This document shows, piece by piece, positions 1 through 64,000 of a DNA stretch of 64,000 nucleotides. The translations under genes and the position numbers were made by a program. Source of the stretch: Ranitomeya imitator (Eukaryota); NCBI RefSeq assembly GCF_032444005.1, contig NC_091283.1, positions 270,878,001 to 270,942,000 on the forward strand. Direction: 5' to 3'. Under the pieces are notes generated by a model. That model was not told where the DNA came from. It saw nothing but the letters and a program-made list of their open reading frames with translations, and searched no databases. How positions within the stretch are numbered: position 1 is the first letter of the stretch; the number at the start of each line of letters is the position of its first letter.

Positions 1-1
1 T

Positions 2-597
2 GAGACGATCTCAAAAATTATCCCAAAAAAACCTTCTATCTCATTTCGTCGTGGGAAAAATTTGCGTGATCGCCTCGTACGAAGTCATTATGAGAGTACA
101 TCTCCCCATACATTCCTTGATGATGTCCCGGTTAGAAGAGGTTGTAGGCCCTGTGGGCACTGTGTCGCCTGTAGTAATATTGAACGTAGTAATTCTTTTG
201 TCGATTCCTCGGGATGTAAGAAGTATGATATCGTTAAGTCAATTACATGCGAATCGAGTAATGTCATCTACTATGCCACGTGTCCGTGCTCCCTGATTTA
301 TGTTGGCCTTACCACACGCCAGCTTAAGGTGAGAGTCAGGGAGCACGTGCGTGGCATTGAGGCGGCAAGAGAACAAGACGACATGTTGCTCTTAAACACA
401 ATTCCGAAACACTAAGTTACATCACGGCTGTAATAGTAGGGGATTTCGAGTAAAGGGCATTGACTATCGACCTGGGCATCCGAGGGGGGAATATTTCTCA
501 GCGCCTCTCTCAGTTGGAAACTCGATGGATCTGGACACTTGGTACTGTCCATCCCCGTGGCCTTAATGAGTATTTTAACTTCTCGTCCTTTCTGTGA
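2..597 (+). pseudogene. Disrupted GIY-YIG endonuclease domain of the Penelope-like element
   Basis: The GIY-YIG motif appears as VIY...YVG, with REH and ETRWI..L.T..P.GLN. There is a stop at 413-415 and frameshifts near 415 and 490. Confidence 0.85.
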
Positions 598-1635
598 TTC
601 CCCTTCTGCTGCACATGTGTGCGGGACACTCTTTGTTTTATTATTGTTTTTAACCATTTTTTGTATTTTACTAACATTTATATGTATATTTATATTTATA
701 TTTAGGTCTTGTTGTGCGTTTTTTCGTATTGGTGGTGTTACGTGCTGATGTGGACAATTGGATGGGTCTACTCCCTGGTTTGGGGTTTTCTACACCGGTG
801 GCAGTGTGTTCTGAAGATACTTGGACTCTATCATCAACAGCTTTTATGCAGCAGAATGGATATCATGGACTGATTGATACGATATTTGATTTCACAAGTT
901 GCCACTGCATATATATATATGATTTATTATCCTGTTATTATTGCAGTTACTATGTGTTCTACATATTTGATCTGTACAGTATCATTGTATATAGTTGTAT
1001 TTGTATAATTTGTATATTTGGTATTTGTGTGTTTTAGTTATACACATTTCCATGGTATTTGTTTTCAGTATTGTTTTTGTTTTTTGTCTGTAGGGTTTAT
1101 TTATACTTTTTATATGCCCCTTTTGTTTTCATACCCATTTGTTTTTGTTCTTTTCTGTTTCTTATCCCTTTTTTTCTATTTGCCGTCTTATGCTGCTTTT
1201 CGTGCACTTTCCCTATTCCAAGATGGAGGTTGTGTACATTGCATGCGTTTGCGCATGCGCGGCTATGTTTCTGTGTGTCTCGTCGCTATGGTTGCGCCGC
1301 AACGCGTCTGTTGCTGGGGGACACAGGGCCCTGTGTCCGCCCGGTGTACGGCGCTGTGCGGCGTACCCGCTGGCGTCGGGGTAGCGGTAACATCGCCGCT
1401 TGATTTTGCTCCACTTGTCTATATGGGGAATTGGTTGCCTAGTGACTACTTGTCACTTCCGGTTGCGGCGGTTTCCAGTTTCCGGTTTTCGTCTCTATTC
1501 TGTTTAATAGGGTATAGGTTACTCAGTAACCATTTGTCACTTCCGGTTACGGCGTTGTGCTCATTTCCGGTCCTGACGGCTTTGCACTTCCGGTTTAGCA
1601 GCTATATAATCGCACATCTGACCCCTGAGTATATG

Positions 1636-1676
1636 TCCCCCTGAGGAAGGTTTATCGCCGAAACGTGCGTTGGGGA
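1636..1676 (+). ncRNA. Minimal type I hammerhead ribozyme (PLE type)
   Basis: tcccc-CTGAGGA-a-gg-tttatcg-cc-GAAA-cgtgcg-TT-gggga. Stem I is tcccc/gggga, the core is CUGANGA...GAAA, and stem III is near-palindromic. Confidence 0.75.
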
Positions 1677-2361
1677 GGGCGCACGGACCCTGGATCTGGT
1701 CCACTCTTTTGCCCTGTTCTTTAGGTAAGGTATAATCATGATACTTATAATATTGGGCTCTTTTTAGTATCCATGTACGTTGATGGTGGTACTTATATTT
1801 TATAACATAGTGGTAATGATTTCTCAATCCACCTGGTATTGGTTATGAGTGGACTTTGACCCCGGCTCCGTGCACTCTGTTTATGCTCTTTTCAGTGGTG
1901 TCCCTGTGCACCCTGTGGTGCTGAGCCACATCTGTTCTGTTGTTTATATGTATACATTTTGTCTTTTATACAATAAAGTTGATATTTATATAGTTACATT
2001 GGGTTTCTGATCGTTTTTGGGGTCTTTGTTGATCCATATTTTGGTTGGTCTGTAGTTGGTAGCGATTTACCCTTTAATATATATATATAGATATTAGTCC
2101 CTATGGCATGGCATTTTCATTAATATCTTTCTGATTATATTATTTTGCTATGCATATTCTTGTCGTGTGCTTGTTTTCTCATAGGTGGTAACCGCAGCTC
2201 TCGATGTGACTGGAGCATAGGTGGTACCCGCAGCTCTTGGTTCGGTGTCTGCGGAGCACACAGTGCATTAATGGGATCTCAACCGTGTGAGTGCAGCTCT
2301 GGATGTGACTAGAGTGGAAGACGATACAACAGACAATATACAGGTAAATTATGACTCGTAC

Positions 2362-2436
2362 CTGTGACGGGGGCGGTCTCTTCCCCCTCAGAGCCCCCGC
2401 TGACCCCTTCGCCAGATTCGGGTACTTCATTCTCAT
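2362..2436 (-). CDS. Linker exon of Tc1-HTH paralog B (DENEVPESGEGVSGGSEGEETAPVT)
   Basis: Acceptor atctttatatctag|at, donor acag|gtacga. 75 nt, phase 1-1. It mirrors the 66-nt exon at 18421-18486. Confidence 0.65.
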
Positions 2437-2472
2437 CTAGATATAAAGATAAATGTGGGATGAAGCAGCAAG

Positions 2473-3346
2473 ACAGCTCTGTATGTGACCGACGGCAGAA
2501 GTGTGAGCACAGCTCTGTATGTGACCGACAGAAGAAGTGTGAGCGCAGCTCTGTATGTGACCGACGGCAGAAGTGTGAGCGCAGCTGTGTATGTGACCGA
2601 CGGCAGAAGTGTGAGCGCAGCTGTGTATGTGACCGACGGCAGAAGTGTGAGCGCAGCTCTGTATGTGACCGACGGCAGAAGTGTGAGCACAGCTCTGTAT
2701 GTGACCGACGGCAGAAGTGTGAGCACAGCTCTGTATGTGACCGACGGCAGAAGTGTGAGCGCAGCTCTGTATGTGACCGACGGCAGAAGTGTGAGCGCAG
2801 CTGTGTATGTGACCGACGGCAGAAGTGTGAGCGCAGCTGTGTATGTGACCGACGGCAGAAGTGTGAGCGCAGCTGTGTATGTGACCGACGGCAGAAGTGT
2901 GAGCACAGCTCTGTATGTGACCGACGGCAGAAGTGTGAGCATAGCTCTGTATGTGACCGACGGCAGAAGTGTGAGCGCAGCTGTGTATGTGACCGACGGC
3001 AGAAGTGTGAGCGTAGCTGTGTATGTGACCGACGGCAGAAGTGTGAGCGCAGCTGTGTATGCGACCGACGGCAGAAGTGTGAGCGCAGCTGTGTATGTGA
3101 CCGACGGCAGAAGTGTGAGCGCAGCTGTGTATGTGACCGACGGCAGAAGTGTGAGCGCAGCTGTGTATGTGACCGACGGCAGAAATGTGAGCGCAGCTGT
3201 GTATGTGACCGACGGCAGAAGTGTGAGCGCAGCTGTGTATGTGACCGACGGCAGAAGTGTGAGCGCAGCTGTGTATGTGACCGACGGCAGAAGTGCGAGC
3301 ACAGCTGGGTATGAGACCGACGGCAGAAGTGCGAGCGCAGCTCTGT
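2473..3346. repeat. 36-bp minisatellite (gcagctgtgtatgtgaccgacggcagaagtgtgagc), about 24 copies, intronic
   Basis: Visible period; lies between the exons at 2362-2436 and 3427-3649. Confidence 0.95.
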
Positions 3347-3426
3347 GTGTGGACTTTTCCTATCCGCTGTAGGGCTAGTCAGTGATGTGTGTGGCGGGGC
3401 AGCGGCCATCATCCAGTCCTCGTTAC

Positions 3427-3649
3427 CTCTTCTCCGGAGCGTGCAGAGGATGCTGGCGATCTTGGTTGGCCGCCCGCTGCGGGGACGGGAGGAGACGGTG
3501 TTGAAGGTCTTCCACTTGTAGATGATCTGCCGGACGGTGGAGCGGTGAAGCTCGCACACTTTACTGATGGTCTTGTAACCCTTCCCGGCCTCGTGGGCCG
3601 CCACCACCTTCCTCCGCACCTCGTCAGAGATCTCCTTGGACCGGGGCAT
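3427..3649 (-). CDS. Tc1 transposase-derived HTH exon, paralog B
   Basis: MPRSKEISDEVRRKVVAAHEAGKGYKTISKVCELHRSTVRQIIYKWKTFNTVSSRPRSGRPTKIASILCTLRRR, then phase-1 donor agag|gtaacg. An acceptor (ctcccctccag|gaaccATG) lies just upstream. Confidence 0.75.
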
Positions 3650-3744
3650 GGTTCCTGGAGGGGAGCGCTGGAAGGGGGAACAGCTGCACCCAGGAAATCA
3701 GAGCAACTGTCCTCACAACAATTCCATGACCTGAGGAGACAACG

Positions 3745-3935
3745 GTACGAAAAACTAAGTACACCCTCACTGCTTCCATAGGAATGAAGAGTCAGTGTGA
3801 GCACTGCTATAAAAGCAGAAGTTCTGGCAGACTGCTGGCCTGGAGCATTCAGGCGACATCAGCACTGACCTCAGAGAAGCCATCTATAGATAATCTGGAG
3901 TCCATCAGTCCGCAGTGAGAAACATTCAATACGGC
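3745..3935 (+). mobile_element. Decayed Tc1 5' fragment
   Basis: A Tc1-like terminal motif (aaaactaagtacaccctc) is followed by degenerate DISTDLREA...VHQSAVRNIQY coding remnants. Confidence 0.5.
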
Positions 3936-3939
3936 TGGT

Positions 3940-4825
3940 GCGCGGGGCCACAAGAGCGCGGAGCAGGAAGGTGCTCAGGGCCACAAGAGCGCGGAGCAGG
4001 AAGGTGCGCGGGGCCACGAGAGCGAAGCAGGAAGGTGCATGCGGGCCCACAAGAGAGCCGAGCAGGAAGGTGCATGCGGGCCCACAAGAGAGCCGAGCAG
4101 GAAAGTGCACGGGCCCACAAGAGAGCAGAGCAGAAAGGTGTGCAGGGCCACAAGCACAGAGCAGGAAAGTGCACATGTGGACCGCAAGAGAGCGGAGCAG
4201 GAAGGTGCACACAGGGACACGAGAACGGAGTAGGAAGGTGTGCAGGGCCACAAGAGTGGAGCAGGAAGGTGCACATGTGGACCGCAAGAGAGCGGAGCAG
4301 GAAGGTGCACACAGGGACACGAGAGCGGAGCAGGAAGGTGCACGCGGGGACCACAAGAGAGCGGAGCAGGAAGGTGCACACGGGGACACGAGAGCGGAGC
4401 AGGAAGGTGCACGCGGGTACCACAAGAGAGCGGAGCAGGAAGGTGCACACGGGGACCACAAGAGAGCGGAGCAGGAAGGTGCACGCGGGGACCACAAGAG
4501 AGCGGAGCAGGAAGGTGCACGCGGGGACCACAAGAGAGCGGAGCAGGAAGGTGCACACGGGGACACGAGAGCGGAGCAGGAAGGTGAACGCGGGGACCAC
4601 AAGAGAGCGGAGCAGGAAGGTGCAAGCGAGGACCACAAGAGAGCGGAGCAGGAAGGTGCACGCGGGGACCACAAGAGAGCGGAGCAGGAAGGTGCAGGCG
4701 AGGACCAAAATAGAGCGGAGCAGGAAGGTGTGCAGGGGCCACAAGAGAGTGGAGCAGGAAATTGCGCGGGGCCAGCAGAGAGCAGAGCAGGAATTTGCGC
4801 GGGGCCAGCAGAGAGCGGCGCAGTA
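3940..4825. repeat. About 36-bp minisatellite (gagcggagcaggaaggtgcacgcggggaccacaaga)
   Basis: Visible tandem units with 33-37 bp variants. Confidence 0.9.
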
Positions 4826-4955
4826 AGCGCACGGAAAAATAACATAACCAAGAGCAGCTCCCGAGAGCGAGGGGTGGACAGATGTCCAGAGAAGCATCAT
4901 GGCAGATATCACTGTCACAGAAGGCTCCACAGCTCCAGGTCAGGGGTGTACTCAC

Positions 4956-5012
4956 TTCTCGCTCCGCAGCCTCTGCACATAATCCCCCGGAGTGACCCGT
5001 CCTGCTCTTCAT
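4956..5012 (-). other. Candidate upstream exon of Tc1-HTH paralog B (57 nt)
   Basis: Acceptor ttatctccag|atg, donor gagaa|gtgagt. Read phase 1-1 it gives DEEQDGSLRGIMCRGCGAR, in frame with the HTH exon; it could instead be UTR. Confidence 0.35.
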
Positions 5013-5099
5013 CTGGAGATAACTACAACGACCAGAGGTTTATTCCATCCCGATACCTCAGAGGGTGTACTCACTTCTCATAACTGTACAATGCTCAGT

Positions 5100-5305
5100 G
5101 GTCACACGACCTGTGTGTATAGATATATATATGTGTATGATCACAGGACCTGTGTGTATAGATATGTGTATGATCACAGGACCTGTGTGTATAGATATGT
5201 GTATGATCACATGACCTGTGTGTATAGATATATATATATGTGTATGATCACATGACCCGTGTGTATAGATATATATATATATATATATATATGTATGATC
5301 ACATT
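5100..5305. repeat. Short array of about 32-bp units plus (AT)n
   Basis: cacaggacctgtgtgtatagatatgtgtatgat repeated about 5 times. Confidence 0.8.
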
Positions 5306-5339
5306 ACAGAGAATTACACACGCAGCTGTCACTACCACA

Positions 5340-5600
5340 CACAATAACCCTCCTCACAGACCTGTAGAGCGGAGCCGCTCCGGAGGCGGCGGCGGCAGCT
5401 GCATGTGTGGAGACGAGTCCGGGGCTTAATCTGTTCCACAGGAGGCTGCTGGGACATGTAGTGCTCGCTGCGAGCCCACAGTAGCCGCCGCTCACTGCCA
5501 AGGTAAGAAATGACCTGCGGTGACGTCACGGTCACATGACCCTTGTGTGGGCGGGGCTATTACTATTGAATGGAGCGAAGGCTGCCCACGTGATGCAGAG
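5340..5600. promoter_or_regulatory. CpG-rich putative promoter
   Basis: CRE gtgacgtcac (about 5520-5529), E-box gtcacatgac, GC box gggcggggc. Candidate minus donor ctacag|gtctgt near 5361 and plus donor caag|gtaaga at 5503. Confidence 0.5.
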
Positions 5601-5604
5601 AAGC

Positions 5605-8600
5605 ATCTGTGTACAGGGCGGGGCTGTGTACGGACACCAGAGCGGGGGCGGGGCTGTGTACGGACCCAAGAGCGGGGGCGGGGCTGTGTACGGACACGAG
5701 AGCGGGGGGGCGGGGCTGTGTTCTTACACCAGAGCGGGGGCGAGGCTGTGTACGGACACCAGAGCGGGGGCGCGGCTGTGTACGGACACCAGAGCGGGGG
5801 CGCGGCTGTGTACGGACACCAGAGCGGGGGCGGGGCAGTGTACGGACACCAGAGCGGGGGCGGGGCAATGTACGGACACCAGAGCGGGGGCGGGGCTGTG
5901 TACGGACACCAGAGCGGGGGCGGAGCAGTGTACGGACACCAGAGCGGGGGCGGAGCAGTGTACGGACACCAGAGCGGGGGCGGGGCAATGTACGGACACC
6001 AGAGCGGGGGGCGGGGCTGTGTACGGACACCAGAGCGGGGGGCGGGGCTGTGTACAGACACCAGAGCGGGGGCGGGGCAGTGTACGGACACCAGAGCGGG
6101 GGGCGGGGCTGTGTACGGACACCAGAGAGGGGGCGGGGCTGTGTACTTACACCAGAGCGGGGGCCGGGGCTGTGTACGGGCACCAGAGAGGGGGGGGCGA
6201 AGCTGTATACTTACACCAGAGCAGGGGGCGGAGCTGTGTACGGGCACCAGAGCGGGGGGGCGGGGCTGTGTACTTGCACCAGAGCAGGGGGCGGGGCTGT
6301 GTACGGACACCAGAGTGGGGGGCGAGCCTGTGTACGGACACCAGAGTGGGGGGCGGGCCTGTGTACGGACACCAGAGTGGGGGGCGGGCCTGTGTACGGG
6401 CACCAGAGTGGGGGGCGGGGCTGTTTACGGGCACCAGAGCGGGGGCGGGGCTGTGTACTTACACCAGAGCACGGACACCAGAGCGGGGGGCGGGGCTGTG
6501 TACGGACACCAGAGCGGGGGCGGGCTGTGTACGGGCACCAGAGCGGGGGGCGGGGCTGTGTACGGGCACCAGAGAGGAGGCGGGGCTGTGTACGGACACC
6601 AGAGCGGGGGGCGGGGCTGTGTACGGACACCAGAGCGGGGGGCGGGGCTGTGTACAGTCACCAGAGTGGGGGGCGGGCCTGTGTACGGACACCAGAGCGG
6701 GGGGCGGGGTTGTGTACGGACACCAGAGCGGGGGGCGGGACTGTGTACGGGCACCAGAGTGGGGGGCGGGGCTGTTTACGGGCACCAGAGCGGGGGCGGG
6801 GCTGTGTACTTACACCAGAACACGGACACCAGAGCGGGGGGCGGGGCTGTGTACAGACACCAGAGCGGGGGCGGGCTGTGTATGGGCACCAGAGCGGGGG
6901 GCGGGGCTGTGTACGGGCACCAGAGCGGGGGGCGGGGCTGTGTACGGGCACCAGAGAGGAGGCGGGGCTGTGTACGGACACCAGAGCGGGGGGCGGGGCT
7001 GTGTACGGACACCAGAGCGGGGGGCGGGGCTGTGTACGGGCACCAGAGCGGGGGGCGGTGCAGTGTACGGGCACCAGAGCGGGGGCGGGGCAGTGTACGG
7101 ACACCAGAGCGGGGGCGGGGCTGTGTACGGACACCAGAGCGGGGGGCGGGGCTGTGTACGGACACCAGAGCGGGGGGCGGGGCTGTGTACGGGCACCAGA
7201 GAGGAGGTGGGGCTGTGTACGGACACCAGAGCGGGGGGCAGGGCTGTGTTCTTAAACCGAAGCAGGGGGCGGGGCTGTGTATGGACACCAGAGCGGGGGC
7301 GGGGACGTGTACGGACACCAGAGGGGGGGCGTGGCTGTGTACGGACACCAGAGCGGGGCAGTGTACGGACACCAGAGCGGGGGCGGGGCAGTGTACGGAC
7401 ACCAGAACGGGGCTGTGTACGGGCACCAGAGTGGGGGGCGGGGCTGTGTACAGACACCAGAGCGGGGGGCGGGGATGTGTACGGACACCAGAGCGGGGGG
7501 CGGGGCTGTGTACGGACACCAGAGCAGGGGGCGGGGCTGTGTACGGGCACCAGAGCGGGGGGCGGGGCTGTGTACGGGCCCCAGAGCGGGGGGGGGGGGG
7601 GGCCAAAGCTGTGTACTTACACCAGAGCGGGGGGGCGGGGCTGTGTACGGGCACCAGAGCGAGGGCAGGGCTGTGTACGGGCACCAGAGCGGGGGGCGGG
7701 GCTGTGTACGGGCACCAGAGCGGGGGCGGGGCTGTGTACGGGCACCAGAGCGGGGGGCGGGGCTGTGTACGGACACCAGAGCGGGGGGCGGGGCTGTGTA
7801 CGGACACCAGAGCGGGGCTGTGTATGGACACCAGAGCGGGGGCGGGGCTGTGTACTTACACCAGAGCAGGGGGCGTGGCTGTGTACAGGCACCAGAGCGG
7901 GGGCGGGGCTGTGTACGGACACCAGAGCGGGGGCGCGGCTGTGTACAGACACCAGAGCGGGGGGCGTGGCTGTGTACAGACACCAGAGCGGGGGCGGGGC
8001 AGTGTACGGACACCAGAGCGGGGCTGTGTACTTACACCAGAGTGGGGGCGGGTCTGTGTACTTACACCAGAGCGGGGGGCGTGGCTGTGTACAGACACCA
8101 GAGCGGGGGGCGTGGCTGTGTAAGGACACCAGAGCGAGGGGCGGGGCAGTGTACGGACACCAGAGCGGGAGCGGGGCAGTGTACGGACACCAGAGCGGGG
8201 GCGGGGCAGTGAACGGACACCAGAGCGGGGGCGGGGCAGTGTACGGACACCAGAGCGGGGGCGGGGCAGTGTACAGACACCAGAGCGGGGGCAGGGCAGT
8301 GTAGACACCAGAGCGAGGGCGGGGTAGTGTACGGACACCAGAGCGGGGGCGGGGCAGTGTAGACACCAGAGCGAGGGCGGGGTAGTGTACGGACACCAGA
8401 GCGGGGGCGGGGCAGTGTACAAACACCAGAGCGGGGGGCGGGGCTGTGTACGGACACCAGAGCGGGGGGCGGGGCAGTGTACAAACACCAGAGCAGGGGG
8501 CGTGGCTGTGTACAGGCACCAGAGCAGGGGCGGGGCTGTGTACGGACACCAGAGCGGGGGGCGGGGCTGTGTACGGGCACTAGAGCGGGGGGCGGGGCTG

Positions 8601-9280
8601 TGTACAGACACCAGAGCGGGGGGGGGGGGGGCTGTGTACTTACACCAGAGCGGGGGCGGGGCTGTGTACGGACACCAGAGCGGGGGCGCGGCTGTGTACG
8701 GACACCAGAGCGGGGGGCGTGGCTGTGTACGGACACCAGAGCGGGGGCGGGGCAGTGTACGGACACCAGAGCGGGGCTGTGTACTTACACCAGAGTGGGG
8801 GCGGGTCTGTGTACTTACACCAGAGCGGGGGCACAGCTGTGTAAGGACACCAGAGCGAGGGGCGGGGCAGTGTACGGACACCAGAGCGGGAGCGGGGCAG
8901 TGTACGGACACCAGAGCGGGGGCGGGGCAGTGAACGGACACCAGAGCGGGGGCGGGGCAGTGTACGGACACCACAGCGGGGGCGGGGCAGTGTACAGACA
9001 CCAGAGCGGGGGCGGGGCAGTGTAGACACCAGAGCGGGGGCGGGGCAGTGTAGACACCAGAGCGAGGGCGGGGTAGTGTACGGACACCAGAGCGGGGGCG
9101 GGACAGTGTAGACACCAGAGCGAGGGCGGGGTAGTGTACGGACACCAGAGCGGGGGCGGGGCAGTGTACAAACACCACAGGGGAGCTGTGTACTTACACT
9201 AGAGCGGGGGCGGGGCTGCCTACTTACACCAGAGCAGGGGGCAGGGCTGTGTACGGACACCAGAGCGGGGGCGGGGCTCT
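5605..9280. repeat. 30-31-bp G-rich minisatellite (gtgtacggacaccagagcgggggcggggct), about 120 copies
   Basis: Visible period; most units contain GGGGCGGGG. Confidence 0.95.
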
Positions 9281-9360
9281 TGTGTAAGCCTCAACCTAAT
9301 GGGCAGAGGGGCCGGGGAAGAAACCACATCATGTATATGGAGGGGGGGGGGGGGGTAGAA

Positions 9361-12300
9361 TTGTACTGTGGGAACATCATACTGTGTGAGGGGGATGGTA
9401 CTGAGGGGACATCATACCGTGTTTGAGGGGGATTGTACTGAGGGGACATCATACCGTGTGTGAGGGGGATTGTACTGAGGGGACATCATACCGTGTGTGA
9501 GGAGGATTGTACTGAGGGGACATCATACCGTGTGTGAGGAGGATTGTACTGAGGGGACATCATACCATATGTGAGGGGGATTGTACTGAGGGGACATCAC
9601 ACCGTGTGTGAGGGATTGTACTGATGGGACATCATACCGTGTGTGAGGGGGATGGTACTGAGGGGACATCACACCGTGTGTGAGGTATTGTACTGAGGGG
9701 ACATCATACCGTGTGTGAGGGGGATTGTACTGAGGGGACATCATACCGTGTGTGAGGGGGATTGTACTGAGGGGACATCATACCGTGTGTGAGGGGGATT
9801 GTACTGAGGGGACATCATACCGTGTGTGAGGGGGATTGTACTGAGGGGACATCATACCGTGTGTGAGGGGGATTGTACTGAGGGGACATCATACCGTGTG
9901 TGAGGAGGATTGTACTGAGGGGACATCATACCGTGTGTGAAGGGGATTGTACTGAGGGGACATCATACCGTGTGTGAGGGGGATGGTACTGAGGGGACAT
10001 CATACCGTGTGTGAGGGGGATGGTACTGAGGGGACATCATACCGTGTGTGAGGGGGATGGTACTGAGGGGACATCATACCGTGTGTGGGGGGATTGTACT
10101 GAGGGGACATCATACCGTGTGTGAGGGGGATTGTACTGAGGGGACATCATACCGTGTGTGAGGGATTGTACTGAGGGGACATCATACCGTGTGTGAGGGG
10201 GATTGTACTGAGGGGACATCATACCGTGTGTGAGGGGGATTGTACTGAGGGGACATCATACCGTGTGTGAGGGGGATTGTACTGAGGGGACATCATACCG
10301 TGTGTGAGGGGGATTGTACTGAGGGGACATCATACCGTGTGTGAGGGGGATTGTACTGAGGGGACATCATACCGTGTGTGAGGGGGATTGTACTGAGGGG
10401 ACATCATACCGTGTGTGAGGGGGATTGTACTGAGGGGACATCATACCGTGTGTGAGGGGGATGGTACTGAGGGGACATCATACCGTGTGTGAAGGGGATT
10501 GTACTGAGGGGACATCATACCGTGAGGATTGTACTGAGGGGACATCATACCATGTGTGAGGGGGATTGTACTGAGGGGACATCATACCGTGTGTGAGGGG
10601 GATGGTACTGAGGGGACATCATACCGTATGTGAGGGATTGTACTGAGGGGACATCATACCGTATGTGAGGGATTGTACTGAGGGGACATCATACCGTGTG
10701 TGAGGGGGATTGTACTGAGGGGACATCATACCGTGTGTGAGGATTGTACTGAGGGGACATCATACCGTGTGTGAGGGGGATTGTACTGAGGGGACATCAT
10801 ACCGTGTGTGAGGGGGATTGTACTGAGGGGACATCATACCGTGTGTGAGGGGGATGGTACTGAGGGGACATCATACCGTGTGTGAGGGATTGTACTGAGG
10901 GGATATCATACCGTGTGTGAGGGGGATTGTACTGAGGGGACATCATACCGTGTGTGAGGGGGATGGTACTGAGGGGACATCATACCGTATGTGAGGGATT
11001 GTACTGAGGGGACATCATACCGTATGTGAGGGATTGTACTGAGGGGACATCATACCGTGTGTGAGGGGGATTGTACTGAGGGGACATCATACCGTGTGTG
11101 AGGATTGTACTGAGGGGACATCATACCGTGTGTGAGGGGGATTGTACTGAGGGGACATCATACCGTGTGTGAGGGGGATTGTACTGAGGGGACATCATAC
11201 CGTGTGTGAGGGGGATGGTACTGAGGGGACATCATACCGTGTGTGAGGGATTGTACTGAGGGGATATCATACCGTGTGTGAGGGGGATTGTACTGAGGGG
11301 ACATCATACCGTGTGTGAGGAGGATTGTACTGAGGGGACATCATACCGTGTGTGAGGGGGATTGTACTGAGGGGACATCATACCGTGTGTGAGGGGGATT
11401 GTACTGAGGGGACATCATACCGTGTGTGAGGAGGATTGTACTGAGGGGACATCATACCGTGTGTGAGGGGGATTGTACTGAGGGGACATCATACCGTGTG
11501 TGAGGGGGATTGTACTGAGGGGACATCATACCGTGTGTGAGGGGGATTGTACTGAGGGGACATGATACCGTGTGTGAGGGATTGTACTGAGGGGACATCA
11601 TACCGTGTGTGAGGGGGATTGTACTGAGGGGACATCATACCGTGTGTGAGGGGGATTGTACGGAGGGGACATCATACCGTGCGTGAGGGGGATTGTACTG
11701 AGGGGACATCATACCGTGCGTGAGGAGGATTGTACTGAGGGGACATCATACCGTGTGTGAGGGGGATTGTACTGAGGGGACATCATACCGTGTGTGAGGG
11801 GGATTGTACTGAGGGGACATCATACCGTGTGTGAGGGGGATGGTACTGAGGGGACATCATACCGTGTGTGAGGGATTGTACTGAGGGGACATCATACCGT
11901 GTGTGAGGGGGATTGTACTGAGGGGACATCATACCGTGCGTGAGGAGGATTGTACTGAGGGGACATCATACCGTGCGTGAGGGGGATTGTACTGAGGGGA
12001 CATCATACCGTGCGTGAGGGGGATTGTACTGAGGGGACATCATACCGTGTGTGAGGAGGATTGTACTGAGGGGACATCATACCGTGTGTGAGGGGGATTG
12101 TACTGAGGGGACATCATACCGTGTGTGAGGGGGATTGTACTGAGGGGACATCATACCGTGTGTGAGGGGGATGGTACTGAGGGGACATCATACCGTGTGT
12201 GAGGGATTGTACTGAGGGGACATCATACCGTGTGTGAGGGGGATTGTACTGAGGGAACATCATACCGTGTGTGAGGAGGATTGTACTGAGGGGACATCGT

Positions 12301-14752
12301 ATCGTGTGTGAGGGGGATTGTACTGAGGGGACATCATACCGTGTGTGAGGGGGATTGTACTGAGGGGACATCATACCGTGTGTGAGGGGGATTGTACTGA
12401 GGGGACATCATACCGTGTGTGAGGGGGATTGTACTGAGGGGACATCATACCGTGTGTGAGGGGGATTGTACTGAGGGGACATCATACCGTGTGTGAGGGG
12501 GATGGTACTGAGGGGACATCATACCGTATGTGAGGGATTGTACTGAGGGGACATCATACCGTATGTGAGGGATTGTACTGAGGGGACATCATACCGTGTG
12601 TGAGGGGGATTGTACTGAGGGGACATCATACCGTGTGTGAGGGGGATTGTACTGAGGGGACATCATACTGTGTGTGAGGGATTGTACTGAGGGGACATCA
12701 TACTGGGTGTGGGGGGGATTGTACTATGGGGACTGTTGTGAATTCTGCTCTTGGGCTTCCTCCGCTGGTTGTTGATGGTAATGCAGTTATTCCTGAGCAG
12801 CAGTCTTGGACAGGTGTTTCTGCTAATTGCAATTCTGACTGGGGTATTTAGCTGTGCAGGACTCATTGGTCCTTGCCAGTAGTCAATGTTCCTTTGGAAG
12901 TGTTGGTCCTCTGCCTGGCCCTTCTGCTTGCTGCCATCTCAGCAAAGTTAAGTGTTTGCTTCTTTTTTTTAGACACACTGCTGTGTGTTTATTTTCTGTG
13001 CTGATCTTGTTTCTATTTTGTTCCTGCTAGACTGTGCCTGATGTTTTTCTCAGTCTAGTTGGATTCGCTGGAGTCGCAGATATACCCTCCACATCTTTAG
13101 TTAGGTGGTGGAGTTTTTGTATTTTTCTGCTGTGGATATTTTGTAGTGTTTTATGCTGACCGCATAGTATCCTGTACTATCCTTTCCTATCTAGGTAGAA
13201 GTGGCCTCCTTTGCTTATCCCTGTTTTCTGTCTGCGTGTGTCTCTTCCTCTCCTACTCACAGTCATTATTTGTAGGGGGCTACCTATCCTTTGGGGGTCT
13301 ACTCTGAGGCAAGAGAGTTTTCCTATTTCCATCTTTAGGGATATTTAGTTTTCCGGCTGTGTCGAGGTGTCTAGGTCTGGTTAGGCACACCCCACGGCTA
13401 CTTTTAGTTGCGGTGATAGGATCAGGGTTTGCGGTCAGTAAAGTTACCACTGCTCCAGCGAAGGTCATTTCATGCTGCTCCAAGGCCACCTGATCATAAC
13501 AGGGGACATCATACTGTGTGTGATGGGGATTGTACTGAGGGGACATCATACTGTGTGTGGGGGGATTGTACTGAGGGGACATCATACTGTGTGTGAGGAG
13601 GATTGTACTGAGGAGGATTGTACAGAGGGGACATCATACTGTGTGTGAGGGGAATTGTACTAACGGGACATCATACTGTGTGTGAGGGGGATTGTACTGA
13701 GGAGACATCATACCGTGTGTGGGGGGATTGTATTGTGAGGACATCATACTGTGTGTGAGGGGGATTGTACTGAGGAGACATCATACCGTGTGTGGGGGGA
13801 TTGTATTGTGGGGACATCATACCGTGTGTGAGGGGGATTGTACTGAGGGGACCTCATACCGTGTGTGAGGGGGATTGTACTGAGGGGACATCATACCGTG
13901 TGTGAGGGGGATTGTACTGAGGGGACATCATACCGTGTGTGAGGGGGATTGTACTGAGGGGACATCATACCGTGTGTGAGGGGGATTGTACTGAGGGGAC
14001 ATCATACCGTGTGTGAGGGGGATTGTACTGAGGGGACATCATACTGTGTGTGAGGGGGATTGTACTGAGGAGACATCATACCGTGTGTGGGGGGATTGTA
14101 TTGTGAGGACATCATACTGTGTGTGAGGGGGATTGTACTGAGGAGACATCATACCGTGTGTGGGGGGATTGTATTGTGGGGACATCATACCGTGTGTGAG
14201 GGGGATTGTACTGAGGGGACCTCATACCGTGTGTGAGGGGGATTGTACTGAGGGGACATCATACCGTGTGTGAGGGGGATTGTACTGAGGGGACATCATA
14301 CCGTGTGTGAGGGGGATTGTACCGAGGGGACATCATACCGTGTGTGAGGGGGATTGTACCGAGGGGACATCATACCGTGTGTGAGGGGGATTGTACCGAG
14401 GGGACATCATACCGTGTGTGAGGGGGATTGTACCGAGGGGACATCATACCGTGTGTGAGGGGGATTGTACCGAGGGGACATCATACCGTGTGTGAGGGGG
14501 ATTGTACTGAGGGGACATCATACCGTGTGTGAGGGGGATTGTACTGAGGGGACATCATACCGTGTGTGAGGGGGATTGTACTGAGGGGACATCATACTGT
14601 GTGTGAGGGGGATTGTACTGTGGGGGACATAGATACTGTGTGTGAGGGGGATTGCACTGTGGGGACATCATACTGTGTGTGAGGGAGATTGCACTGTGGG
14701 GACATCATACCGTGTGAGGGGGATTGCACTGTGGGGGACATAGATACTTTGT
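9361..14752. repeat. 37-bp minisatellite (gtactgaggggacatcataccgtgtgtgagggggatt), interrupted by a solo LTR
   Basis: Visible period. Confidence 0.95.
12734..13501. mobile_element. Solo LTR (768 bp)
   Basis: Termini TGTTGTGA...TCATAACA (TG..CA, 7/8 inverted match), flanked by duplicated GGGGAC at 12728-12733 and 13502-13507. Confidence 0.8.
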
Positions 14753-14785
14753 GTGGGAATCGTGGTAGCAGGAAAACATGTGCAA

Positions 14786-16018
14786 TAATAATAATAATAA
14801 TAATAATAATTTTATTTATATAGCGCCAACATATTCCGCAGCGCTTTACAAATTATAGAGGGGACTTGTACAGACAATAAACATTACAGCATAACAGAAA
14901 TACAGTTCAAAACAGATACCAGGAGGAGTGAGGGCCCTGCTCGCAAGCTTACAAACTATGGGGAAAAGGGGAGACACGAGAGGTGGATGGTAACAATTGC
15001 TTTAGTTATTCGGACCAGCTATAGTGTAAGGCTCAGGTGTTCATGTAAAGCTGCATGAACCAGTTACCTGCCTAAGTATGTAGCAGTACAGACACAGAGG
15101 GCTAATACTGCATAAAGTGTATGAGAACATGATGCGAGGAACCTTTTTTTTTTTATTATAAATAGGCCACACAGGGATCGTTAGGTTAATGCATTGAGGC
15201 GGTAGGCCAGTCTGAACAAATGAGTTTTTAGGGCACGCTTAAAACTGTGGGGATTGGGGATTAATCGTATTAACCTAGGTAGTGCATTCCAAAGAATCGG
15301 CGCAGCACGTGTAAAGTCTTGGAGACGGGAGTGGGAGGTTCTGATTATTGAGGATGCTAACCTGAGGTCATTAGCGGAGCGGAGGGCACGGGTAGGGTGG
15401 TAGACTGATACCAGGGAGGAGATGTAGGGTGGTGCTGAGCCATGGAGTGCTTTGTGGATGAGGGTAGTAGTTTTGTACTGGATTCTGGAGTGGATGGGTA
15501 GCCAGTGTAATGACTGGCACAGGGTAGAGGCATCGGTGTAACGGTTGGTGAGGAATATGATCCTGGCTGCAGCATTCAGGACAGATTGGAGCGGGGAGAG
15601 TTTTGCAAGAGGGAGACCGATTAGTAGAGAGTTACAATAGTCCAGACGAGAATGAATAAGTGAAACAGTCAGAGTTTTTGCAGAGTCGAAATTAAGAAAA
15701 GGGCGAATTCTAGAAATGTTTTTGAGATGCAGGTAAGAAGAGCGAGCCAGTGATCGGATGTAGGGGGTGAATGAAAGGTCAGAATCAAGGATGACCCCAA
15801 GGCAGCGGGCATGTTGCTTTGGAGTAATGGTGGAACCGCACACGGAGATGGCAATGTCAGGCAAAGGTAGGTTAGTAGAGGGAGAGAACACGAGGAGTTC
15901 AGTTTTTGACAGGTTTAGTTTCAGATAGAGGGAGGACATGATGTTAGAGACAGCGGTAAGACAATCACTGGTGTTTTCTAAAAAGGTCGGTGTGATATCG
16001 GGAGCAGAAGTGTATAGA
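14786..16018 (-). mobile_element. 5'-truncated L2 (CR1-superfamily) LINE
   Basis: ORF 15181-15939 has LKLNLSKTE, RCLGVILDSDLSF, SRLDYCNSLL, LHWLPI and FKRALKTHLF. It ends in a (TAT)n tail, with apparent TSD gtgcaa at 14780-14785 and 16019-16024. Confidence 0.9.
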
Positions 16019-16899
16019 GTGCAAGAACATTATGCAGTGAAGGCCATGAAATGGAAATCATAGTGGGTGAGAACACTAAGGGGCTTCAGTAGGGTGTAAT
16101 AAGTGCCCAGCACCCGTCTCTCTCAGCGTCTTTAGAAGTTGCTAGGTCTGGTCTGTGACTGCGCCCATGTGCTGTGATAGCACTTTTGGGGTCCTGTGAT
16201 TTCTGACTCCCCAGCTCAGGAACATTATTACTCTGCACGGACACTGGTATCATGTGCGGGGGCACTGGTCATAGCGGTAATATTAGTAACAGACCCCAGA
16301 TGGGAAACATGACAGAGCCGGCGTGGGCCTGTGTGCTGTCAAATCCCCAGGCTGAAATTCAGCCCCAGTCCAGCCCCGTCTGGAAGTATATCATCGACCA
16401 CATTGGGTACAGCGGTTGTGTGGGGGTCCGCTCAGTAACTCCCTGTTACCCAGGAAGAGCTGGTCCCGTGAGGAGTCACTGCACCCACTCAGAATTCTCA
16501 CGGCAGTGCATACACTGCACAGATGCCATCACAGATGGCGCCCCCTACAGAACAAACATATGCTCAAGTGCAGGGTTTTGTGCATTTTTATAACTTTCTA
16601 CAAGATAAGGAATAAAAAAATTCATATGATAATTTTTAAAAAATCCCTCCTGTAGCCTCCGCCCTCGGTTAGTGTTCCCATTAGAGTTACTTCCTGCAAA
16701 AAAAAAAAAAAAAAAAGGATAAATAGAAAATAAGATCCTGGATGGAGAAGCGAAGATGAAAGCTGCGGCCAGGAGAGGAGTCGAGGGCTGCAGCCAGGAG
16801 CAAAGAGTTGCGACGAGGAGGGAAAAGCTGTGGCCAAGACCCGAGAGCTGTGTTCAGGAGAGAAGAACTGCGGCCAGGATAGGAGCAGATGGCCGTGTT

Positions 16900-17400
16900 C
16901 TGGAGAGATGATCTGCGGGCAGGAGAGGAGCCGAGGACTGTGTTCGTGAGAGAAGAGCTGCGGCCAGGAGAGGAGCCGAGGACTGTGTTCAGGAGAGAAG
17001 AGCTGCGGCCAGGAGAGGAGCCAAGGGCTGTGTTCAGGAGAGAAGAGCTTCAGCCAGGAGAGGAGCCAAGGGCTGTGTTCAGGAGAGAAGAGCTTCAGCC
17101 AGGAGAGGAGCTGAGGACTGTGTTCAGGAGAGAAGAGCTTCAGCCAGGAGAGGAGCCGAGGACTGTGTTCAGGAGAGAAGAGCTTCAGCCAGGAGAGGAG
17201 CTGAGGACTGTGTTCAGGAGAGAAGAGCTGCGGCCAGGAGAGGAGCCGAGGACTGTGTTCAGGAGAGAAGAGCTTCTGCCAGGAGAGGAGCCGAGGACTG
17301 TGTTCAGGAGAGAAGAGCTTCAGCCAGGAGAGGAGCCGAGGACTGTGTTAAGAAGAGAAGAGCTGCGGCCAGGAGAGGAGGTGAGGGCTGTGGCCAGAAG
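16900..17400. repeat. 45-bp purine-rich minisatellite
   Basis: Unit translates as FRREELRPGEEPRTV (15 codons); about 11 copies. Confidence 0.9.
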
Positions 17401-17584
17401 AGGAGCCGAGGGCTGTGGACAGGAGAGAATCAGGACACCCCTAGAGCAGGGGTCATCTACCAAATGTACAGAAGTGTCCCCTCCATCCGTTAGGGTTCAG
17501 CAGTCACAGCGTTTAGCAGGCCACCCGCTGACAGCCGATCCCACGTGATCACTTCCTCCCAGCATGCCATGGGGCAGGTGGCGC

Positions 17585-17943
17585 TCAGCAGCCATGTTTT
17601 CTTTTCCGGTGTGCTCTCAGGCCGGCGGCGGTCTGGAAGGCTCTCCCGCACTCCTCGCACTGGTGCAGCGTCTTGTCCAGGTGCTGCGCCTGGTGACTTT
17701 CCAGATCGGTTTCTGTGGTGCAGCAGGTTCCGCAGATCTCGCAGCAGAGCATTACCTCCATGTGACGCTCTGCAGGTGGCGGGGCTGGTCCCAGCTCGCG
17801 GTTACAGTTCAGCTTTTCTTTCCGCCTTATTCTTTTTGTCGTCTTCCTTGTGACCGTGGAAACATCAGGGAGCGCAAGAGTCATGGAGGCTTTGTCCTCC
17901 CCCGCCGCTGCGACGCCGCCGCAGTCTGCACCATGGTCCGTAC
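17585..17943 (-). CDS. Terminal exon with two C2H2 zinc fingers
   Basis: ORF 17585-17950 contains CEICGTCCTTETDLESHQAQH and HQCEECGRAFQTAAGLRAHRKRKH; the acceptor ends at 17944. Confidence 0.8.
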
Positions 17944-19986
17944 CTGACAAACAAGGACCGCGACATCATCAGTATCCTGCAGCTCGAGGGGCGACAGGAG
18001 CAGCCATGGCAGACGCACAATTAAAGGGGTTGTCCCACAAACAAAACTACATTTTAATCAGCAAATCCTCAAAAATTCAGCAGTTCATCAATTGGATGTT
18101 TTGAGCATTTTTTTTAAACAGTCTTTGCTGTATCCCATGTATCCCGCTGGCCATGTAGAGATGCTGCAGGGTCGTGTACACCGCTTCTGGCGAGGGGGAG
18201 TCATAAGTGACCACAGTATTATAGGTGACACGGGCGGGGCACCCTCCAGCTGATCGCCAGGAGCGGAGTACGCGACCATGAGCTGCAGCATCTGCCGGGG
18301 CACAGCGCACAGGGAAGGTCAGCAGCAGCTTCATCGCCACAAAAAACACCAGTGAAGGAACTTCTTAGATTACCATCATCTATTGAATGGTCCCACTAAC
18401 ATTCTGCACAGATGACTTACCTGAGACTCGCGAGTCCTCGCTCTTCGCACTGACGCTCGCCTCTTCTATTTTTATGCTCTCATTTTCTAGATTAAAAGAA
18501 AAAAGGACACAAATAATAGAACATCACAGATGAAACTCCAGGAGGGTAGCAGAGTATTAATGCTACACAAACACTCTCTACACCCGAGCGCTCTCTGCTC
18601 TCGTACCAGACACCTGCGTGCTCTCCGCTCTCATACCTGAGACCAGCGTGCTCTCCGCTTTCGTACCAGACACCCGAGCGCTCTCTGCTCTCGTACTAGA
18701 CACCCGCGTGTTCTCTGCTCTCGTACTAGACACCCACGTGTTCTCCGCTCTCGTACCTGACACCCGTGTGCTCTCCTATCTCGTACCTGACACCAGCGTG
18801 CTCTCCGCTCTCGTACCAGACACCCGAGCGCTCTCTGCTCTCCTACTAGACACCCGAGCGCTCTCTGCTCTCGTACCTGACACCCGTGTGCTCTCTGCTC
18901 TCGTACCTGACACCCGTGTGCTCTCTGCTCTCGTACCTGACACCCGTGTGCTCTCCGCTCTCATACCTGACACCCGAGCGCTCTCTGCTCTCGTACCTGA
19001 CACCCGAGCGCTCTCTGCTCTCGTACCTGACACCCGTGTGCTCTCTGCTCTCGTACCTGACACCCGTGTGCTCTCTGCTCTCGTACCTGACACCCGTGTG
19101 CTCTCCGCTCTCATACCTGACACCCGAGCGCTCTCTGCTCTCGTACCTGACACCCGTGTGCTCTCTGCTCTCGTACCTGACACCCGAGCGCTCTCTGCTC
19201 TCGTACCTGACACTCGTGTGCTCTCTGCTCTCGTACCTGACAACTGCGTGCTCTCCGCTCTCATACCTGAGACCTGCGTGCTCTCCGCTCTCATACCTGA
19301 CACCCGTGTGCTCTCCTATCTCGTACCTGACACCAGCGTGCTCTCCGCTCTCGTACCAGACACCCGAGCGCTCTCTGCTCTCGTACCTGACACCCGAGCG
19401 CTCTCTGCTCTCGTACTAGACACCCGCGTGTTCTCTGCTCTCGTACTAGACACCCACGTGTTCTCCGCTCTCGTACCTGACACCAGCGTGCTCTCCGCTC
19501 TCGTACCTGACACCAGCGTGCTCTCCGCTCTCGTACCTGACACCAGCGTGCTCTCCGCTCTCGTACCAGACACCCGAGCGCTCTCTGCTCTCGTACTAGA
19601 CACCTGCGTGTTCTCCGCTCTCGTACCCGACACCTGTGTGCTCTCCTTCCCGTTGACTCTGACACCTTCTGTTGTAATTTTCTGTCCCTGACAACCTGTG
19701 GGTAATAGGACAGTGACATGAGTAGCCAATCAGCGGCCGTCCCTGGAGCAGCGGCAGTCTCCTTACCTCTCCGGAGGTGGGGCAGGACGGTGGCCAACTT
19801 GATGGGGCGCCCGCTCCGGGGAAGTGTGGAGATGGTGTTGAAGGCCTTCCACTTGTAGATGATCTTCCTCACAGTGGAGTGGTGCAGCTCACACATCTTA
19901 CTGATGGTTTTGTAGCCTTTCCCAGCTTCGTGAGCCTCCACCACCCTCCTCCGCACATCCTCCGAGAAGTCCTTGGACCGGGGCAT
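17585..19986 (-). CDS. Tc1-HTH + 2xC2H2 zinc-finger fusion gene (paralog A), predicted 214 aa; exons 19986-19767, 18486-18421, 17943-17585
   Basis: All GT-AG junctions are phase 1 (agag|gtaagg; atctag|aa; tcag|gtaagt; tttgtcag|gt). 220+66+359=645 nt is open to the stop. Fingers are CEICG...HQAQH and CEECG...HRKRKH. Confidence 0.7.
18590..19645. repeat. 30-bp minisatellite (ctcgtacctgacacccgtgtgctctctgct), intronic
   Basis: Visible period, about 35 copies. Confidence 0.95.
19767..19986 (-). CDS. Tc1 transposase-derived HTH exon, paralog A
   Basis: MPRSKDFSEDVRRRVVEAHEAGKGYKTISKMCELHHSTVRKIIYKWKAFNTISTLPRSGRPIKLATVLPHLRR, then a donor. There is no TIR or DDE domain around it. Confidence 0.78.
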
Positions 19987-20049
19987 GATTCCCGGCTGCA
20001 CCGAGAAGAGCAGCACCGGCGGCGTCACCGCCGCTACACTGAGTCCACG

Positions 20050-20345
20050 GCTCGAAGACTCAGAGCGGCGACTAGACGATCAAAGCTCAGCAGTCATGTG
20101 ACGTGCGCATAACGCGCTGCGAACCCAACTGTGAAGCTAAGCAGTCACATGACCGGCGTACACAGGCTCAGAAAAGATTCACCAATCAGTGTCGTTTACG
20201 TCACCGGACTGTCAGCCAATAGACGGGAACCATAACCAGAGCGCTAGTTGGTGTGTCTCACACACTGCAGCAATGTCCTCAGCTCGGCGGCCATCTTATT
20301 GTAGCCGCGCCACAGACTGGGCTTTGTCTGTTGCTATGGAAGCAA
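20050..20345. promoter_or_regulatory. Putative promoter of paralog A
   Basis: CpG-rich, with E-box/CRE-like tcatgtgacg, gtcacatgac and ttacgtcac, two CCAAT boxes, YY1-like gcggccatctt and X-box-like gttgctatggaa. Confidence 0.55.
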
Positions 20346-22368
20346 GGGTGCGCACAGAGCTAGAACCGCAGGGTGCGCGCAGAGCTAGAACCGCAGGGTG
20401 CGCGCAGAGACAGAACCGCAGGGTGCGCGCAGAGACAGAACCGCAGGGTGCGCGCAGAGACAGAACCGCAGGGTGCGCGCAGAGCTAGAACCGCAGGGTG
20501 CGCGCAGAGACAGGACCGCAGGGTGCGCGCAGAGCTAGAACCGCAGGGTGCGCGCAGAGACAGGACCGCAGGGTGCGCGCAGAGACAGAACCGAAGGGTG
20601 CGCGCAGAGACAGAACCGAAGGGTGCGCGCAGAGACAGAACCGCAGGGTGCGCGCAGAGACAGAACCGCAGGGTGCGCGCAGAGACAGAACCGCAGGGTG
20701 CGCGCAGAGACAGAACCGCAGGGTGTGCGCAGAGACAGGACCGCAGGGTGCGCGCAGAGACAGGACCGCAGGGTGCGCTCAGAGACAGGACCGCAGGGTG
20801 CGCGCAGAGACAGAACCGCAGGGTGCGCGCAGAGACAGAACCGCAGAGCGCGCAGAGACAGAACCGCAGGGTGCGCGCAGAGACAGAACCGCAGGGTGCG
20901 CGCAGAGACAGAACCGCAGGGTGCATAGAGACAGAACCGCAGGGTGCGCACAGAGACAGAACCGCAGGGTGCGCACAGAGACAGAACCGCAGGGTGCGCA
21001 CAGAGACAGAACCGCAGGGTGCGCACAGAGACAGAACCGCAGGGTGCGCACAGAGACAGAACCGCAGGGTGCGCACAGAGACAGACCGCAGGGTGCGCAC
21101 AGAGACAGAACCGCAGAGCGCGCAGAGACAGAACCGCAGGGTGCGCGCAGAGACAGAACCGCAGGGTGCGCGCAGAGACAGAACCGCAGGGTGCGCGCAG
21201 AGACAGAACCGCAGGGTGCATGCAGAGACAGAACTGCAGGGTGCATAGAGACAGAACCGCAGGGTGCGCACAGAGACAGAACCGCAGGGTGCGCAAAGAG
21301 ATAGAACCGAAGGGTGCGCACAGAGACAGACCGCAGGGTGCGCACAGAGACAGAACCGCAGGGTGCGTAGAGACAGAACCGCAGGGTGCGCACAGAGACA
21401 GAACCGCAGGGTGCGCACAGAGACAGAACCGCAGGGTGCGTACAGAGACAGAATGCAGGGTGCGCAAAGAGACAGAACCGCAGAGTGCGCAGAGACAGAA
21501 CCGCAGGGTGCGCACAGAGACAGACCGCAGGGTGCGTACAGAGACAGAACCGCAGGGTGCGCACAGAGAGAACCGCAGGGTGCGCAAAGAGACAGAACCG
21601 CAAAGTGCGCACAGAGACAGAACCGCAGGGTGCGTACAGAGACAGAACAGCAGGGAGCGTACAGAGACAGAACCGCAGAGTTTGCACAGAGATAGATAGA
21701 ACCGCAGGGTGCTTACAGAGACAGAACCACATGGTGCGTACAGAGACAGAACGGCAGAGTGCGTACAGACAGAACCGCAGGGTGCGCGCACAGAGACAGA
21801 ACCGCAGGGTGCGCACAGAGACAGAACCGCAGGGTGCATACAGAGACAGAACCGCAGGGTGCGTACAGAGACAGAACCGCAGGGTGCGTACAGAGACAGA
21901 ACCGCAGGGTGCACAAAGAGACAGAACCGCAGGGTGCGTACAGAGACAGAACCGCAGGGTGCGTACAGAGACAGAACCGCAGGGTGCGTACAGAGACAGA
22001 ACCGCAGGGTGCGTACAGAGACAGAACCGCAGGGTGCGCAAAGAGACAGAACCGCAGGGTGCGCAAAGAGACAGAACCGCAGGGTGCGCACAGGGACAGA
22101 ACCGCAGGGTGCGCACAGGGACAGAACCGCAGGGTGCGCACAGAGACAGAACCGCAGGGTGCGCACAGAGACAGAACCGCAGGGTGCGCACAGAGACAGA
22201 ACCGCAGGGTGCGCACAGAGATAGAACCGCAGAGTGCGCACAGAGATAGAACCGCAGAGTGCGCACAGAGACAGAACCGCAGAGTGCGCAAAGAGATAGA
22301 ACCGCAGGGTGCGCACAGAGACAGAACCGCAGAGTGCGCACAGAGACAGAACCGCAGGGTGCGTACAT
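20346..22368. repeat. 25-bp minisatellite (cgcgcagagacagaaccgcagggtg), about 80 copies
   Basis: Visible period. Confidence 0.95.
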
Positions 22369-22369
22369 A

Positions 22370-23860
22370 GGAGGTCACTCACAATGTGCGGGGGCTTCTC
22401 ATCCATGGAGGGGGTCACTCACAATGTGTGGGGGCTTCTCATCCATGGAGGGGATCACTCACAATGTGCGGGGGCTTCTCATCCATGGAGGTGGTCACTC
22501 ACAATGTGTGGGGGCTGCTCATTCATGGAGGGGATCACTCACAATGTGTGGGGGCTTCTCATCCATGGAGGTGGTCACTCACAATGTGTGGGGGCTTCTC
22601 ATTTATGGAGGGGATCACTCACAATGTGTGGGGGCTTCTCATCCATGGAGGGGGTCACTCACAATGTGCTGGGGCTTCTCATCCATGTAGGGGATCACTC
22701 ACAATGTGCGGGGGCTTCTCATCCATGGAGGGGATCACTCACAATGTGCAGGGGCTTCTCATCCATGGAGGGGTCACTCACAATGTGCTGGGGCTTCTCA
22801 TCCATGGAGGGGATCACTCACAATGTGCGGAGGCTTCTCATCCATGGAGGGGGTCACTCACAATGTGTGGGGGCTTCTCATCCATGGAGGGGGTCACTCA
22901 CATTGTGTTATGGCTTCTCATCCATGGAGGGGTCACTCACAATGTGCGGGAGATTCTCATCCATGGAGGGGGATCACTCACAATGTGTGGGGGCTTCTCA
23001 TCCATGGAGGGGTCACTCACAATGTGCTGGGGCTTGTCATCCATGGAGGGGATCACTCACAATGTGCGGAGGCTTCTCATCCATGGAGGGGGTCACTCAC
23101 AATGTGTGGGGGCTTCTCATCCATGGAGGGGGTCACTCACATTGTGTTATGGCTTCTCATCCATGGAGGGGGTCATTCACAATGTGTGGGGGCTTCTCAT
23201 CCATGGAGGGGGTCATTCACAATGTGTGGGGGCTTCTCATCCATGGAGGGGTCACTCACAATGTGTGGATATTCTCATCCATGGAGGGGTCACTCACAAT
23301 GTGTGGATATTCTCATCCATGGAGGGGATCACTCACAATGTGCATGGGCTTCTCATCCATGGAGAGGATCACTCACAATGTGTGGGGGCTTCTCATCCAT
23401 GGAGGGGTCACTCACAATGTGTGGATATTCTCATCCATGGAGGGGTCACTCACAATGTGTGGATATTCTCATCCATGGAGAGGATCACTCACAATGTGCA
23501 TGGGCTTCTCATCCATGGAGGGGATCACTCACAATATGCTGGGGCTTCTCATCCATGGAGGGGATCACTCACAGTGTGTTGGGGCTTCTCATCCATGGAG
23601 GGGGTCACTCACAATGTGTGGGGGCTTCTCATCCATGGAGGGGATCACTCAATGTGCGGGGGCTTCTCATTCATGGAGTGGATCACTCACAATGTGCTGG
23701 GGCTTCTCATCCATGGAGGGGATCACTCACAATGTGTGGGGGCTTCTCATCCATGGAGGGGATCACTCACAATATGCTGGGGCTTCTCATCCATGGAGGG
23801 GTCACTCACAGTGTGTTGGGGCTTCTCATGCATGGAGGTGTCACTCACAGTTTTGGGGCT
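22370..23860. repeat. 39-40-bp minisatellite (cactcacaatgtgtgggggcttctcatccatggagggggt)
   Basis: Visible period; directly abuts the 25-bp array. Confidence 0.95.
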
Positions 23861-24401
23861 CACTCACTCATTAGTTCTTGCGCTATAGTTGGACTGTACA
23901 TCAGGATTAGAACAGTCATTCTGAGATGAATCTTTGAAGTAAATACACCAGGCTCATCAGGTCTAGGAGCTATACAATTATGTATATAGACTGGTGAAAT
24001 CTGCTTTCATTCGCTTCTGAAGCCATCGTGTCAGTAGTGCAAGAGCTAAAGGAGAGAAAAAGAGAAGTGTGCTACATAACGGATATGACAGCGGACGGAC
24101 ATTTTTACCCGTTACCAGGTCTAGTGAGGCGCGGTGCCATATCACGGGGTCTTCTCTTACAGAATGTTAGGTCCTGGCACACCAGCTGCTCAACCGGCAT
24201 GAGCCAAGGACAAGCATGTGGTTCTTTTCTTGCCTCGTGCAGCCGGCCTGACCTCATCCTGAACTACAAGATCTTCCTGTCCTGTAAGGACCAAGCCCAC
24301 TATTTTTTGCAATGTCCCTTTAAATCTGTCGGTATTTGACAATGGATGAGGAAGTTTCAGACTGAGGAAGCCGCTGACTTTACTTTCTCTTTCCGATAAC
24401 A

Positions 24402-25821
24402 ATGGTGTCCGCTGATCTGAGAGACGTGCTGAGCTGCTCCATCTGCCAGAACATGTACACAGACCCCATCACCCTGAGCTGCGGACACAACTTCTGCCGG
24501 GACTGCATCAATCACAAACTGGATTCACAAAAGTCCAAAGTTTACTTCTGTCCTGACTGCGGAGCAGAGTTCAGAGATCGCTCCAAGCTCTGCAAGAAGA
24601 TAGTCCTGGCCAAAGTAATAGATTGTCTCCCGTCTCTTCCAGAAGAGCAGTCTCCGCAACATGTCTTCTCAGAACCCACTATCAACCTGGATCACAGGAC
24701 ATGCTCAGTCCACAACAAGATCCTGGAATATTACTGCTTGGATGATTCCACCGGTGTCTGCATTAGCTGCTTTGTAGCTGGACACCACCAAGGACACAAC
24801 GTGAATTTCCTGCTTGAAGCCTTGGAAATGAAGAAGCAAAAGCTGGAAAAAGTTCTGATGGCGAGAGAGAAAGCCAACAGAGAAATTCAACATCTCGCGC
24901 AATGCAGAATAGGGGTGGAAGACAAAGCGGCAGAGATGGAAAAGAGAGTTAACTCCTTGTTCCGAGAACTCAGGAAGAAGCTGAATCACTTAGAAATGAC
25001 AGCTCTGGAGGTTATCTCCAAGCAAGAGAAGAAGGTCCTTCAAAGAATCGAGGACCTGATCAACCACCTCCAAGTCAAGAGGCAAGAATTGTCCAGGAAG
25101 ATCCGCGACATTGAAGAGATGTGCAAGACGAGTGATCATCTGACCGTCCTACACAAGGACTTCTTACGTGACTTAGGATAAGGAAACGTTGAGGACTGGG
25201 CCCCTGATGAGGTCTACAACATCAAGGACATTGACGACCATCAGATCTCTTTTTTTCTACAAACGGGTTTATCGGACATCAGCGCAGGCACAAACGTGTG
25301 GATCCATATGCTGAAACCTGTAGACTTCCTACTGGATGTGGACACAGTCTCTAACAACGTCACTATGTCCAGGGACCAGAGAGCAATTCAACTCTGGTAT
25401 AAACAACACAATCGTCCTGAAATGGCCGAGAGATTTGACTATTTTCAAGCTCTAAGCAGTAGAGTCTTCTCGTCAGGACGACATTACTGGGTGGTGGAAA
25501 TCGGCAAGTCAGGAAATCTGGGGATTGGAGTGTTATCCCAGTATAGACAGGAAAGGATATGTGTACATCGGGGAGAACGAGAAGTCCTGGTGCCTCAAAT
25601 ACGTGTCTTACCAGTGGTACGTGGAACATGACAGAAAAGCCACTCTGCTTCCCGACAAGGTCTCCTCCAATAGAATAGGGATCTATCTGGATTACGATGC
25701 CGGCCAGCTCTCCTATGATCTCACTGATCCCATCAGGTACTTGACTACCTTGAAGGCCACCTTCACTGAGCCCCTGCACGCTGCCTTTATGGTAATGGTG
25801 GAAGGATGTTTCAAAATTTAA
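24402..25821 (+). pseudogene. Intronless TRIM gene (RING, B-box, coiled coil, PRY/SPRY; TRIM25/39-like), disrupted
   Basis: RING CSIC...CGHNFCRDC...CPDC; B-box CSVH...YYC...CISC...H..H; B30.2 LLDVDT...FSSGRHYWVVE...LDYDAGQLS. In-frame TAA at 25179-25181 and a frameshift near 25530. Confidence 0.85.
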
Positions 25822-26149
25822 GTGACTAGTTCTTACAAAGTAATGAGCACTTCAGACAGTCGCTTCTAAAACGCGGGCCCCCAGGTGAGGAATTGGGCCC
25901 CCTGGTTGAGTTACATTCCCCCATTGAAATCTGTGGGCTGCGTACATAATATAGGTAAGCACTTTCCACTCCACCAGCACAAAGAACAAGGGGTTACCAC
26001 AAGGGCGCCACTGAGACAAAGAGCAAAATGATGGCGTAATGACCAGATTACCGCAATTCTGAAAAGGGTTCCTACATAATCTCTTCATTTATGCTATAAT
26101 GTATTGAAAAAAAATAACTACTGCATCATTTGTTGTTTTTTTACGCCAT

Positions 26150-27075
26150 TGTTCTGTTCTAAAGACCAGTCTACCTTACTGTTCCAGAAATTCCAACTTC
26201 TCCTGGTAAAGCCGTGTTTTATTAATTTGGAGGTCACTTAGGGTCATTGTCTGCTGAAAGGTGAATTCCTCTTTATCTTCAACTTTTGTTGTAAAATTGA
26301 CTGATATTTGTTCTGTCCATAATCCCCTCCCCGTTGTCTAAAGCACCAGTTGTAGCTGCCGAAAACCAATGCTGCTCCCACCATGCCTCACTGTGGGGAT
26401 GGTGATCTTCTGGTGCTGACCAGTGTCCACTTTGCACCTTTCGGAAGTAATGTTCCCCCTCGGTTTCAGCAGACAGAACACGTTTCCTGCTTCTGGCCAA
26501 CTTGATGGAGGTTTTGGCAGAGGTAAGGCTTCCATCTTGACCGTGACCCCATAAGCAGGACATATGAAGAATAGGGGAGGTTGTGGTCAGATGCAGGACA
26601 CAGCAAGTACCGGCCAGAAATCCCTGCAGCTCCTTTAATGTTGCTGTTGACCTCCAGCCCCGATCTTCTCGTCTTTTCATCAATTTCTGAAAGACGTCCA
26701 GCTCTGGGTAAGATCACTGTGGTGCCAAATTTCAGCCCCTTGCTGACAACGTCCTCACAACGTCCATGGTAGAGCTAATGTCTGGAAATGTTTAAGCACC
26801 TTATCCTGACAGCTTTCCACAATGAGATCCTTTTGCTGTGTTGTCAGCTGTTTACGGTCAGGAAAATCCTAGAGCAGCGACACTTTCTCTGGAGTTAATC
26901 AGCCGCTGTAAATGATGGCGGCCGAGCACTGACTTATGTAACATGGGGGAAACGTGATCGGCTGATTCTGGGCTCAACCACAGCCCTTATTATATGAGGG
27001 TGCACACACTTATGCAACCACAATAGTGTAGTTTTATTTTCCCTGCAAAATGTCATTTTATGAAGGGTGTGTAGA
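26150..27075 (-). mobile_element. Highly decayed Tc1 transposon remnant
   Basis: Fragments STATLKELQGFLA...TTSPILHMSCLWG, TIPTVRHGGSSI and GEGIMD lie in shifting frames; Tc1-like terminus near 27000-27030. Edges are approximate. Confidence 0.6.
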
Positions 27076-27849
27076 CTTTATATCCTTTGTAAATGTGTTG
27101 GTCACTATTGTTCACGACCTCTCAGGTTAAGTTCCTACGATGAGATTTTGAGGGAGTCGTGATCGAAATGTGTGCATGCGCCGACGGAGGCAGCCTTTTT
27201 CCCGGAGTCTCCTGTATTGAAACCATGGAAGTGCTGGGGGTCCGGGCTTTTACAAAATGTCTGTGGAGCCCCCTCACCACCAGACTCCCCCTTCTACTAG
27301 CCTGGGATGGGACTCACATCATGGCAGGAACAGAACATACGGGACAAAACTGACCTGGTGCAGGGTAGTCTGGACTCGCGGGCTCCACATCTTCCAAATG
27401 GCTCCGGCGATATGACGCTATGACATCACTACGCACGACGGGATGCCACGCCGCGGCAAAGTGTGTGGTGGGGGATATATCAGCCTCCAAACAAGCTCCA
27501 CATTGCTTTTATTGTTACTTCATATAGGATCATCCTCTACAACAATCACAGACAGGGAGTGAAGACTTGTGTTAACGTCACCTGCTTATATGGCCCCATA
27601 GATCAGCCGGTCTGGGTGGGTACAGGCGCACGGACTGATAACAATGGGGCGCCAAGGACATGGAGATCTGACCCAAAACAGGGCTCTGCTTTAATCAAAG
27701 AACAAATGTTAAAAAAATAAACATGAGAGAGATGCGATAAAGGGATCCTAAACTAGGACAACGCTACGGTGTCCCTGACTAGTACTACCTATTCCCCTCC
27801 CCATTATCCTGGACAGCTCCTTTATATAAAACAGTAGGAACCTAAACTC

Positions 27850-30165
27850 ACCACTGAATGTGACCTGCTCTGCCCAAGCCCCACTAGAGATCCCACCAGC
27901 ACTCGCCAATGAATGTGACCAGTCGTGGCCCAGACCTCACCACCACTAAATGTGACCGGTCGTGACCCGGACCCCGCTAGAGACCCCACCACCACTGAAT
28001 GTGACCAGTCCTAGCCCAGACCCCACTAAAGACCACATCACCACTGAATGTGACCGATCCTGGCCCGGACACCACTAGAAACCCACCACTGAATACGAGC
28101 AGTCCGGCCCAGACCCCACCACAACTGAATTTGACCGATCATGGCCCAAACCCCACCACTCACCGCTGAATGTGACCAGTCCTGACCCAGACCCCACGTC
28201 CACTGAATGTGACCAGTCCTGGCCCATACCCCAATAGAGATCCCACCACTGAATGTGACCGTAAGTCCAGAGACCCCACTAGGGAATGTAATGAAATAAA
28301 GTCTTCCTATAATATGGAGGGAGCAGACAACCCCGCTCCTGCCGGCTGCTATTAGTGGATGCACAGGGGCTGCAGAGACCATGTATGATGGCGGTGGGCC
28401 GTGATGCACACATCTGATATTCTCCACCACTTGGCCATATTCAGGGAAACCTTCTCCACTGTCCATGGCTTGGAGATTACTGCTGGGGAGGCGGAGAAGG
28501 AGGTCATATGCAAGACGAGCCCATTTTTTAAGATGGTTGTAGACGTGAGAGGAGCAGAATGTTGGGGGTCCGAGTAGTGACCCTACCAGATGCTAGAGCA
28601 GGGGACGTGCCACAGAAGTCTGAAGCCTTTCTAGACCATCTCATAGAGGTTGAATGCAGGGGTGATGGACACAAGGCCCTGATCTGGCAATGATAACGTA
28701 CCCCACTAGAGACCTCACCACCACTGAATGTAAACTAATAGAGATAACGAAGGAACAATATGATCCAATAAAAATTACAAATTTTATTAATGATATCAAA
28801 TATAAAAAAACACTCACAAAGTGCCAATACAATAATACAAACATATCCTACATGTAAGAAAACAGTACAGACAAGATAATACCACCTGTCTTAAAGACTA
28901 CAAAACAGTTGCAGATCATAGAAAAGGAAAGGACCATACATCCAAATGTATTAGATGCTGTAATGGCAAACCATATAGAATATGTGTGCATTATATATTA
29001 ATATCAAAAACAATTTTCATATAACATGCTATCCCTTTCATATAGAATTAACCAGTGGTTGCACTAACAATGCAAACTGACGAAACTGCAGAGGCGATGA
29101 AACGCGCGACGGGGTGTGGGTTTGGACCATCCATCCTGGTTGCAACATGACTGCAGGTAATTTATGGCCATACTTATGATATTTCCAGTAATGTTGTATA
29201 TCACTACTCAGCAGGCTCATGTTTACAAGCGGGCGCACATCTGCATCGCAGCATACTTTTATAGATGTGTGCCTGCATAATATCACTGCTAGTGCAACCA
29301 CTGGTCAATTCTATGTGAAATGGATAGCATATTATATGAAAATTGTTTTTGATATTAATATTTAATGCGCCCATATTCTAGACGGTTTGCCATTAGAGCA
29401 TCTAATACATCCAAATGTATGGTCCTTTTCTTTTTTTGTTATGGTCTGCACTTTGTGTTTTTTATATTTGATATCATTAATAAAATTTTCTTTTTTATTG
29501 GATATTGTTCCTTTGTTACCTCTATTAGTTTATGGTCTATACTGAAGGGATTGTTACTCAATTCTATGTGAGGTTTAATTCTCTTGGACTTTGTTTTTCA
29601 CCACTGGTCCTGGCCTACACCCCACTACCACTGAATGTGACCAGTCCTGGCCCGGACACCACTAGAGACCCCACCACCACTGAATGTGACCAGTCCTGGC
29701 CCAGACCCCAACACCACTGAATGTGACTGGAGGTCCAGAGACCCCGCTAAGGAATGTAAAGAGATAAAGCCATCCTACAATATGGAGGGAACAGACTGCT
29801 CCGGTCGGCTGCCATTAGTGGATGGACAGGGGCTGCGGCGACATGTATGAGGGGCGGTGGGCCGTGACACACACATCTGACATTCTCCACCACTTGTCCA
29901 TATTCGGGGGAAACCTTCTCCACTGTCCATGTCATGGAGATTACTGCTGGGGAGGTGGGGAAGAAGGTCATAAGCAAGAAAGCCCGTTTCTCAAGATGGT
30001 TGTAGAAGTGAGAGGAGCAGCATGTTGGGGGTCTGAGTGGTGACCCTACCAGATGCTAGACCAGGGGACGCGTCACAGAAGTCTGAAGCATTTATAGACC
30101 ATCTCCAACCATCCCATAGAGGTTGAATGCAGGGGTGATGGACACAAGGCCGTGATCAGACAATG
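27850..30165. repeat. Diverged tandem duplication of a unit of about 600-900 bp (about 27850-28730 and 29600-30165), each with ccactgaatgtgaccagtcc subrepeats
   Basis: Collinear blocks aatatggagg...gaggttgaatgcaggggtgatggacacaaggc occur twice with many substitutions. Confidence 0.8.
28731..29600 (+). mobile_element. Palindromic Penelope-like non-autonomous insertion with degenerate hammerhead
   Basis: Inverted arms at about 28731-29070 and 29285-29532. The spacer has CTGACGA...GAAAcgcgcg at 29077-29108. Confidence 0.55.
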
Positions 30166-30425
30166 AACGCGGACATCACTATGCAGTTTCTAAGCTCTGA
30201 CATTACTCACTGATGCCGAAACCCGGAGGGGACGAAAAGGAAGCGTAACAACCGAGAAGTGCATGCCGCCCTATGGATGACTGACAAAAAAAAAAAAAAC
30301 TCTCAAAAGTTCAAAGAATTAGTCTTATTTTTATCTTGAGAAGCAGCCGGGATCCGGCGCGGCGGCACTTGTGGTGAAAGGACGCCTATACAATATCGTA
30401 CAAGCAGCAGCCATGTCTCCGGCCC

Positions 30426-31198
30426 TCAGACCTCTTCATGGTGGAATGCCCATTTGTGTTTCATGAAGTGGGACTTGTGAGCGAAGCGTTTCCCGCACAG
30501 GCGGCACATGATTGGCTTCTCGTGGTCGTGGATCTTCTCGTGTTTCGCCAGCTGGGACTTGGTGTCGAATCGATGGTCGCACTTGCTGCAGGAGATGGTC
30601 TTGCCTTTGGTGTGCCTCCTCTGGTGAACCAGCAGACTGCACTTATGGCCGAATTTCCTTCCGCACTGGTCACACTCGAAGGGTTTTTCTCCGGTGTGCG
30701 CCCGCTGGTGGATGATGAACTGGGACTTGTAGTCATACTGGATGCCGCAGATGGTGCAGGCGTAGCGTTTCACCGCGTGGTTCTCCGCCCGGTGCTTGAT
30801 CAACAAGGACTTGGTGACAAACACTTGGCCGCAGTCCTCGCACTCCACGTCCACCTCCTCCACCTCGTAACTCTTTATGTGCTTCTGGGACTTGAGGTGC
30901 CTCCTGAAGGCCAGTCTCTTGGGGAAGGTCATGTCACACTTCTTGCAGTGGTAGATTCGGCTCTTTCCACGGAGTAAATGGTATTTCTTCAGTTTGGAGC
31001 CTCCGTTGGGTGCAGCGTCACCGGACGAGCCTGGAAGAATGGAGAAGTCCTCATCCCCTAGCATCGAGTCCCCGCCATCCTCGTCTTCTGAAAGCAGCTC
31101 GGACTCGCTGTACTCGCTGACCACCCCGTCCGGCAGCCATTCCGGGGAGTTCGGCTGCTTTGTGGTCGCTTTGCCTTCTTCCTCGCTGCCAGATTCAT
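30426..31198 (-). CDS. Terminal exon with six C2H2 fingers
   Basis: ORF 30426-31259; acceptor tctctcccatcacag|at at 31199; acidic region followed by six CxxC...H..H units. Confidence 0.9.
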
Positions 31199-34100
31199 CT
31201 GTGATGGGAGAGAAAAGGGAAGCCATGATTTTTACACATTTATCGTTTTCCAACCACAAGATGGCGTCTGACGTGGTCAGTGGAGCCTACCTGAGTCTGT
31301 ATCGTCCGCCATTTCTGTGACGGCGTCCTCCTCCTCCACGGACACATCGCCGTACAGCTCCCTGTGAGACTTAATATAGTCCCACTCCTCGGTGGAGAAA
31401 TACATGGCGATGTCGTCACACTTCACCGGCACCTGCCACATAAGAAGTCAGGGTGACCGCTGGTGAGACCACCACGGCACGTATGAGGGGCACTGTCACA
31501 CTCACCTCCTTAGTATTGTCGGGGGGGTCCTCGCGATCAGCAAGCAGCCATTTCTATACAAGAGGACACTGATGTTAGTCACAAAAGTATCTGTTAACAA
31601 TCATTACCCTGCAGGAGCGAAGACCCCAAAAACCCACGGATGGCTGTAAATGGTTAATGGAGGCGGAAGGTGGACACGCACAAGTCCTGACATGGACGGA
31701 AATCATGGCACGGTGTAAACGTGTCCCGGTCACAGGACAGAGGAGAACACGACCACGGGCAAACTTACGTCTCCGGTCAGAAGGGCCACGATCTCCAGGA
31801 TCTGATGCAGGAACTTCTGTGTCACCATCTTGGAGGCTTCTTCAATAAACGGAGTGTTCAGCAAATGCTGCATGAGCGAGACCTGAGGAGAGAAAACAGG
31901 GCGTCCGTATAGGCTGGGATTACAGGGACGGGGTGCAGCGTCCATATACACTTGGATTAAGGGGACGCGGTGCAGAGTTCGTATACACTTAGATTACAGG
32001 GACGGGATCAGCGTCCATACGGCCGTGGGTTATAGTCAGGGGGTGCAGCGTCCATATGGCCAAGGGTTATAGTCAGGGGGTGCAGCGTCCATATGGCCAA
32101 GGGTTATAGTCAGGGGGTACAGCGTCTATATAGCCGTGTATATAGTCTGGGGGTGCAGCATCCATGTGGCCGTGTATATAGTCCGGGGGTGCAGCGTCCA
32201 TATGGCCGTGTATATAGTCAGGGGGTGCAGCGTCCATATAGCCATGTATATAGTCCGGGGGTGCAGCGTCCATATGGCCGTGTGCATAGTCAGGGGGTGC
32301 AGCGCCTATATGGTCTTGGCTTATAGTCAGGGGGTGCAGCGTCTATATGGCCGTGTATATAGACCGGGGGTGCAGCGTCCATATGGCCATGTATATAGTG
32401 TGGGGGTGCAGCGTCCATATAGCCATGTATATAGTCCGGGGGTGCAGCGTCCATATGGCCAAGGGTTATAGTCCGGGGGTGCAGCGTCCATATGGCCGTG
32501 TATATAGTCCGGGTGTACAGCGTCCATATGGCAGTGTATATAGTCCGGGGGTGCAGCGTCCATATGGCCGTGTATATAGTCCGGGGGTGCAGCGTCCATA
32601 TGGCCGTGTATATAGTCCGGGTGTACAGCGTCCATATGGCAGTGTATATAGTCCGGGGGTGCAGCGTCCATATGGCCGTGTATATAGTCCGGGGGTGCAG
32701 CGTCCATATGGCCGTGTATATAGTCGGGGTGCAGCATCTATAAGCAGGAGGTATAGCCGACACGGAGACTTACCATCACTTCCTCCATTGCAAAGAACAA
32801 CCTGCTGTCTTTTACGGGGACGTTCCTGGGTAACTGGGAATTGTCTGACGTTGACCCCTGCAGTAAGTCGGACCATTTCTGCTCTTCCGCTTCCTGCGTT
32901 GGAGCCACTGTTTGGGTGCCCCCCGTAGTCATGTCTTTGGGCGGGACCGCAGGACCAAACCGATAGAGGTAGTCAGGTCTGACGCTCCAGGAGTCATCCC
33001 CACGGTTCAGTAAGAACTCGGAGCATTGGACGGCCTTGTCGGACGTGCACGGCCGAGCCTTCAAAGGAGTGAAGAACCTTCCAAACCGCGTGGATGTTGA
33101 CGCTTCGCGGACAAGAATGGGTCTGGTGAGAAGGCCAATGCTGCGGACCCCCCAGTAAGGGTCAGTGCTGGTGGAGACATGCCTCAGTTTGTGGCTCTTA
33201 TCGGCGTACACAGTGACTGCTTCTCTTGATCCACCGCAGCTTGGATCGGACTGGAACGGGACCTCCACCTCCTCCTCCTTCACCAGGTTTCTTTGCAGAC
33301 CAGGAAATATGGTTGGCACAGCGTCAGGCTTGAGCTTCACCTCCGTCCCGCGGATTGTGTAATTAGTTGGGGAAAAGTGATCAGCACACATCCCAAACCT
33401 CTCCGAAGGGCTCATGTCCAGAACCTGCCGGGCAGCGAGGTCCAGATCACCAAAGTTCTGCCCGGTCTGCCGAAGCCACAGCCGTACCATAGAGAAGTTA
33501 CTGGGAAACACGTGAACTGCCACGTTAGGGTTCTGGAGCTCCGTGAAGTTCGGGCAGTCTGTGACAATACATCTCAGTGTGACGTCACCCTGCGGAGGAA
33601 ACACCGCCATCAGAGAAGAGCGTGTACTATACAGACACCCCAGAGCAAGCGAAAAACACCGGACACAAGAAAAGACCGTGAACGTACAAGGAAGGAAAGA
33701 AAGAATACCATGTACAGTTTGTCTGCAAGTCACAAACATGGCCGAATGCCGAGCACTGACGCTATAATACTGCCCATATGTACAAGAACTACTATAATAC
33801 TGCCCCCTATGTACAATATAACTACTATAATACTGCCCCCTATGTACAAGAATATAACTGCTATAATACTGCTCCTATGTGCAAGAATATAACTACTATA
33901 ATACTGCATCTTATGTGGAAGAATATAACTACTATAATACTGCTCCTATGTACAAGAATATAACTACGATAATACTGCTCCCTATGTACAAGAATATAAC
34001 TACTATAATACTGCCCCTATGTACAAGAATATAACTACTATAATACTGCCCCTTATGTACAAGAATATAACTACTATAATACTGCTCCTATGTACAAGAA

Positions 34101-37100
34101 TATAACTACTATAATACTGCCCCCTATGTACAAGAATATAACTACTATAATACTGCCCCTATGTACAAGAATATAACTACTATAATACTGCTCCCATGTA
34201 CAAGAATATAACTACTATAATACTGCCCCTATGTACAAGAATATAACTACTATAATACTGCTCCTATGTATAAGAATATAACTACTATAATACTGCTCCT
34301 ATGTACAATAATATAACTACCGTATATACTCGAGTATAAGCCGACCCGAGTATAAGCCGACCCCCCTAATTTTACCACAAAAAACTGGGAAAACTTAATG
34401 ACTCGAGTATAATACACTAGCGAAAAAAGGGGAGTGTTGACACCAAAATATAATAGAGAAAATGTACAAATTTTATTAATAAATACATACAAGGAAAATG
34501 ACATACATACAAAAGCATGGAGGACTATAAAAAATTCCACCCATGCGGAGAGGAGGAAAAGCCAACCGGTACACTAATGGTAAAGCACGTTGATGCACAT
34601 ACGACCTGGGTGGATGGTTCAGAGGGTAAAAGTGAATCAGGATTAAGAGGAATACAAGTAATGAGGGATCATCCCTCCGGTGCCGCACAGGCCCTGTTTA
34701 AGTAAATCATACAATCCTGGATACAACATATCACCAAAGTTATCTGCACTTACCCATCATAAAGTCTGCATCAGCGTGGCCTTCCCACTACCCCTGACGC
34801 GCGTTTCGCGTTAATAGCTTTTTCAAAGGGGAAGTGCAACACTATCCAGGATGTATGTGCATCAACGTGCTTTACCATTAGTGTATCGGTTGGCTTTTCC
34901 TCCTCTCCGCATGGTGGAATTTTTTATAGTCCTCCATGCTTTTGTATGTATAGGTCATTTTCCTTGTATGTATTTATTAATAAAATTTGTACATTTTCTC
35001 TATTATATTTTGGTGTCAACACTCCCCTTTTTTCGCTAGTGTAATATATTTGAATTTAGGAGTGACACTCTTGTGTATACGACTTCATGTTTTGATAATA
35101 GGGAGAGCGTTTTTGGTGGATTATGACCATGCTCTCGGCCACTTATTATATCAAAAGCTTAATGATTATTGTTTGTGACTCGAGTATAAGCCTAGGGTGG
35201 AAAATGCAGCAGCTACCAGTAAGTTTCAAAAGTAAAAATAGATACCAATAAAAGTAAAATTAATTGAGACATCAGAAGGTTAAGTGTTTTTGAATATCCA
35301 TATTGAATCAAGAGCCCCATATAATGCTCCATAAAGTTTGATGGGCCCCATAAGATGCTCCATATTAAAATATGCCCCATATAATGCTGCATAAAGGGTA
35401 ATAAGGGCCTCATAAGATGCTCCATAGAGATATTTGCCCAATATAATGCTACACAAGTGTTATGGCCCCATAAGATGCTCCGCACAGCCACTTGCCCCAT
35501 ATGCTGTGGCTGCCATAAAAAAAAAAAAATCACATACTCACCTCTCTTCGCTCAGGACCCCGGCACTGTCACCTGCTCCTCGTGCGGCTCCGTCTTCGGC
35601 ACTCACGCTCAGCAGAGGGCGCGCACTGACTACGTCACCGCGCCCTCTCACCTGAGTGTCACGGCTGAAGACAGAGCGACACCCGGACCGAGGAGCAGGT
35701 GACTATCGCGCAGCGCAGCGCTCCCCCTCCCCGTATACTTACCTGGTCCTGGCGCTGCGTCCCCGCTTCTTCTTCCTGTATTGAGCGGGCAGCGTCACCG
35801 CTCATATACAGTAATGAATATGCGGCTCCACCCCTATGGGAGGTGGAGCCGCATATTCATTACTGTATATGAGCGGTGCCATGTGACCGCTCAATACAGG
35901 AAGAAGATGCAGCGCTGGAAGATGCAGGGACCGCGCCGGGAGCAGGTAAGTATAATTACACAGCCCCTGCTCCCCCTCCCGTGCCGACCCCGGGTATGAC
36001 TCGAGTATAAGCCGAGAGGGGGACTTTCAGCCCAAAAAAATGGGCTGAAAATCTCGGCTTATACTCGAGTATATACTGTACTATAATACTGCTCCTATGT
36101 ATAAGAATATAACTGGGTCATTCCACATCAAGTGGACCAGTTTTAAAAATCGTCCCCACTCGACCTTCTCCGATTTTGCTGAAAATTTATAAGGATGTAC
36201 ATGTATGTTTGAAAAGAGGTTCTGTACATTTTTAGGGCCAGATCACAAATACATTGGGCACTGTTGACCTTTCACTGGAGGTTCCACCAAGCCTGCGGCT
36301 TCAGCTAAGTGGATTTTGCAAACTTTGGCACATAGCCATTAGAGTTCTATACTGGCTATGATGCTGAAATTAGGCATACTAGCTCAACTTTTGGTGCTAA
36401 ATACGATAAAATTATTACCGGCTATGACAAAACAATATTTCGGCCGCAATTTTGTGTCAAAGTAGCTTGAAAAACGCGTCGCATAAAATTTATGCCGAAC
36501 TTTGCCCATATATAACTCAAGACCAAAAACCAATAGTAACTGGTGCTTTGCCCTGTACACCAAACATCTACATGACTTTGCATTGCTGCAATATCACGGT
36601 CAAAGCATATGTATTTGTGGAAATATTCACACCCACATGATGAAAAATGTAAAAAACCCGAATTTTACCTATTATTAGGTCAAATTTCTCAAAAAGGGTA
36701 CCCCTAAAATATATTAATTCTGATATCATTAGAAAGAGCACATTTTTCTCTACAAGGATCATTGTTTGTTTTTTTGGAGTCTCTCAGTTTAAGAAATGAA
36801 AAATGCCACTGAACATGGTGTTATTTATTAATATGCAATGAATGGTAACTGCACTATTCAAACCCTTGCGTTGGTCCATGGTGGTTATACCACAACCAAT
36901 TCCCTAAGAATTGGTATTATAATCCTATTAAGAATTGTAATAATGCTGTCTTTCGAGAATTGGCAGCCCCTTCGCCTAGGAGCCATGGCCGATAGCCGTG
37001 TAAGGCGAGCCTCGGGCGGTCTCTTTATCGCAGGTTCCGAAGCCTGAGGGTGGGTGTCTTTGCCTAGGATCCCAAGCCTAATATTGGGTATCTTTTGCTG

Positions 37101-40100
37101 GTTCCCAAGCCATAATGTTCAGTCTAAGTGGTCTGGAATTGTTGCTGAATTTGCAACATAATCGGTTCAGAGAAGCTGTATTGTCGGCCCATTGCTGTTG
37201 CAGCTGGTGCTGGAATTATTGCAATGATTGACTGCTCGGGAATCCAGCATGTATCATTTCTCACAGGCCAGTGAAAGAAGCTAGCTGGTCCATGAGGATG
37301 CATAAAATTTATTAATGCATCATGTTCGTCGACTGAAATTTCAGAAATATTTCCAATCCACCAGTTCCTAACGTAAATGCAGGCAATGTATTGCCCTGGC
37401 TGGAGGTTTGCAATTGGCACAAAAGGCATTTCTGATCTGACCGATCTATCTACATGGGCAATGAAAGATGATGGGTCGTTTGACACCCTTGAAATGCGAA
37501 TCTTTTTGTCATCAATTGGCACAAACTGGTGATTTTCTCTTGTTCCAGCAATTGTATGTCCATCTTTGAACCTTTCCTCTTGAACTACCCGTATTTCGTC
37601 AATTTTTTCTTTTGGAACAAAAAAAAAAACTTGATTCCTTGCATTTGCTCATTGCAAAAGTTGAATAAATCCACCGGGGTCAGTATTTGGTTTTCAGTTG
37701 GGCGTTGAAGACTGGCACGAGCTGCCAACCTCTTTGCTGTCCCTCCAATCCCATCACAGGACGACTTTCCATGACTGGTACCAAAAAAATTCCATTCAGC
37801 GCTGATATTGAAATCAGCATTGTGGTGGCACAAGTTGAGAAAATGTTTGTACTGGGCTGCAGATCCATCGCTGAAGTAGTGGATATGACGAATCCCATAG
37901 ATGAGAGTCTTGAGATACTCCACAATTACTGTTAAGAAAGTGTGGACTGCAACTGTGTCATGTCGTGAGCAATCGCTGATTATGCACAAGCTGATGTTCT
38001 GCGCAGCTTCACCATTTAACTCCTTGAAGTAAATTACAAATGGGTGCACTGTAGCGTGACTATTTTCAATATGAGGGAAATGTTTGTTGCCTATCGGGAT
38101 CGGAATGGCCCTGAAATTGGATTTTCCAAGTTTTGTGAGCGTCGGCCAAAGTGATGCGTAACCGTTGGATCTGCTGGAACACATTCCGTTTGTGTGAGTA
38201 CCATTCACCAAAATGTCAAACTAATGCTTGCAGCATGCCCAGTCAATGATGATTACAAAGAGCTCATATGCAAAATGCTCTGTGGAATTGAATCCAAGGA
38301 CTGTATGCTAGGCCGTTGTGATAAATGCCCGGGTCCTGAAGTTTTAAAAGAATTTCTAGTCAATGTGTTTGTCAACAGTGACCCTGAAGATATTATTGAG
38401 TTCAAACAATGGATTCACACTGATCGAGACATGCTTGATACCAAACAATTGACTATAGAAGATTTCATTGAAGAATTGGTTTTGAAAATTTCTAAACTAT
38501 GTAGCCATCACTACATCGCCAAGCATCAAAGTTGCTTTCTGAAATCGTTGAAGGAAAATCTGAGACCTGGAGAGCTTGTGATCCTTATGGACTTTGCTGA
38601 AAATTACTCATTTATTGCTCAAGAAGCCATTCAAGGTTTCCACCGGGAAAATAGTCACGCTACAGTACACCCATTTGTAATTTACTTCAAGGAGTTAAAT
38701 GGTGAAGCTGCGCAGAACATCAGCTTGTGCATAATCAGCGATTGCTCACGACATGACACAGTTGCAGTCCACACTTTCTTAACAGTAATTGTGGAGTATC
38801 TCAAGACTCTCATCTATGGGATTCGTCATATCCACTACTTCAGCGATGGATCTGCAGCCCAGTACAAACATTTTCTCAACTTGTGCCACCACAATGCTGA
38901 TTTCAATATCAGCGCTGAATGGAATTTTTTTGGTACCAGTCATGGAAAGTCGCCCTGTGATGGGATTGGAGGGACAGCAAAGAGGTTGGCAGCTCGTGCC
39001 AGTCTTCAACGCCCAACTGAAAACCAAATACTGACCCCGGTGGATTTATTCAACTTTTGCAATGAGCAAATGCAAGGAATCAAGTTTTTTTTTTTGTTCC
39101 AAAAGAAAAAAAAATTGACGAAATACGGGTAGTTCAAGAGGAAAGGTTCAAAGATGGACATACAATTGCTGGAACAAGAGAAAAATCACCAGTTTGTGCC
39201 AATTGATGACAAAAAGATTCGCATTTCAAGGGTGTCAAACGACCCATCATCTTTCATTGCCCATGTAGATAGATCGGTCAGATCAGAAATGCCTTTTGTG
39301 CCAATTGCAAACCTCCAGCCAGGGCAATACATTGCCTGCATTTACGATAGGAACTGGTGGACTGGAAATATTTCTGAAATTTCAGTCGACGAGCATGATG
39401 CATTAATACATTTTATGCATCCTCATGGACCAGCTAGCTTCTTTCACTGGCCTGTGAGAAATGATACATGCTGGATTCCCGAGCAGTCAATCATTGCAAT
39501 AATTCCAGCACCAGCTGCAACAGCAATGGGCCGACAATACAGCTTCTCTGAACCGATTATGTTGCAAATTCAGCAACAATTCCAGACCACTTAGACTGAA
39601 CATTATGGCTTGGGAACCAGCAAAAGATACCCAATATTAGGCTTGGGATCCTAGGCAAAGACACCCACCCTCAGGCTTCGGAACCTGCGATAAAGAGACC
39701 GCCCGAGGCTCGCCTTACACGGCTATCGGCCATGGCTCCTAGGCGAAGGGGCTGCCAATTCTCGAAAGACAGCATTATTACAATTCTTAATAGGATTATA
39801 ATACCAATTCTTAGGGAATTGGTTGTGGTATAACCACCATGGACCAACGCAAGGGTTTGAATAGTGTACTTACCATTCATTGCGTATTAATAAATAACAC
39901 CATGTTCAGTGGCATTTTTCATTTCTTAAACTGAGAGACTCCAAAAAAACAAACAATGATCCTTGTAGAGAAAAATGTGCTCTTTCTAATGATATCAGAA
40001 TTAATATATTTTAGGGGTACCCTTTTTGAGAAATTTGACCTAAAAATAGGTAAAATTCGTTTTTTTTAGGTTTTTCATCATATGTGGGTGTGAATATTTC

Positions 40101-40907
40101 CACAAATACATATGCTTTGACCGTGATATTGCAGCAATGCAAAGTCATGTAGATGTTTGGTGTACAGGGCAAAGCACCAGTTACTATTGGTTTTTGGTCT
40201 TGAGTTATATATGGGCAAAGTTCGGCTTAAATTTTATGCGACGCGTTTTTCAAGCTATTTTGACACAAAATTGCGGCCGAAATATTGTTTTGTCATAGCC
40301 GGTAATAATTTTATCCTATTTAGCACCAAAAGTTGAGCTAGTATGCCTAATTTCAGCATCATAGCCAGTATAGAACTCTAATGGCTATGTGCCAAAGTTT
40401 GCAAAATCCTCTTAGCTGAAGCCGCAGGCTTGGTGGAACCTCCAGTGAAAGGTCAACAGTGCCCAATGTATTTGAGATCTGGCCCTAAAAATGTACAGAA
40501 CCTCTTTTCAAACATACATGTACATCCTTATAAATTTTCAGCAAAATCGGAGAAGGTCAAGTGGGGACCACTGGTCCACTTGACATGGAATTACCCAACT
40601 ACTATAATACTGCTCCCTATGTACAAGAATATAACTACTATAATACTGCCCCCTATGTACAAGAATATAACTACTATAATACTGCCTCTATGTACAAGAA
40701 TATAACTACTATAATACTGCCCTTATGTACAAGAATATAACTACTATAATACTGCTCCTATGTACAAGAATATAACTATAATAATAATCTTTATTTTTAT
40801 ATAGCGCTAACATATTCCGCAGCGCTTTACAGTTTTGCACACATTATCATCACTGTCCCCGATGGGGCTCACAATCTAGATTCCCTATCAGTATGTCTTT
40901 GGAATGT

Positions 40908-40938
<31 letters not shown>

Positions 40939-41664
40939 ACGCAAACACGGAGAGAACATACAAACTCTTTGCAGATGTTGTCCTGGGTGGGATTAGAACC
41001 CAGGACCCCAGCGCTGCAAGGCTGCTGTGCTAACCACTGCGCCACCGTGCAACTACTATAATACTGCTCCTATGTACAAGTATGTACAAGAATATAACTA
41101 CTATAATATACTACAATATAACTTCTATAATACTGTTATTTATGAGTAAGCCCATACTGGCACTGCAAGTGGTGAGTGACTTGCCGACTGCTCCGGTTCT
41201 GGGTGGATGGGACTTGTGGAAGAAGTGTGGGAGAACGGCTGCTCCGTCTTCAGCGGCGGGGTGATGCAGGAGGTGTTGGTCCCGCTGGCGGACGGAGTCG
41301 GTGATGAAGAGTCGTAGTCGCACTCTTCAGTTTTGATGTGGACTATCCTGGAGTCTAATGTCGGAGATGAAAGTGAAGGCCGCTGGATTATCAGTGTGGG
41401 GGTCGCATCCTTCTTCAGGACCCTGCGCCCGTCCACCATCGTGTAGCTCTCCGGGGAGAAGTGGCAAGAACACATCCGGTACAAGGATTTTGATTTGTCA
41501 TCTAGGATTTTCTGGGAAATTTCCTCCACTTCTTGGAAGTTGAGTCCGGTCTGCAGGAGCCAAGTCTTGATGTGGTCGCTGTTGTCTGGGAATGGATGCA
41601 GTGTCACGCCGGGGACATCGCTCCTCCAGGTTATCGGACATTCCTTGACAATACAAGACGTCAT
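30426..41664 (-). CDS. 2xTHAP + KRAB-A-like + 6xC2H2 zinc-finger gene, predicted 790 aa; exons 41664-41185, 33589-32774, 31882-31769, 31553-31506, 31432-31291, 31198-30426
   Basis: Splice phases are consistent (0,0,0,0,1) and 480+816+114+48+142+773=2373 nt is open. It has two THAP signatures (CxxxxC..H.FP..W..CxxHF..A.PT), VPVKCDDIAMYFSTEEW, and six C2H2 fingers including a TGEKP linker. The first intron needs a GC donor. Confidence 0.75.
31920..32735. repeat. 36-bp minisatellite (ggggtgcagcgtccatatggccgtgtatatagtccg), intronic
   Basis: Visible period. Confidence 0.95.
32774..33589 (-). CDS. Second THAP-domain exon
   Basis: Acceptor tttcctccgcag|ggt; RCIVTDCP...VHVFP...WL...MCADHFSP...LKPDAVPTIF; donor atg|gtaagt. 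Confidence 0.85.
34413..35175. mobile_element. Palindromic Penelope-like insertion nested in the MITE
   Basis: 14-bp TSD tgactcgagtataa (34399-34412, 35176-35189); inverted arms 34413-34602 and 34853-35043; hammerhead in the spacer. Confidence 0.75.
34791..34831 (-). ncRNA. Minimal type I hammerhead ribozyme, U3:A8 variant
   Basis: Minus strand reads cccct-TTGAAAA-a-gc-tattaac-gc-GAAA-cgcgcg-TC-agggg. Stem III is a perfect palindrome (ACGCGCGT) and the cleavage triplet is GUC. Confidence 0.7.
36115..40596 (+). mobile_element. Sola2-like DNA transposon derivative with about 1.95-kb inverted arms
   Basis: GGG...CCC termini with 4-bp TSD AACT (36111-36114, 40597-40600). Transposase motifs IGFSKFC, MDFAENY, YFSDG..AQYK and TSHGKSPCDGIGGTAKR. 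Arms at 36115-38067 and 38647-40596. The superfamily call is from recalled motif and terminus rules. Confidence 0.75.
38071..39594 (+). pseudogene. 5'-truncated, frameshifted DDE transposase
   Basis: ORFs 38194-39132 and 39154-39594, plus an upstream stretch with an in-frame stop near 38153. Confidence 0.8.
40779..41050 (-). mobile_element. tRNA-derived SINE (V-SINE-like core) with L2 3' tail
   Basis: A box tggcgcagtgg, B box ggttctaatcc, core gtttgcgtgggtttcctccggg. The tail matches the L2 3' end at 14786-14850. Apparent TSD aacta. Confidence 0.85.
41185..41664 (-). CDS. First coding exon, THAP domain 1
   Basis: Acceptor gtttcttgcag|gATG; MTSCIVKECP...TLHPFP...WL...MCSCHFSPESY...KKDATPTL; inferred donor tcg|gcaagt. 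Confidence 0.8.
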
Positions 41665-41904
41665 CCTGCAAGAAACACAAAAGGCCAAAGCATTGGAGAC
41701 GGCACTGGCACCTGTATAATACATATAATGGATGATGACACGGCTGCATTAGTCCTGGCACCCCTATAATACATATAATGGATGATGACACTGGTTGGTG
41801 TTCACACATGTATAAAAGATGTTGTGTGCACAGGTCCAAAGACTCTGCAAGAAAGAAATGGGGAGGTTAGGACGACCGCAGGTAGGGGAATGGGGGGGGG
41901 GGGG

Positions 41905-43935
41905 TGTTTCAGTAAAGAGGAGAAGGGACAAGGCCGGCAGGAGGTAATGTGAGGGGTCAGTAAAGAGGAGAAGGGACAAGGCCGGCAGGAGGTAATGTGA
42001 GGGGTCAGTAAAGAGCAGAAGGGACAAGGCCGGCAGGAGGTAATGTGAGGGGTCAGTAAAGAGGAGAAGGGACGAGGCCAGCAGGAGGTAATGTGAGGGG
42101 TCAGTAAAGAGGAGAAGGGACAAGGCCGGCAGGAGGTAATGTGAGGGGTCAGTAAAGAGCAGAAGGGACAAGGCCGGCAGGAGGTAATGTGAGGGGTCAG
42201 TAAAGAGCAGAAGGGACAAGGCCGGCAGCAGGCAATGTGAGGGGTCAGTAAAGAGGAGAAGGGACAAGGCCGGCAGCAGGCAATGTGAGGGGTCAGTAAA
42301 GAGGAGAAGGGACGAGGCCGGCAGGAGGTAATGTGAGGGGTCAGTAAAGAGGAGAAGGGACAAGGCCGGCAGGAGGTAATGTGAGGGGTCAGTAAAGAGG
42401 AGAAGGGACGAGGCCGGCAGGAGGTAATGTGAGGGGTCAGTAAAGAGGAGAAGGGACAAGGCCGGCAGCAGGCAATGTGAGGGGTCAGTAAAGAGGAGAA
42501 GGGACGAGGCCAGCAGGAGGTAATGTGAGGGGTCAGTAAAGAGGAGAAGGGACAAGGCCGGCAGGAGGTAATGTGAGGGGTCAGTAAAGAGCAGAAGGGA
42601 CAAGGCCGGCAGGAGGTAATGTGAGGGGTCAGTAAAGAGCAGAAGGGACAAGGCCGGCAGCAGGCAATGTGAGGGGTCAGTAAAGAGGAGAAGGGACAAG
42701 GCCGGCAGCAGGCAATGTGAGGGGTCAGTAAAGAGGAGAAGGGACGAGGCCGGCAGGAGGTAATGTGAGGGGTCAGTAAAGAGGAGAAGGGACAAGGCCG
42801 GCAGGAGGTAATGTGAGGGGTCAGTAAAGAGGAGAAGGGACGAGGCCGGCAGCAGGCAATGTGAGGGGTCAGTAAAGAGGAGAAGGGACGAGGCCGGCAG
42901 GAGGTAATGTGAGGGGTCAGTAAAGAGGAGAAGGGACAAGGCCGGCAGGAGGTAATGTGAGGGGTCAGTAAAGAGGAGAAGGGACGAGGCCGGCAGGAGG
43001 TAATGTGAGGGGTCAGTAAAGAGGAGAAGGGACAAGGCCGGCAGCAGGCAATGTGAGGGGTCAGTAAAGAGGAGAAGGGACGAGGCCAGCAGGAGGTAAT
43101 GTGAGGGGTCAGTAAAGAGGAGAAGGGACAAGGCCGGCAGGAGGTAATGTGAGGGGTCAGTAAAGAGCAGAAGGGACAAGGCCGGCAGGAGGTAATGTGA
43201 GGGGTCAGTAAAGAGCAGAAGGGACAAGGCCGGCAGCAGGCAATGTGAGGGGTCAGTAAAGAGGAGAAGGGACAAGGCCGGCAGCAGGCAATGTGAGGGG
43301 TCAGTAAAGAGGAGAAGGGACGAGGCCGGCAGGAGGTAATGTGAGGGGTCAGTAAAGAGGAGAAGGGACAAGGCCGGCAGGAGGTAATGTGAGGGGTCAG
43401 TAAAGAGGAGAAGGGACGAGGCCGGCAGGAGGTAATGTGAGGGGTCAGTAAAGAGGAGAAGGGACAAGGCCGGCAGCAGGCAATGTGAGGGGTCAGTAAA
43501 GAGGAGAAGGGACGAGGCCAGCAGGAGGTAATGTGAGGGGTCAGTAAAGAGGAGAAGGGACAAGGCCGGCAGGAGGTAATGTGAGGGGTCAGTAAAGAGC
43601 AGAAGGGACAAGGCCGGCAGGAGGTAATGTGAGGGGTCAGTAAAGAGCAGAAGGGACAAGGCCGGCAGCAGGCAATGTGAGGGGTCAGTAAAGAGGAGAA
43701 GGGACAAGGCCGGCAGCAGGCAATGTGAGGGGTCAGTAAAGAGGAGAAGGGACGAGGCCGGCAGGAGGTAATGTGAGGGGTCAGTAAAGAGGAGAAGGGA
43801 CAAGGCCGGCAGGAGGTAATGTGAGGGGTCAGTAAAGAGGAGAAGGGACGAGGCCGGCAGGAGGTAATGTGAGGGGTCAGTAAAGAGGAGAAGGGACAAG
43901 GCCGGCAGCAGGCAATGTGAGGGGTCAGTAAAGGA
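41905..43935. repeat. 48-bp purine-rich minisatellite, about 42 copies, with 9-unit higher-order structure
   Basis: Unit cagtaaagaggagaagggacaaggccggcaggaggtaatgtgaggggt. Confidence 0.95.
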
Positions 43936-43953
43936 GAGAACAGCTGCGCTCAC

Positions 43954-44010
43954 CTTCATAAATGTCAGTGAAATCTACAGATCTGGATCCACAGATGACG
44001 CTGCAGAGTC
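43954..44010 (-). other. Candidate 5' UTR exon of the minus-strand THAP gene
   Basis: Acceptor ttctctttacag|gac and donor gaag|gtgagc; 57 nt. Confidence 0.45.
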
Positions 44011-44076
44011 CTGTAAAGAGAAGATTCGGTTACGGTGGCACAAGACCAGCAGAGAATGGCAGCCGTGGCTCCTTAA

Positions 44077-45352
44077 CCCCTTACCGGCATCGGACGTACT
44101 ATACCGTCCGATGCCGGCTCCCCTGCTTTGATGCAGGTGAGCCCGCATCAAAGCCGGGACATGTCAGCTGTTTTGAACAGCTGACATGTGCCCGTAATAG
44201 GCGCGGGCAGAATCGCGATCTGCCCGCACCTATTAACTAGTTAAATGCCGCTGTCAAACGCAGACAGCGGCATTTAACTACCGCTTCCGGCCGGGCGGCC
44301 GGAAATGACATCATCGCCGACCCCCGTCACATGATCGGGGGTCGGCGATGCTTGTATATTGTAACCATAGAGGTCCTAGAGACCTCTATGGTTACTGATC
44401 ACCGGTGGCTGTGAGCGCCACCCTGTGGTCGGCGCTCACAGCACACCTCCATTTCTGCTACATAGCAGCGATCAGCAGATTGCTGCTATGTAGCAGAGGC
44501 GATCGCGTTGTGCCTGCTTCTAGCCTCCCATGGAGGCTATTGAAGCATGGCAAAAGTAAAAAAAAAAAAAAGTTTAAAAAAAATGTGAAAAAAATAAAAA
44601 ACATAAAAGTTTAAATCACCCCCCTTTCTCCCCAATCAAAATAAATCAATAAAAAAAATATCAAATCTACGCATGTTTGGTATCGCCGCGCTCAGAATCG
44701 CCCGATCTATCAATTAAAAAAAAGTATTAACCTGATCGCTAAACAGCGTAGCGGGAAAAAAATTCGAAACACCAGAATTACGTTTTTTTGGTCGCCGCGA
44801 CATTGCATTAAAATGCAATAACGGGCGATAAAAAGAACGTATCTGCACCGAAATGCTATCATTAAAAACGTCATCTCGGCACGCAAAAAATAAGCCCTCA
44901 ACCGACCCCAGATCATGAAAAATGGATACGCTACGAGTATCGGAAAATGGCGCAATTTTATTTTTTTTTTTTAGCAAAGTTTGGAATTTTTTTTCACCAC
45001 TTATATAAAAAATAACCTAGTCATGTTAGGTGTCTATGAACTCGTACTGACCTGGAGAATCATAATGGCAGGTCAGTTTTAGCATTTAGTGAACCTAGCA
45101 AAAAAGCCAAACAAAAAAACAATGTGGGATTGCACTTTTTTTGCAATTTCACCGCACTTGGAATTTTTTTCCCGTTTTCTAGTACACGACATGCTAAAAC
45201 CAATGATGTCGTTCAAAAGTACAACTCGTCCAGCAAAAAATAAGCCCTCACATGGCCAAATTGACAGAAAAATAAAAAAAGTTATGGCTCTGGGAAGGAG
45301 GGGAGCGAAAAACGAACACGGAAAAACGAAAAATCCCCCGGTCATGAAGGGG
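44077..45352. mobile_element. piggyBac-type non-autonomous element
   Basis: TTAA|CCCCTT...AAGGGG|TTAA (TSD 44073-44076, 45353-45356); internal hairpins; no transposase. Confidence 0.8.
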
Positions 45353-45519
45353 TTAATAATGGTGTCGGCCACGGATCTTGCGGTTCACCATTTCTTTATT
45401 AATCCAGATGTCCTGGTGATTCCTGGAGCAGAAGCGCTGGTGTCTGGTGCTGTATGTACACCCATCATCAAAGCACCCCATACTGGGGGCGCACAGCGCT
45501 GCACCACGGCCCTCCGCAC

Positions 45520-45645
45520 AGACCACCGACCGGCAGAAAGGAGACCACCGACCGGCAGAAAGGAGACCACCGACCGGCAGAAAGGAGACCACCGACCGGC
45601 AGAAAGGAGACCACCGACCGGCAGAAAGGAGACCACCGACCGGCA
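45520..45645. repeat. 22-bp tandem repeat (gagaccaccgaccggcagaaag), about 5 copies
   Basis: Visible period. Confidence 0.9.
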
Positions 45646-45721
45646 CAGAGACTTTCAGCATTCAAAAGAAATTACTGACATCTGATTGTTTGCTGTGGGC
45701 ATCACATATAAGGGATAAATT

Positions 45722-47822
45722 AACGGCTGCATTAGTCCTGGCACCCCTATAATACATATAATGGATGATGACACGGCTGCATTAGTCCTGGCACCCCTAT
45801 AATACATATAATGGATGATGACACGGCTGCATTAGTCCTGGCACCCCTATAATACATATAATGGATGATGACACGGCTGCATTAGTCCTGGCACCCCTAT
45901 AATACATATAATGGAGGATGACACGGCTGCATTAGTCCTAGCACCCCTATAATACATATAATGGAGGATGACACGGCTGCATTAGTCCTGGCACCCCTAT
46001 AATACATATAATGGAGGATGACACGGCTGCATTAGTCCTGGCACCCCTATAATACATATAATGGAGGATGACACGGCTGCATTAGTCCTGGCACCCCTAT
46101 AATACATATAATGGATGATGACACGGCTGCATTAGTCCTAGCACCCCTATAATACATATAATGGATGATGACACGGCTGCATTAGTCCTGGCACCCCTAT
46201 AATACATATAATGGAGGATGACACGGCTGCATTAGTCCTGGCACCCCTATAATACATATAATGGATGATGACACGGCTGCATTAGTCCTAGCACCCCTAT
46301 AATACATATAATGGATGATGACACGGCTGCATTAGTCCTGGCACCCCTATAATACATATAATGGATGATGACACGGCTGCATTAGTCCTGGCACCCCTAT
46401 AATACATATAATGGAGGATGACACGGCTGCATTAGTCCTAGCACCCCTATAATACATATAATGGAGGATGACACGGCTGCATTAGTCCTGGCACCCCTAT
46501 AATACATATAATGGAGGATGACACGGCTGCATTAGTCCTGGCACCCCTATAATACATATAATGGAGGATGACACGGCTGCATTAGTCCTGGCACCCCTAT
46601 AATACATATAATGGATGATGACACGGCTGCATTAGTCCTGGCACCCCTATAATACATATAATGGAGGATGACACGGCTGCATTAGTCCTAGCACCCCTAT
46701 AATACATATAATGGATGATGACACGGCTGCATTAGTCCTGGCACCCCTATAATACATATAATGGATGATGACACGGCTGCATTAGTCCTAGCACCCCTAT
46801 AATACATATAATGGATGATGACACGGCTGCATTAGTCCTGGCACCCCTATAATACATATAATGGATGATGACACGGCTGCATTAGTCCTGGCACCCCTAT
46901 AATACATATAATGGATGATGACACGGCTGCATTAGTCCTGGCACCCCTATAATACATATAATGGAGGATGACACGGCTGCATTAGTCCTGGCACCCCTAT
47001 AATACATATAATGGAGGATGACACGGCTGCATTAGTCCTGGCACCCCTATAATACATATAATGGAGGATGACACGGCTGCATTAGTCCTGGCACCCCTAT
47101 AATACATATAATGGAGGATGACACGGCTGCATTAGTCCTGGCACCCCTATAATACATATAATGGATGATGACACGGCTGCATTAGTCCTGGCACCCCTAT
47201 AATACATATAATGGAGGATGACACGGCTGCATTAGTCCTGGCACCCCTATAATACATATAATGGAGGATGACACGGCTGCATTAGTCCTGGCACCCCTAT
47301 AATACATATAATGGATGATGACACGGCTGCATTAGTCCTAGCACCCCTATAATACATATAATGGATGATGACACGGCTGCATTAGTCCTGGCACCCCTAT
47401 AATACATATAATGGAGGATGACACGGCTGCATTAGTCCTGGCACCCCTATAATACATATAATGGATGATGACACGGCTGCATTAGTCCTGGCACCCCTAT
47501 AATACATATAATGGAGGATGACACGGCTGCATTAGTCCTGGCACCCCTATAATACATATAATGGAGGATGACACGGCTGCATTAGTCCTGGCACCCCTAT
47601 AATACATATAATGGATGATGACACGGCTGCATTAGTCCTGGCACCCCTATAATACATATAATGGATGATGACACGGCTGCATTAGTCCTGGCACCCCTAT
47701 AATACATATAATGGAGGATGACACGGCTGCATTAGTCCTGGCACCCCTATAATACATATAATGGAGGATGACACGGCTGCATTAGTCCTGGCACCCCTAT
47801 AATACATATAATGGAGGATGAC
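45722..47822. repeat. 50-bp minisatellite, about 42 copies (about 2 related copies at 41700-41795)
   Basis: Unit acacggctgcattagtcctggcacccctataatacatataatggatgatg. Confidence 0.95.
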
Positions 47823-47991
47823 ACAGCCGCAGCACCATTTTCATGCCTTTCTCACATCTAGTACACTGATAGCACCAGACAGCCATGTTTCCTCCAAACA
47901 CAGCACGCCGGTAAACACAGGAGTAACGACGGACAATGACCCCGGTCACACCTCCGCCCCCACACTCAGGACTCAGCCGCGGACACGTTAC

Positions 47992-48335
47992 CTGCCCTCA
48001 GACACTAACGAGCAGCCAGGACCGAACAACACTCTGCAGAACTGCTGATTGGCTGCGGCAGCGCCGTGACGTCACCGCGCCCAACGGCTAACCGCTAGGA
48101 CTTGTGGGAAATATGAGGTTTCTTTTGCTTATAAGATCCCTGGATGTGATTGGCTGCGGTCAGTGACGTCATTCCGCTTCATGGCGCGTACACTCTGCTG
48201 ACAGGGGCGCTGAACTACAACTCCCAGAAGTCTATGCACGGATCAGGGAACCTAATGATGACGTAACTCATTACTAACCAATAATCAGGGAGCAGCGCTT
48301 ACAACCGTGTTATTAGTAGCGCGCGTCTCTGAGAG
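47992..48335. promoter_or_regulatory. Bidirectional promoter with divergent first exons
   Basis: Outward-facing donors: minus cag|gtaacg at 47991 and plus gag|gtgagt at 48336. Two TGACGTCA sites, CCAAT boxes on both strands, and ACTACAACTCCCAG at 48214-48227. Confidence 0.7.
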
Positions 48336-48367
48336 GTGAGTGGCGGCCGCTTGTGATAATCGGTATA

Positions 48368-51300
48368 TCGCGACAGTACGGGCTCCTCTGTATATTATAT
48401 CCTGACAGTACAGGCTCCTCTGTATATTATATACAGACAGTACGGGCTCCTCTGTATATTATATACAGACAGTACGGGCTCCCCTGTATATTATATAAAG
48501 ACAGTACGGGCTCCTCTGTATATTATATACCGACAGTACGGGCTCCTCTGTATATTATATCCCGACAGTACGGGCTCCCCTGTATATTATATACAGACAG
48601 TACGGGCTCCTCTGTATATTATATACAGACAGTACGGGCTCCTCTGTATATTATATCCCGACAGTACGGGCTCCCCTGTATATTATATACAGACAGTACG
48701 GGCTCCTCTGTATATTATATACAGACAGTATGGGCTCCTCTGTATATTATATACAGACAGTACGGGCTCCTCTGTATATTATATACAGACAGTACGGCCT
48801 CTGTATATTATATCCCGACAGTACGGGCTCCTCTGTATATTATATCCCGACAGTACGGGCTCCTCTGTATATTATATACAGACAGTACGGGCTCCTCTGT
48901 ATATTGTATACAGACAGTACGGGCTCCTCTGTATATTATATACAGACAGTACGGCCTCTGTATATTATATACCGACAGTACGGGTTCCTCTGTAAATTAT
49001 ATACAGACAGTACGGGCTCCTCTGTATATTATATACTGACAGTACGGGCTCCTCTGTATATTGTATACAGACAGTACGGGCTCCTCTGTATATTATATAC
49101 AGACAGTACGGCCTCTGTATATTATATACCGACAGTACGGGCTCCTCTGTATATTATATACAGACAGTACAGGCTCCTCTGTATATTATATACAGACAGT
49201 ACGGGTTCCTCTGTAAATTATATACAGACAGTACGGGCTCCTCTGTATATTATATACCGACAATACGGGCTCCTCTGTATATTATATACAGACAGTACGG
49301 GCTCCTCTGTATATTATATCCCGACAGTACGGGCTCCCCTGTATATTATATAAAGACAGTACGGGCTCCTCTGTATATTATATACCGACAGTACGGGCTC
49401 CTCTGTATGTTATATCCCGACAGTACGGGCTCCTCTGTATATTATATCCAGACAGTACGGGCTCCTCTGTATATTATATACAGACAGTATGGGCTCCTCT
49501 GTATATTATATACCGACAGTACGGGCTCCTCTGTATAATATATACAGACAGTACGGGCTCCTCAGTATATTATATACAGACAGTACGGGCTCCTCTGTAT
49601 ATTATATACCGACAGTACGGGCTCCTCTATATTATATACAGACAGTACGGGCTCCTCTGTATATTATATACAGACAGTACGGGCTCCTCTGTATATTATA
49701 TACCGACAGTACGGGCTCCTCTGTATATTATATGCCGACAGTACGGGCTCCTCTGTATATTATATACAGACAGTACGGGCTCCTCTGTATATTGCATACA
49801 GACAGTACGGGCTCCTCTGTATTATATCCCGACAGTACGGGCTCCTCTGTATATTATATACTGACAGTACGGGCTCCTCTGTATATTGTATACAGACAGT
49901 ACGGGCTCCTCTGTATATTATATACAGACAGTACGGCCTCTGTATATTATATGCCGACAGTACGGGCTCCTCTGTATATTATATACAGACAGTACAGGCT
50001 CCTCTGTATATTATATACAGACAGTACGGGTTCCTCTGTAAATTATATACAGACAGTACGGGCTCCTCTGTATATTATATACCGACAGTACGGGCTCCTC
50101 TGTATATTATATACAGACAGTACGGGCTCTTCTGTATATTATATCCCGACAGTACGGGCTCCCCTGTATATTATATACAGACAGTACGGGCTCCTCTGTA
50201 TATTATATACCGACAGTACGGGCTCCTCTGTATGTTATATCCCGACAGTACGGGCTCCTCTGTATATTATATCCAGACAGTACGGGCTCCTCTGTATATT
50301 ATATACAGACAGTATGGGCTCCTCTGTATATTATATACCGACAGTACGGGCTCCTCTGTATATTATATACTGACAGTACGGGCTCCTCTGTATATTATAT
50401 ACAGACAGTACGGGCTCCTCTGTATATTATATACAGACAGTACGGGCTCCTCTGTATATTATATACAGACAGTACGGGCTCCTCTGTATATTATATACAG
50501 ACAGTACGGGCTCCTCTGTATATTATATACAGACAGTACGGGCTCCTCTGTATATTATATCCCGACAGTACGGGCTCCTCTGTATATTATATCCCGACAG
50601 TACGGGCTCCTCTGTATATTATATCCCGACAGTATGGGCTCCTCTGTATATTATATACAGACAGTACGGGCTCCTCTGTATATTATATACCGACAGTATG
50701 GGCTCCTCTGTATATTATATACCGACAGTACGGGCTCCTCTGTATATTATATACAGACAGTACGGGCTCCTCTGTATATTATAGACCGACAGTACGGGCT
50801 CCTCTGTATATTATAGACCGACAGTACGGGCTCCTCTGTATATTATATCCCGACAGTACGGGCTCCTCTGTATATTATATACAGACAGTACGGGCTCCTC
50901 TGTATATTATATACAGACAGTACGGGCTCCTCTGTATATTATATCCCGACAGTACGGGCTCCTCTGTATATTATATCCCGACAGTACGGGCTCCTCTGTA
51001 TATTATATCCCGACAGTACGGGCTCCTCTGTATATTATATACCGACAGTACGGGCTCCTCTGTATATTATATACCGACAGTACGGGCTCCTCTGTATATT
51101 ATATACCGACAGTATGGGCTCCTCTGTATATTATATACCGACAGTATGGGCTCCTCTGTATATTATATACCGACAGTACGGGCTCCTCTGTATATTATAT
51201 ACAGACAGTACGGGCTCCTCTGTATATTATAGACCGACAGTACGGGCTTCTCTGTATGTTATATACAGACAGTACGGGCTCCTCTGTATATTATATACCG

Positions 51301-53720
51301 ACAGTACGGGCTTCTCTGTATATTATATACAGACAGTACAGGCTCCTCTGTATATTATATACAGACAGTACGGGCTCCTCTGTATATTATATACCGACAG
51401 TACGTGCTCCTCTGTATATTATATACAGACAGTACGGGCTCCTCTGTATATTATATACAGACAGTACGGGCTCCTCTGTATATTATATACAGACAGTACG
51501 GGTTCCTCTGTATATTATATACAGACAGTACGGGCTCCTCTGTATATTATATACAGACAGTACGGGCTCCTCTGTATATTATATCCCGACAGTACGGGCT
51601 CCTCTGTATATTATATACCGACAGTACGGGCTCCTCTGTATATTATATACCGACAGTACGGGCTCCTCTGTATATTGTATACAGACAGTACGGGCTCCTC
51701 TGTATATTATATACAGACAGTACGGCCTCTGTATATTATATACCGACAGTACGGGCTCCTCTGTATATTATATACAGACAGTACAGGCTCCTCTGTATAT
51801 TATATACAGACAGTACGGGTTCCTCTGTAAATTATATACAGACAGTACGGGCTCCTCTGTATATTATATCCCGACAGTACGGGCTCCCCTGTATATTATA
51901 TAAAGACAGTACGGGCTCCTCTGTATATTATATACCGACAGTACGGGCTCCTCTGTATGTTATATCCCGACAGTACGGGCTCCTCTGTATATTATATCCA
52001 GACAGTACGGGCTCCTCTGTATATTATATACAGACAGTATGGGCTCCTCTGTATATTATATACCGACAGTACGGGCTCCTCTGTATAATATATACAGACA
52101 GTACGGGCTCCTCAGTATATTATATACAGACAGTACGGGCTCCTCTGTATATTATATACCGACAGTACGGGCTCCTCTATATTATATACAGACAGTACGG
52201 GCTCCTCTGTATATTATATACAGACAGTACGGGCTCCTCTGTATATTATATACCGACAGTACGGGCTCCTCTGTATATTATATGCCGACAGTACGGGCTC
52301 CTCTGTATATTATATACAGACAGTACGGGCTCCTCTGTATATTGCATACAGACAGTACGGGCTCCTCTGTATTATATCCCGACAGTACGGGCTCCTCTGT
52401 ATATTATATACTGACAGTACGGGCTCCTCTGTATATTGTATACAGACAGTACGGGCTCCTCTGTATATTATATACAGACAGTACAGCCTCTGTATATTAT
52501 ATGCCGACAGTACGGGCTCCTCTGTATATTATATACAGACAGTACAGGCTCCTCTGTATATTATATACAGACAGTACGGGTTCCTCTGTAAATTATATAC
52601 AGACAGTACGGGCTCCTCTGTATATTATATACCGACAATACGGGCTCCTCTGTATATTATATACAGACAGTACGGGCTCTTCTGTATATTATATCCCGAC
52701 AGTACGGGCTCCCCTGTATATTATATACAGACAGTACGGGCTCCTCTGTATATTATATACCGACAGTACGGGCTCCTCTGTATGTTATATCCCGACAGTA
52801 CGGGCTCCTCTGTATATTATATCCAGACAGTACGGGCTCCTCTGTATATTATATACAGACAGTATGGGCTCCTCTGTATATTATATACCGACAGTACGGG
52901 CTCCTCTGTATATTATATACTGACAGTACGGGCTCCTCTGTATATTATATACAGACAGTACGGGCTCCTCTGTATATTATTTACAGACAGTACGGGCTCC
53001 TCTGTATATTATATACAGACAGTACGGGCTCCTCTGTATATTATATACAGACAGTACGGGCTCCTCTGTATATTATATACAGACAGTACGGGCTCCTCTG
53101 TATATTATATACAGACAGTACGGGCTCCTCTGTATATTATATACAGACAGTACGGGCTCCTCTGTATATTATATCCCGACAGTACGTGCTCCTCTGTATA
53201 TTATATCCCGACAGTACGGGCTCCTCTGTATATTATATCCCGACAGTATGGGCTCCTCTGTATATTATATACAGACAGTACGGGCTCCTCTGTATATTAT
53301 ATCCCGACAGTACGGGCTCCTCTGTATATTATATACAGACAGTACGGGCTCCTCTGTATATTATATCCCGACAGTACGGGCTCCTCTGTATATTATATAC
53401 CGACAGTACGGGCTCCTCTGTATATTATATACCGACAGTATGGGCTCCTCTGTATATTATATACCGACAGTACGGTCTCCTCTGTATATTATAGACCGAC
53501 AGTACGGGCTCCTCTGTATATTATATCCCGACAGTACGGGCTCCTCTGTATATTATATACCGACAGTACGGGCTCCTCTGTATTTTATATACAGACAGTA
53601 CGGGCTCCTCTGTATATTATACAGACAGTACGGGCTCCTCTGTATATTCTATACAGACAGTACGGGCTCCTCCTGTATATTATATACTCAGCTGTACCGC
53701 TCCTCCTGTATATTATACAG
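48368..53720. repeat. 32-bp minisatellite (gacagtacgggctcctctgtatattatataca), about 165 copies
   Basis: Visible period; internal block duplicated at a 2550-bp offset. Confidence 0.95.
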
Positions 53721-54855
53721 ACTTGGTGGTAAATGAGGACCCACTGTTGGGGAACTGCCAGGAATAAGTGTCACATATGATGATGCATTGTGTGATGGAG
53801 TGATATGCTGTGTGGGGATCATTTTTGTATATATTTATTCAGTCGCCATGACAGCACAACGAGAGAGGGGATCCGCCCTTCAGGGACAGGAAACCTCAGA
53901 CATAAAAGGGCGGCACTTCACTCCCCCGCCAGTTGGTTTCCTGTCCCTGACAGTGGAACCTCTTCAGACAGGCCCAGAGAAGAGGGTTGAAGATAGAAGC
54001 TATCCCACTCCTGACAGGCCGATGCAGGTAGCGGGGGTCCCCTACCTCGGCCTGATCAGGGAGATGGAAGCACCACACGGCAGGGGGACTGTCTGTGTAG
54101 GTGACAGCAGGAGGAAGCAGCCCTAAGCGGGGGGCTTGACTTCTGTGGTGCCGCTGTTCACCTGGTACGTGAGGCCCAATGGTGCGCATCTGCCGGAGCT
54201 TCTGGGGTCGGTCCGCCGCTGCTGCTGGGGTCTGCGGTGGCTAGGTGAGCGCTGCCGTCCTTGTTCGGCGCGTCTGCTCTCAGCGCCGCGGCCGCATCTG
54301 GAAGGGGCGTGTCCTGATGACGCGGGTGCGGCGCGGGGCGATGACGCGGCCGCGCATGCGCGGTAGCGTCTTATCCTGGCTAATGGCGGCGCCCGGCGTC
54401 GCGGGGGGGGATTTTGGCCTCAGGGTGTCTGGCGCTCTACGGGCGCTAGCGGGGGCAGTACCAATTAGCGGTGCACCGAGGGATGTCCCTGCTGACCCCC
54501 CATCCGGGGGTGGTACCCAGGGGGATAGATTTAAACGCTGCACTGAGGCCTCAACATTGTTCCTGTCCACCATCTTGGAATGGAGTCTCTGGAAGGAACA
54601 CCGCAGCTGGGCGGTGAGCAGCAGCAGTTACCTGAACAACCTTTGAGCAGCTCCCAGCGGCGTTCTAGTGGCAGTAGTCGCGCTGGTAGAGCCAAAGAAA
54701 CTCAGAAGTCAACTAAGTCCTCTGGCCGTAAGGAATCTCCGGCTAAGAAGGACCCCCCGATCACGGTACCATTCACTGCAGGGATGGGTAAGTGAGCTTC
54801 GTGAAAGTACATTTCTGATAGCTGTCCCTCCTTGTATTCCCTCTCTCCTTATTAG

Positions 54856-56094
54856 GGGAGGAAATCTGTGTCCAAATCCAAACATAGAGAGTGTGCCATC
54901 TGTACGGAACCTCTTCCGGATGGACATAAAAAGAAATTGTGCAGCATCTGCATTCAACAATTAATTGAGGACGAGACCCCTGACCTTACGTCTACTCTTA
55001 GGGATCTGGTTAGACAGGAGGTCAGAGATTCCATAAGGTCTCAGAAGACAGTTTCAAAAAAGAGGAAGGAGATATTATCCCCAGCCTCGGATGTGGATTC
55101 AGACACGGGTGGTGTGAGTTCGGATTCTCATCCGTCATCATCATCAGAGGACGTGGAATCTAGTCGAACCTGTCTATCACTGGACAGGGTTAACCGCTTA
55201 GTCAAAGCTGTCAATAGCACTATGGGCATTGAGGAGACCCAGGCGGAATGTTCCATCCAGGATATAATGTTTAAAGGCATAGATCGCAAATCCAGAAGAG
55301 TATTTCCCGTAGTTGATAAAGTTAAGTCTCTGATTACGAGAGAATGGAAAAAACCCGAAAGGAAGGGGTCTCTCCCACCAGCGTTCAAAAGAAGATATCC
55401 CTTTGAGGAAGAAGCTTCTTCCTCCTGGGACAAGGTCCCGAAACTGGATGCGGCGGTGGCTAAAGCATGTAAAAAGACGTCTCTTCCGTTTGAGGATCTG
55501 GGGAGCCTAAAAGACCCGCTTGATAGGAAAGCTGAGGTATTCCTTAAAGGAGCTTGGGAAACATCAGCGGGTTCCCTGAGACCAGCGATTGCGGCCACCT
55601 GCACTGCCCGGTCGTTGATGGTATGGCTGGGTAATCTAGAAGACCAGCTCAAGGATAAGGTTCCTAGGAGCAAGATCCTATCTTCTATGTCTATGATTCA
55701 GGATGCAGCAGCCTTCCTTGCGGATGCGTCAGCCGATTCTGTTAGGCTAGCGGCAAGGTCATCAGCACTGTCCAATGCGGCCCGTAGGGCTCTTTGGATA
55801 AAATGCTGGCCAGGAGACTTGCAGGCCAAATCAAAACTATGTGGCATCCCCTGTGAGGGGGTTCATTTGTTTGGCCCAGTGCTGGATGAGCTTCTAGAAA
55901 AAGCAGGTGACAGTAAGAAGCGATTCCCTCTCCTAACAAGACCCTTCTATAGACGGGACTATAATAGAGGAGGGCCATATCGCCGAAGATCGGACAGGGA
56001 TTCAAATAGAGAATCGACCAGATACAACTCTTACAGGAGAAGAGGTAGAGGTTACATGTTTAACTCTTCTAGAGACTCTAAAAAGCATCAATGA
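54856..56094 (+). CDS. DIRS ORF1 (gag-like; C4 finger and LAP2alpha-like domain)
   Basis: ECAIC...LCSIC; WDKVPKLDAAVAK...LKDPLDRKAE; AADSVRLAAR...RRALW. The start is probably supplied by an upstream exon. Confidence 0.85.
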   Translation, partial: GRKSVSKSKHRECAICTEPLPDGHKKKLCSICIQQLIEDETPDLTSTLRDLVRQEVRDSIRSQKTVSKKRKEILSPASDVDSDTGGVSSDSHPSSSSEDVESSRTCLSLDRVNRLVKAVNSTMGIEETQAECSIQDIMFKGIDRKSRRVFPVVDKVKSLITREWKKPERKGSLPPAFKRRYPFEEEASSSWDKVPKLDAAVAKACKKTSLPFEDLGSLKDPLDRKAEVFLKGAWETSAGSLRPAIAATCTARSLMVWLGNLEDQLKDKVPRSKILSSMSMIQDAAAFLADASADSVRLAARSSALSNAARRALWIKCWPGDLQAKSKLCGIPCEGVHLFGPVLDELLEKAGDSKKRFPLLTRPFYRRDYNRGGPYRRRSDRDSNRESTRYNSYRRRGRGYMFNSSRDSKKHQ

Positions 56095-57991
56095 CTGGCG
56101 GCCCAGGTGGGCGGTAGGCTTTTGGCCTTCTACCCAGCCTGGGTAAAAATCACCAATAGTCCATGGATACTCAGTATCATTAAAGAGGGGCTAAAGTTCC
56201 AATTCCACCATACCCCCCTGGAAAAATTCAAATTAACTCCTATCCGTTCTTCTCCCGCAGAACAGTTGGCGTTGGAGTCAGAGGTTCGAGATCTCCAAAA
56301 AAAGGGGGTTCTCGTTAAAGTACCTACGGAGGAACAAGGTACGGGGTTTTACTCCCCTTTATTCCTGGTAAAGAAGCCAGATGGATCTTATCGTACCATC
56401 ATCAATCTGAAGGGCCTGAATGTATTCCTGCTGGTCCCATCCTTTAAAATGGAATCTGTGAAGTCGGCAATAAAGCTTCTTTTTCACAATTGCTTCATGG
56501 TTGTCTTAGATCTGAAAGACGCCTATTATCATGTCCCGATACATGCAACTCATCAGCGCTTTCTCAGGGTGGCGATTTCTCTTGCCGGCACAGTGGAGCA
56601 CTTTCAATATCGGGCACTCCCCTTTGGTGTTGCAGTCACACCTCGGGTGTTCACTAAGATTATGGTGGAGGTTATGGCACACCTTCATGAGCAAGATATA
56701 CTAATAATTCCCTATCTGGATGATTTATTGATCGTTGGGCGCTCAGAGTTACACTGTAAAGAACAGTTGGGGAAAGTGATGGCGGCGTTACACAACTTAG
56801 GATGGATTATCAATCTCAAAAAGTCGCGTCTTCAGCCCTCAACATCACAGCAGTTCTTGGGTCTTACTGTGGATTCAGCTCAGCAGGAATGTCGCCTGCC
56901 AGACTCAAAAGTTGATACTATTCACCGGCTGGCCTCCAGAGCAATTAGTAATCCCGTAGTTTCCCTAAGAAGTGCTATGTCACTCTTAGGTTCACTTACT
57001 TCTTGTTTTCCGGCGGTGATGTGGGCACAGTTTCACTCCAGGGCTCTGCAATGGGATGTTCTGCATAATTTTCGGCGTCTGGGCGCTAACCTTGACAAAA
57101 ATTTTTCCCTATCTGTAGAGGCCACGGGTTCACTAAGGTGGTGGACACACATCCCTAATCTGCGTAAAGGGGTACCTTGGACATATCAGATATCACGGGT
57201 AATAACAACGGATGCTAGCCCCACGGGGTGGGGAGCACACTGGGAGGGCAATTGCATTCAGGGTCTGTGGTCCCATTCTGAGCGAGACACGTCCTCCAAT
57301 CTGAAGGAATTGATGGCGGTGGAACGCGCCTTAGATAGGTTCCTTATACCTCTGCAGGGTAGACATGTTAGGATACTCTCTGACAACCAGGTGACCGTTG
57401 CTTATGTGAACCACCAAGGAGGTACACGGTCTAGGTCATTAATGAACGTTACAAATCATATCTTTCAGATGGCCGAAAATCACCTGCTCTCCCTTACGGC
57501 CCTTCATATAAAGGGAAATCTAAATACCATGGCCGATTACTTAAGCCGCAACGGAGCTCAAACAAGGGGACTGGTCTCTAAAACCGGCTGTCTTCAATCA
57601 GATCGTGCGGTTGTGGGGATGTCCAGAGATAGATCTGTTTGCCAGTCGAGGAAACAAGAAACTCCATCAATTCTGTTCCCTAGACCCAAGGGACAACCCG
57701 TACGCAGTCGACGCTTTTCTGATCCCCTGGAATTTCAATCTCGCCTACGCTTTCCCTCCTCTGAATCTCATTCCTATAGTTCTGAGGAAAATTCGGGAAG
57801 ACGGAGCCCGAGTGGTTTTAATAGCCCCATTCTGGCCCAGAAGGTCTTGGTTCCCATGGTTGAGAAGCATGTCCATTTCCCAACCATGGATCCTCCCAGA
57901 AATACCGGACCTCCTTTCCCAGGGTCCAGTCTTCCATCCACGAGTAACCAACTTGCACCTGACAGCGTGGAACTTGAGAGGTCACTTCTGA
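56095..57991 (+). CDS. DIRS ORF2: reverse transcriptase, RNase H, DNA adenine methyltransferase-like; +1 frameshift near 57550
   Basis: LDLKDAYYH, LPFG, YLDD, TDAS, ELMAV, SDN and ADYLSR. The GDWSL...DLFAS...YAFPP methyltransferase segment is displaced one frame (57605-57991). Confidence 0.9.
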
Positions 57992-59001
57992 AAGGAAAGG
58001 GATTCTCCCAGAATCTTGTAAATACTCTACTTAAAAGTAGGAAAGCCTCCACGACTAGCATTTATGTTAGGGTATGGAGGAAGTTCCTATCAAGTTCAGG
58101 AGCACAAATCGATCAAAAACCTGATATTGCTCAGATCCTAGAATTTTTACAGAAGGGCTTAGAGTTAGGCTTAGCCACCAGCACCCTTAGAGTTCAGGTT
58201 TCAGCTCTAGGGGCACTATATAATTCCAACATAGCCAGTAATCACTGGATAACAAGGTTTTTCAAAGCGGTCACCAGATCCAGGCCGGTTGTTAAACAGA
58301 GAATAGTTCCATGGGACCTAAATCTTGTGCTCTCAGCTCTAACACAAGCTCCGTTCGAGCCTATTGACTCTGTCCCGATCAAGATCCTGTCGGTCAAAAC
58401 AGCCCTCTTAGTTGCTCTTACATCGGCAAGAAGGGTTAGTGATCTTCAGGCATTATCCAGGCAACGTCCATATATGCAATTTTTGGAAGATAGAGTGGTG
58501 ATGAGTCCTGACCCTCTTTATCTTCCAAAGGTTGCCTCAAAATTTCATAGATCCCAGGAGGTGATCCTACCTTCATTTTGTCCTAATCCCTCTGACAATA
58601 AGGAGCAGAGATTTCATTGTTTGGACGTACGTAGGTGCCTTCTTAAATACATTTCAGTAACAGACACCTGGAAAAAAGACCACGCATTATTTTTATCCTA
58701 CCAGGGGGTTAGGAAGGGACTTAGAGTATCAAAAAATACCCTAGCCAGATGGATTAGGGAGGCGATATCTCTTGCTTATACCGCAGGTGGCGTGGAGATT
58801 CCAGAAGGTATAAAGGCTCACTCCACTCGTGCGGTAGCCACATCCTGGGCTGAGAGAGCAGAAGTATCGATTGAGGACATCTGTAAGGCGGCCACATGGT
58901 CTTCTCCATCCACCTTTCTTAGACACTATAGATTAGATCTAGGTGGCTCCTCCGACCTCACGTTTGGGAGAAGGGTGCTGGAAGCTATTATCCCTCCCTA
59001 G
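57619..59001 (+). CDS. DIRS ORF3 tyrosine recombinase
   Basis: Catalytic residues in LTSARRVSDL, KAHSTR and TFLRHY; the N-terminal part overlaps the MT frame. Confidence 0.9.
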   Translation: MSRDRSVCQSRKQETPSILFPRPKGQPVRSRRFSDPLEFQSRLRFPSSESHSYSSEENSGRRSPSGFNSPILAQKVLVPMVEKHVHFPTMDPPRNTGPPFPGSSLPSTSNQLAPDSVELERSLLKGKGFSQNLVNTLLKSRKASTTSIYVRVWRKFLSSSGAQIDQKPDIAQILEFLQKGLELGLATSTLRVQVSALGALYNSNIASNHWITRFFKAVTRSRPVVKQRIVPWDLNLVLSALTQAPFEPIDSVPIKILSVKTALLVALTSARRVSDLQALSRQRPYMQFLEDRVVMSPDPLYLPKVASKFHRSQEVILPSFCPNPSDNKEQRFHCLDVRRCLLKYISVTDTWKKDHALFLSYQGVRKGLRVSKNTLARWIREAISLAYTAGGVEIPEGIKAHSTRAVATSWAERAEVSIEDICKAATWSSPSTFLRHYRLDLGGSSDLTFGRRVLEAIIPP

Positions 59002-59393
59002 TCACCTTTTCACTTCTCTGAAAGTCTCTCGTTGTGCTGTCATGGCGACTGAATAAATACGTACGCTACTCACCTGGTAGCAGTGTTTTTTCAGGAGCCA
59101 TGACAGCACCCTTATATTCCCTACCCTCTTTGTTTATGGGTTCAACACTTCCTTTAGAGAAATTCCTAAGTTTATTCACTGGGTGAATTGTACCATATAT
59201 TAATATTGTTTATGTGCTACTAACCTAGAAGGTCCTTTCATACTCTGTAAACCAACTGGCGGGGGAGTGAAGTGCCGCCCTTTTATGTCTGAGGTTTCCT
59301 GTCCCTGAAGGGCGGATCCCCTCTCTCGTTGTGCTGTCATGGCTTCTGAAAAAACACTGCTACCAGGTGAGTAGCGTACGTATTTCTATTTTA

Positions 59394-60822
59394 AGGTACC
59401 GTCACATTTAGCGACACTGCTGCGATCTAGACAACGATGCCGATCGCTGCAGCGTCGCTGTTTGGTCGCTGGAGAGCTGTCACACAGACAGCTCTCCAGC
59501 GACCAACGATCCCGAAGTCCCCTGGTAACCAGGGTAAACATCGGGTTATTAAGCGCAGGGCCGCGCTTAGTAACCCGATGTTTACCCTGGTTACCAGCGT
59601 AAACGTAAAAAAAAAAAAACACTACATACTTACATTCCGCTGTCTGTCCCCCGGCGCTGTGCTTCTCTGCACTGACTGAGCGCCAGCCGGAAAGCACAGC
59701 GGTGACGTCACCGCTGTGCTCTGCTCTCCTGCCGGCCGGTGCTCACAGCGCAGAGAAGCAGAGCGCCGGGGGACAGACACCGGAATGTAAGTATGTAGTG
59801 TTTGGTTTTTTTTACGTTTACGCTAGTAACCAGGGTAAACATCGGGTTACTAAGCGCAGCCCTGCGCTTAGTAACCCGATGTTTACCCTGGTTACCAGTG
59901 AAGACATCGCTGAATCGGCGTCACACGCCGATTCAGTGATGTCTGCAGGAGTCCAGCGACGAAATAAAGTTCTGGACTTTCTGCTCTGACCAACGATGGC
60001 ACAGCAGGATCCTGATCGCTGCTGCCTGTCAAGCTCAACGATATCGCTATCCAGGATGCTGCAACGTCACGGATCGCTAATGATATCGTTCAGTGTGGAG
60101 GTACCTTTATTGACCTGGCCGTGATCGTAGGTAAATCGTAGTGTGGTCGCTGGGGAGCTGTCACACAGACAGCTCTCCAGCGACCAACGATGCCGAGGTC
60201 CCTGGGTAACCAGGGTAAACATCGGGTAACTAAGCGCAGGACCGCGCTTAGTAACCCGATGTTTACCCTGGTTACAAGCGTAAAACTAAAAAAAAACAAA
60301 CAGCACATACTTACATTCTGGTGTCCGTCAGGTCCCTTGCCGTCTGCTTCCCGCACTCACTGACTGCCGGCCGTAAAGTGAAAGTGAAAGCACAGCCGCT
60401 GTGCTCTGCTTTCACTTTACGGCCGGCAGTCACAGTGCGGGAAGCAGACGGCAAGGGACCTGACGGACACCAGAATGTAAGTATGTGCTGTTTGTTTTTT
60501 TTAAGTTTTACGCTTGTAACCAGGGTAAACATCGGGTTACTAAGCGCGGCCCTGCGCTTAGTAACCCGATGTTTACCCTGGTTACAAGCGAACGCATTGC
60601 TGGATCACATCGCTAGATCGGTGTGACACACACCGATCTAGCGATGACAGCGGGAGATCCAGCGACGAAAGAAAGTTCTAAACGATCTGCTACGACGTAC
60701 GATTCTCAGCAGGATCCCTGATCGCTGCTGCGTGTCAGACACAGCGATATCGTAACGATATCGCTGGAACGTCACGAATCGTACCGTCGTAGCGATCAAA
60801 ATGGCAGTGTGTGACGGTACCC
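59394..60822. mobile_element. PIF/Harbinger-type MITE pair (about 59394-60106 and 60110-60822) with internal hairpins
   Basis: TTA|AGGTACCGTCACA...GTGGAGGTACCT|TTA and ...TGTGACGGTACCC|TTA. Four copies of the about 70-bp gtaaccagggtaaacatcgggtt...aacccgatgtttaccctggttac palindrome. Confidence 0.7.
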
Positions 60823-60923
60823 TTAAAATATCAGGGAGGTGAGACACAGATCAGTCCTGTGTGGAATGAGTTCAGGAGGGGGAAGGTTGCAGGGGCTCAT
60901 TGTCTAAACAAGCTAGGTCAATA

Positions 60924-60997
60924 TAATAATAATCTTTATTTTTATATAGCGCTAACATATTCCGCAGCGCTTTACACAGTTTTGCACACATTATCAT
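60924..60997 (-). mobile_element. Truncated 3' tail of the same SINE family
   Basis: Near identical to 40781-40850. Confidence 0.75.
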
Positions 60998-61897
60998 TGC
61001 ATATGTCATTAGCATATTAGCAAAGAATACAGTATTCATTGTTTCCACCGATGTTACAGATGATGATGGGTCTTCCGGCATCCATCCTTTTATATAATAG
61101 AAGGGAACGTGTGGGATGAGATGGCGACTCTTGCCAGTCTCGTGACCACCATCACAAAGATCTGAGCTCCTTCGTATTCATATTGGGTAGCACAGAAGAT
61201 GCCATTATTCGGGCTGGTCAAAGTGGTGGTGGCCGACCCAGGCCGTCAACACGAGAGGAGACTCTGGTCAGCCATCCTCAGTACAGCAGTGATCTGAGGA
61301 GCAAATCATCCACCACCACATACAGTTCTTGGTTCCCGGCCTAATGAAGATCATTAAAGAGGACCTAGGTCCATGTCAATAGTGGGAAATTTTTGCTCTT
61401 TTCCCGCTCTCTTAGTATTACTTTTTTTTTGCCGTTTTTATAAACTCCGCCATGTGTTTCCAGAGAAGAGGACACTTTATATTTAGTGCTATATTTTCTG
61501 CTCTTTAGCAAGATGACGTTACTCAATGGGTAATTATGCAGAGCAGTCTATAGACACGCCCCCGAGGATCCTGTCAGAGAGTTCCTCCTCCCTGGAGCCA
61601 TATGCCGGATTTAAGGAAAGCTGCAATAAAACTGAATTCTCAGGTGAACAAAAACGGAGTGAGGGTGCAATTTTAGATAGAATGGCGGAGATCTGTCTAA
61701 TATGGTCCATTGTTAGGTATCTTATGATCAGAGATTTGCCTTTGTATAAACTCTGTCACATAGAAGGAAATCGCTCGTGATGATAAATAATTGTCTCCCC
61801 CCCCCCCCCCATAAATCTTGAGTATGTACAAGACTTTACGCGTAAATGGAGGTATTGATGAAATAACCTGGTCCTTGTCATTTTTCAGGCTGGAGAC

Positions 61898-63989
61898 ATG
61901 CCGAAATGTCTTGTGAAGGGCTGTCAACATTCCTCCGGGAGGAAGAGCAGCATCCCCGGAGTGACTCTACACCCGTTTCCCAAAGACTTGGCCATCATTA
62001 AAAAATGGCTCCTGCAGACTAACCAGGACTTCGGGGACCTCGACTTGTTTGCTCAGGGAATTCTGCAAGGACAGTTGGGCGTTTCTCGAATCTGTTCTGT
62101 GCATTTTGCTCCCGAATGTTACCGCTTAGTTGGCTCAGAAAAGTTGCTTTTGGATGGAGCGATTCCAACCAGATTCCCGGATTTAGATAAACCAACAACA
62201 AGAACAGAGGCTGCCGTCAATCCTGCCTTACAAAACCTTATCCTGCCTAAAGGCTTGTGGGCCAACAACGTCTCTGTGGCTTCGAGTATGGCTCCATGGG
62301 GATCGGACATTAAAAGTAGTCAAGCCAATATGGCAGCCACCAATACCATGGGTATTGGCAAATCCTCCCATCCCACCAAGTCCCGTGTTAATTTACCAGG
62401 CATCGTGCTGAGCTCTGAGATGGGTGCATTGCACACTGACACGTCTTCTGGGAAGGTCCACAGAGCCGTCCAGTGGCCGGAATATGAGCACAATGTGAAC
62501 GGAGAAGCATGGAAAGTTCTGCACGACCATTACTACCGCGTGCCGTCTGGCACCAAGTATCAGGACATAAACCGGTACTCGCTCTTGACGGACTACATGT
62601 CGGGGTATGGAATTATGAGCTACTCTGGAGAATCTTATTGGGAGAATGAACTGGTGCGTTGGCTGCTGGTCTGGTTTTGGAGATGTTTGGTGCTTTTGCC
62701 TTTGTCACCTTCTGCCATGTGTTCTTCCCCGCAGTTCTCAATGTTGCAGTGCGTGGCAAGTTTTGTCACGGTGAACCGAAATAACAACATAAAAACGGCA
62801 AGAATCCTAAACCAAGCCCTGGATATCATCTCCACGTTGTCTGAGGAGGTGAGCCTTTCTGCATCTTTGAGGGAAAAATTGGAAAAATTTGGGTTTTAAA
62901 GGTTTATGTCGAGAGGTTTTCCCCTCCCATTACTAGAGATGAGTGGATCCCTGTGCACAGCCATGGTCCAGGTCAGGGCTAGGCCAATTTCGTGAGCTCC
63001 TGAGTTCATTTGCCAGCCAATTGTGACGGCTATCAGGTGGTCTTGTCATGAGCTGTGCCTGCGATCCCTGAGGCTATGGTAATTTGGGCAGCTACTGTAC
63101 ACGACCAGAGAACACTGACCTGGACCAGGGTTGTGCACAGCCATCTTCTCACCCCTACCTAGATAAGTGCTGGACTGCTGAGGACCTTACTGCTACCACC
63201 CCTCATTTATTAAATCAGGGGGTCACAGTTCCACTCTGCACATAGAATTAACGGGAACTTTGAATGGAGGGTCTGTCAACCATGTGCCCTTCTGCTCTAT
63301 ATAGTGTCTACAGGCCATACGTGCATGCTCCAAGGACCCTGTAGTGAAAGTCTGCTGAAGGTCCCCATTGCTGCCATGTTGGAGACCCAACCATAGGCTG
63401 GGCTTCATGAGAGACCATGATTTTAGGCATATTCTTAGCCTCGGTTGGAAGGATGTTGAAGCATATTCACCATGAGCTGTGGACCCTCGCTGCACGGGAG
63501 TCTGTGAGTTCATTGTAACTTCACCCCTCCCACCACTGGAGGCGCTGTTTCTTCTCAGTGATGTGAGAATTGTGCTACAAACCTGTGGAAACTGTAGAAA
63601 GGCTCCTGGTGCTGTGATTGGAGACTGGATGCATTGGGGTCTGTCGGCGCCCGATAAGTCTCTAGATTTCCCCGTTCCTCAGTGTTCACATCTTGTTTTC
63701 AGGAATGGGTGATCGTGAACAAGAACTCCATCAATAAAGGTCTGCAGGAGCTGACTGGAGAGGTGAGCGGTTGTCCGGTTTCATCCTTGATGTCAGACAT
63801 TCGCTGGCTGCTCATATAAAAAATACCGTTGTGTTTCCCAGTTTCCCGTTAAGTGTGACGATGTAGCGGTATACTTCACGAAGGATGAGTGGAGCTATAT
63901 AGATCAGCACAGGGCGGACTACCAGGACTTTCTTACTGACAATAAACCAGCGAATCACACGTGGGAAGTCCCCGAACACTGGGATTCTG
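61898..63989 (+). CDS. THAP + KRAB-A-like gene, partial; exons 61898-62653, 62735-62848, 63703-63762, 63842-63989; continues beyond the window
   Basis: THAP MPKCLVKGC...TLHPFP...KKWL...ICSVHF...AIPTRF; 114-nt ARILNQALDIISTLSEE exon; FPVKCDDVAVYFTKDEW. Splice phases 0,0,0,1 match the minus-strand paralog. Acceptor tcatttttcag 9 nt before the ATG. Confidence 0.8.
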
Positions 63990-64000
63990 GTAAGAAATGG

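Follow-up and report, generated by a model that had tools for sequence, protein, structure and literature searches.

The window, a 64,000-nucleotide stretch of Ranitomeya imitator chromosome CM064360.1, contains four genuine genes whose proteins are headed by DNA-binding domains derived from DNA transposons. The genes fall into two families, each with its own transposase DNA-binding head: G1 (3649-2360, minus strand) and G2 (19986-17585, minus strand) make up family 1, with Tc1-type HTH domains, and G3 (41664-30426, minus strand) and G4 (61898-63989, plus strand) make up family 2, with THAP domains. A DIRS element, a Tc1 remnant, an inverted-arm element, and a fragment weakly similar to GIY-YIG are also found in the window. 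The sole further host gene, a TRIM gene on the plus strand (24402 to 25821), lacks a transposase-domain head and is truncated. Its RING, B-box, and coiled-coil domains are followed by a PRY/SPRY domain past a stop and a frameshift (Pfam), which comparison with an intact 516-aa Bufo TRIM places at 25179-25181 (in-frame stop) and about 25532 (frameshift); the annotation is a 259-aa truncated product. Since the TRIM gene is broken, the claim of the initial annotation that every apparently intact host gene here begins with a transposase-type domain stands, with HTH_SB in G1 and G2 and THAP in G3 and G4 (Pfam). Of the two Tc1 HTH and two THAP domains it counted, both HTH domains were recovered, while the THAP domains number three in two genes because G3 carries a tandem pair.

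Tc1-type HTH genes with two zinc fingers

G2 lies complete in the window as four exons on the minus strand. Exon 1 (19767 to 19986), with ends set by peptide mapping, holds the ATG and a Tc1 PAI HTH; HTH_SB was matched at the start of the open reading frame at 19986 (E of 2.3e-18; Pfam), and residues 1 to 51 of P0010 match the PAI subdomain of Sleeping Beauty (PDB 2M8E; E of 1.7e-5). Exon 2 (19627 to 19695), placed by mapping of P0010 and P0011, has its donor within the first unit of a 30-bp minisatellite of 35 units (18580 to 19645; TRF) that forms the bulk of intron 2. In isoform X1 (P0011), this exon is extended to 19537, adding three 10-aa repeat units, and both annotated donors lie within minisatellite units in an AG/GTACGA-like context. 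Exon 3 (18421 to 18486; placed by peptide mapping), flanked by a canonical acceptor and a GTAAGT donor, encodes an acidic Ser-rich linker, and exon 4 (17585 to 17943) encodes a basic stretch, two C2H2 fingers (zf-C2H2 at 17950-17588; E of 2.3e-7; Pfam), and the stop codon, with 79% identity to Phyllobates P0001 and 70% to Anomaloglossus P0002. The four exons exactly reproduce the annotated R. imitator proteins P0010 and P0011 in peptide mapping, and their lengths total 711 nt, or 237 codons, the length of P0010.

G1 is partial within the window. Its exon 1 (3428 to 3649, minus strand) spans 74 codons from the ATG through a Sleeping-Beauty-type Tc1 PAI HTH to a GRP-type motif (PRSGRP), with HTH_SB at the start of the open reading frame at 3649 (E of 1.3e-19; Pfam), an AG acceptor immediately 5′ of the ATG, and, directly past the conserved block, a GTAAC donor. 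The HTH is 99% identical to that of R. variabilis P0007, and the exon 1 comparison between the two species gave a dN/dS of 0.036 (8 synonymous and 1 nonsynonymous changes; Fisher p of 6e-5). A middle exon (2360 to 2437, minus strand), encoding an acidic Ser/Gly-rich linker of 26 codons, is 73% identical to residues 75 to 100 of Anomaloglossus P0002 (tblastn) and is also found in R. variabilis P0007 and Phyllobates P0005. Intron 1 is filled by a 36-bp minisatellite of 24 units (2474 to 3351; TRF), where R. variabilis has only about 4-5 units (blastn of L005 against the window). A two-C2H2-finger exon was sought in positions 1-2360 and not found, colinearity with the R. variabilis orthologue ends at about 2180, and no G1-type R. 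imitator protein was among the matches of the family 1 protein search. G1 may be broken in R. imitator. Arrays such as these make up about 43% of the window (TRF); the locus described earlier as saturated with transposable elements does contain them but is better characterized as minisatellite-rich.

The layout of family 1, a Tc1 PAI HTH exon spliced to linker exons and then to a two-C2H2-finger exon, is not peculiar to R. imitator. Orthologues with open frames and the same exon layout were found in 11 further hyloid species, and HTH_SB+C2H2 proteins of this layout come from Phyllobates, Ranitomeya variabilis, Dendrobates, Anomaloglossus, Bufo bufo, B. gargarizans, Leptodactylus, Hyla, Engystomops, and Eleutherodactylus. 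Among the matches of a word-seeded, length-limited search, no such fusion came from outside Hyloidea; those from Xenopus and fish were plain Tc1 transposases with PF01498. The closest nonfusion relatives of the family 1 HTH are likewise Tc1 transposases (62-72% identity), and the fusion HTHs form a single clade separate from them (support 85/89). With dN/dS values of 0.30-0.36 in deeper comparisons and 0.036 between the Ranitomeya species, codon comparison indicates that the HTH exon is evolving under purifying selection (0.04-0.36).

In both G1 and G2, the match to Tc1 transposases ends near residue 65-70, with a splice donor after it; Pfam detected neither an HTH_Tnp_Tc3_2 nor a DDE domain following either HTH. 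We ruled out that G1 and G2 are autonomous Tc1 transposons, given that they have neither a RED subdomain nor a DD34E catalytic domain. Only 243 bp are alike between the HTH exons of the two genes, and their flanks are unrelated. We propose that family 1 started when a cryptic splice donor, lying about 74 codons inside a Sleeping-Beauty-type Tc1 transposase gene, joined the PAI HTH and the GRP-type motif to linker exons and a two-C2H2-finger exon. The product would be a small protein of about 190-270 aa that combines two types of DNA-binding module and lacks a catalytic domain. This capture was probably a single event predating the divergence of hyloid frogs, and a tandem duplication of the gene would have occurred in the poison-frog lineage. 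The domain content suggests that the HTH-ZnF proteins are sequence-specific DNA binders, most likely with a regulatory role at sites that derive from Tc1 inverted repeats or as competitors of transposase at such sites; a Pfam search of these proteins found no recognized repressor or effector domain, KRAB included.

THAP-KRAB zinc-finger genes

G3 is complete: its six minus-strand exons encode a pair of THAP domains, a KRAB box, and six C2H2 fingers. Exon 1 (41185 to 41664) holds the ATG, the first THAP domain (41724-41140; E of 1e-10; Pfam), and a linker, is 67% identical to residues 1 to 162 of Dendropsophus P0069, and is followed by a GC-AG intron; an RNA contig ending at 33590 runs on with 30 letters that exactly match 41186-41215. 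Exon 2 (32774 to 33589; 68% identity to P0069 residues 145 to 442) encodes the second THAP domain (33739-32738; E of 2.2e-9; Pfam), a long linker, and a first Leu-rich motif, and RNA covers 32772-33590 in four runs, with a joint to 31880 in three. Exon 3 (31769 to 31882), in phase 0, encodes a Leu-rich motif ending LLTGD that is typical of frog ZNF genes; it is 89% identical to P0069 residues 440 to 477 and has RNA joints on both sides. Exon 4 (31506 to 31553) is a 16-codon, phase 0 micro-exon with canonical sites that the initial annotation had not predicted, joined in three runs at 31429/31503 (with the cut shifted by 3 places) and 31553/31769. The KRAB-A-like box is encoded by exon 5 (31291 to 31432), and its Pfam match (31447-31280) scored 27.2 bits against a cut-off of 20.4, with 33 of 42 profile positions matched. 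The joint from this exon to the last, 31198/31291, was present in all 4 runs. Exon 6 (30426 to 31198) encodes an acidic region, the six C2H2 fingers (zf-C2H2 at 31259-30429; E of 3.2e-24; Pfam), and the stop codon; it is 81% identical to P0069 residues 540 to 801, and one RNA contig (X5 record 14) is unbroken across 30274-31198. Altogether, the six exons come to 2373 nt, or 790 codons and a stop, with all phases fitting. Spliced RNA contigs from four studies link them in one frame across CT..AC (that is, GT-AG) introns, and identity to the colinear Dendropsophus P0069 is 67-89%.

G4, on the plus strand, continues past the right edge of the window. Exon 1 (61898 to 62848; donor GAG/GTGAGC) encodes a THAP domain (61898-62899; E of 3.2e-11; Pfam), a linker, and a Leu-rich motif, with about 44% identity to Bufo P0060 residues 273 to 602 and Dendropsophus P0061 residues 1 to 323. 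A phase 0 acceptor lies 9 nt 5′ of its ATG. A first-THAP exon such as the Bufo and Dendropsophus orthologues possess was not found on the plus strand upstream, between 41.7 and 61.9 kb. Exon 2 (63703 to 63762), with a second Leu-rich motif ending LTGE, is predicted from splice contexts and frame and falls outside all homologue alignments made. Exon 3 (63842 to 63989; donor TCTG/GTAAGA at 63989) encodes a KRAB-A-like box (63791-64000; 24.8 bits against the 20.4 cut-off; 21 of 42 profile positions matched; Pfam) and is 71% identical to Bufo P0060 residues 617 to 671. A KRAB-A box upstream of a C2H2 array is thus found in G3, while the KRAB box of G4 is seen and its zinc-finger exon is placed past the right edge. 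The initial annotation had all four heads joined to C2H2 or KRAB-like modules; the zinc-finger exons of G1 and G4 are not in the window.

All three THAP domains retain the C-x4-C and C-x2-H pattern of the C2CH zinc signature and, for the AVPTIF-like box, an A-x-PT box in translation, and their Pfam matches span the whole 87-position profile (E of 2e-9 to 3e-11). A PDB match to THAP1 was also obtained. The KRAB boxes of G3 and G4 are divergent, with an altered MLE-type motif, and given this divergence recruitment of TRIM28/KAP1 should not be assumed. A search for family 2 relatives returned 322 at E ≤ 1e-3; the 20 of these that are named are all anuran, from 14 species in genera including Bufo, Dendropsophus, Nanorana, Spea, Pelobates, Lithobates, Rhinophrynus, Xenopus, Hyperolius, Discoglossus, and Bombina. 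Among the first ten named relatives, Pfam detected C2H2 arrays in seven, two THAP stretches in seven, and KRAB in two; THAP was combined with C2H2 in seven, with KRAB in addition in two. Family 2 is probably an anuran-wide family in which one or two P/Kolobok-type THAP domains precede a KRAB-A-like box and six C2H2 fingers, kept here as the head-to-head pair G3/G4. Its THAP-KRAB-ZNF proteins are predicted to bind DNA sequence-specifically, and repression would be their most likely role.

It could be argued that these genes are nonfunctional, being transposon fragments spliced by chance (noise or annotation artifacts) or decaying pseudogenes. G1 has no last exon in the window, G4 has no first THAP exon, unstable minisatellites are abundant and one is partly exonized, and the TRIM neighbor is broken. 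We regard this as very improbable, however, given that 11 other hyloid species retain the open frames and exon layout of family 1, that those of family 2 persist across Anura, that synonymous changes are in clear excess, and that G3 is canonically spliced in four independent studies; for G2 and G3, conservation and dN/dS largely refute it.

Linkage and origins of the two families

About 160 kb of Bufo bufo sequence contains a THAP-ZNF gene together with a TRIM gene and the HTH-ZnF gene, and in Dendropsophus the orthologues of G3 and G4 are head-to-head, as in R. imitator. Gene order in these frogs indicates that the linkage of the two families is old, and the earlier description of a ZNF-cluster-like region of host-transposase fusions is borne out. 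Linkage is not universal, however, since the HTH-ZnF gene of E. coqui lies inside a neurexophilin intron and the one located THAP relative is on another chromosome.

Because THAP fusions occur in all sampled anuran lineages and Tc1-HTH fusions form one hyloid-only clade among the matches, sequence comparison indicates that the four genes trace to two independent captures of very different age, each then duplicated locally. The initial annotation had proposed that transposase domains are repeatedly recruited here, which is not what the four genes suggest. One additional recruitment does exist: in a Bufo paralogue (P0021 and P0022), the middle and zinc-finger exons of the HTH-ZnF genes are headed instead by an unrelated Tc1-like PAI+RED domain.

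This paralogue would fit a locus that is a hot spot of repeated transposase-exon capture onto ZNF/KRAB acceptors and that serves as an adaptive DNA-transposon silencing system. So would the unrelated Tc1 HTH and THAP domains heading neighboring genes, both here and within about 160 kb in Bufo bufo, as well as the frequent capture of transposase DNA-binding domains by KRAB genes (Cosby et al., 10.1101/2020.05.07.082677). We nevertheless consider a hot spot unlikely, since two old captures plus duplication account for the genes present, no young lineage-specific capture is visible in the window, the HTH-ZnF proteins have no recognized repressor domain, and the E. coqui HTH-ZnF gene is elsewhere. 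More speculatively, the two-finger HTH-ZnF exon might be a reusable acceptor onto which more than one Tc1-type head has been spliced in frogs, an SB-type PAI head in all sampled hyloids and the PAI+RED head in the Bufo paralogue, with gene conversion keeping the zinc-finger exons of paralogues alike. On this view, the cluster would amount to an evolving set of anti-transposon tools, DNA-binding-only competitors of active Tc1 families, adjoining and coregulated with older THAP-KRAB repressors; all of this holding jointly seems improbable to us. We conclude with good confidence that the window is a conserved frog gene cluster with two families of transcription factors that arose as host-transposase fusions and were domesticated, and that neither family is an active transposon.

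Comparison with known systems

The features of host-transposase fusions in the sense of Cosby et al. (2021) are recognizable here. A transposase-derived domain is present in all four genes, transposase and host domains share one spliced open reading frame in G3 (RNA contigs) and G2 (annotated proteins), and orthologues, Bufo and Dendropsophus synteny, and dN/dS of 0.036-0.36 point to a fixed orthologous locus under purifying selection. It is accepted that new vertebrate transcription factors can arise through transposase capture, so this system is of a known kind.

The THAP+KRAB+C2H2 half of the cluster is already catalogued as a type: Table S3 of Cosby et al. (bioRxiv 10.1101/2020.05.07.082677; Science 2021) lists KKOLOD1-3 as KRAB-THAP(Kolobok)-C2H2 fusions from Anura/Xenopus with dN/dS of 0.10-0.14. 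These entries resemble family 2 in placing a P/Kolobok-type THAP, KRAB, and a C2H2 array in a single spliced anuran gene with low dN/dS, a layout that KKOLOD1-3, G3, G4, and X. laevis znf684.L (P0067) and LOC108701160 (P0073) have in common at the level of architecture. As far as the table goes, it is silent on a tandem THAP pair, and G3 has six fingers versus four. None of the KKOLOD gene identifiers given there (100495066, 108698464, 108797006, and 108701152) matched the family 2 relatives found. The two X. laevis genes lie on one contig with neighboring accession numbers, and the closeness of LOC108701160 to the KKOLOD2 number, 108701152, is suggestive only.

Family 1 is closest in kind to KRABINER and the other KRAB-Tc1/mariner fusions (Cosby et al. 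2021), in which the DNA-binding part of a Tc1/mariner transposase is also spliced onto host exons and a transcription-factor-like protein is under purifying selection. G1 and G2 differ in having only a PAI subdomain (DD34E, Sleeping-Beauty-like), no KRAB, and two C2H2 fingers as the host part. A hyloid Tc1-HTH+C2H2 gene is absent from parts 1 and 2 of the three parts of Table S3, and a word search of the supplementary files returned neither "Bufo" nor "HTH_Tnp_Tc3." Within those parts of the catalogue we found no description of the Tc1-PAI+C2H2 family, which is conserved across hyloid frogs. The additions made here are this family, hyloid-only among the matches and carrying neither KRAB nor any other recognized effector; the old linkage between it and THAP-KRAB-ZNF genes; and, in Bufo, a further Tc1-type head joined to the zinc-finger exons of the family.

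PAX, whose paired domain is related to Tc1-like PAI+RED, is listed as Tc1/mariner derived in the same table (10.1101/2020.05.07.082677). In both PAX and family 1, a Tc1-type HTH is reused for DNA binding and has an unrelated DNA-binding module beside it. In PAX, which occurs throughout the Metazoa, PAI and RED are both retained and the partner is a homeodomain, whereas family 1 keeps PAI only, has a C2H2 partner, and is confined to Hyloidea among the matches. Truncated transposase repressors, such as the KP repressor of the P element, keep the DNA-binding end without the catalytic domain and are encoded by internally deleted transposon copies. By analogy, one possible mode of action is that G1 and G2 could occupy transposon ends and block transposition, although their fixed position and their conservation as spliced host genes set them apart from KP-type repressors. 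Should the HTH-ZnF proteins turn out to bind the inverted repeats of Tc1, vertebrates would offer a natural case in which to test how domesticated transposase fragments that retain only DNA binding act as regulators or inhibitors.

Gene content of the window and the state of its TRIM gene

The four transposase-headed genes, G1 (2362-3649), G2 (17585-19986), G3 (30426-41664) and G4 (61898-63989), are spliced and conserved, and they occupy a fixed locus. They join a transposase DNA-binding domain to host zinc fingers, G3 and G4 carry a KRAB box as well, and neither of the two families they form (G1 with G2, G3 with G4) has a catalytic domain. Pfam matches to HTH_SB in two open reading frames (ORFs), to THAP in three, and to C2H2 and KRAB, together with the finding that the one further cellular gene, a TRIM, is broken, bear out the core observation of the initial annotation that such domains head the host genes here, including its statement that every intact host gene does so. 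We considered the TRIM gene (24402-25821, plus strand; RING, B-box, coiled coil and PRY/SPRY) as a counterexample and dropped it, since it carries a premature in-frame stop (25179-25181) and a frameshift near 25532 relative to the intact 516-aa Bufo TRIM; it is annotated as a 259-aa stump. The exon ends previously placed at 2362 and 63989 proved accurate to the base.

The record of the R. imitator protein P0011 puts the window on chromosome CM064360.1 (GCA_032444005.1), where 270,878,000 is to be added to window coordinates. The window contains no N, and 14 minisatellite arrays with units of 22 to 50 bp account for 27.4 of its 64 kb (~43%). The Tc1 remnant ORF at 26.3 kb returned no Pfam match.

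The Tc1-HTH zinc finger family, G1 and G2

The HTH_SB domains lie at the N termini of minus-strand ORFs starting at 3649 and 19986, and a C2H2 match lies on the same strand at 17950-17588. We rejected the reading of the HTH exons as plain Tc1 remnants: the copies in G1 and G2 share the exon only (81% identity across 243 bp, with unalignable flanks), both have an AG acceptor immediately 5' of the ATG and a GTAA donor directly after the conserved block, and the exon is conserved and spliced in other species. The coding exons of G2 (19986-19767, 19695-19627, 18486-18421 and 17943-17585, minus strand) reproduce the 237-aa R. imitator protein P0010, and the exons of P0010 and of isoform X1 (P0011) are identical to the window sequence. 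In P0011, exon 2 is longer by three units of an intronic 30-bp minisatellite. This array (18580-19645, G2 intron 2) is partly exonised at 19537-19627, giving P0011 three in-frame 10-aa repeat units. Both annotated donors fall within repeat units, at AG/GTACGA-like sites, so a change in repeat number could alter the protein.

The HTH exon (3649-3428) and middle exon (2437-2360) of G1, both on the minus strand, match the R. variabilis orthologue P0007, whose gene is a compact 1.26 kb. Colinearity with this orthologue breaks at about position 2180, and a search within 1-2360 found no finger exon; the window thus holds an incomplete and possibly interrupted G1. One unbroken 446-aa ORF (2309-3649, minus strand) runs through the HTH exon, the entire intron 1 with its 24 copies of a 36-bp repeat, and the middle exon, and retention of intron 1 would yield a Cys/His/Arg-rich repeat protein. 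This ORF may arise by chance, the array being open in all frames. Upstream of G1, arrays of 36-bp and 30-bp units (3941-9278) occupy the same place in R. variabilis (locus L005, 1950-9713) at 82 to 86% identity and are thus older than the split between the two species.

A search with the finger exon returned Phyllobates and Anomaloglossus proteins with HTH_SB and C2H2 domains. The Phyllobates protein in turn recovered the same architecture in Ranitomeya imitator, R. variabilis, Dendrobates, Bufo bufo, B. gargarizans, Leptodactylus, Hyla, Engystomops and Eleutherodactylus, while matches in Xenopus, Gastrophryne and fish were ordinary Tc1 transposases; these taxonomic limits come from a word-seeded, length-limited search. 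Resemblance to transposase stops at about residue 65 to 70, so that nothing beyond the PAI subdomain and the PRSGRP motif was retained. Residues 1 to 51 of P0010 match the solved structure of the Sleeping Beauty PAI subdomain. In a tree of HTH sequences, all fusion genes form one clade separate from transposases (support 85/89), within which the G2 type is monophyletic inside dendrobatids (95/90). This topology fits a single capture that would have been followed by tandem duplication in the poison-frog lineage.

The HTH exon has a dN/dS of 0.036 between R. imitator and R. variabilis (8 synonymous changes, 1 nonsynonymous; Fisher p = 6e-5) and of 0.30 to 0.36 in deeper pairs; for the finger region, dN/dS against Bufo is 0.39 to 0.49. 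The finger exons of R. imitator G2 (17588-17773) and of the R. variabilis G1 orthologue (L005, 11067-11252) differ at 3 of 186 nt (dS 0.026), compared with a dS of 0.53 between the HTH exons of the same genes. This disparity in dS suggests that the finger exon was converted or recently exchanged between the tandem paralogues.

In two proteins of Bufo, P0021 and P0022, the middle and two-finger exons of the G1/G2 family are headed by a different, unrelated segment, a Tc1-like PAI+RED (precomputed Pfam: PAX, HTH_Tnp_Tc3_2). The finger exon of P0022 is one residue apart from that of locus L004, so P0022 comes from a paralogue. The repeated recruitment of transposase domains proposed initially was overstated for this window, which holds two old captures and their duplications, but the further head in Bufo speaks in its favor.

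The THAP-KRAB-C2H2 family, G3 and G4

Pfam places THAP domains in ORFs at 41724-41140 and 33739-32738 (minus strand) and at 61898-62899 (plus strand), C2H2 fingers at 31259-30429 (minus strand), and KRAB matches above the curated cutoff at 31447-31280 and 63791-64000. By tblastn, G3 is colinear with the 801-aa Dendropsophus protein P0069 in five blocks at 67 to 89% identity, and G4 with the relatives P0060 (Bufo) and P0061 (Dendropsophus). RNA mapping covered G3 only, with contigs from four runs of four studies placed on 29000-34900; the runs are labelled 'RNA?' or '?', and their contigs skip introns. Joints were found at 31198/31291 in four runs and at 31429/31503, 31553/31769 and 31880/32772 in three runs each, all with the CT..AC ends of GT-AG introns on the minus strand. 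In a contig that ends at 33590, the next 30 letters match 41186-41215 exactly.

With cuts set at canonical sites, the G3 exons are 41664-41185, 33589-32774, 31882-31769, 31553-31506, 31432-31291 and 31198-30426 (minus strand), in phase throughout over 790 codons; intron 1 is GC-AG. The product contains two THAP domains, Leu-rich motifs, a KRAB-A-like box and six fingers. The RNA joints and in-phase exons confirm the tandem-THAP model advanced earlier for G3, to which the 48-nt exon is new. G4 lies on the plus strand and comprises, within the window, a THAP exon (61898-62848), a KRAB exon (63842-63989) and, between them, a short Leu-rich exon (63703-63762) whose prediction uses splice sites and frame alone; its last exon lies beyond the window. 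Its orthologues have an extra first THAP exon, for which a search of the plus strand over 41.7-61.9 kb at E <= 10 gave nothing credible. Pfam had no match to the Leu-rich (LLTGE-type) exons. The spliced protein models of both genes were checked at the level of single exons and of exon phase.

With the G4 ORF as query, an exhaustive search that used no profile returned 322 relatives at E <= 1e-3. The twenty that were named are all anuran, from 14 species in 11 genera, and include X. laevis znf684.L. Among the first ten named relatives, Pfam found C2H2 arrays in seven, two THAP stretches in seven and a KRAB match in two.

Several repeats lie in and beside these genes. Over a 35-bp tandem repeat with adjoining sequence (33762-34515, also 40597-40786), the summed depth of contigs was in the thousands to tens of thousands in each of the four runs, compared with 10 to 40 for the G3 exons; the repeat is either abundantly transcribed or very high-copy. 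An unclassified element in G3 intron 1 (37124-39594) has inverted duplicate arms, each encoding parts of the same 312-aa and 146-aa ORFs, neither of which matched a Pfam family. A DIRS-type retroelement (54868-59001, plus strand) retains two long open ORFs, one for a 408-aa gag-like protein matching Pfam LAP2alpha (E = 1.9e-14) and the other for a 964-aa protein with reverse transcriptase, RNase H and tyrosine recombinase, and may be young.

Linkage in other frogs, proposed function and known fusions

Linkage of orthologues was found in Bufo bufo and Dendropsophus but not between the two genes located in E. coqui. In Bufo bufo, a stretch of about 160 kb holds a THAP-THAP-ZNF gene, a TRIM gene and an HTH-ZnF gene, with the intact TRIM on the opposite strand 6.5 kb downstream of the THAP-THAP-ZNF gene. 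Members of both families in B. gargarizans are probably on one scaffold, since each is recorded on a 335,404-bp contig. The Dendropsophus orthologues of G3 and G4 are head-to-head, as in R. imitator, and 6.4 kb apart; in R. imitator, minisatellites and the DIRS element have widened this gap to 20 kb. The E. coqui HTH-ZnF gene is inside a neurexophilin intron, and the THAP relative that was located is on another chromosome.

With their two kinds of DNA-binding module, G3 and G4 would most likely act as sequence-specific repressors. Recruitment of TRIM28 by them is uncertain because their KRAB boxes are divergent. No known effector domain is present in G1 and G2, which would most likely act through sites derived from Tc1 inverted repeats, either by regulating genes in their vicinity or by competing there with Tc1 transposase. 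Silencing of transposable elements by these genes, as first proposed, is one hypothesis for their role.

Host-transposase fusions have been catalogued by Cosby et al. 2021 (bioRxiv 10.1101/2020.05.07.082677). In their Table S3, KKOLOD1 (Anura, 200 to 350 My) combines a P/Kolobok-type THAP domain with KRAB and four C2H2 fingers at a dN/dS of 0.11, and further entries include two from Xenopus, KKOLOD2 and KKOLOD3, as well as comparable fusions from turtles and other reptiles. The first two of the three parts of that table list no fusion of a Tc1 (Sleeping Beauty-type) HTH with C2H2 fingers in any hyloid frog, nor any hyloid species at all. Neither 'Bufo' nor 'HTH_Tnp_Tc3' occurs as a word match in any of the supplementary files, and the literature searched yielded no description of the hyloid HTH-ZnF family. 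The family is already in the RefSeq annotation under uninformative names. By architecture, G3 and G4 fall in the KKOLOD class as represented in these entries; the G1/G2 family, absent from those two parts of the table and from the literature searched, is accordingly an added member of the known class of transposase fusions.

What the first reader, a model, noticed from the sequence alone, without database searches (positions are those of the whole stretch)
2362..3649. Second Tc1-HTH paralog with the same exon architecture and an excess of synonymous change
Seen: over the first 65 codons the two HTH exons differ at 16 codons synonymously and 15 non-synonymously (50/65 aa identical) with no indels or stops. 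Both end ctc cgg aga..g|gtaa in phase 1, both have ggaa(c/t)cATG before the start, and both are followed by a short acidic phase 1-1 exon. Inference: the gene duplicated after capture and both copies are under purifying selection. The shared non-transposase tail argues against two independent TE insertions.
Basis: partly seen in the sequence, partly recalled or inferred. Interest (0 to 1): 0.7.

Follow-up and report, generated by a model that had tools for sequence, protein, structure and literature searches.

The report
Second frog transposase-head zinc-finger gene
This is a real, spliced and expressed poison-frog gene, the tandem twin of a neighbouring gene, whose first coding exon is the DNA-binding head of an old Tc1 "jumping gene" joined to two zinc fingers. 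The two twins keep different heads, while their zinc-finger tails are kept alike within each species.

Summary
Copy B (ATG 3649, minus strand) and copy A (ATG 19986) differ over 65 codons at 16 synonymous and 15 non-synonymous codons. dN/dS is 0.22, and the bootstrap interval excludes 1.

Both heads are Sleeping-Beauty-type PAI helix-turn-helix domains (Pfam HTH_SB, E about 1e-19).

RNA-derived contigs from four studies splice 3427 to 2436. They then run on into a paralogous zinc-finger exon that lies beyond the window start. The window is Ranitomeya imitator.

Intact B orthologues exist in R. variabilis, Dendrobates tinctorius and Phyllobates terribilis, each beside an A orthologue. Anomaloglossus has a B-like copy.

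All frog HTH plus zinc-finger genes form one clade apart from free Tc1 transposases. This fits one capture followed by duplication.

New here:
- Heads group by paralogue, but tails group by species, which indicates gene conversion of the 3' exon.
- A, not B, changed at DNA-contacting helix-3 positions (R36H, Q41K).
- A has one extra coding exon.
- No R. imitator protein with B's head turned up in three protein searches.

The kind of gene (host-transposase fusion) is known. The scan's follow-up on copy A (s1-288114) had already noted this family.

The parts
5519..5600 (-). Promoter of copy B. It holds a CRE-like TGACGTCA, the 10-mer GTCACATGAC (5531-5540), a GC box and a CACGTG E-box, just upstream of the transcript start at 5518.
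   Evidence: Read directly. GTCACATGAC occurs only 3 times in the window; the other two are in A's promoter (20093-20102, 20144-20153), against 0.22 expected. Promoter function is inferred.
5359..5518 (-). Non-coding first exon of B. Its donor is at 5359 or 5362.
   Evidence: Contig pieces cover 5359/5362-5518..5535 in all four runs. Joints run 5359->3727 and 5362->5022. The X16 contig runs on at 5518 into letters that I recognise as the SMART template-switch oligo (own knowledge), which marks a cap-proximal cDNA end.
4954..5024 (-). Alternative non-coding exon of B.
   Evidence: Joints 5362->5022 and 4954->3728 in runs X1, X3 and X9.
3427..3728 (-). First coding exon of B. It comprises 79 nt of 5' UTR and then the CDS 3649-3427: 74 codons plus 1 nt, phase 1. 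It encodes the PAI-type HTH, the RPRSGRPTK motif and a basic end.
   Evidence: Translation. Pfam HTH_SB E = 6.2e-20. PDB 2m8e, the Sleeping Beauty PAI subdomain, E = 7e-7. Exon limits come from contigs in four runs.
2437..3426 (-). Intron 1 of B (GT..AG, 990 nt). It holds a 36-bp x 24.4 tandem array at 2474-3351.
   Evidence: The joint 2436<->3427 skips 990 nt in four runs. The array is from TRF. The whole intron is open in the exon frame, giving a 446-aa ORF at 2309-3649, but it is spliced out.
2362..2436 (-). Acidic exon of B (75 nt, phase 1-1; DENEVPESGEGVSGGSEGEETAPVT).
   Evidence: Contig pieces cover 2357-2436; their last 5 nt, gtacg, are shared by the intron start and the next exon. It is homologous to A's exon 18486-18421 and to the (S/D)(E/D)NE...RV(S/P)G exon of other frogs.
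1..2361 (-). Part of intron 2 of B. The zinc-finger exon lies beyond the window start.
   Evidence: No finger exon is found by tblastn in 1-2361. Contigs leave the window at 2357-2362 and continue with letters that match the start of A's exon 3.
19767..19986 (-). HTH coding exon of paralogue A, used for comparison.
   Evidence: It is identical to R. imitator RefSeq proteins P0013 and P0014.
19627..19695 (-). Extra coding exon of A (GCQGQKITTEGVRVNGKESTQVS). B has no counterpart.
   Evidence: An exact substring of P0013 and P0014.
18421..18486 (-). Acidic exon of A.
17585..17943 (-). Terminal exon of A, with an NLS-like basic stretch, two C2H2 fingers and the stop codon.
   Evidence: Pfam zf-C2H2 E = 2e-7. 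An exact substring of P0013 and P0014.

Best explanation
Copy B is a functional protein-coding gene of Ranitomeya imitator. It is the downstream member of a head-to-tail pair (A, then B, both on the minus strand) of a frog gene family.

Origin. In this family the first coding exon is the PAI helix-turn-helix of a Tc1/Sleeping-Beauty-type transposase, together with the GRP minor-groove motif. A donor site inside the old transposase reading frame ends the exon at about residue 74. The exon is spliced to host exons: an acidic linker, a basic NLS-like stretch and two C2H2 fingers. The capture happened once, before Hyloidea and Myobatrachidae split. The whole gene, promoter motif included, later duplicated in tandem, at the latest in the ancestor of Phyllobates, Dendrobates and Ranitomeya.

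Evolution since the duplication. The two heads have evolved apart under purifying selection. B kept the ancestral recognition helix. A changed it at DNA-contacting positions. The zinc-finger exon has been repeatedly homogenised between A and B by gene conversion.

Likely function (inferred). The protein is about 218 aa. It has no RED subdomain and no DDE catalytic domain, so it cannot transpose. It most likely acts as a small nuclear, sequence-specific DNA-binding factor that reads DNA with the HTH head and the two fingers. A and B probably address partly different sites through their heads and share whatever the tail does.

Shown: anatomy, splicing, expression, homology, selection on the head, tree topology, and the conflict between head and tail trees.
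Inferred: DNA binding, nuclear location, different targets, and regulator or transposon-repressor function.
For: Sequence and domains. Translation and Pfam give HTH_SB at E = 6e-20 for B and 6e-19 for A. PDB 2m8e matches at E = 7e-7 over residues 1-52. The AlphaFold model of the B orthologue P0003 has three helices (9-20, 25-32, 36-50) at pLDDT about 90, a disordered stretch at 73-161, and two beta-beta-alpha fingers at pLDDT about 80. Its best Foldseek matches, all weaker than E 0.001 (best E 6e-3), are DNA-bound tandem C2H2 fingers.

Expression and splicing. The joint 2436<->3427 is seen in contigs of four runs from four studies. Introns and flanks have zero depth. There are three 5'-UTR joints. 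The contigs continue into an exon-3-like sequence.

Selection. dN/dS is 0.18-0.31, and the interval excludes 1.

Orthologues. P0003 (R. variabilis) differs from B by 1 aa in the head. P0004, P0005 and P0006 are further B orthologues, and P0007 (Anomaloglossus) is B-like. A orthologues are P0015, P0009 and P0008. The R. variabilis genes have adjacent LOC numbers. In D. tinctorius, A lies at 289-2676 and B at 10001-12486 on the same strand, with separate ends.

Single capture. All 18 fusion heads form one clade, with support 97 and 98/94.

Polarised changes. Of the 19 head differences, 11 are derived in A and 7 in B. A's R36H and Q41K fall on residues listed as DNA contacts of SB helix 3 (PMC11754664).

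Heads against tails. The heads differ at 16-21 of 72 residues between paralogues and at 1-8 between orthologues. The tails differ at 0/115, 2/118 and 6/117 between paralogues within a species, and at 10-27 between species. The AU test rejects paralogue monophyly of the tails (p = 1.4e-5 and 3e-64).

Shared promoter motif.
Against: - B's zinc-finger exon lies outside the window. Only its first 30 bases were seen, as a loose end, so intactness of the R. imitator B reading frame downstream of 2362 is inferred from orthologues.
- No R. imitator protein with B's head is in the protein collection at 110-750 aa.
- Orthologue DNA could not be fetched. Lineage-specific dN/dS for B was therefore not computed, and the pairwise value mixes both branches.
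- The head is only 73 columns. The AU test cannot reject alternative placements of A (p = 0.2-0.4), so the date of the duplication is loose.
- No effector domain is recognisable, and no binding or functional data exist.
- The runs are labelled 'RNA?' by guess. Their RNA origin is inferred from the spliced forms and from the exon-only coverage.
Confidence: 0.82

Rival explanations
1. The A/B split is much older than dendrobatids, perhaps early in Hyloidea. On this view two head types have been kept for roughly 70-100 My or more. Gene conversion has erased the age signal everywhere except at selected head positions. Other hyloids have lost the A type, or it has not been annotated in them. This rival concerns the timing only; it does not question that B is a gene.
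For: - Rhinoderma P0001 has two heads in one gene model. Head 1 shares D6, H36 and K41 (and A48) with the dendrobatid A type only.
- The two Rhinoderma heads differ at 17 of 63 residues, while the linker exons after each are almost identical. This is the same mosaic as in dendrobatids.
- The AU test does not reject an A+Rhin1 clade (p = 0.27).
- dS of about 0.5 between A and B is large.
Against: - The best trees place A with B and Anomaloglossus in one dendrobatoid clade (97; 80/98).
- Rhin1 is no closer overall to A (15-17 differences) than to B (17-18).
- No A-type head was returned for Bufo, Hyla, Leptodactylus, Eleutherodactylus or Engystomops.
- Three shared states could be convergence at DNA-contact sites.
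Confidence: 0.28
2. B is a transcribed but decaying duplicate in R. imitator. Its low dN/dS would then reflect past constraint or constraint on A only.
For: - No R. imitator protein for B is in the collection.
- Its introns are swollen by a young 36-bp array and by a retroelement fragment.
- Exon 3 was not seen in full.
Against: - The B head is intact and differs by 1 aa from R. variabilis, 3 aa from D. tinctorius and 6 aa from P. terribilis. It changed less than A since the split: 7 derived residues against 11.
- It is correctly spliced in four studies.
- Full-length intact orthologues exist in three or four species.
Confidence: 0.07
3. Two independent Tc1 insertions were exonised separately. 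The excess of synonymous change would then be inherited from selection on active transposases.
For: Tc1 elements are abundant in poison-frog genomes (PMC6278860 abstract). Copies of an active family also differ mostly at synonymous sites.
Against: - The donor sits at the same codon, and the start context, downstream acidic exon and finger exon are shared.
- Both heads sit inside one fusion-gene clade apart from free Tc1.
- The tandem pair is conserved in other species.
- No RED or DDE coding remnant follows either exon.
Confidence: 0.03
4. A and B are alternative first exons of a single gene that share one zinc-finger exon.
For: Tails are identical or nearly identical within a species.
Against: - A's terminal exon (17943-17585) lies upstream of B's transcript start (5518) on the transcribed strand.
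- The start of B's exon 3 differs from A's at 2 of 30 bases.
- The gene ranges in D. tinctorius do not overlap.
- The tails differ at 2 and 6 residues in P. terribilis and R. variabilis.
Confidence: 0.02

Closest known systems
Paralogue A in the same window (R. imitator RefSeq 'zinc finger protein 82 homolog isoform X3' and 'ZKSCAN1-like isoform X1', P0013 and P0014; scan finding s1-288114)
   Same: Same family, same strand, 16 kb upstream. It has an HTH_SB head with the donor at the same codon, an acidic exon, a two-finger tail and the promoter 10-mer GTCACATGAC.
   Different: The heads differ at 19 of 72 residues, including the helix-3 positions 36 and 41. A has an extra coding exon (19695-19627) and an exonised 30-bp array. 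B has a 5' UTR split over two or three exons. The introns cannot be aligned.
Host-transposase fusion genes formed by transposase capture (Cosby et al., bioRxiv 10.1101/2020.05.07.082677), e.g. KRABINER, SETMAR, POGK
   Same: A transposase DNA-binding domain is joined by splicing to host domains. It is immobile and under purifying selection, with dN/dS in the range that paper reports (0.03-0.4).
   Different: Only the PAI half of the bipartite Tc1 DNA-binding domain is kept. It forms the N-terminal first coding exon, whereas in KRABINER the host KRAB domain lies N-terminal to the captured transposase. The host part is two C2H2 fingers, with no KRAB, SCAN or SET domain. The source is a Tc1-proper (Sleeping-Beauty-like) element, not mariner, pogo or Tigger. 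That catalogue covers Xenopus and Nanorana only among frogs, and its Table S3 has no such entry.
Sleeping Beauty transposase PAI subdomain (PDB 2M8E, 6URS)
   Same: A three-helix HTH that aligns 1:1 over residues 1-52. B keeps R36 and K45 of the recognition helix.
   Different: There is no RED subdomain and no DDE catalytic domain. The sequence after the GRP motif has drifted from the Tc1 consensus.
PAX paired domain
   Same: An ancient host DNA-binding domain related to the Tc1/mariner PAI+RED fold.
   Different: PAX keeps both subdomains and is metazoan-wide. Here the Pfam PAX match is negligible (E = 0.048 for A, none for B).
Tc1/Mariner HTH captured by F-box genes (PMC12062965)
   Same: A Tc1/mariner HTH alone is captured into a host gene family and then amplified.
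   Different: The host domain (F-box) and the organisms differ. That paper does not mention frogs or C2H2 fusions.

Membership tests
Host-transposase fusion (domesticated transposase) gene | A domain of clear transposase origin | tested here: met
   Pfam HTH_SB E = 6.2e-20, at 71 bits against a cut-off of 43. PDB 2m8e matches at E = 7e-7. Free Tc1 transposases with a DDE domain (for example P0086) are 59-67% identical over the head.
Host-transposase fusion (domesticated transposase) gene | The transposase part and host domains lie in one spliced transcript | tested here: met
   Contigs from four studies join the HTH exon to the acidic exon and continue into the start of a finger exon. Full-length HTH+2xC2H2 orthologue proteins are P0003, P0004 and P0006. 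The R. imitator exon 3 was seen only for 30 bases.
Host-transposase fusion (domesticated transposase) gene | Purifying selection on the transposase-derived part | tested here: met
   A against B gives dN/dS 0.18-0.31, and the bootstrap interval excludes 1. The head is the most conserved block across 15 frog proteins. A branch-specific test for B was not possible.
Host-transposase fusion (domesticated transposase) gene | Orthologues at a fixed locus across species (immobile) | tested here: met
   A and B are neighbours in R. variabilis (adjacent LOC numbers) and in D. tinctorius (same strand, 7 kb apart). In P. terribilis they lie on the same contig. Flanking-gene synteny was not checked in detail.
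Autonomous Tc1/Sleeping-Beauty-type transposon | Full transposase with a RED subdomain and a DDE catalytic domain | tested here: not met
   The exon ends at residue 74. No further Tc1 coding sequence is found in the window by tblastn. Orthologue proteins carry no PF01498 or PF13358 domain.
Autonomous Tc1/Sleeping-Beauty-type transposon | Terminal inverted repeats with direct repeats flanking the coding sequence | not tested
   No inverted-repeat search was run. A/B homology stops about 10 nt outside the exon.
KRAB zinc-finger proteins | A KRAB box and a long array of TGEKP-linked C2H2 fingers | tested here: not met
   There is no KRAB match in P0003 or in the exons, and only two fingers. The automated RefSeq names (ZKSCAN1-like, ZNF82 homolog) are not borne out by these domain searches.
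PAX / paired-domain proteins | A bipartite PAI+RED paired domain | tested here: not met
   Only the PAI part is present. Pfam PAX gives E = 0.048 for A and nothing for B.

The most novel reading that the evidence does not exclude
A and B are a long-lived two-gene module. Selection keeps two distinct transposase-derived recognition heads: the ancestral R36/Q41 type and a derived H36/K41 type, which also appears in Rhinoderma. Gene conversion keeps the rest of the genes identical. This would be a natural 'swap the head, share the tail' design for two DNA specificities, possibly aimed at Tc1 inverted repeats as a paired repressor.
Probability: 0.3. Interest if true: 0.75.

Novelty: new member of a known kind. 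Interest (0 to 1): 0.55.

Why it matters
Transposase capture is a recognised route to new vertebrate transcription factors. The published catalogue I could read (Cosby et al.) covers only Xenopus and Nanorana among frogs, and none of its entries uses a Tc1-proper PAI head with C2H2 fingers.

This locus adds a conserved neobatrachian family. The paralogue pair is a clean natural experiment in three respects:
- The captured head has duplicated and diverged at DNA-contacting positions.
- The host tail is homogenised by gene conversion.
- The two genes are expressed from their own promoters.

This gives a directly testable case of how a captured DNA-binding module acquires new specificity after domestication.

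It also flags a probable gap in the R. imitator gene set. Three protein searches covering 110-750 aa returned no R. imitator protein with B's head.

Tried and rejected
1. Orthologue codon analysis. The look-up of encoding contigs gave gene ranges but no DNA for R. variabilis, D. tinctorius and P. terribilis, because the files were too large. It had no record for P0007 or P0013. Branch-specific dN/dS and a nucleotide-level gene-conversion test were therefore not possible.

2. B's zinc-finger exon in the window. tblastn found none in 1-2361. The exon lies beyond the window.

3. Dating the duplication from the head tree. With 73 columns the AU tests have no power (p = 0.2-0.4).

4. Foldseek of the full model against PDB. 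It returned only weak tandem-finger matches and no HTH hit. The sequence-level match to 2m8e and the Pfam match carry the HTH assignment.

5. The tandem array as coding sequence. The 446-aa open frame through intron 1 is not used, because all contigs splice it out.

6. The joined spliced protein model of B. It was deliberately not built or searched. Exons were searched by reference one at a time, and an open-frame reference plus the 'region' option was used to set the length window.

7. The large representative-protein search. It was not used, because the word search answered the question.

8. Literature. No paper was found that describes a frog Tc1-HTH/C2H2 gene.

Full report
**What is at the coordinates.** On the minus strand an ATG at 3649 opens a 74-codon exon. 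It ends ctccggagaagag|gtaacg at 3427, with one base of the next codon in the exon (phase 1). A second copy (A) starts at 19986 and ends ctccggagag|gtaagg at 19767. Over the first 65 codons there are 16 synonymous and 15 non-synonymous codon differences, 50 of 65 residues are identical, and there is no indel or stop.

- Nei-Gojobori gives dN 0.115, dS 0.52 and dN/dS 0.22. Over the PAI core (52 codons) it is 0.18, and over 72 codons 0.31.
- The bootstrap intervals exclude 1, and fewer than 0.2% of replicates reach 1.
- Fisher's test on synonymous against non-synonymous sites gives p = 7.6e-5.
- Differences fall 11, 8 and 22 on codon positions 1, 2 and 3.
- GC3 is 85-90%, which if anything makes the estimate conservative.
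- At the DNA level the two loci align only across this exon plus about 10 nt on each side (3414-3658 against 19755-19995, 81%). Introns and flanks are no longer alignable.

**What the exon encodes.** Both peptides match Pfam PF25787 (Sleeping Beauty transposase HTH) end to end, at E = 6e-20 for B and 6e-19 for A, well above the curated cut-off. B aligns 1:1 over residues 1-52 with the solved PAI subdomain of Sleeping Beauty (2m8e, E = 7e-7). After the three-helix domain comes RPRSGRPTK, the GRP-type linker motif of Tc1 transposases. The exon stops after about ten more residues. The RED subdomain and the DDE catalytic domain are absent, and no further Tc1 coding sequence exists in the window.

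**It is a spliced, expressed gene.** Twenty listed runs hold part or all of the exon-1 stretch. I laid the contigs of four runs, from four studies, on 1-5600.

- All four contain one contig that joins 3427 to 2436, skipping 990 nt with GT..AG on the minus strand.
- Depth is zero over the intron and over 1-2057. With assemblies of 60-176 Mb, the data are therefore cDNA rather than genomic DNA, although the runs are labelled RNA only by a guess.
- Upstream, the coding exon begins at 3727/3728. It is joined either directly to a non-coding first exon (5359/5362-5518) or through an alternative exon (4954-5024).
- One contig ends at 5518 and runs on into letters I recognise as a SMART template-switch oligo (own knowledge), which places the transcript start there.
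- Downstream, every contig leaves the window at the donor of the acidic exon (2362). It continues with letters whose reverse complement matches the first 30 bases of A's zinc-finger exon at 28 positions.
- B therefore has its own finger exon beyond the window start. It cannot be A's exon, which lies upstream of B's promoter.
- No finger exon is present in 1-2361.

All searches were made exon by exon or by open-frame reference.

**Species and relatives.** All four coding exons of A are exact substrings of two R. imitator RefSeq proteins, P0013 and P0014. The window is therefore R. imitator. It lies between the HTH exon and the acidic exon and has no counterpart in B.

- A word search with B's head, with the length window set by an open-frame reference, returned intact B-type proteins:
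  - R. variabilis: 218 aa, one residue different in the head.
  - D. tinctorius: 214 aa.
  - P. terribilis: 217 aa, plus an isoform that skips the acidic exon.
- It also returned a B-like protein from Anomaloglossus.
- A-type proteins exist in the same three dendrobatids.
- In R. variabilis the two genes have consecutive LOC numbers.
- In D. tinctorius, A (289-2676) lies 7 kb upstream of B (10001-12486) on the same strand, with separate ends.
- Apparently single HTH+C2H2 genes occur in Bufo (two species), Hyla, Leptodactylus, Eleutherodactylus and Engystomops.
- The Rhinoderma gene model has two heads.
- Pseudophryne has the head plus at least six fingers.
- No R. imitator protein with B's head appears among proteins of 110-750 aa. 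B is probably not annotated as coding in this genome.

**One capture, then duplication.**
- In a 100-row tree of heads, all 18 fusion-gene heads form one clade (SH-aLRT 97). The nearest relatives are free Tc1 transposases from Xenopus and fish.
- In a careful 26-row tree the clade has support 98/94. The A orthologues form a clade (100/98). A, B and Anomaloglossus group together (80/98), with B on very short branches.
- Together with the identical donor position, the homologous acidic exon and the finger tail, this rules out two independent insertions.
- The duplication predates the split of Phyllobates from Dendrobates and Ranitomeya. How much older it is cannot be told from 73 columns (AU p = 0.2-0.4).

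**Which copy changed.** I polarised the 19 head differences with eight outgroup fusion heads and four free Tc1 heads. Eleven are derived in A, seven in B, and one is ambiguous. A's changes include R36H and Q41K. Residues 36, 37, 40, 41, 44 and 45 are the ones reported to contact the major groove in the SB PAI-DNA model (PMC11754664). B keeps the ancestral states. B is thus the conservative copy, and A has probably shifted its DNA specificity (inference).

**Heads and tails have different histories.**
- The heads differ at 16-21 of 72 residues between paralogues and at 1-8 between orthologues.
- The finger exon differs at 0/115 (D. tinctorius), 2/118 (P. terribilis) and 6/117 (R. variabilis) between paralogues of one species, and at 10-27 between species.
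- A tail tree follows the species tree. The AU test rejects paralogue monophyly (p = 1.4e-5 and 3e-64).
- The gene ranges do not overlap, so this is gene conversion (or repeated exchange) of the 3' exon that stops short of the head.

**Mechanism.** The AlphaFold model of the B orthologue has a confident three-helix head, a disordered acidic and basic linker (73-161), and two confident beta-beta-alpha fingers. Its best structural matches, all weaker than E 0.001, are DNA-bound tandem C2H2 fingers. Conservation across 15 frog proteins is concentrated in the head (residues 1-63) and the fingers (165-218).

The most likely function is a small nuclear, sequence-specific DNA-binding factor that cannot transpose. 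Whether it regulates host genes or blocks Tc1 transposase at its inverted repeats is not decided by these data.

Both promoters carry the 10-mer GTCACATGAC. It occurs 3 times in the window, all at these two promoters, against 0.22 expected. This fits duplication of the whole gene.

**Novelty.** Host-transposase fusion genes are a known kind. The catalogue of Cosby et al. covers only Xenopus and Nanorana among frogs and has no Tc1-PAI/C2H2 entry. Full-text searches found no description of this family. The scan's follow-up on copy A (s1-288114) had already called the family a domesticated transposase. My results agree. They add the paralogue, its transcript structure, the conflict between head and tail histories, and the recognition-helix changes.

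Noticed in passing
Proteins P0021, P0022, P0024, P0025, P0027, P0029 and P0110 (ranoid frogs; not in the window): Lithobates, Nanorana, Mantella, Aquarana, Staurois and Rana temporaria share a different architecture. An acidic or repetitive N-terminus is followed by Tc1 PAI+RED (HTH_SB E = 9e-20). All end at the same ...NKWCSWDFT.EE.TAL.QE, and none has a DDE domain. This looks like a second, independent domestication of a Tc1 DNA-binding domain in Ranoidea. It is absent from Cosby Table S3.
   Followed up: partly
P0001 (Rhinoderma darwinii, 345 aa): One gene model holds two HTH heads, each followed by near-identical linker exons. Head 1 shares D6, H36 and K41 with the dendrobatid A type only. 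This is either an ancient A/B split or convergence at DNA-contact positions.
   Followed up: partly
window 2437-3426 (array 2474-3351): Intron 1 of B is exactly 330 codons long and is open in the exon frame through all 24 copies of a 36-bp unit, giving a 446-aa ORF at 2309-3649. The copies are 96% alike. The R. variabilis B gene spans only 1.25 kb, so the array is a recent expansion.
   Followed up: yes
window 18580-19645: A's 30-bp intron array begins at the donor of coding exon 19695-19627. RefSeq isoform X1 (P0014) reads three units as coding (GTRAENTQVS...). This is an exonised minisatellite, in which each unit keeps a G|GTACGA donor.
   Followed up: partly
window 30534-30788 and P0083 (Pseudophryne): The extra fingers of the Pseudophryne fusion protein resemble the finger exon of the neighbouring THAP-KRAB-ZNF gene in this window. 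A's finger exon also hits it by tblastn at E = 7e-6. The host part of the fusion may derive from that neighbouring family.
   Followed up: no
window 62-415 (+): A 117-aa ORF gives a weak GIY-YIG nuclease match (E = 0.007, below the cut-off). It lies inside B's intron 2 and is probably a fragment of a Penelope-like retroelement.
   Followed up: partly
window 5616-14741: Nine kilobases of almost pure minisatellite lie directly upstream of B's promoter: a 30-bp GC-box-like unit x 120, then a 37-bp unit x 146. Similar arrays flank A at 16841-17392 and from 20345 onward.
   Followed up: no
window 3712-3726 (-): The 5' UTR part of B's coding exon holds a 4-codon upstream ORF (ATGGAATTGTTGTGA).
   Followed up: no

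What the first reader, a model, noticed from the sequence alone, without database searches (positions are those of the whole stretch)
17585..19986. Tc1 transposase HTH spliced to two C2H2 fingers: candidate transposase-capture transcription factor
Seen: a 73-aa Tc1 N-terminal DNA-binding segment ends at the GRP linker, gains a short non-transposase tail (ATVLPHLRR) and stops at a strong donor. Two phase-compatible exons then give an open 214-aa HTH-linker(IKIEE, SUMO-like)-2xC2H2 protein. There are no TIRs or DDE domain, third codon positions are GC-rich, and a promoter-like region lies upstream, unlike the decayed Tc1 relics at 3.8 and 26.5 kb. Known: exon capture of transposase DNA-binding domains has created vertebrate TFs. 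Inference: this is a domesticated, possibly undescribed frog TF family that may recognise Tc1 TIR sequences.
Basis: partly seen in the sequence, partly recalled or inferred. Interest (0 to 1): 0.85.

Follow-up and report, generated by a model that had tools for sequence, protein, structure and literature searches.

The report
Frog gene: Tc1 transposase HTH plus zinc fingers
This is a real poison-frog gene whose first coding exon is the DNA-binding helix-turn-helix of an old Tc1 "jumping gene", spliced to two zinc fingers. It is conserved under purifying selection across many neobatrachian frog families, so it is a domesticated transposase gene that no paper I could search describes.

Summary
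On the minus strand, 19986-19767 encodes a Sleeping-Beauty/Tc1-type PAI helix-turn-helix (Pfam HTH_SB, 6e-19). Canonical splice sites join it to exons ending in two C2H2 fingers (17943-17585). No DDE domain, RED subdomain or terminal inverted repeats are present.

With that exon the window reproduces two Ranitomeya imitator database proteins exactly: 237 aa and 267 aa. These carry misleading automatic names ("ZNF82 homolog", "ZKSCAN1-like").

The same architecture, with the same two fingers, occurs in Dendrobatidae, Aromobatidae, Leptodactylidae, Eleutherodactylidae, Hylidae, Rhinodermatidae, Bufonidae and Myobatrachidae. The upstream THAP-zinc-finger neighbour is shared in two species. I found no member in ranoid, pipid or alytid frogs.

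dN/dS is 0.10-0.25 for the HTH and 0.10-0.31 for the fingers, in every pair tested. A tandem paralog's first two exons lie at 3649-2362.

Verdict: a host-transposase fusion gene, so a new member of a known kind. It most likely encodes a small nuclear DNA-binding regulator. Binding to Tc1 repeats is plausible but untested. RNA junction evidence could not be obtained here.

The parts
19987..20300 (-). 5' UTR and putative core promoter of gene A. The conserved block at about 20180-20295 holds AAGATGGCCGCC, two ATTGG (inverted CCAAT) boxes and TGACGTAA. An in-frame stop lies about 96 nt upstream of the ATG, with no ATG between.
   Evidence: CpG o/e 1.19 at 20000-20199. Block aligned with E. coqui upstream DNA. 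Upstream frame read. The last ~7 nt before the ATG align with the Tc1 5' UTR of L004. Promoter function is inferred, not shown.
19767..19986 (-). Coding exon 1 of gene A (220 nt, ends in phase 1). It holds the transposase start codon, the Tc1/Sleeping-Beauty PAI helix-turn-helix, the GRP(I/T)K linker, a short tail and the donor AG|GTAAGG.
   Evidence: Pfam HTH_SB 6e-19. PDB 2m8e/6urs match residues 1-51. AlphaFold gives three helices, 9-20, 25-32 and 36-51; 10-residue block means of pLDDT over residues 11-50 are 84-95. dN/dS 0.10-0.25.
19627..19695 (-). An alternative donor at 19537 extends it by 90 nt (three minisatellite units) in isoform X1.
   Evidence: Spliced translation is identical to P0003 and, with the extension, to P0004. 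Homologous residues occur in Leptodactylus, Hyla, Bufo and Rhinoderma proteins.
18580..19645 (-). Intronic 30-bp minisatellite (35.5 copies), built from the 3' end of exon 1b plus its donor. Every unit re-creates G|GTACGA and reads in frame as GTRAESxxVS.
   Evidence: Tandem Repeats Finder, sequence, open repeat ORFs, isoform X1 use.
18421..18486 (-). Exon 2 (66 nt, ENESIKIEEASVSAKSEDSRVS): an acidic, serine-rich linker with a psi-K-x-E motif.
   Evidence: Predicted disordered (pLDDT below 50). The motif is conserved only in dendrobatid A copies.
17585..17943 (-). Terminal coding exon: linker, basic patch RKTTKRIRRKEK (NLS-like, inferred), two C2H2 fingers (C-x2-C-x12-H-x3-H and C-x2-C-x12-H-x4-H), and the stop codon at 17587-17585.
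   Evidence: zf-C2H2 2e-7. Two beta-beta-alpha units; 10-residue block means of pLDDT over residues 181-237 are 75-89. dN/dS 0.10-0.31. The gene call in the database spans exactly 2402 nt.
2362..3649 (-). First two coding exons of tandem paralog B: HTH exon 3649-3427 and linker exon 2436-2362. Its terminal exon lies beyond the window start.
   Evidence: tblastn 98.6% to R. variabilis B protein P0008. Canonical junctions and open frame. Its HTH is 74% identical to A at protein level, dN/dS 0.19.

Best explanation
This is a host-transposase fusion gene of Ranitomeya imitator (gene A of a tandem pair).

**Origin (inferred).** A Tc1-family transposon landed at the 5' side of a small zinc-finger gene. 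This happened in an ancestor of hyloid and myobatrachid frogs, after that lineage had split from ranoid frogs. Only about 200 bp of the transposon survive, from ~7 nt before the transposase ATG to about codon 65. That piece is the PAI helix-turn-helix plus the GRPxK minor-groove linker. A GT donor about 8 codons further on splices it to host exons.

**Product.** A 237-267 aa protein. It has a folded three-helix HTH, then about 120 disordered acidic/serine-rich residues with a basic NLS-like patch, then two C2H2 fingers. It has no catalytic domain and no recognisable effector domain (no KRAB, SCAN or BTB).

**Most likely mechanism (inferred).** It is a small nuclear DNA-binding regulator. The transposase-derived HTH supplies the sequence recognition. 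It would act by occupying sites or by recruiting partners through the linker or the fingers. Its targets may include the direct repeats of the parental Tc1 lineage.

**Shown here:** anatomy, exact identity with database gene models, family distribution, shared neighbours, purifying selection on both folded modules, and loss of all transposition hallmarks.

**Not shown:** DNA binding, targets, nuclear localisation and RNA-level junctions.
For: - **Domains and fold:**
- **Gene models:** splice sites are canonical and the window reproduces P0003 and P0004 exactly. The database gene call has the same 2402-nt span.
- **Not a transposon:** Tc1 transposases match only residues 1-65/76; there is no DDE, RED or TIR.
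- **Family distribution:** the same HTH plus the same two fingers occur in Dendrobates, two Ranitomeya species, Phyllobates, Anomaloglossus, Leptodactylus, Engystomops, Eleutherodactylus, Hyla, Rhinoderma, two Bufo species and Pseudophryne.
- **Single origin:** all family HTHs fall on one side of a branch, apart from transposases and other fusions. Pseudophryne is sister to the hyloids (SH-aLRT 84).
- **Shared neighbours:** the terminal exon of the THAP-zinc-finger gene lying upstream on the same strand in Leptodactylus and Engystomops maps at 80-82% amino-acid identity to window 31217-30429.
- **Selection:** Nei-Gojobori dN/dS is 0.10-0.25 for HTH codons 1-63 (10 pairs) and 0.10-0.31 for the 52-54 finger codons (6 pairs). 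Bootstrap P(pN >= pS) is at most 0.003.
- **Conservation pattern:** residues are invariant in the HTH and fingers, while the linker varies freely.
- **Promoter:** an upstream block is conserved with E. coqui.
Against: - No RNA evidence was accessible; the junctions rest on computed gene models.
- Only the PAI half of the bipartite Tc1 DNA-binding domain remains. By itself it may bind weakly, or act in protein-protein contact.
- The finger positions that usually read bases (-1, 2, 3, 6) are small or acidic: T/T/D/S in finger 1 and T/A/G/A in finger 2. That is atypical for sequence-specific DNA fingers (my reading of the sequences against the textbook C2H2 code). The fingers may therefore bind protein or RNA instead.
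- In both Ranitomeya species the conserved core Phe of finger 1 is Cys.
- There is no effector domain, so 'transcription factor' is an assumption.
- No repeat of the nearest Tc1 lineage lies in the window.
- dS is 0.55-1.5, so some pairs are near saturation.
- Clade support rests on 65 columns.
Confidence: 0.8

Rival explanations
1. It is a transposon-control protein, not a gene regulator. A DNA-binding-domain-only transposase derivative would compete with, or poison, active Tc1 transposase at the element's direct repeats. It would resemble truncated-transposase repressors such as the P-element KP protein. It would do this either by occupying the repeats or by forming dead oligomers through the PAI subdomain.
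For: - The protein keeps exactly the N-terminal transposase module, with no catalytic or effector domain.
- Tc1 relics of the nearest lineage exist in hyloid genomes, for example just 3' of the E. coqui gene (L003:14664-14915).
- Tandem duplication with divergence in the recognition helix (R36H and Q41K in A copies) could reflect tracking of changing transposon families.
- A second, different Tc1 N-terminus is spliced to the same downstream exons in Bufo gargarizans.
Against: - Conservation from Myobatrachidae to Dendrobatidae at low dN/dS fits a stable host function better than an arms race.
- The RED subdomain needed for full repeat recognition is absent.
- No evidence here that the cognate Tc1 lineage is active in these frogs.
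- Nothing was tested experimentally.
- This rival overlaps with the best explanation and does not exclude it.
Confidence: 0.25
2. The HTH exon is a fortuitously spliced transposon relic: a non-functional chimeric transcript or an annotation artefact. The real gene would be only the small zinc-finger protein.
For: Junction evidence is model-based only. Frog genomes are rich in Tc1 fragments. Many unrelated HTH_SB chimeras appear in annotations, some obviously artefactual, such as the Salvator 'omega-amidase' P0017.
Against: - The exon is intact, with the same ATG and donor region, in at least 14 species.
- dN/dS is 0.10-0.25 between copies at corresponding loci.
- Many HTH residues are invariant in all members.
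- No HTH-less version of the finger protein turned up.
- Different annotation sets (XP_ models and GenBank locus-tag models) make the same join.
Confidence: 0.04
3. The protein is an adaptor, not a DNA binder. The PAI HTH serves as an oligomerisation or protein-contact surface, and the two atypical fingers bind protein or RNA.
For: - The base-reading positions of both fingers are small or acidic, and the SAAGL motif is strongly conserved.
- There are only two fingers, joined by a non-TGEKP linker.
- From established knowledge, not tested here: the Sleeping Beauty PAI subdomain also takes part in transposase-transposase contacts.
Against: - The residues conserved across the family include the third (recognition) helix and the GRPxK motif. 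These are the DNA-contacting parts of paired-like domains.
- A basic patch and the basic ends of the finger helices (HRKRKH) fit nucleic-acid binding.
Confidence: 0.12

Closest known systems
Host-transposase fusion (HTF) genes of tetrapods, e.g. KRABINER and other KRAB-transposase fusions (Cosby et al., bioRxiv 10.1101/2020.05.07.082677)
   Same: The transposase DNA-binding domain sits on its own exon and is joined by splicing to host exons. Mobility is lost and the transposase part is under purifying selection. Tc1/mariner is the commonest source superfamily.
   Different: - Here the transposon supplies the N-terminus (its own ATG and a donor), not a downstream acceptor.
- Only the PAI half-domain (~65 aa) is kept, not a full transposase.
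- The partner is a pair of C2H2 fingers, not an effector such as KRAB.
- That survey reports amphibian counts but names only the tropical clawed frog. I found no member of this family in Xenopus or ranoid proteins.
Sleeping Beauty / Tc1 transposase PAI subdomain (PDB 2m8e, 6urs; Pfam PF25787 HTH_SB)
   Same: Direct sequence homology over residues 1-51, and the same three-helix layout.
   Different: No RED subdomain, no nuclear-localisation/DDE region, no flanking inverted repeats.
Paired domain of PAX transcription factors (an old Tc1-like DNA-binding domain turned transcription factor)
   Same: The same kind of event: a paired-like transposase DNA-binding domain reused in a host regulator.
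   Different: PAX keeps both the PAI and RED subdomains. The Pfam PAX match here is only E = 0.048, below the family cut-off. This origin is far younger and restricted to frogs.
SETMAR and POGZ (Tc1/mariner or pogo-derived host proteins)
   Same: Domesticated IS630-Tc1-mariner sequence fused to host domains. POGZ also combines zinc fingers with transposase-derived parts.
   Different: Those retain the catalytic-domain fold and place the transposase at the C-terminus. There is no sequence relationship beyond the superfamily.
Truncated-transposase repressors (e.g. the P-element KP protein)
   Same: An N-terminal DNA-binding part of a transposase without catalysis, which suggests action by competition.
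   Different: Those are encoded by deleted mobile copies. This is a fixed single-locus host gene, shared between species and fused to host exons.
Other HTH_SB chimeras seen in the searches: Discoglossus P0060, Xenopus tropicalis P0111, Hyperolius P0041/P0133, Rana P0040, Esox P0176
   Same: Tc1 HTH joined to other coding sequence, sometimes to zinc fingers.
   Different: Their HTHs fall in other Tc1 clades. Their fingers or partners are unrelated. They appear to be independent events or annotation chimeras.

Membership tests
Host-transposase fusion gene (sensu Cosby et al.) | Transposase-derived domain encoded on an exon distinct from the host-domain exons, in one open reading frame | tested here: met
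   HTH_SB lies on exon 1 and the C2H2 fingers on the terminal exon. The spliced frame is identical to P0003 and P0004.
Host-transposase fusion gene (sensu Cosby et al.) | Immobile: no catalytic domain in use, no terminal inverted repeats, fixed at one locus across species | tested here: met
   No DDE, RED or TIR. The same upstream THAP-zinc-finger neighbour occurs in Leptodactylus and Engystomops.
Host-transposase fusion gene (sensu Cosby et al.) | Purifying selection on the transposase-derived coding part | tested here: met
   dN/dS 0.10-0.25 in all 10 pairs; bootstrap P(pN >= pS) 0 of 1000 replicates.
Host-transposase fusion gene (sensu Cosby et al.) | Fusion transcript observed (RNA evidence for the junctions) | not testable with these tools
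   Only gene models were available. No transcript-derived contig carrying the protein was found.
Autonomous Tc1/mariner transposon | DDE/D catalytic domain, bipartite PAI+RED DNA-binding domain, flanking inverted repeats | tested here: not met
   Only transposase residues 1-65/76 match. No inverted repeats. Nucleotide homology to Tc1 element L004 is limited to L004 positions 353-541.
KRAB / SCAN zinc-finger proteins (the database names 'ZNF82 homolog' and 'ZKSCAN1-like') | KRAB or SCAN domain plus a tandem array of TGEKP-linked fingers | tested here: not met
   Pfam finds only HTH_SB and C2H2 in P0003. There are two fingers joined by LDKTLHQ, not TGEKP. The names are automatic and misleading.
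C2H2 zinc finger | C-x2-4-C-x12-H-x3-5-H spacing with a beta-beta-alpha fold | tested here: met
   Two units with correct spacing. PF00096 E = 2e-7. Predicted beta-beta-alpha units; 10-residue block means of pLDDT over residues 181-237 are 75-89. The core Phe of finger 1 is Cys in both Ranitomeya species.
PAX paired domain | Full 125-aa paired box (PAI + RED) above the Pfam threshold | tested here: not met
   PF00292 E = 0.048, 14 bits against a cut-off of 22, and only profile positions 18-64 match.

The most novel reading that the evidence does not exclude
This is a neobatrachian-specific regulator family, born once from a Tc1 PAI domain in the common ancestor of hyloid and myobatrachid frogs. 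It binds the dispersed inverted/direct repeats of its parental Tc1 lineage genome-wide. A DNA-binding factor and its network of sites would then have arisen together, as shown for bat KRABINER, but with a half-domain and no effector. In poison frogs the tandem paralogs A and B have diverged in the recognition helix (R36H, Q41K), while gene conversion keeps their finger exon identical. That would give two DNA specificities on one shared C-terminal module. The exon-derived minisatellite adds splice-selectable linker repeats.
Probability: 0.3. Interest if true: 0.75.

Novelty: new member of a known kind. Interest (0 to 1): 0.55.

Why it matters
Transposase capture is a recognised route to new vertebrate DNA-binding proteins. 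Amphibians were barely sampled when that was established.

This family adds a clean, old, well-conserved case with unusual anatomy:
- The transposon gives the start codon, the N-terminal half DNA-binding domain and the splice donor.
- The partner is a minimal two-finger module with no effector.
- The family shows tandem duplication with exon-specific gene conversion.
- A second, independent Tc1 capture occurs at the same locus in a toad.

It is a compact test system for three questions. Can a PAI half-domain alone confer target specificity? Do the targets derive from Tc1 repeats, which are very abundant in frog genomes? How do paralogs partition specificity?

It also corrects misleading database names (ZNF82 homolog, ZKSCAN1-like, ZNF367-like, ZNF43-like, ZNF664-like).

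Tried and rejected
1. **Dendrobatid ortholog DNA for dN/dS.** R. variabilis, P. terribilis and R. imitator records were found but gave no DNA (file too large). P0003, P0005 and P0018 were not on record. Selection was therefore measured on Leptodactylus, Engystomops, Eleutherodactylus and the two window paralogs only.
2. **Search for an HTH-less ancestor of the finger exon** (region 117-237 of P0003). It returned only dendrobatoid family members, so the host gene's origin stays open. The 31-33% match to fingers of the neighbouring THAP gene is generic C2H2 similarity.
3. **The exhaustive profile search** was swamped by poly-zinc-finger proteins. Only a handful of rows were informative.
4. **Foldseek against the PDB** with the full model gave only weak zinc-finger matches (best E = 2e-3). 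The long disordered linker dominates the model, so this adds nothing beyond the sequence matches.
5. **Tc1 repeats near the gene.** The direct-repeat core of the nearest Tc1 element (L004) has no match in the window at up to 3 mismatches. blastn finds only the HTH-coding homology.
6. **Literature.** No paper describing this family was found. The Science version of Cosby et al. is not held.
7. **Earlier scan notes by words** returned nothing.
8. **SUMO-site idea.** The motif is present but conserved only among dendrobatid A copies, so it is not a family feature.
Full report
**1. What is in the sequence**

Read on the minus strand, 19986-19767 opens with ATG and encodes 73 residues plus one base.
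- Pfam places residues 1-52 in HTH_SB, the Sleeping Beauty transposase helix-turn-helix, at E = 6e-19 and 68 bits against a cut-off of 43.
- The solved PAI subdomain of Sleeping Beauty (2m8e, 6urs) aligns to residues 1-51, E = 2e-6.
- The exon ends at AG|GTAAGG.
- The last exon holds two C2H2 fingers: C-x2-C-x12-H-x3-H and C-x2-C-x12-H-x4-H, PF00096 E = 2e-7.

**2. The gene model needs one correction**

A protein search returned two Ranitomeya imitator proteins that are 100% identical over the HTH: P0003 (237 aa) and P0004 (267 aa).
- These residues come from a 69-nt exon at 19695-19627 (acceptor CCCACAG|G, donor CGG|GTACGA).
- Splicing 19986-19767 + 19695-19627 + 18486-18421 + 17943-17585 reproduces P0003 exactly.
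- Extending the second exon to 19537 reproduces P0004 exactly.
- The database gene call spans 2402 nt, the same as 19986-17585.
- Exon 1b is ancestral. Homologous residues (G.QNGKITTE...S) occur in Leptodactylus, Hyla, Bufo and Rhinoderma proteins.

The window therefore comes from R. imitator or a near-identical genome (taxonomy).

**3. It is not a transposon**

- Five full-length or near-full-length Tc1 transposases match the window only with their first 65-76 residues, at 19986-19792 and at 3652-3452.
- Nothing beyond chance matches the RED subdomain or the DDE domain near the gene.
- No inverted repeats of 18 nt or more exist in 16000-22000.
- I fetched the Tc1 element L004, which belongs to the transposase group nearest to the family HTH in the tree. 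It has 70-nt outer inverted arms and a perfect 19-nt inner repeat.
- Its nucleotide homology with the frog genes runs only from position 353 (7 nt before its ATG) to 541, about codon 61.
- Its repeat core has no match in the window at up to 3 mismatches.

About 200 bp of transposon survive. The start codon and a few bases of 5' UTR are transposon-derived.

**4. Predicted protein**

AlphaFold with a 16-sequence family alignment gives:
- three helices (9-20, 25-32, 36-51), with 10-residue block means of pLDDT of 84-95 over residues 11-50;
- a long segment (68-168) below pLDDT 50;
- two beta-beta-alpha fingers, with block means of 75-89.

Pfam finds no KRAB, SCAN, BTB or other effector domain. 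The database names 'ZNF82 homolog' and 'ZKSCAN1-like' therefore do not describe it. The linker carries a basic patch (RKTTKRIRRKEK) that most members share and that looks like a nuclear localisation signal; this is an inference.

**5. A conserved family**

Proteins with HTH_SB followed by the same two fingers were found in these taxa:

| Family | Species | Notes |
|---|---|---|
| Dendrobatidae | Dendrobates tinctorius, Ranitomeya variabilis, Phyllobates terribilis | two paralogs each |
| Aromobatidae (family from my own knowledge) | Anomaloglossus baeobatrachus | |
| Leptodactylidae | Leptodactylus fuscus, Engystomops pustulosus | |
| Eleutherodactylidae | Eleutherodactylus coqui | |
| Hylidae | Hyla sarda | |
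| Rhinodermatidae | Rhinoderma darwinii | two HTH copies |
| Bufonidae | Bufo bufo, B. gargarizans | |
| Myobatrachidae | Pseudophryne corroboree | the same two fingers plus further fingers (353 aa) |

- In a 16-sequence alignment, 26 of the first 63 positions and 16 finger positions are invariant, while the linker is free to vary.
- In a tree of 76 HTH segments, all family members fall on one side of a branch (SH-aLRT 84). Pseudophryne is sister to the hyloids, as in the species tree.
- HTH chimeras from Discoglossus, Xenopus, Hyperolius, Rana and fishes fall in other Tc1 clades. That fits one capture for this family and independent events elsewhere. The tree has only 65 columns, so this is modest support.
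- No member was found in ranoid, pipid or alytid proteins. Absence depends on annotation.
- Timing: Pseudophryne is outside Hyloidea, so the capture predates the split between hyloids and myobatrachids. From my own knowledge that split is Cretaceous, on the order of 100 My.

**6. Orthology and selection**

DNA could be fetched for three orthologs: L001 Leptodactylus, L002 Engystomops and L003 E. coqui.
- In L001 and L002 a THAP(+KRAB)+zinc-finger gene lies directly upstream on the same strand. Its terminal exon maps at 82% and 80% amino-acid identity to window 31211/31217-30429, upstream of gene A in the same orientation.
- The E. coqui copy lies inside a neurexophilin gene call. It shares a conserved upstream block with R. 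imitator A.
- Nei-Gojobori estimates for HTH codons 1-63: dN/dS 0.10-0.25 in all ten pairs, including A versus B within the window (0.19).
- For the finger codons: 0.10-0.31 in six pairs.
- Bootstrap P(pN >= pS) is at most 0.003.

The data contradict that outcome.

**7. The tandem paralog and concerted evolution**

An intact second HTH exon lies at 3649-3427, with a linker exon at 2436-2362, both with canonical junctions.
- It is 98.6% identical to the R. variabilis B protein.
- It lies downstream of gene A's terminal exon, so it cannot share that exon. Its own last exon is beyond the window start.
- Across dendrobatids, HTH exons group by paralog: A-A 94-97%, A-B 78-86%.
- The terminal exon groups by species: A-B within a species 93-100%.
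- I read this as gene conversion confined to the 3' exon.
- A copies carry fixed changes in the third helix (R36H, Q41K) relative to B and to all other members.

**8. How it most likely works**

Shown: a selected, two-module protein with no catalytic or effector domain.

Inferred: a nuclear DNA-binding regulator whose specificity comes mainly from the transposase HTH plus the GRPxK motif.

Cautions:
- Only half of the bipartite Tc1 DNA-binding domain is kept.
- The finger positions that normally read bases are T/T/D/S and T/A/G/A. By the textbook C2H2 code that is atypical, so the fingers may bind protein or RNA, or bind DNA non-specifically.
- Binding to Tc1 repeats, as shown for KRABINER and its mariner TIRs, is plausible but wholly untested here.
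- A transposon-repressor role through competition is a live variant.

**9. Comparison with known systems and novelty**

The gene fits the host-transposase fusion class of Cosby et al. on every computable criterion. It differs in four ways:
- the transposon supplies the N-terminus and the donor;
- only ~65 residues are retained;
- the partner is two fingers, not an effector;
- it belongs to frog lineages not named in that survey.

Gene models exist in public databases, but I found no paper on the family. I class it as a new member of a known kind.

**10. Limits**

- No RNA data were available.
- dN/dS comes from four species and short alignments, and some dS values are near 1.
- Absence in other frogs rests on protein databases.
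- The origin of the finger exon is unresolved.

Noticed in passing
window 18580-19645 (minus strand): A 30-bp minisatellite (35.5 copies, 88% matches) is a tandem amplification of the 3' end of exon 1b together with its 5' splice site. Every unit re-creates G|GTACGA and reads in frame as GTRAESxxVS. Isoform X1 (P0004) uses the donor three units downstream. The array could therefore give splice-selectable or length-polymorphic linker repeats.
   Followed up: partly
window 2362-3649 (minus strand): First two exons of tandem paralog B are intact. The HTH exon groups by paralog across dendrobatids, while the terminal finger exon groups by species (A and B 93-100% identical within a species). This points to gene conversion limited to the 3' exon.
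   Followed up: partly
proteins P0174/P0175 (Bufo gargarizans), same contig as P0173: These alternative isoforms start with a different Tc1 N-terminus (PAI+RED, Pfam HTH_Tnp_Tc3_2). It is spliced to the same downstream linker and finger exons. This is either a second, independent Tc1 capture at the same locus or an annotation chimera.
   Followed up: partly
protein P0001 (Rhinoderma darwinii): The family member carries two tandem HTH_SB modules, each followed by the exon-1b-like segment. This suggests duplication of the first two exons.
   Followed up: no
protein P0044 (Pseudophryne corroboree): The myobatrachid member continues past the two family fingers into further fingers, two of them TGEKP-linked. 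Either hyloids lost these fingers, or the model reads into a neighbouring zinc-finger gene.
   Followed up: no
window ~20180-20295 and L003 ~9700-9800: An upstream block is conserved between R. imitator gene A and E. coqui. It holds AAGATGGC(C/T)GCC (YY1-like), two ATTGG boxes and TGA(C/T)GT. It is likely the core promoter.
   Followed up: partly
window 16841-17392, 20345-22367, 22369-23000+: The gene is flanked on both sides by further GC-rich minisatellites with periods of 45, 25 and 40 bp and 12-80 copies. These create long spurious ORFs on both strands.
   Followed up: no
window ~24402-25181 (+ strand): The database calls a 259-aa TRIM-like gene fragment (RING, B-box, TRIM coiled coil) about 4.4 kb upstream of gene A on the opposite strand. 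R. variabilis has a fuller TRIM gene with SPRY at the corresponding place.
   Followed up: no
window 30429-34260 (minus strand): The upstream THAP(+KRAB)+zinc-finger gene has its terminal exon 80-82% identical at protein level to the genes upstream of the Leptodactylus and Engystomops orthologs. Weaker paralogous matches lie at 41299-41661 and 61874-62572.
   Followed up: partly
window 26363-26433 and 3855-3938; L003:14664-14915: Very faint Tc1 transposase relics occur in the window (E = 0.003-0.24). A clearer Tc1 relic of the L004-like lineage lies just 3' of the E. coqui ortholog.
   Followed up: no

Follow-up and report, generated by a model that had tools for sequence, protein, structure and literature searches.

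A conserved two-THAP member of the anuran KRAB-type zinc-finger family, annotated but unstudied, in Ranitomeya imitator

We analyzed a 64-kb window of the Ranitomeya imitator genome, in which six coding exons on the minus strand (41664-30426) join into a 790-aa open frame (Table 1). This six-exon frame, proposed in an initial annotation made from the sequence alone, was borne out by the splice sites, which are good at all exons on inspection, by the joined frame, and by the identity of every residue to RefSeq XP_069605309.1 ("uncharacterized protein isoform X2"). The protein opens with two THAP modules separated by a linker and called THAP1 and THAP2 by position. A conserved disordered linker leads from the second of these to the product of a 38-aa exon, after which come a 16-aa exon, the KRAB-A-like exon and, at the C-terminal end, an acidic tract followed by six C2H2 fingers. 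The parts listed beforehand (two separate THAP exons, the 38-aa and KRAB-A-like exons, the acidic region and six fingers) are all present, and a Pfam scan of the exons returned THAP twice, KRAB, and zf-C2H2 in six stretches, each above its curated cutoff. The acidic, Ser-rich tract (aa 534-612) is encoded in the last exon.

Table 1 Coordinates of the two-THAP gene and its neighboring paralogue in the 64-kb window
Feature	Position	Strand	Details
THAP1 coding exon	41185..41665	-	160 aa; ATG at 41664; from sequence and splice sites
Optional 27-nt extension of the THAP1 exon	41158..41184	-	reaches GT donor CCA/GTATGG; from RefSeq isoform comparison
THAP2 exon	32774..33589	-	272 aa; phase 0-0; contigs cover 32772-33590
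38-aa exon	31769..31882	-	phase 0-0; VSLMQHLLNTPFIEEASKMVTQKFLHQILEIVALLTGD; splice joints on both sides in contigs
16-aa exon	31506..31553	-	phase 0-0; KWLLADREDPPDNTKE; joints in four runs
KRAB-A-like exon	31291..31432	-	142 nt; phase 0-1; VPVKCDDIAMYFSTEEWDYIKSHRELYGDVSVEEEDAVTEMADDTDS; Pfam KRAB
Last coding exon (acidic tract, six C2H2 fingers, stop)	30426..31198	-	stop codon 30428-30426
Paralogue, head-to-head, about 20 kb away	61898..63989	+	THAP exon from 61898; KRAB-like exon 63842-63952; runs off the window

The THAP1 exon has an acceptor 1 nt ahead of its ATG and a GC-type donor (TCG/GCAAGT, phase 0). Use of the optional extension adds ASHSPLAVP and yields the 799-aa RefSeq isoform X1, whose sole difference from the 790-aa model is this 9-aa insert; it is absent from non-dendrobatid orthologues. 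The THAP2 exon does not open with a start codon, and its first Met, residue 34 of the exon, lies inside the THAP domain, so that THAP2 would rely on THAP1 for a start codon. The two THAP exons begin alike at 8 of 9 nt (G-ATGACGTC vs G-GTGACGTC), a likeness that chance or coding constraint could explain.

The gene is transcribed and spliced in frame from THAP2 to the fingers. Contigs from four runs of four studies, placed on positions 30400-36399 (the stretch holding the THAP2-to-finger exons but not the THAP1 exon), carry the joints 31198/31291, 31432/31506, 31553/31769 and 31882/32774; single contigs link the THAP2 exon through to the finger exon, and the introns lie at zero depth. The runs had been guessed to be RNA from their records, and the splicing in the contigs shows that they are. 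When the exact 790-aa protein was looked up among transcript assemblies, no record was returned. The initial annotation had raised the possibility that the THAP and finger exons belong to different genes; the spliced contigs unite the THAP2, KRAB-like and finger exons, whereas the THAP1-THAP2 joint itself was not directly seen. The case for splicing of the THAP1 exon to the THAP2 exon is made by four observations. The same contigs extend 539-551 nt 5' of 33590, a length close to that of the THAP1 exon (481 nt) together with a short 5' UTR, and they match one base more, the G at 33590, as expected if the exon upstream ends in ...TCG. Between 0.67 and 0.83 of the words of the THAP1 exon stretch were present in the RNA-like runs, matching exon-only coverage (0.67-0.80 in the runs that gave the spliced contigs), and the same junction recurs in orthologue gene models of about 20 species.

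P-element-type transposases bind DNA through a THAP domain. Both modules carry a complete C2CH signature and an AVPTIF-type C-terminal box. THAP1 (aa 1-95, 41664-41380) matches Pfam PF05485 at 42.7 bits (cutoff 23.9; aa 24-111 of its ORF, profile positions 1-86 of 87), and THAP2 (aa 166-258, 33574-33296) at 38.4 bits over the full profile (1-87 of 87; same cutoff). Across 15 species, C4, C9, P26, W35, C65, H68, F69, A87 and P89 of THAP1 are invariant, as are C167, C172, P189, W198, C228, H231, F232, A250, P252, T253, I254 and F255 of THAP2. AF2 models (pLDDT 75-87 for both) suggest two THAP folds with a disordered linker between them. The top four Foldseek matches in the PDB were all THAP domains, namely THAP2 (2D8R, probability 1.00), THAP1 (2KO0 and 2JTG) and the P-element THAP (3KDE, TM-score 0.63 by target), with E-values of only 0.008-0.15. 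THAP1 is 64% identical to hyloid and 43% to ranoid orthologues, and THAP2 80% and 49%. Both domains thus appear to be under purifying selection at the protein level. Neither an HCF-1 binding motif ([DE]HxY) nor a CtBP-type PxDLS motif is conserved.

The linker after THAP2 (aa 259-432, 174 aa) is conserved and predicted to be disordered (pLDDT <40), with no fold or known motif found in it; the structure prediction for aa 259-535 has a mean pLDDT of 38.5. The 38-aa exon contains KFLHQILEIVALLTGD ("ILEIVALLTGD"), the "LLTGD/E" module of frog zinc-finger proteins (ZNFs), which may be linked to the FAX (finger-associated box) of Xenopus ZNFs. It has no Pfam match, is predicted to be helical (helices at pLDDT 50-64), and is 89% identical to hyloid and 54% to ranoid orthologues. 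The KRAB-A-like exon scores 27.4 bits against Pfam PF01352 (cutoff 20.4), covering only profile positions 1-33 of 42, and no KRAB-B was recognized in the gene. The MLE motif at KRAB positions A32-A34 is required for TRIM28 binding and silencing (PMC8835667), and in XFIN of Xenopus laevis a frog KRAB works as a TRIM28-binding repressor domain (PMC3912051). The box described here lacks an MLE-type motif, reading DVSVEE where Discoglossus and Pelobates paralogues have DVMME(N), and orthologues read VVTEE, IIPDD or LLVEE at the equivalent site. The KRAB box is degenerate, its contact motif having decayed to SVE, VTE or IPD across the orthogroup. Because SVE replaces the MLE-type motif (PMC8835667), TRIM28-mediated repression through this box is uncertain.

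The six C2H2 units (Pfam PF00096; C-x2-C-x12-H-x3-5-H) occupy aa 618-787 (~30947-30438), with the canonical HTGEKPF linker confined to the junction of fingers 3 and 4. Among orthologues, fingers 3-5 hardly vary in the residues that contact bases, and fingers 3-6 share 96% identity with hyloid orthologues and 67% with ranoid ones. The pair of fingers at the center, YSQI / HC[ST][VI], is common to Rhinophrynus, Xenopus laevis znf684.L and znf891, Hymenochirus and the adjacent paralogue.

Full-length orthologues with the same part order and both THAP signatures intact were found in about 20 neobatrachian frogs (73-84% identity in hyloids, 41-46% in ranoids), and for many frogs RefSeq already lists the gene as a predicted "uncharacterized protein". 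Among the matches listed, every relative of the same architecture for which a species name was obtained is anuran. Its view that the architecture was uncharacterized held up: we found no paper describing a THAP, KRAB and C2H2 combination in frogs, and RefSeq predictions exist, so the gene is already annotated yet unstudied. In a tree of THAP domains, THAP1 and THAP2 orthologues fell into separate clades (100% and 98% support), each with hyloids and ranoids, and support at deeper nodes was only 28-66%. THAP1 grouped with THAP-only proteins at only 62% support, and some of these relatives have Mutator-like transposase matches below cutoff (23.8 vs 26.5 bits).

The tandem THAP form is older than the hyloid-ranoid split. 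The proposal that THAP exons were shuffled onto a frog KRAB-ZNF scaffold is plausible, because the THAP2 exon is symmetric (0-0), the number of THAP units varies from one to three within the family, and THAP1 and THAP2 lie in different clades. The gene is not new to the R. imitator genome; the proposed event would be ancient and recurrent in this family. The head-to-head paralogue has a THAP 41% identical to THAP1 and a KRAB 49% identical to that of the two-THAP gene (tblastn), and in the THAP tree this domain falls beside the second THAP of neighbor genes in Bufo, Dendropsophus and Rhinoderma (98% support). An inverted-duplicate transposon (36115-40596) lies within the 7.6-kb intron between THAP1 and THAP2. 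We rejected it as the source of the THAP exons, as its ORFs have no THAP match in Pfam, the tandem THAP form is far older, and the whole gene spans only 6.4 kb in Phyllobates.

We compared the gene with known systems. Like KRAB zinc-finger proteins such as XFIN (PMC3912051), it has a separate exon for KRAB-A ahead of a single large C2H2-array exon, is clustered with paralogues, and has the LLTGD/E-type module found ahead of the KRAB box in frog members; unlike them, it adds two N-terminal THAPs, has only six fingers with conserved contact residues, and lacks the MLE-type TRIM28 motif and a recognizable KRAB-B. Relative to human THAP1, THAP2 and THAP11 (PDB 2KO0, 2D8R) and the P-element THAP (3KDE), which include the best structural matches of the frog models, the C2CH signature, the P/W/F residues and the AVPTIF box are shared; the frog THAPs differ from cellular THAP proteins in being tandem, in being fused to KRAB and C2H2, in lacking a conserved HCF-1 motif, and in carrying an insert specific to frogs, QxFGDLDxxAxxVL, that separates the Trp from C-x2-H. 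According to the main text of Cosby et al. on host-transposase fusions, no host partner is as common as KRAB (32 events), and 21% of fusions take their transposase from P element/Kolobok; within that text, "THAP" has 0 occurrences and P element/Kolobok fusions receive no per-gene account (bioRxiv 10.1101/2020.05.07.082677). The likeness is a transposase-type DNA-binding domain spliced to KRAB, and the differences are that the frog gene retains a C2H2 array and has THAP twice; with tree support of 28-66%, its THAP exons could derive from a transposon or from a host THAP gene. Close counterparts among predicted anuran proteins include Xenopus laevis znf684.L (XP_018090897), "zinc finger protein 891" and Rhinophrynus KAM4691677, with two THAPs, an LLTGD-type module, five to six fingers including the same central pair, and a KRAB that is weak in some, but only 28-39% identity. 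With low support, both of their THAPs fall outside the neobatrachian THAP1 and THAP2 clades, which makes the tandem no more than a possible one-to-one orthologue. These proteins are uncharacterized, and their names come from automatic best matches.

We consider it very probable that the locus is one real gene, with isoforms of 790 and 799 aa, belonging to the anuran KRAB-type ZNF family with 5' THAP exons, and that it encodes a regulator. To judge from its domains, the protein would be a nuclear, sequence-specific transcription regulator with a conserved set of genomic targets. As many as three modules (both THAPs and the C2H2 core) may read DNA, giving composite or alternative sites, and the helical LLTGD module would act together with the KRAB-A-like box and the acidic tract in signaling. 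KRAB ancestry makes repression the default guess, and, as the MLE-type motif has decayed in the orthogroup, the effector partner may be other than TRIM28. The THAP exons were most likely gained by exon shuffling or duplication ahead of the hyloid-ranoid split.

Several other explanations were weighed against this one. The annotated protein might merge two transcription units, a THAP1-only gene ending at the TAA at 41140 and a THAP2-KRAB-ZNF gene that begins with a separate non-coding exon upstream. The THAP1 frame does read on to a stop 45 nt beyond the GC donor, a transposon sits in the intron, the joint was not directly seen, and one contig (X1) keeps sequence beyond the THAP2 donor. However, three of the four runs have no coverage over 33600-33799, immediately 5' of the THAP2 acceptor, and X18 has a depth of 3.4 there; no joint is listed from 33590 into 33591-36399; the length of the contig overhang, the lack of a usable start codon in the THAP2 exon, the shared junction in about 20 species and the presence of both donor isoforms in RefSeq also speak against two units. 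Such a chimera is already unlikely, and we give it only a very slight chance. It is likewise unlikely, though less so, that the protein effectively works with one THAP plus fingers, one module (most likely THAP1) being past DNA binding and now serving protein interaction or regulation. THAP1 is the less conserved module in both hyloids and ranoids, dendrobatid THAP1 reads ATPTLI at the AVPTIF box, and related genes in Bufo bufo have isoforms with one or two THAPs; yet the zinc ligands and signature residues of THAP1 are all invariant in 15 species, and it is confidently modeled as a THAP fold.

The gene could also be an ordinary fast-evolving KRAB-ZNF that recruits TRIM28 to silence a lineage-specific repeat, its THAPs helping to recognize P/Kolobok-type transposon ends. 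In keeping with this are its KRAB ancestry, its repeat-rich site beside a paralogue, other transposase-ZNF fusions in the genome region, the transposase association of THAP itself, the weak Mutator-like matches of THAP-only relatives nearest THAP1, and the ability of a frog KRAB to bind TRIM28 (PMC3912051). Against it, orthologues are one-to-one across Neobatrachia with finger contact residues almost unchanged, the reverse of what turnover in an arms race would produce; the KRAB box has lost its MLE-type motif, and the Mutator matches fall under the curated cutoff. We regard a transposon silencer as improbable. Returning to a transcriptional regulator, a more specific form can be held only tentatively: an anuran-specific, deeply conserved transcription factor outside the KRAB/TRIM28 pathway, in which the THAPs and a frozen C2H2 core would read a composite site, the conserved disordered linker and LLTGD helix would recruit a new partner, and the protein would act as a developmental or germline regulator peculiar to frogs rather than silence transposons. 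On this departure from KRAB/TRIM28, the YSQI / HC[ST][VI] core would have been kept since before the pipoid-neobatrachian split.

In kind, the gene is not surprising, as fusions of KRAB to DNA-binding domains of transposase type have been described before and RefSeq already predicted the gene. Its meaning lies in the family: frogs have a whole unstudied group of ZNFs combining KRAB and C2H2 with one to three THAP modules, and in at least one of its lineages the DNA-reading residues have stayed nearly unchanged for a very long time. The two-THAP gene offers a test case for how two unrelated DNA-binding systems work within one factor, how a KRAB box evolves after its TRIM28 contact motif decays, and how new regulators are built by repeated shuffling of THAP exons.

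The locus is one transcribed gene whose product combines a pair of intact THAP modules with a KRAB-A-like box and a finger core under constraint. We assembled six coding exons on the minus strand, with the frame preserved across all junctions, into a 790-aa product. The initial annotation had read this two-THAP, KRAB-A-like, six-finger architecture from the sequence, and frame, splice sites, Pfam matches and RefSeq identity all bear it out. In the Pfam scan it had proposed, two THAP matches scored 42.7 and 38.4 bits against a cutoff of 23.9, a KRAB match covering profile positions 1-33 of 42 reached 27.4 bits against 20.4, and six stretches matched zf-C2H2; the 38-aa exon had no Pfam match. 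Five introns are GT-AG, and the THAP1 donor is of the GC type (TCG/GCAAGT). The position of the start codon relative to the THAP1-exon acceptor implies at least one upstream 5' UTR exon. Because the first Met of the THAP2 exon falls within the domain, intact THAP2 would be translated only via THAP1 (THAP1 and THAP2 denote the first and second modules of the frog gene).

Coordinates of the gene's coding exons and of neighboring features (positions within the window)
Feature	Position	Strand	Basis or remark
THAP1 exon	41665-41185	-	ATG at 41664, one base past acceptor
Two THAP1-exon donors, 27 nt apart	41158-41185	-	
THAP2 exon	33589-32774	-	sequence, splice sites
38-aa (LLTGD) exon	31882-31769	-	sequence, splice sites, RNA joints
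16-aa exon	31553-31506	-	sequence, splice sites, RNA joints
KRAB-A-like exon	31432-31291	-	sequence, splice sites, Pfam, RNA joints
Last exon: acidic Ser-rich tract and six C2H2 fingers	31198-30426	-	sequence, Pfam, RNA joint
48-bp tandem array	41909-43940		42 copies, 95% matches
36-bp tandem array	31901-32742		about 20 copies
Inverted duplication	36115-40596		mirrored ORFs, 208-312 aa
35-bp satellite arrays	33762-34320, 40597-40786		either side of the inverted duplication
Extension pieces of 877-aa annotation	~62104-62024, 60285-60055, 58030-57905	-	
Head-to-head paralogue	61898-63989	+	THAP exon and KRAB-like exon

The 790-aa model matches RefSeq XP_069605309.1 ("uncharacterized protein isoform X2 [Ranitomeya imitator]") without differences, so the gene had already been predicted, though unnamed. 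Isoform X1 (799 aa) differs solely by ASHSPLAVP, supplied by an alternative GT donor (CCA/GTATGG) 27 nt beyond the GC donor; this insert is confined to dendrobatid gene models. A second GenBank annotation (877 aa, "unnamed protein product") is N-terminally extended and splices to 41665. Its extension lies antisense to the paralogue's THAP exon and within repeated sequence, and may reflect either a true 5' UTR exon near 57.9 kb or an ab initio artefact.

The exons are present in about twenty public sequencing runs from eight or nine studies, whose record metadata leave the RNA nature unstated. Alignment over 30400-36399 revealed exon-only depth in four runs from four studies, with spliced joints at 31198/31291, 31432/31506, 31553/31769 and 31882/32774, each in three to four of these runs, indicating that the four contain spliced RNA. 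Single contigs from runs X7 (3033 nt) and X5 (1863 nt) span the finger, KRAB, 16-aa, 38-aa and THAP2 exons and bear an extra 551 and 539 nt, respectively, 5' of the THAP2 exon. At 33600-33799 three of the runs had no depth and the fourth (X18) a depth of 3.4, and no joint was listed in the four runs from 33590 into the remainder of the aligned stretch. The contig alignment extends to 33590, one base beyond the THAP2 acceptor, which fits an upstream exon ending in G, that is, the GC-donor form (...TCG) and not the GT-donor form (...CCA). The THAP1 exon (481 nt) and a leader of 58-70 nt together match the overhang in length, and the same runs contain 0.67-0.80 of the words of 41100-41760, as predicted for exon-only coverage. 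Overhang length, matched base and THAP1-exon words fit a probable THAP1-THAP2 joint. The X7 contig, the longest RNA contig, departs from the window sequence at 30661 (minus strand), within the finger exon, and continues for 823 other nt, probably an assembly-graph switch into paralogous finger sequence; 30400-30690 is covered by separate contigs.

The 48-bp array, with strong GC and AT skew, sits immediately 5' of the THAP1 exon, presumably within the 5' intron, and produces a spurious 731-aa minus-strand ORF. The 36-bp array takes up the greater part of the intron that separates the THAP2 exon from the 38-aa exon and accounts for several long ORFs of repeat sequence on the two strands; it has no RNA contig depth. 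Within the 7.6-kb THAP1/THAP2 intron, a transposon-like unit is duplicated in inverted orientation; its ORFs have no Pfam match, and one and the same 35-bp satellite, where RNA contig depths reach thousands, flanks the duplication on either side. The orthologous Phyllobates gene spans merely 6.4 kb in its entirety, indicating that the content of this intron is lineage-specific.

Full-length orthologues with parts in the same order were found in the dendrobatoids Ranitomeya variabilis, Dendrobates, Phyllobates and Anomaloglossus and in the other hyloids Dendropsophus, Hyla, Leptodactylus, Eleutherodactylus, Rhinoderma and Bufo gargarizans (73-84% identity for the hyloid species aligned, dendrobatoids included), as well as in the ranoids Mantella, Lithobates, Rana temporaria, Hyperolius and Nanorana (41-49%). 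The sole Engystomops record is partial (579 aa).

Mean identity of the R. imitator protein to its orthologues, by region
Region	Hyloid	Ranoid
THAP1	64%	43%
First linker	63%	24%
THAP2	80%	49%
Post-THAP2 linker	70%	37%
38-aa exon	89%	54%
KRAB-A-like box	79%	53%
Acidic tract	65%	28%
Fingers 1-2	89%	46%
Fingers 3-6	96%	67%

All zinc ligands and signature residues of THAP1 and THAP2 are invariant across 15 species. AlphaFold2, run with the orthologue alignment, modelled both modules at pLDDT 75-87 with a disordered linker between them, and the top four PDB fold matches were one structure of the cellular protein THAP2, two of the cellular protein THAP1 and one of the THAP domain of the P element, at modest E-values (0.008-0.15). 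The 174-aa stretch after THAP2 is predicted to be disordered (pLDDT below 40) despite its strongly conserved motifs (RHV.T.TDP.WGVRS.G.LT.P.L, DKAVQCS, RPDYLYRFGPAVPP and VPVKDSRLFFAMEEVM); beyond THAP2, helices are predicted solely in the 38-aa exon region. Residues -1, 2, 3 and 6 are YSQI in finger 3 of all species compared, HC[ST]V in finger 4 of the species compared, and TSQ[KR] in finger 5, except in two ranoids.

A profile scan of retrieved proteins placed the gene in a large anuran family with THAP, LLTGD-type module, KRAB and C2H2 in order and with one, two or occasionally more THAP units per member. Members occur in Discoglossus, Bombina, Xenopus, Hymenochirus, Rhinophrynus, Spea, Pelobates and many neobatrachians. 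Among the matches listed with a species name, all relatives that have this architecture are anurans. The head-to-head paralogue has a single THAP within the window, whereas its Bufo, Dendropsophus and Rhinoderma orthologues have two; its THAP ORF carries a ILNQALDIISTLSEE motif at the tail. Its orthologues share a contig with the studied gene's orthologue in Dendropsophus, Bufo gargarizans, Rhinoderma and Lithobates, the RefSeq numbers of each pair being adjacent or near-adjacent where given. Some have their own extra THAP exon, with isoforms of one or two THAPs.

A maximum-likelihood tree built from THAP modules placed the orthologues' THAP1 and THAP2 in clades with 100% and 98% support, each holding hyloids and ranoids, so the tandem predates the hyloid-ranoid split. 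The two modules were not mutual closest relatives, at deeper nodes with only 28-66% support. The central finger pair YSQI / HC[ST][VI] recurs in Rhinophrynus, Xenopus laevis (znf684.L and "znf891") and Hymenochirus, and is YSQI / HSSV in most neighbor paralogues examined. This shared pair points to descent from one gene that already existed before pipoids and neobatrachians diverged. Two Hyla sarda proteins, P0021 (1173 aa) and P0170 (1393 aa), rank among the closest THAP-only relatives of THAP1; they contain two or three THAP modules and match a Mutator-like transposase below threshold (about 23.5 bits, cutoff 26.5), which makes a transposase source of this kind possible for the THAP exons. 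The earlier proposal that THAP exons were shuffled onto a frog KRAB-ZNF scaffold is plausible and partly supported, though the shuffling is old and has recurred in this family, and its product already figures in gene catalogues. In the literature searched we found no paper describing a THAP, KRAB and C2H2 architecture.

Among described kinds, KRAB zinc-finger proteins and the KRAB-transposase-domain fusions surveyed by Cosby et al. come closest. The frog gene departs from both in combining a retained finger array with a doubled THAP module and a decayed KRAB. The survey ranks KRAB first among host partners and attributes a fifth of fusion events to P element/Kolobok elements (bioRxiv 10.1101/2020.05.07.082677). 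Cellular THAP proteins have the fold in common with the frog modules; the HCF-1 motif is absent from the frog gene.

A frog KRAB, that of XFIN, binds TRIM28 and represses (PMC3912051). TRIM28 binding needs the MLE motif at KRAB-A positions 32-34 (PMC8835667), the place of which is taken in this orthogroup by SVE, VTE or IPD; frog paralogues retain MME. We regard TRIM28-dependent repression by the product as a tentative possibility. A TRIM28-independent role through the LLTGD helix, acidic tract or conserved linker is a somewhat less likely alternative. Action as an arms-race transposon silencer is disfavoured because the gene evolves slowly and has one-to-one orthology. The protein is a putative nuclear, sequence-specific regulator, with a target set that would be conserved among frogs. 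DNA would be read by the C2H2 core and by either or both of the flexibly tethered THAP modules, an arrangement that would permit composite or alternative sites.
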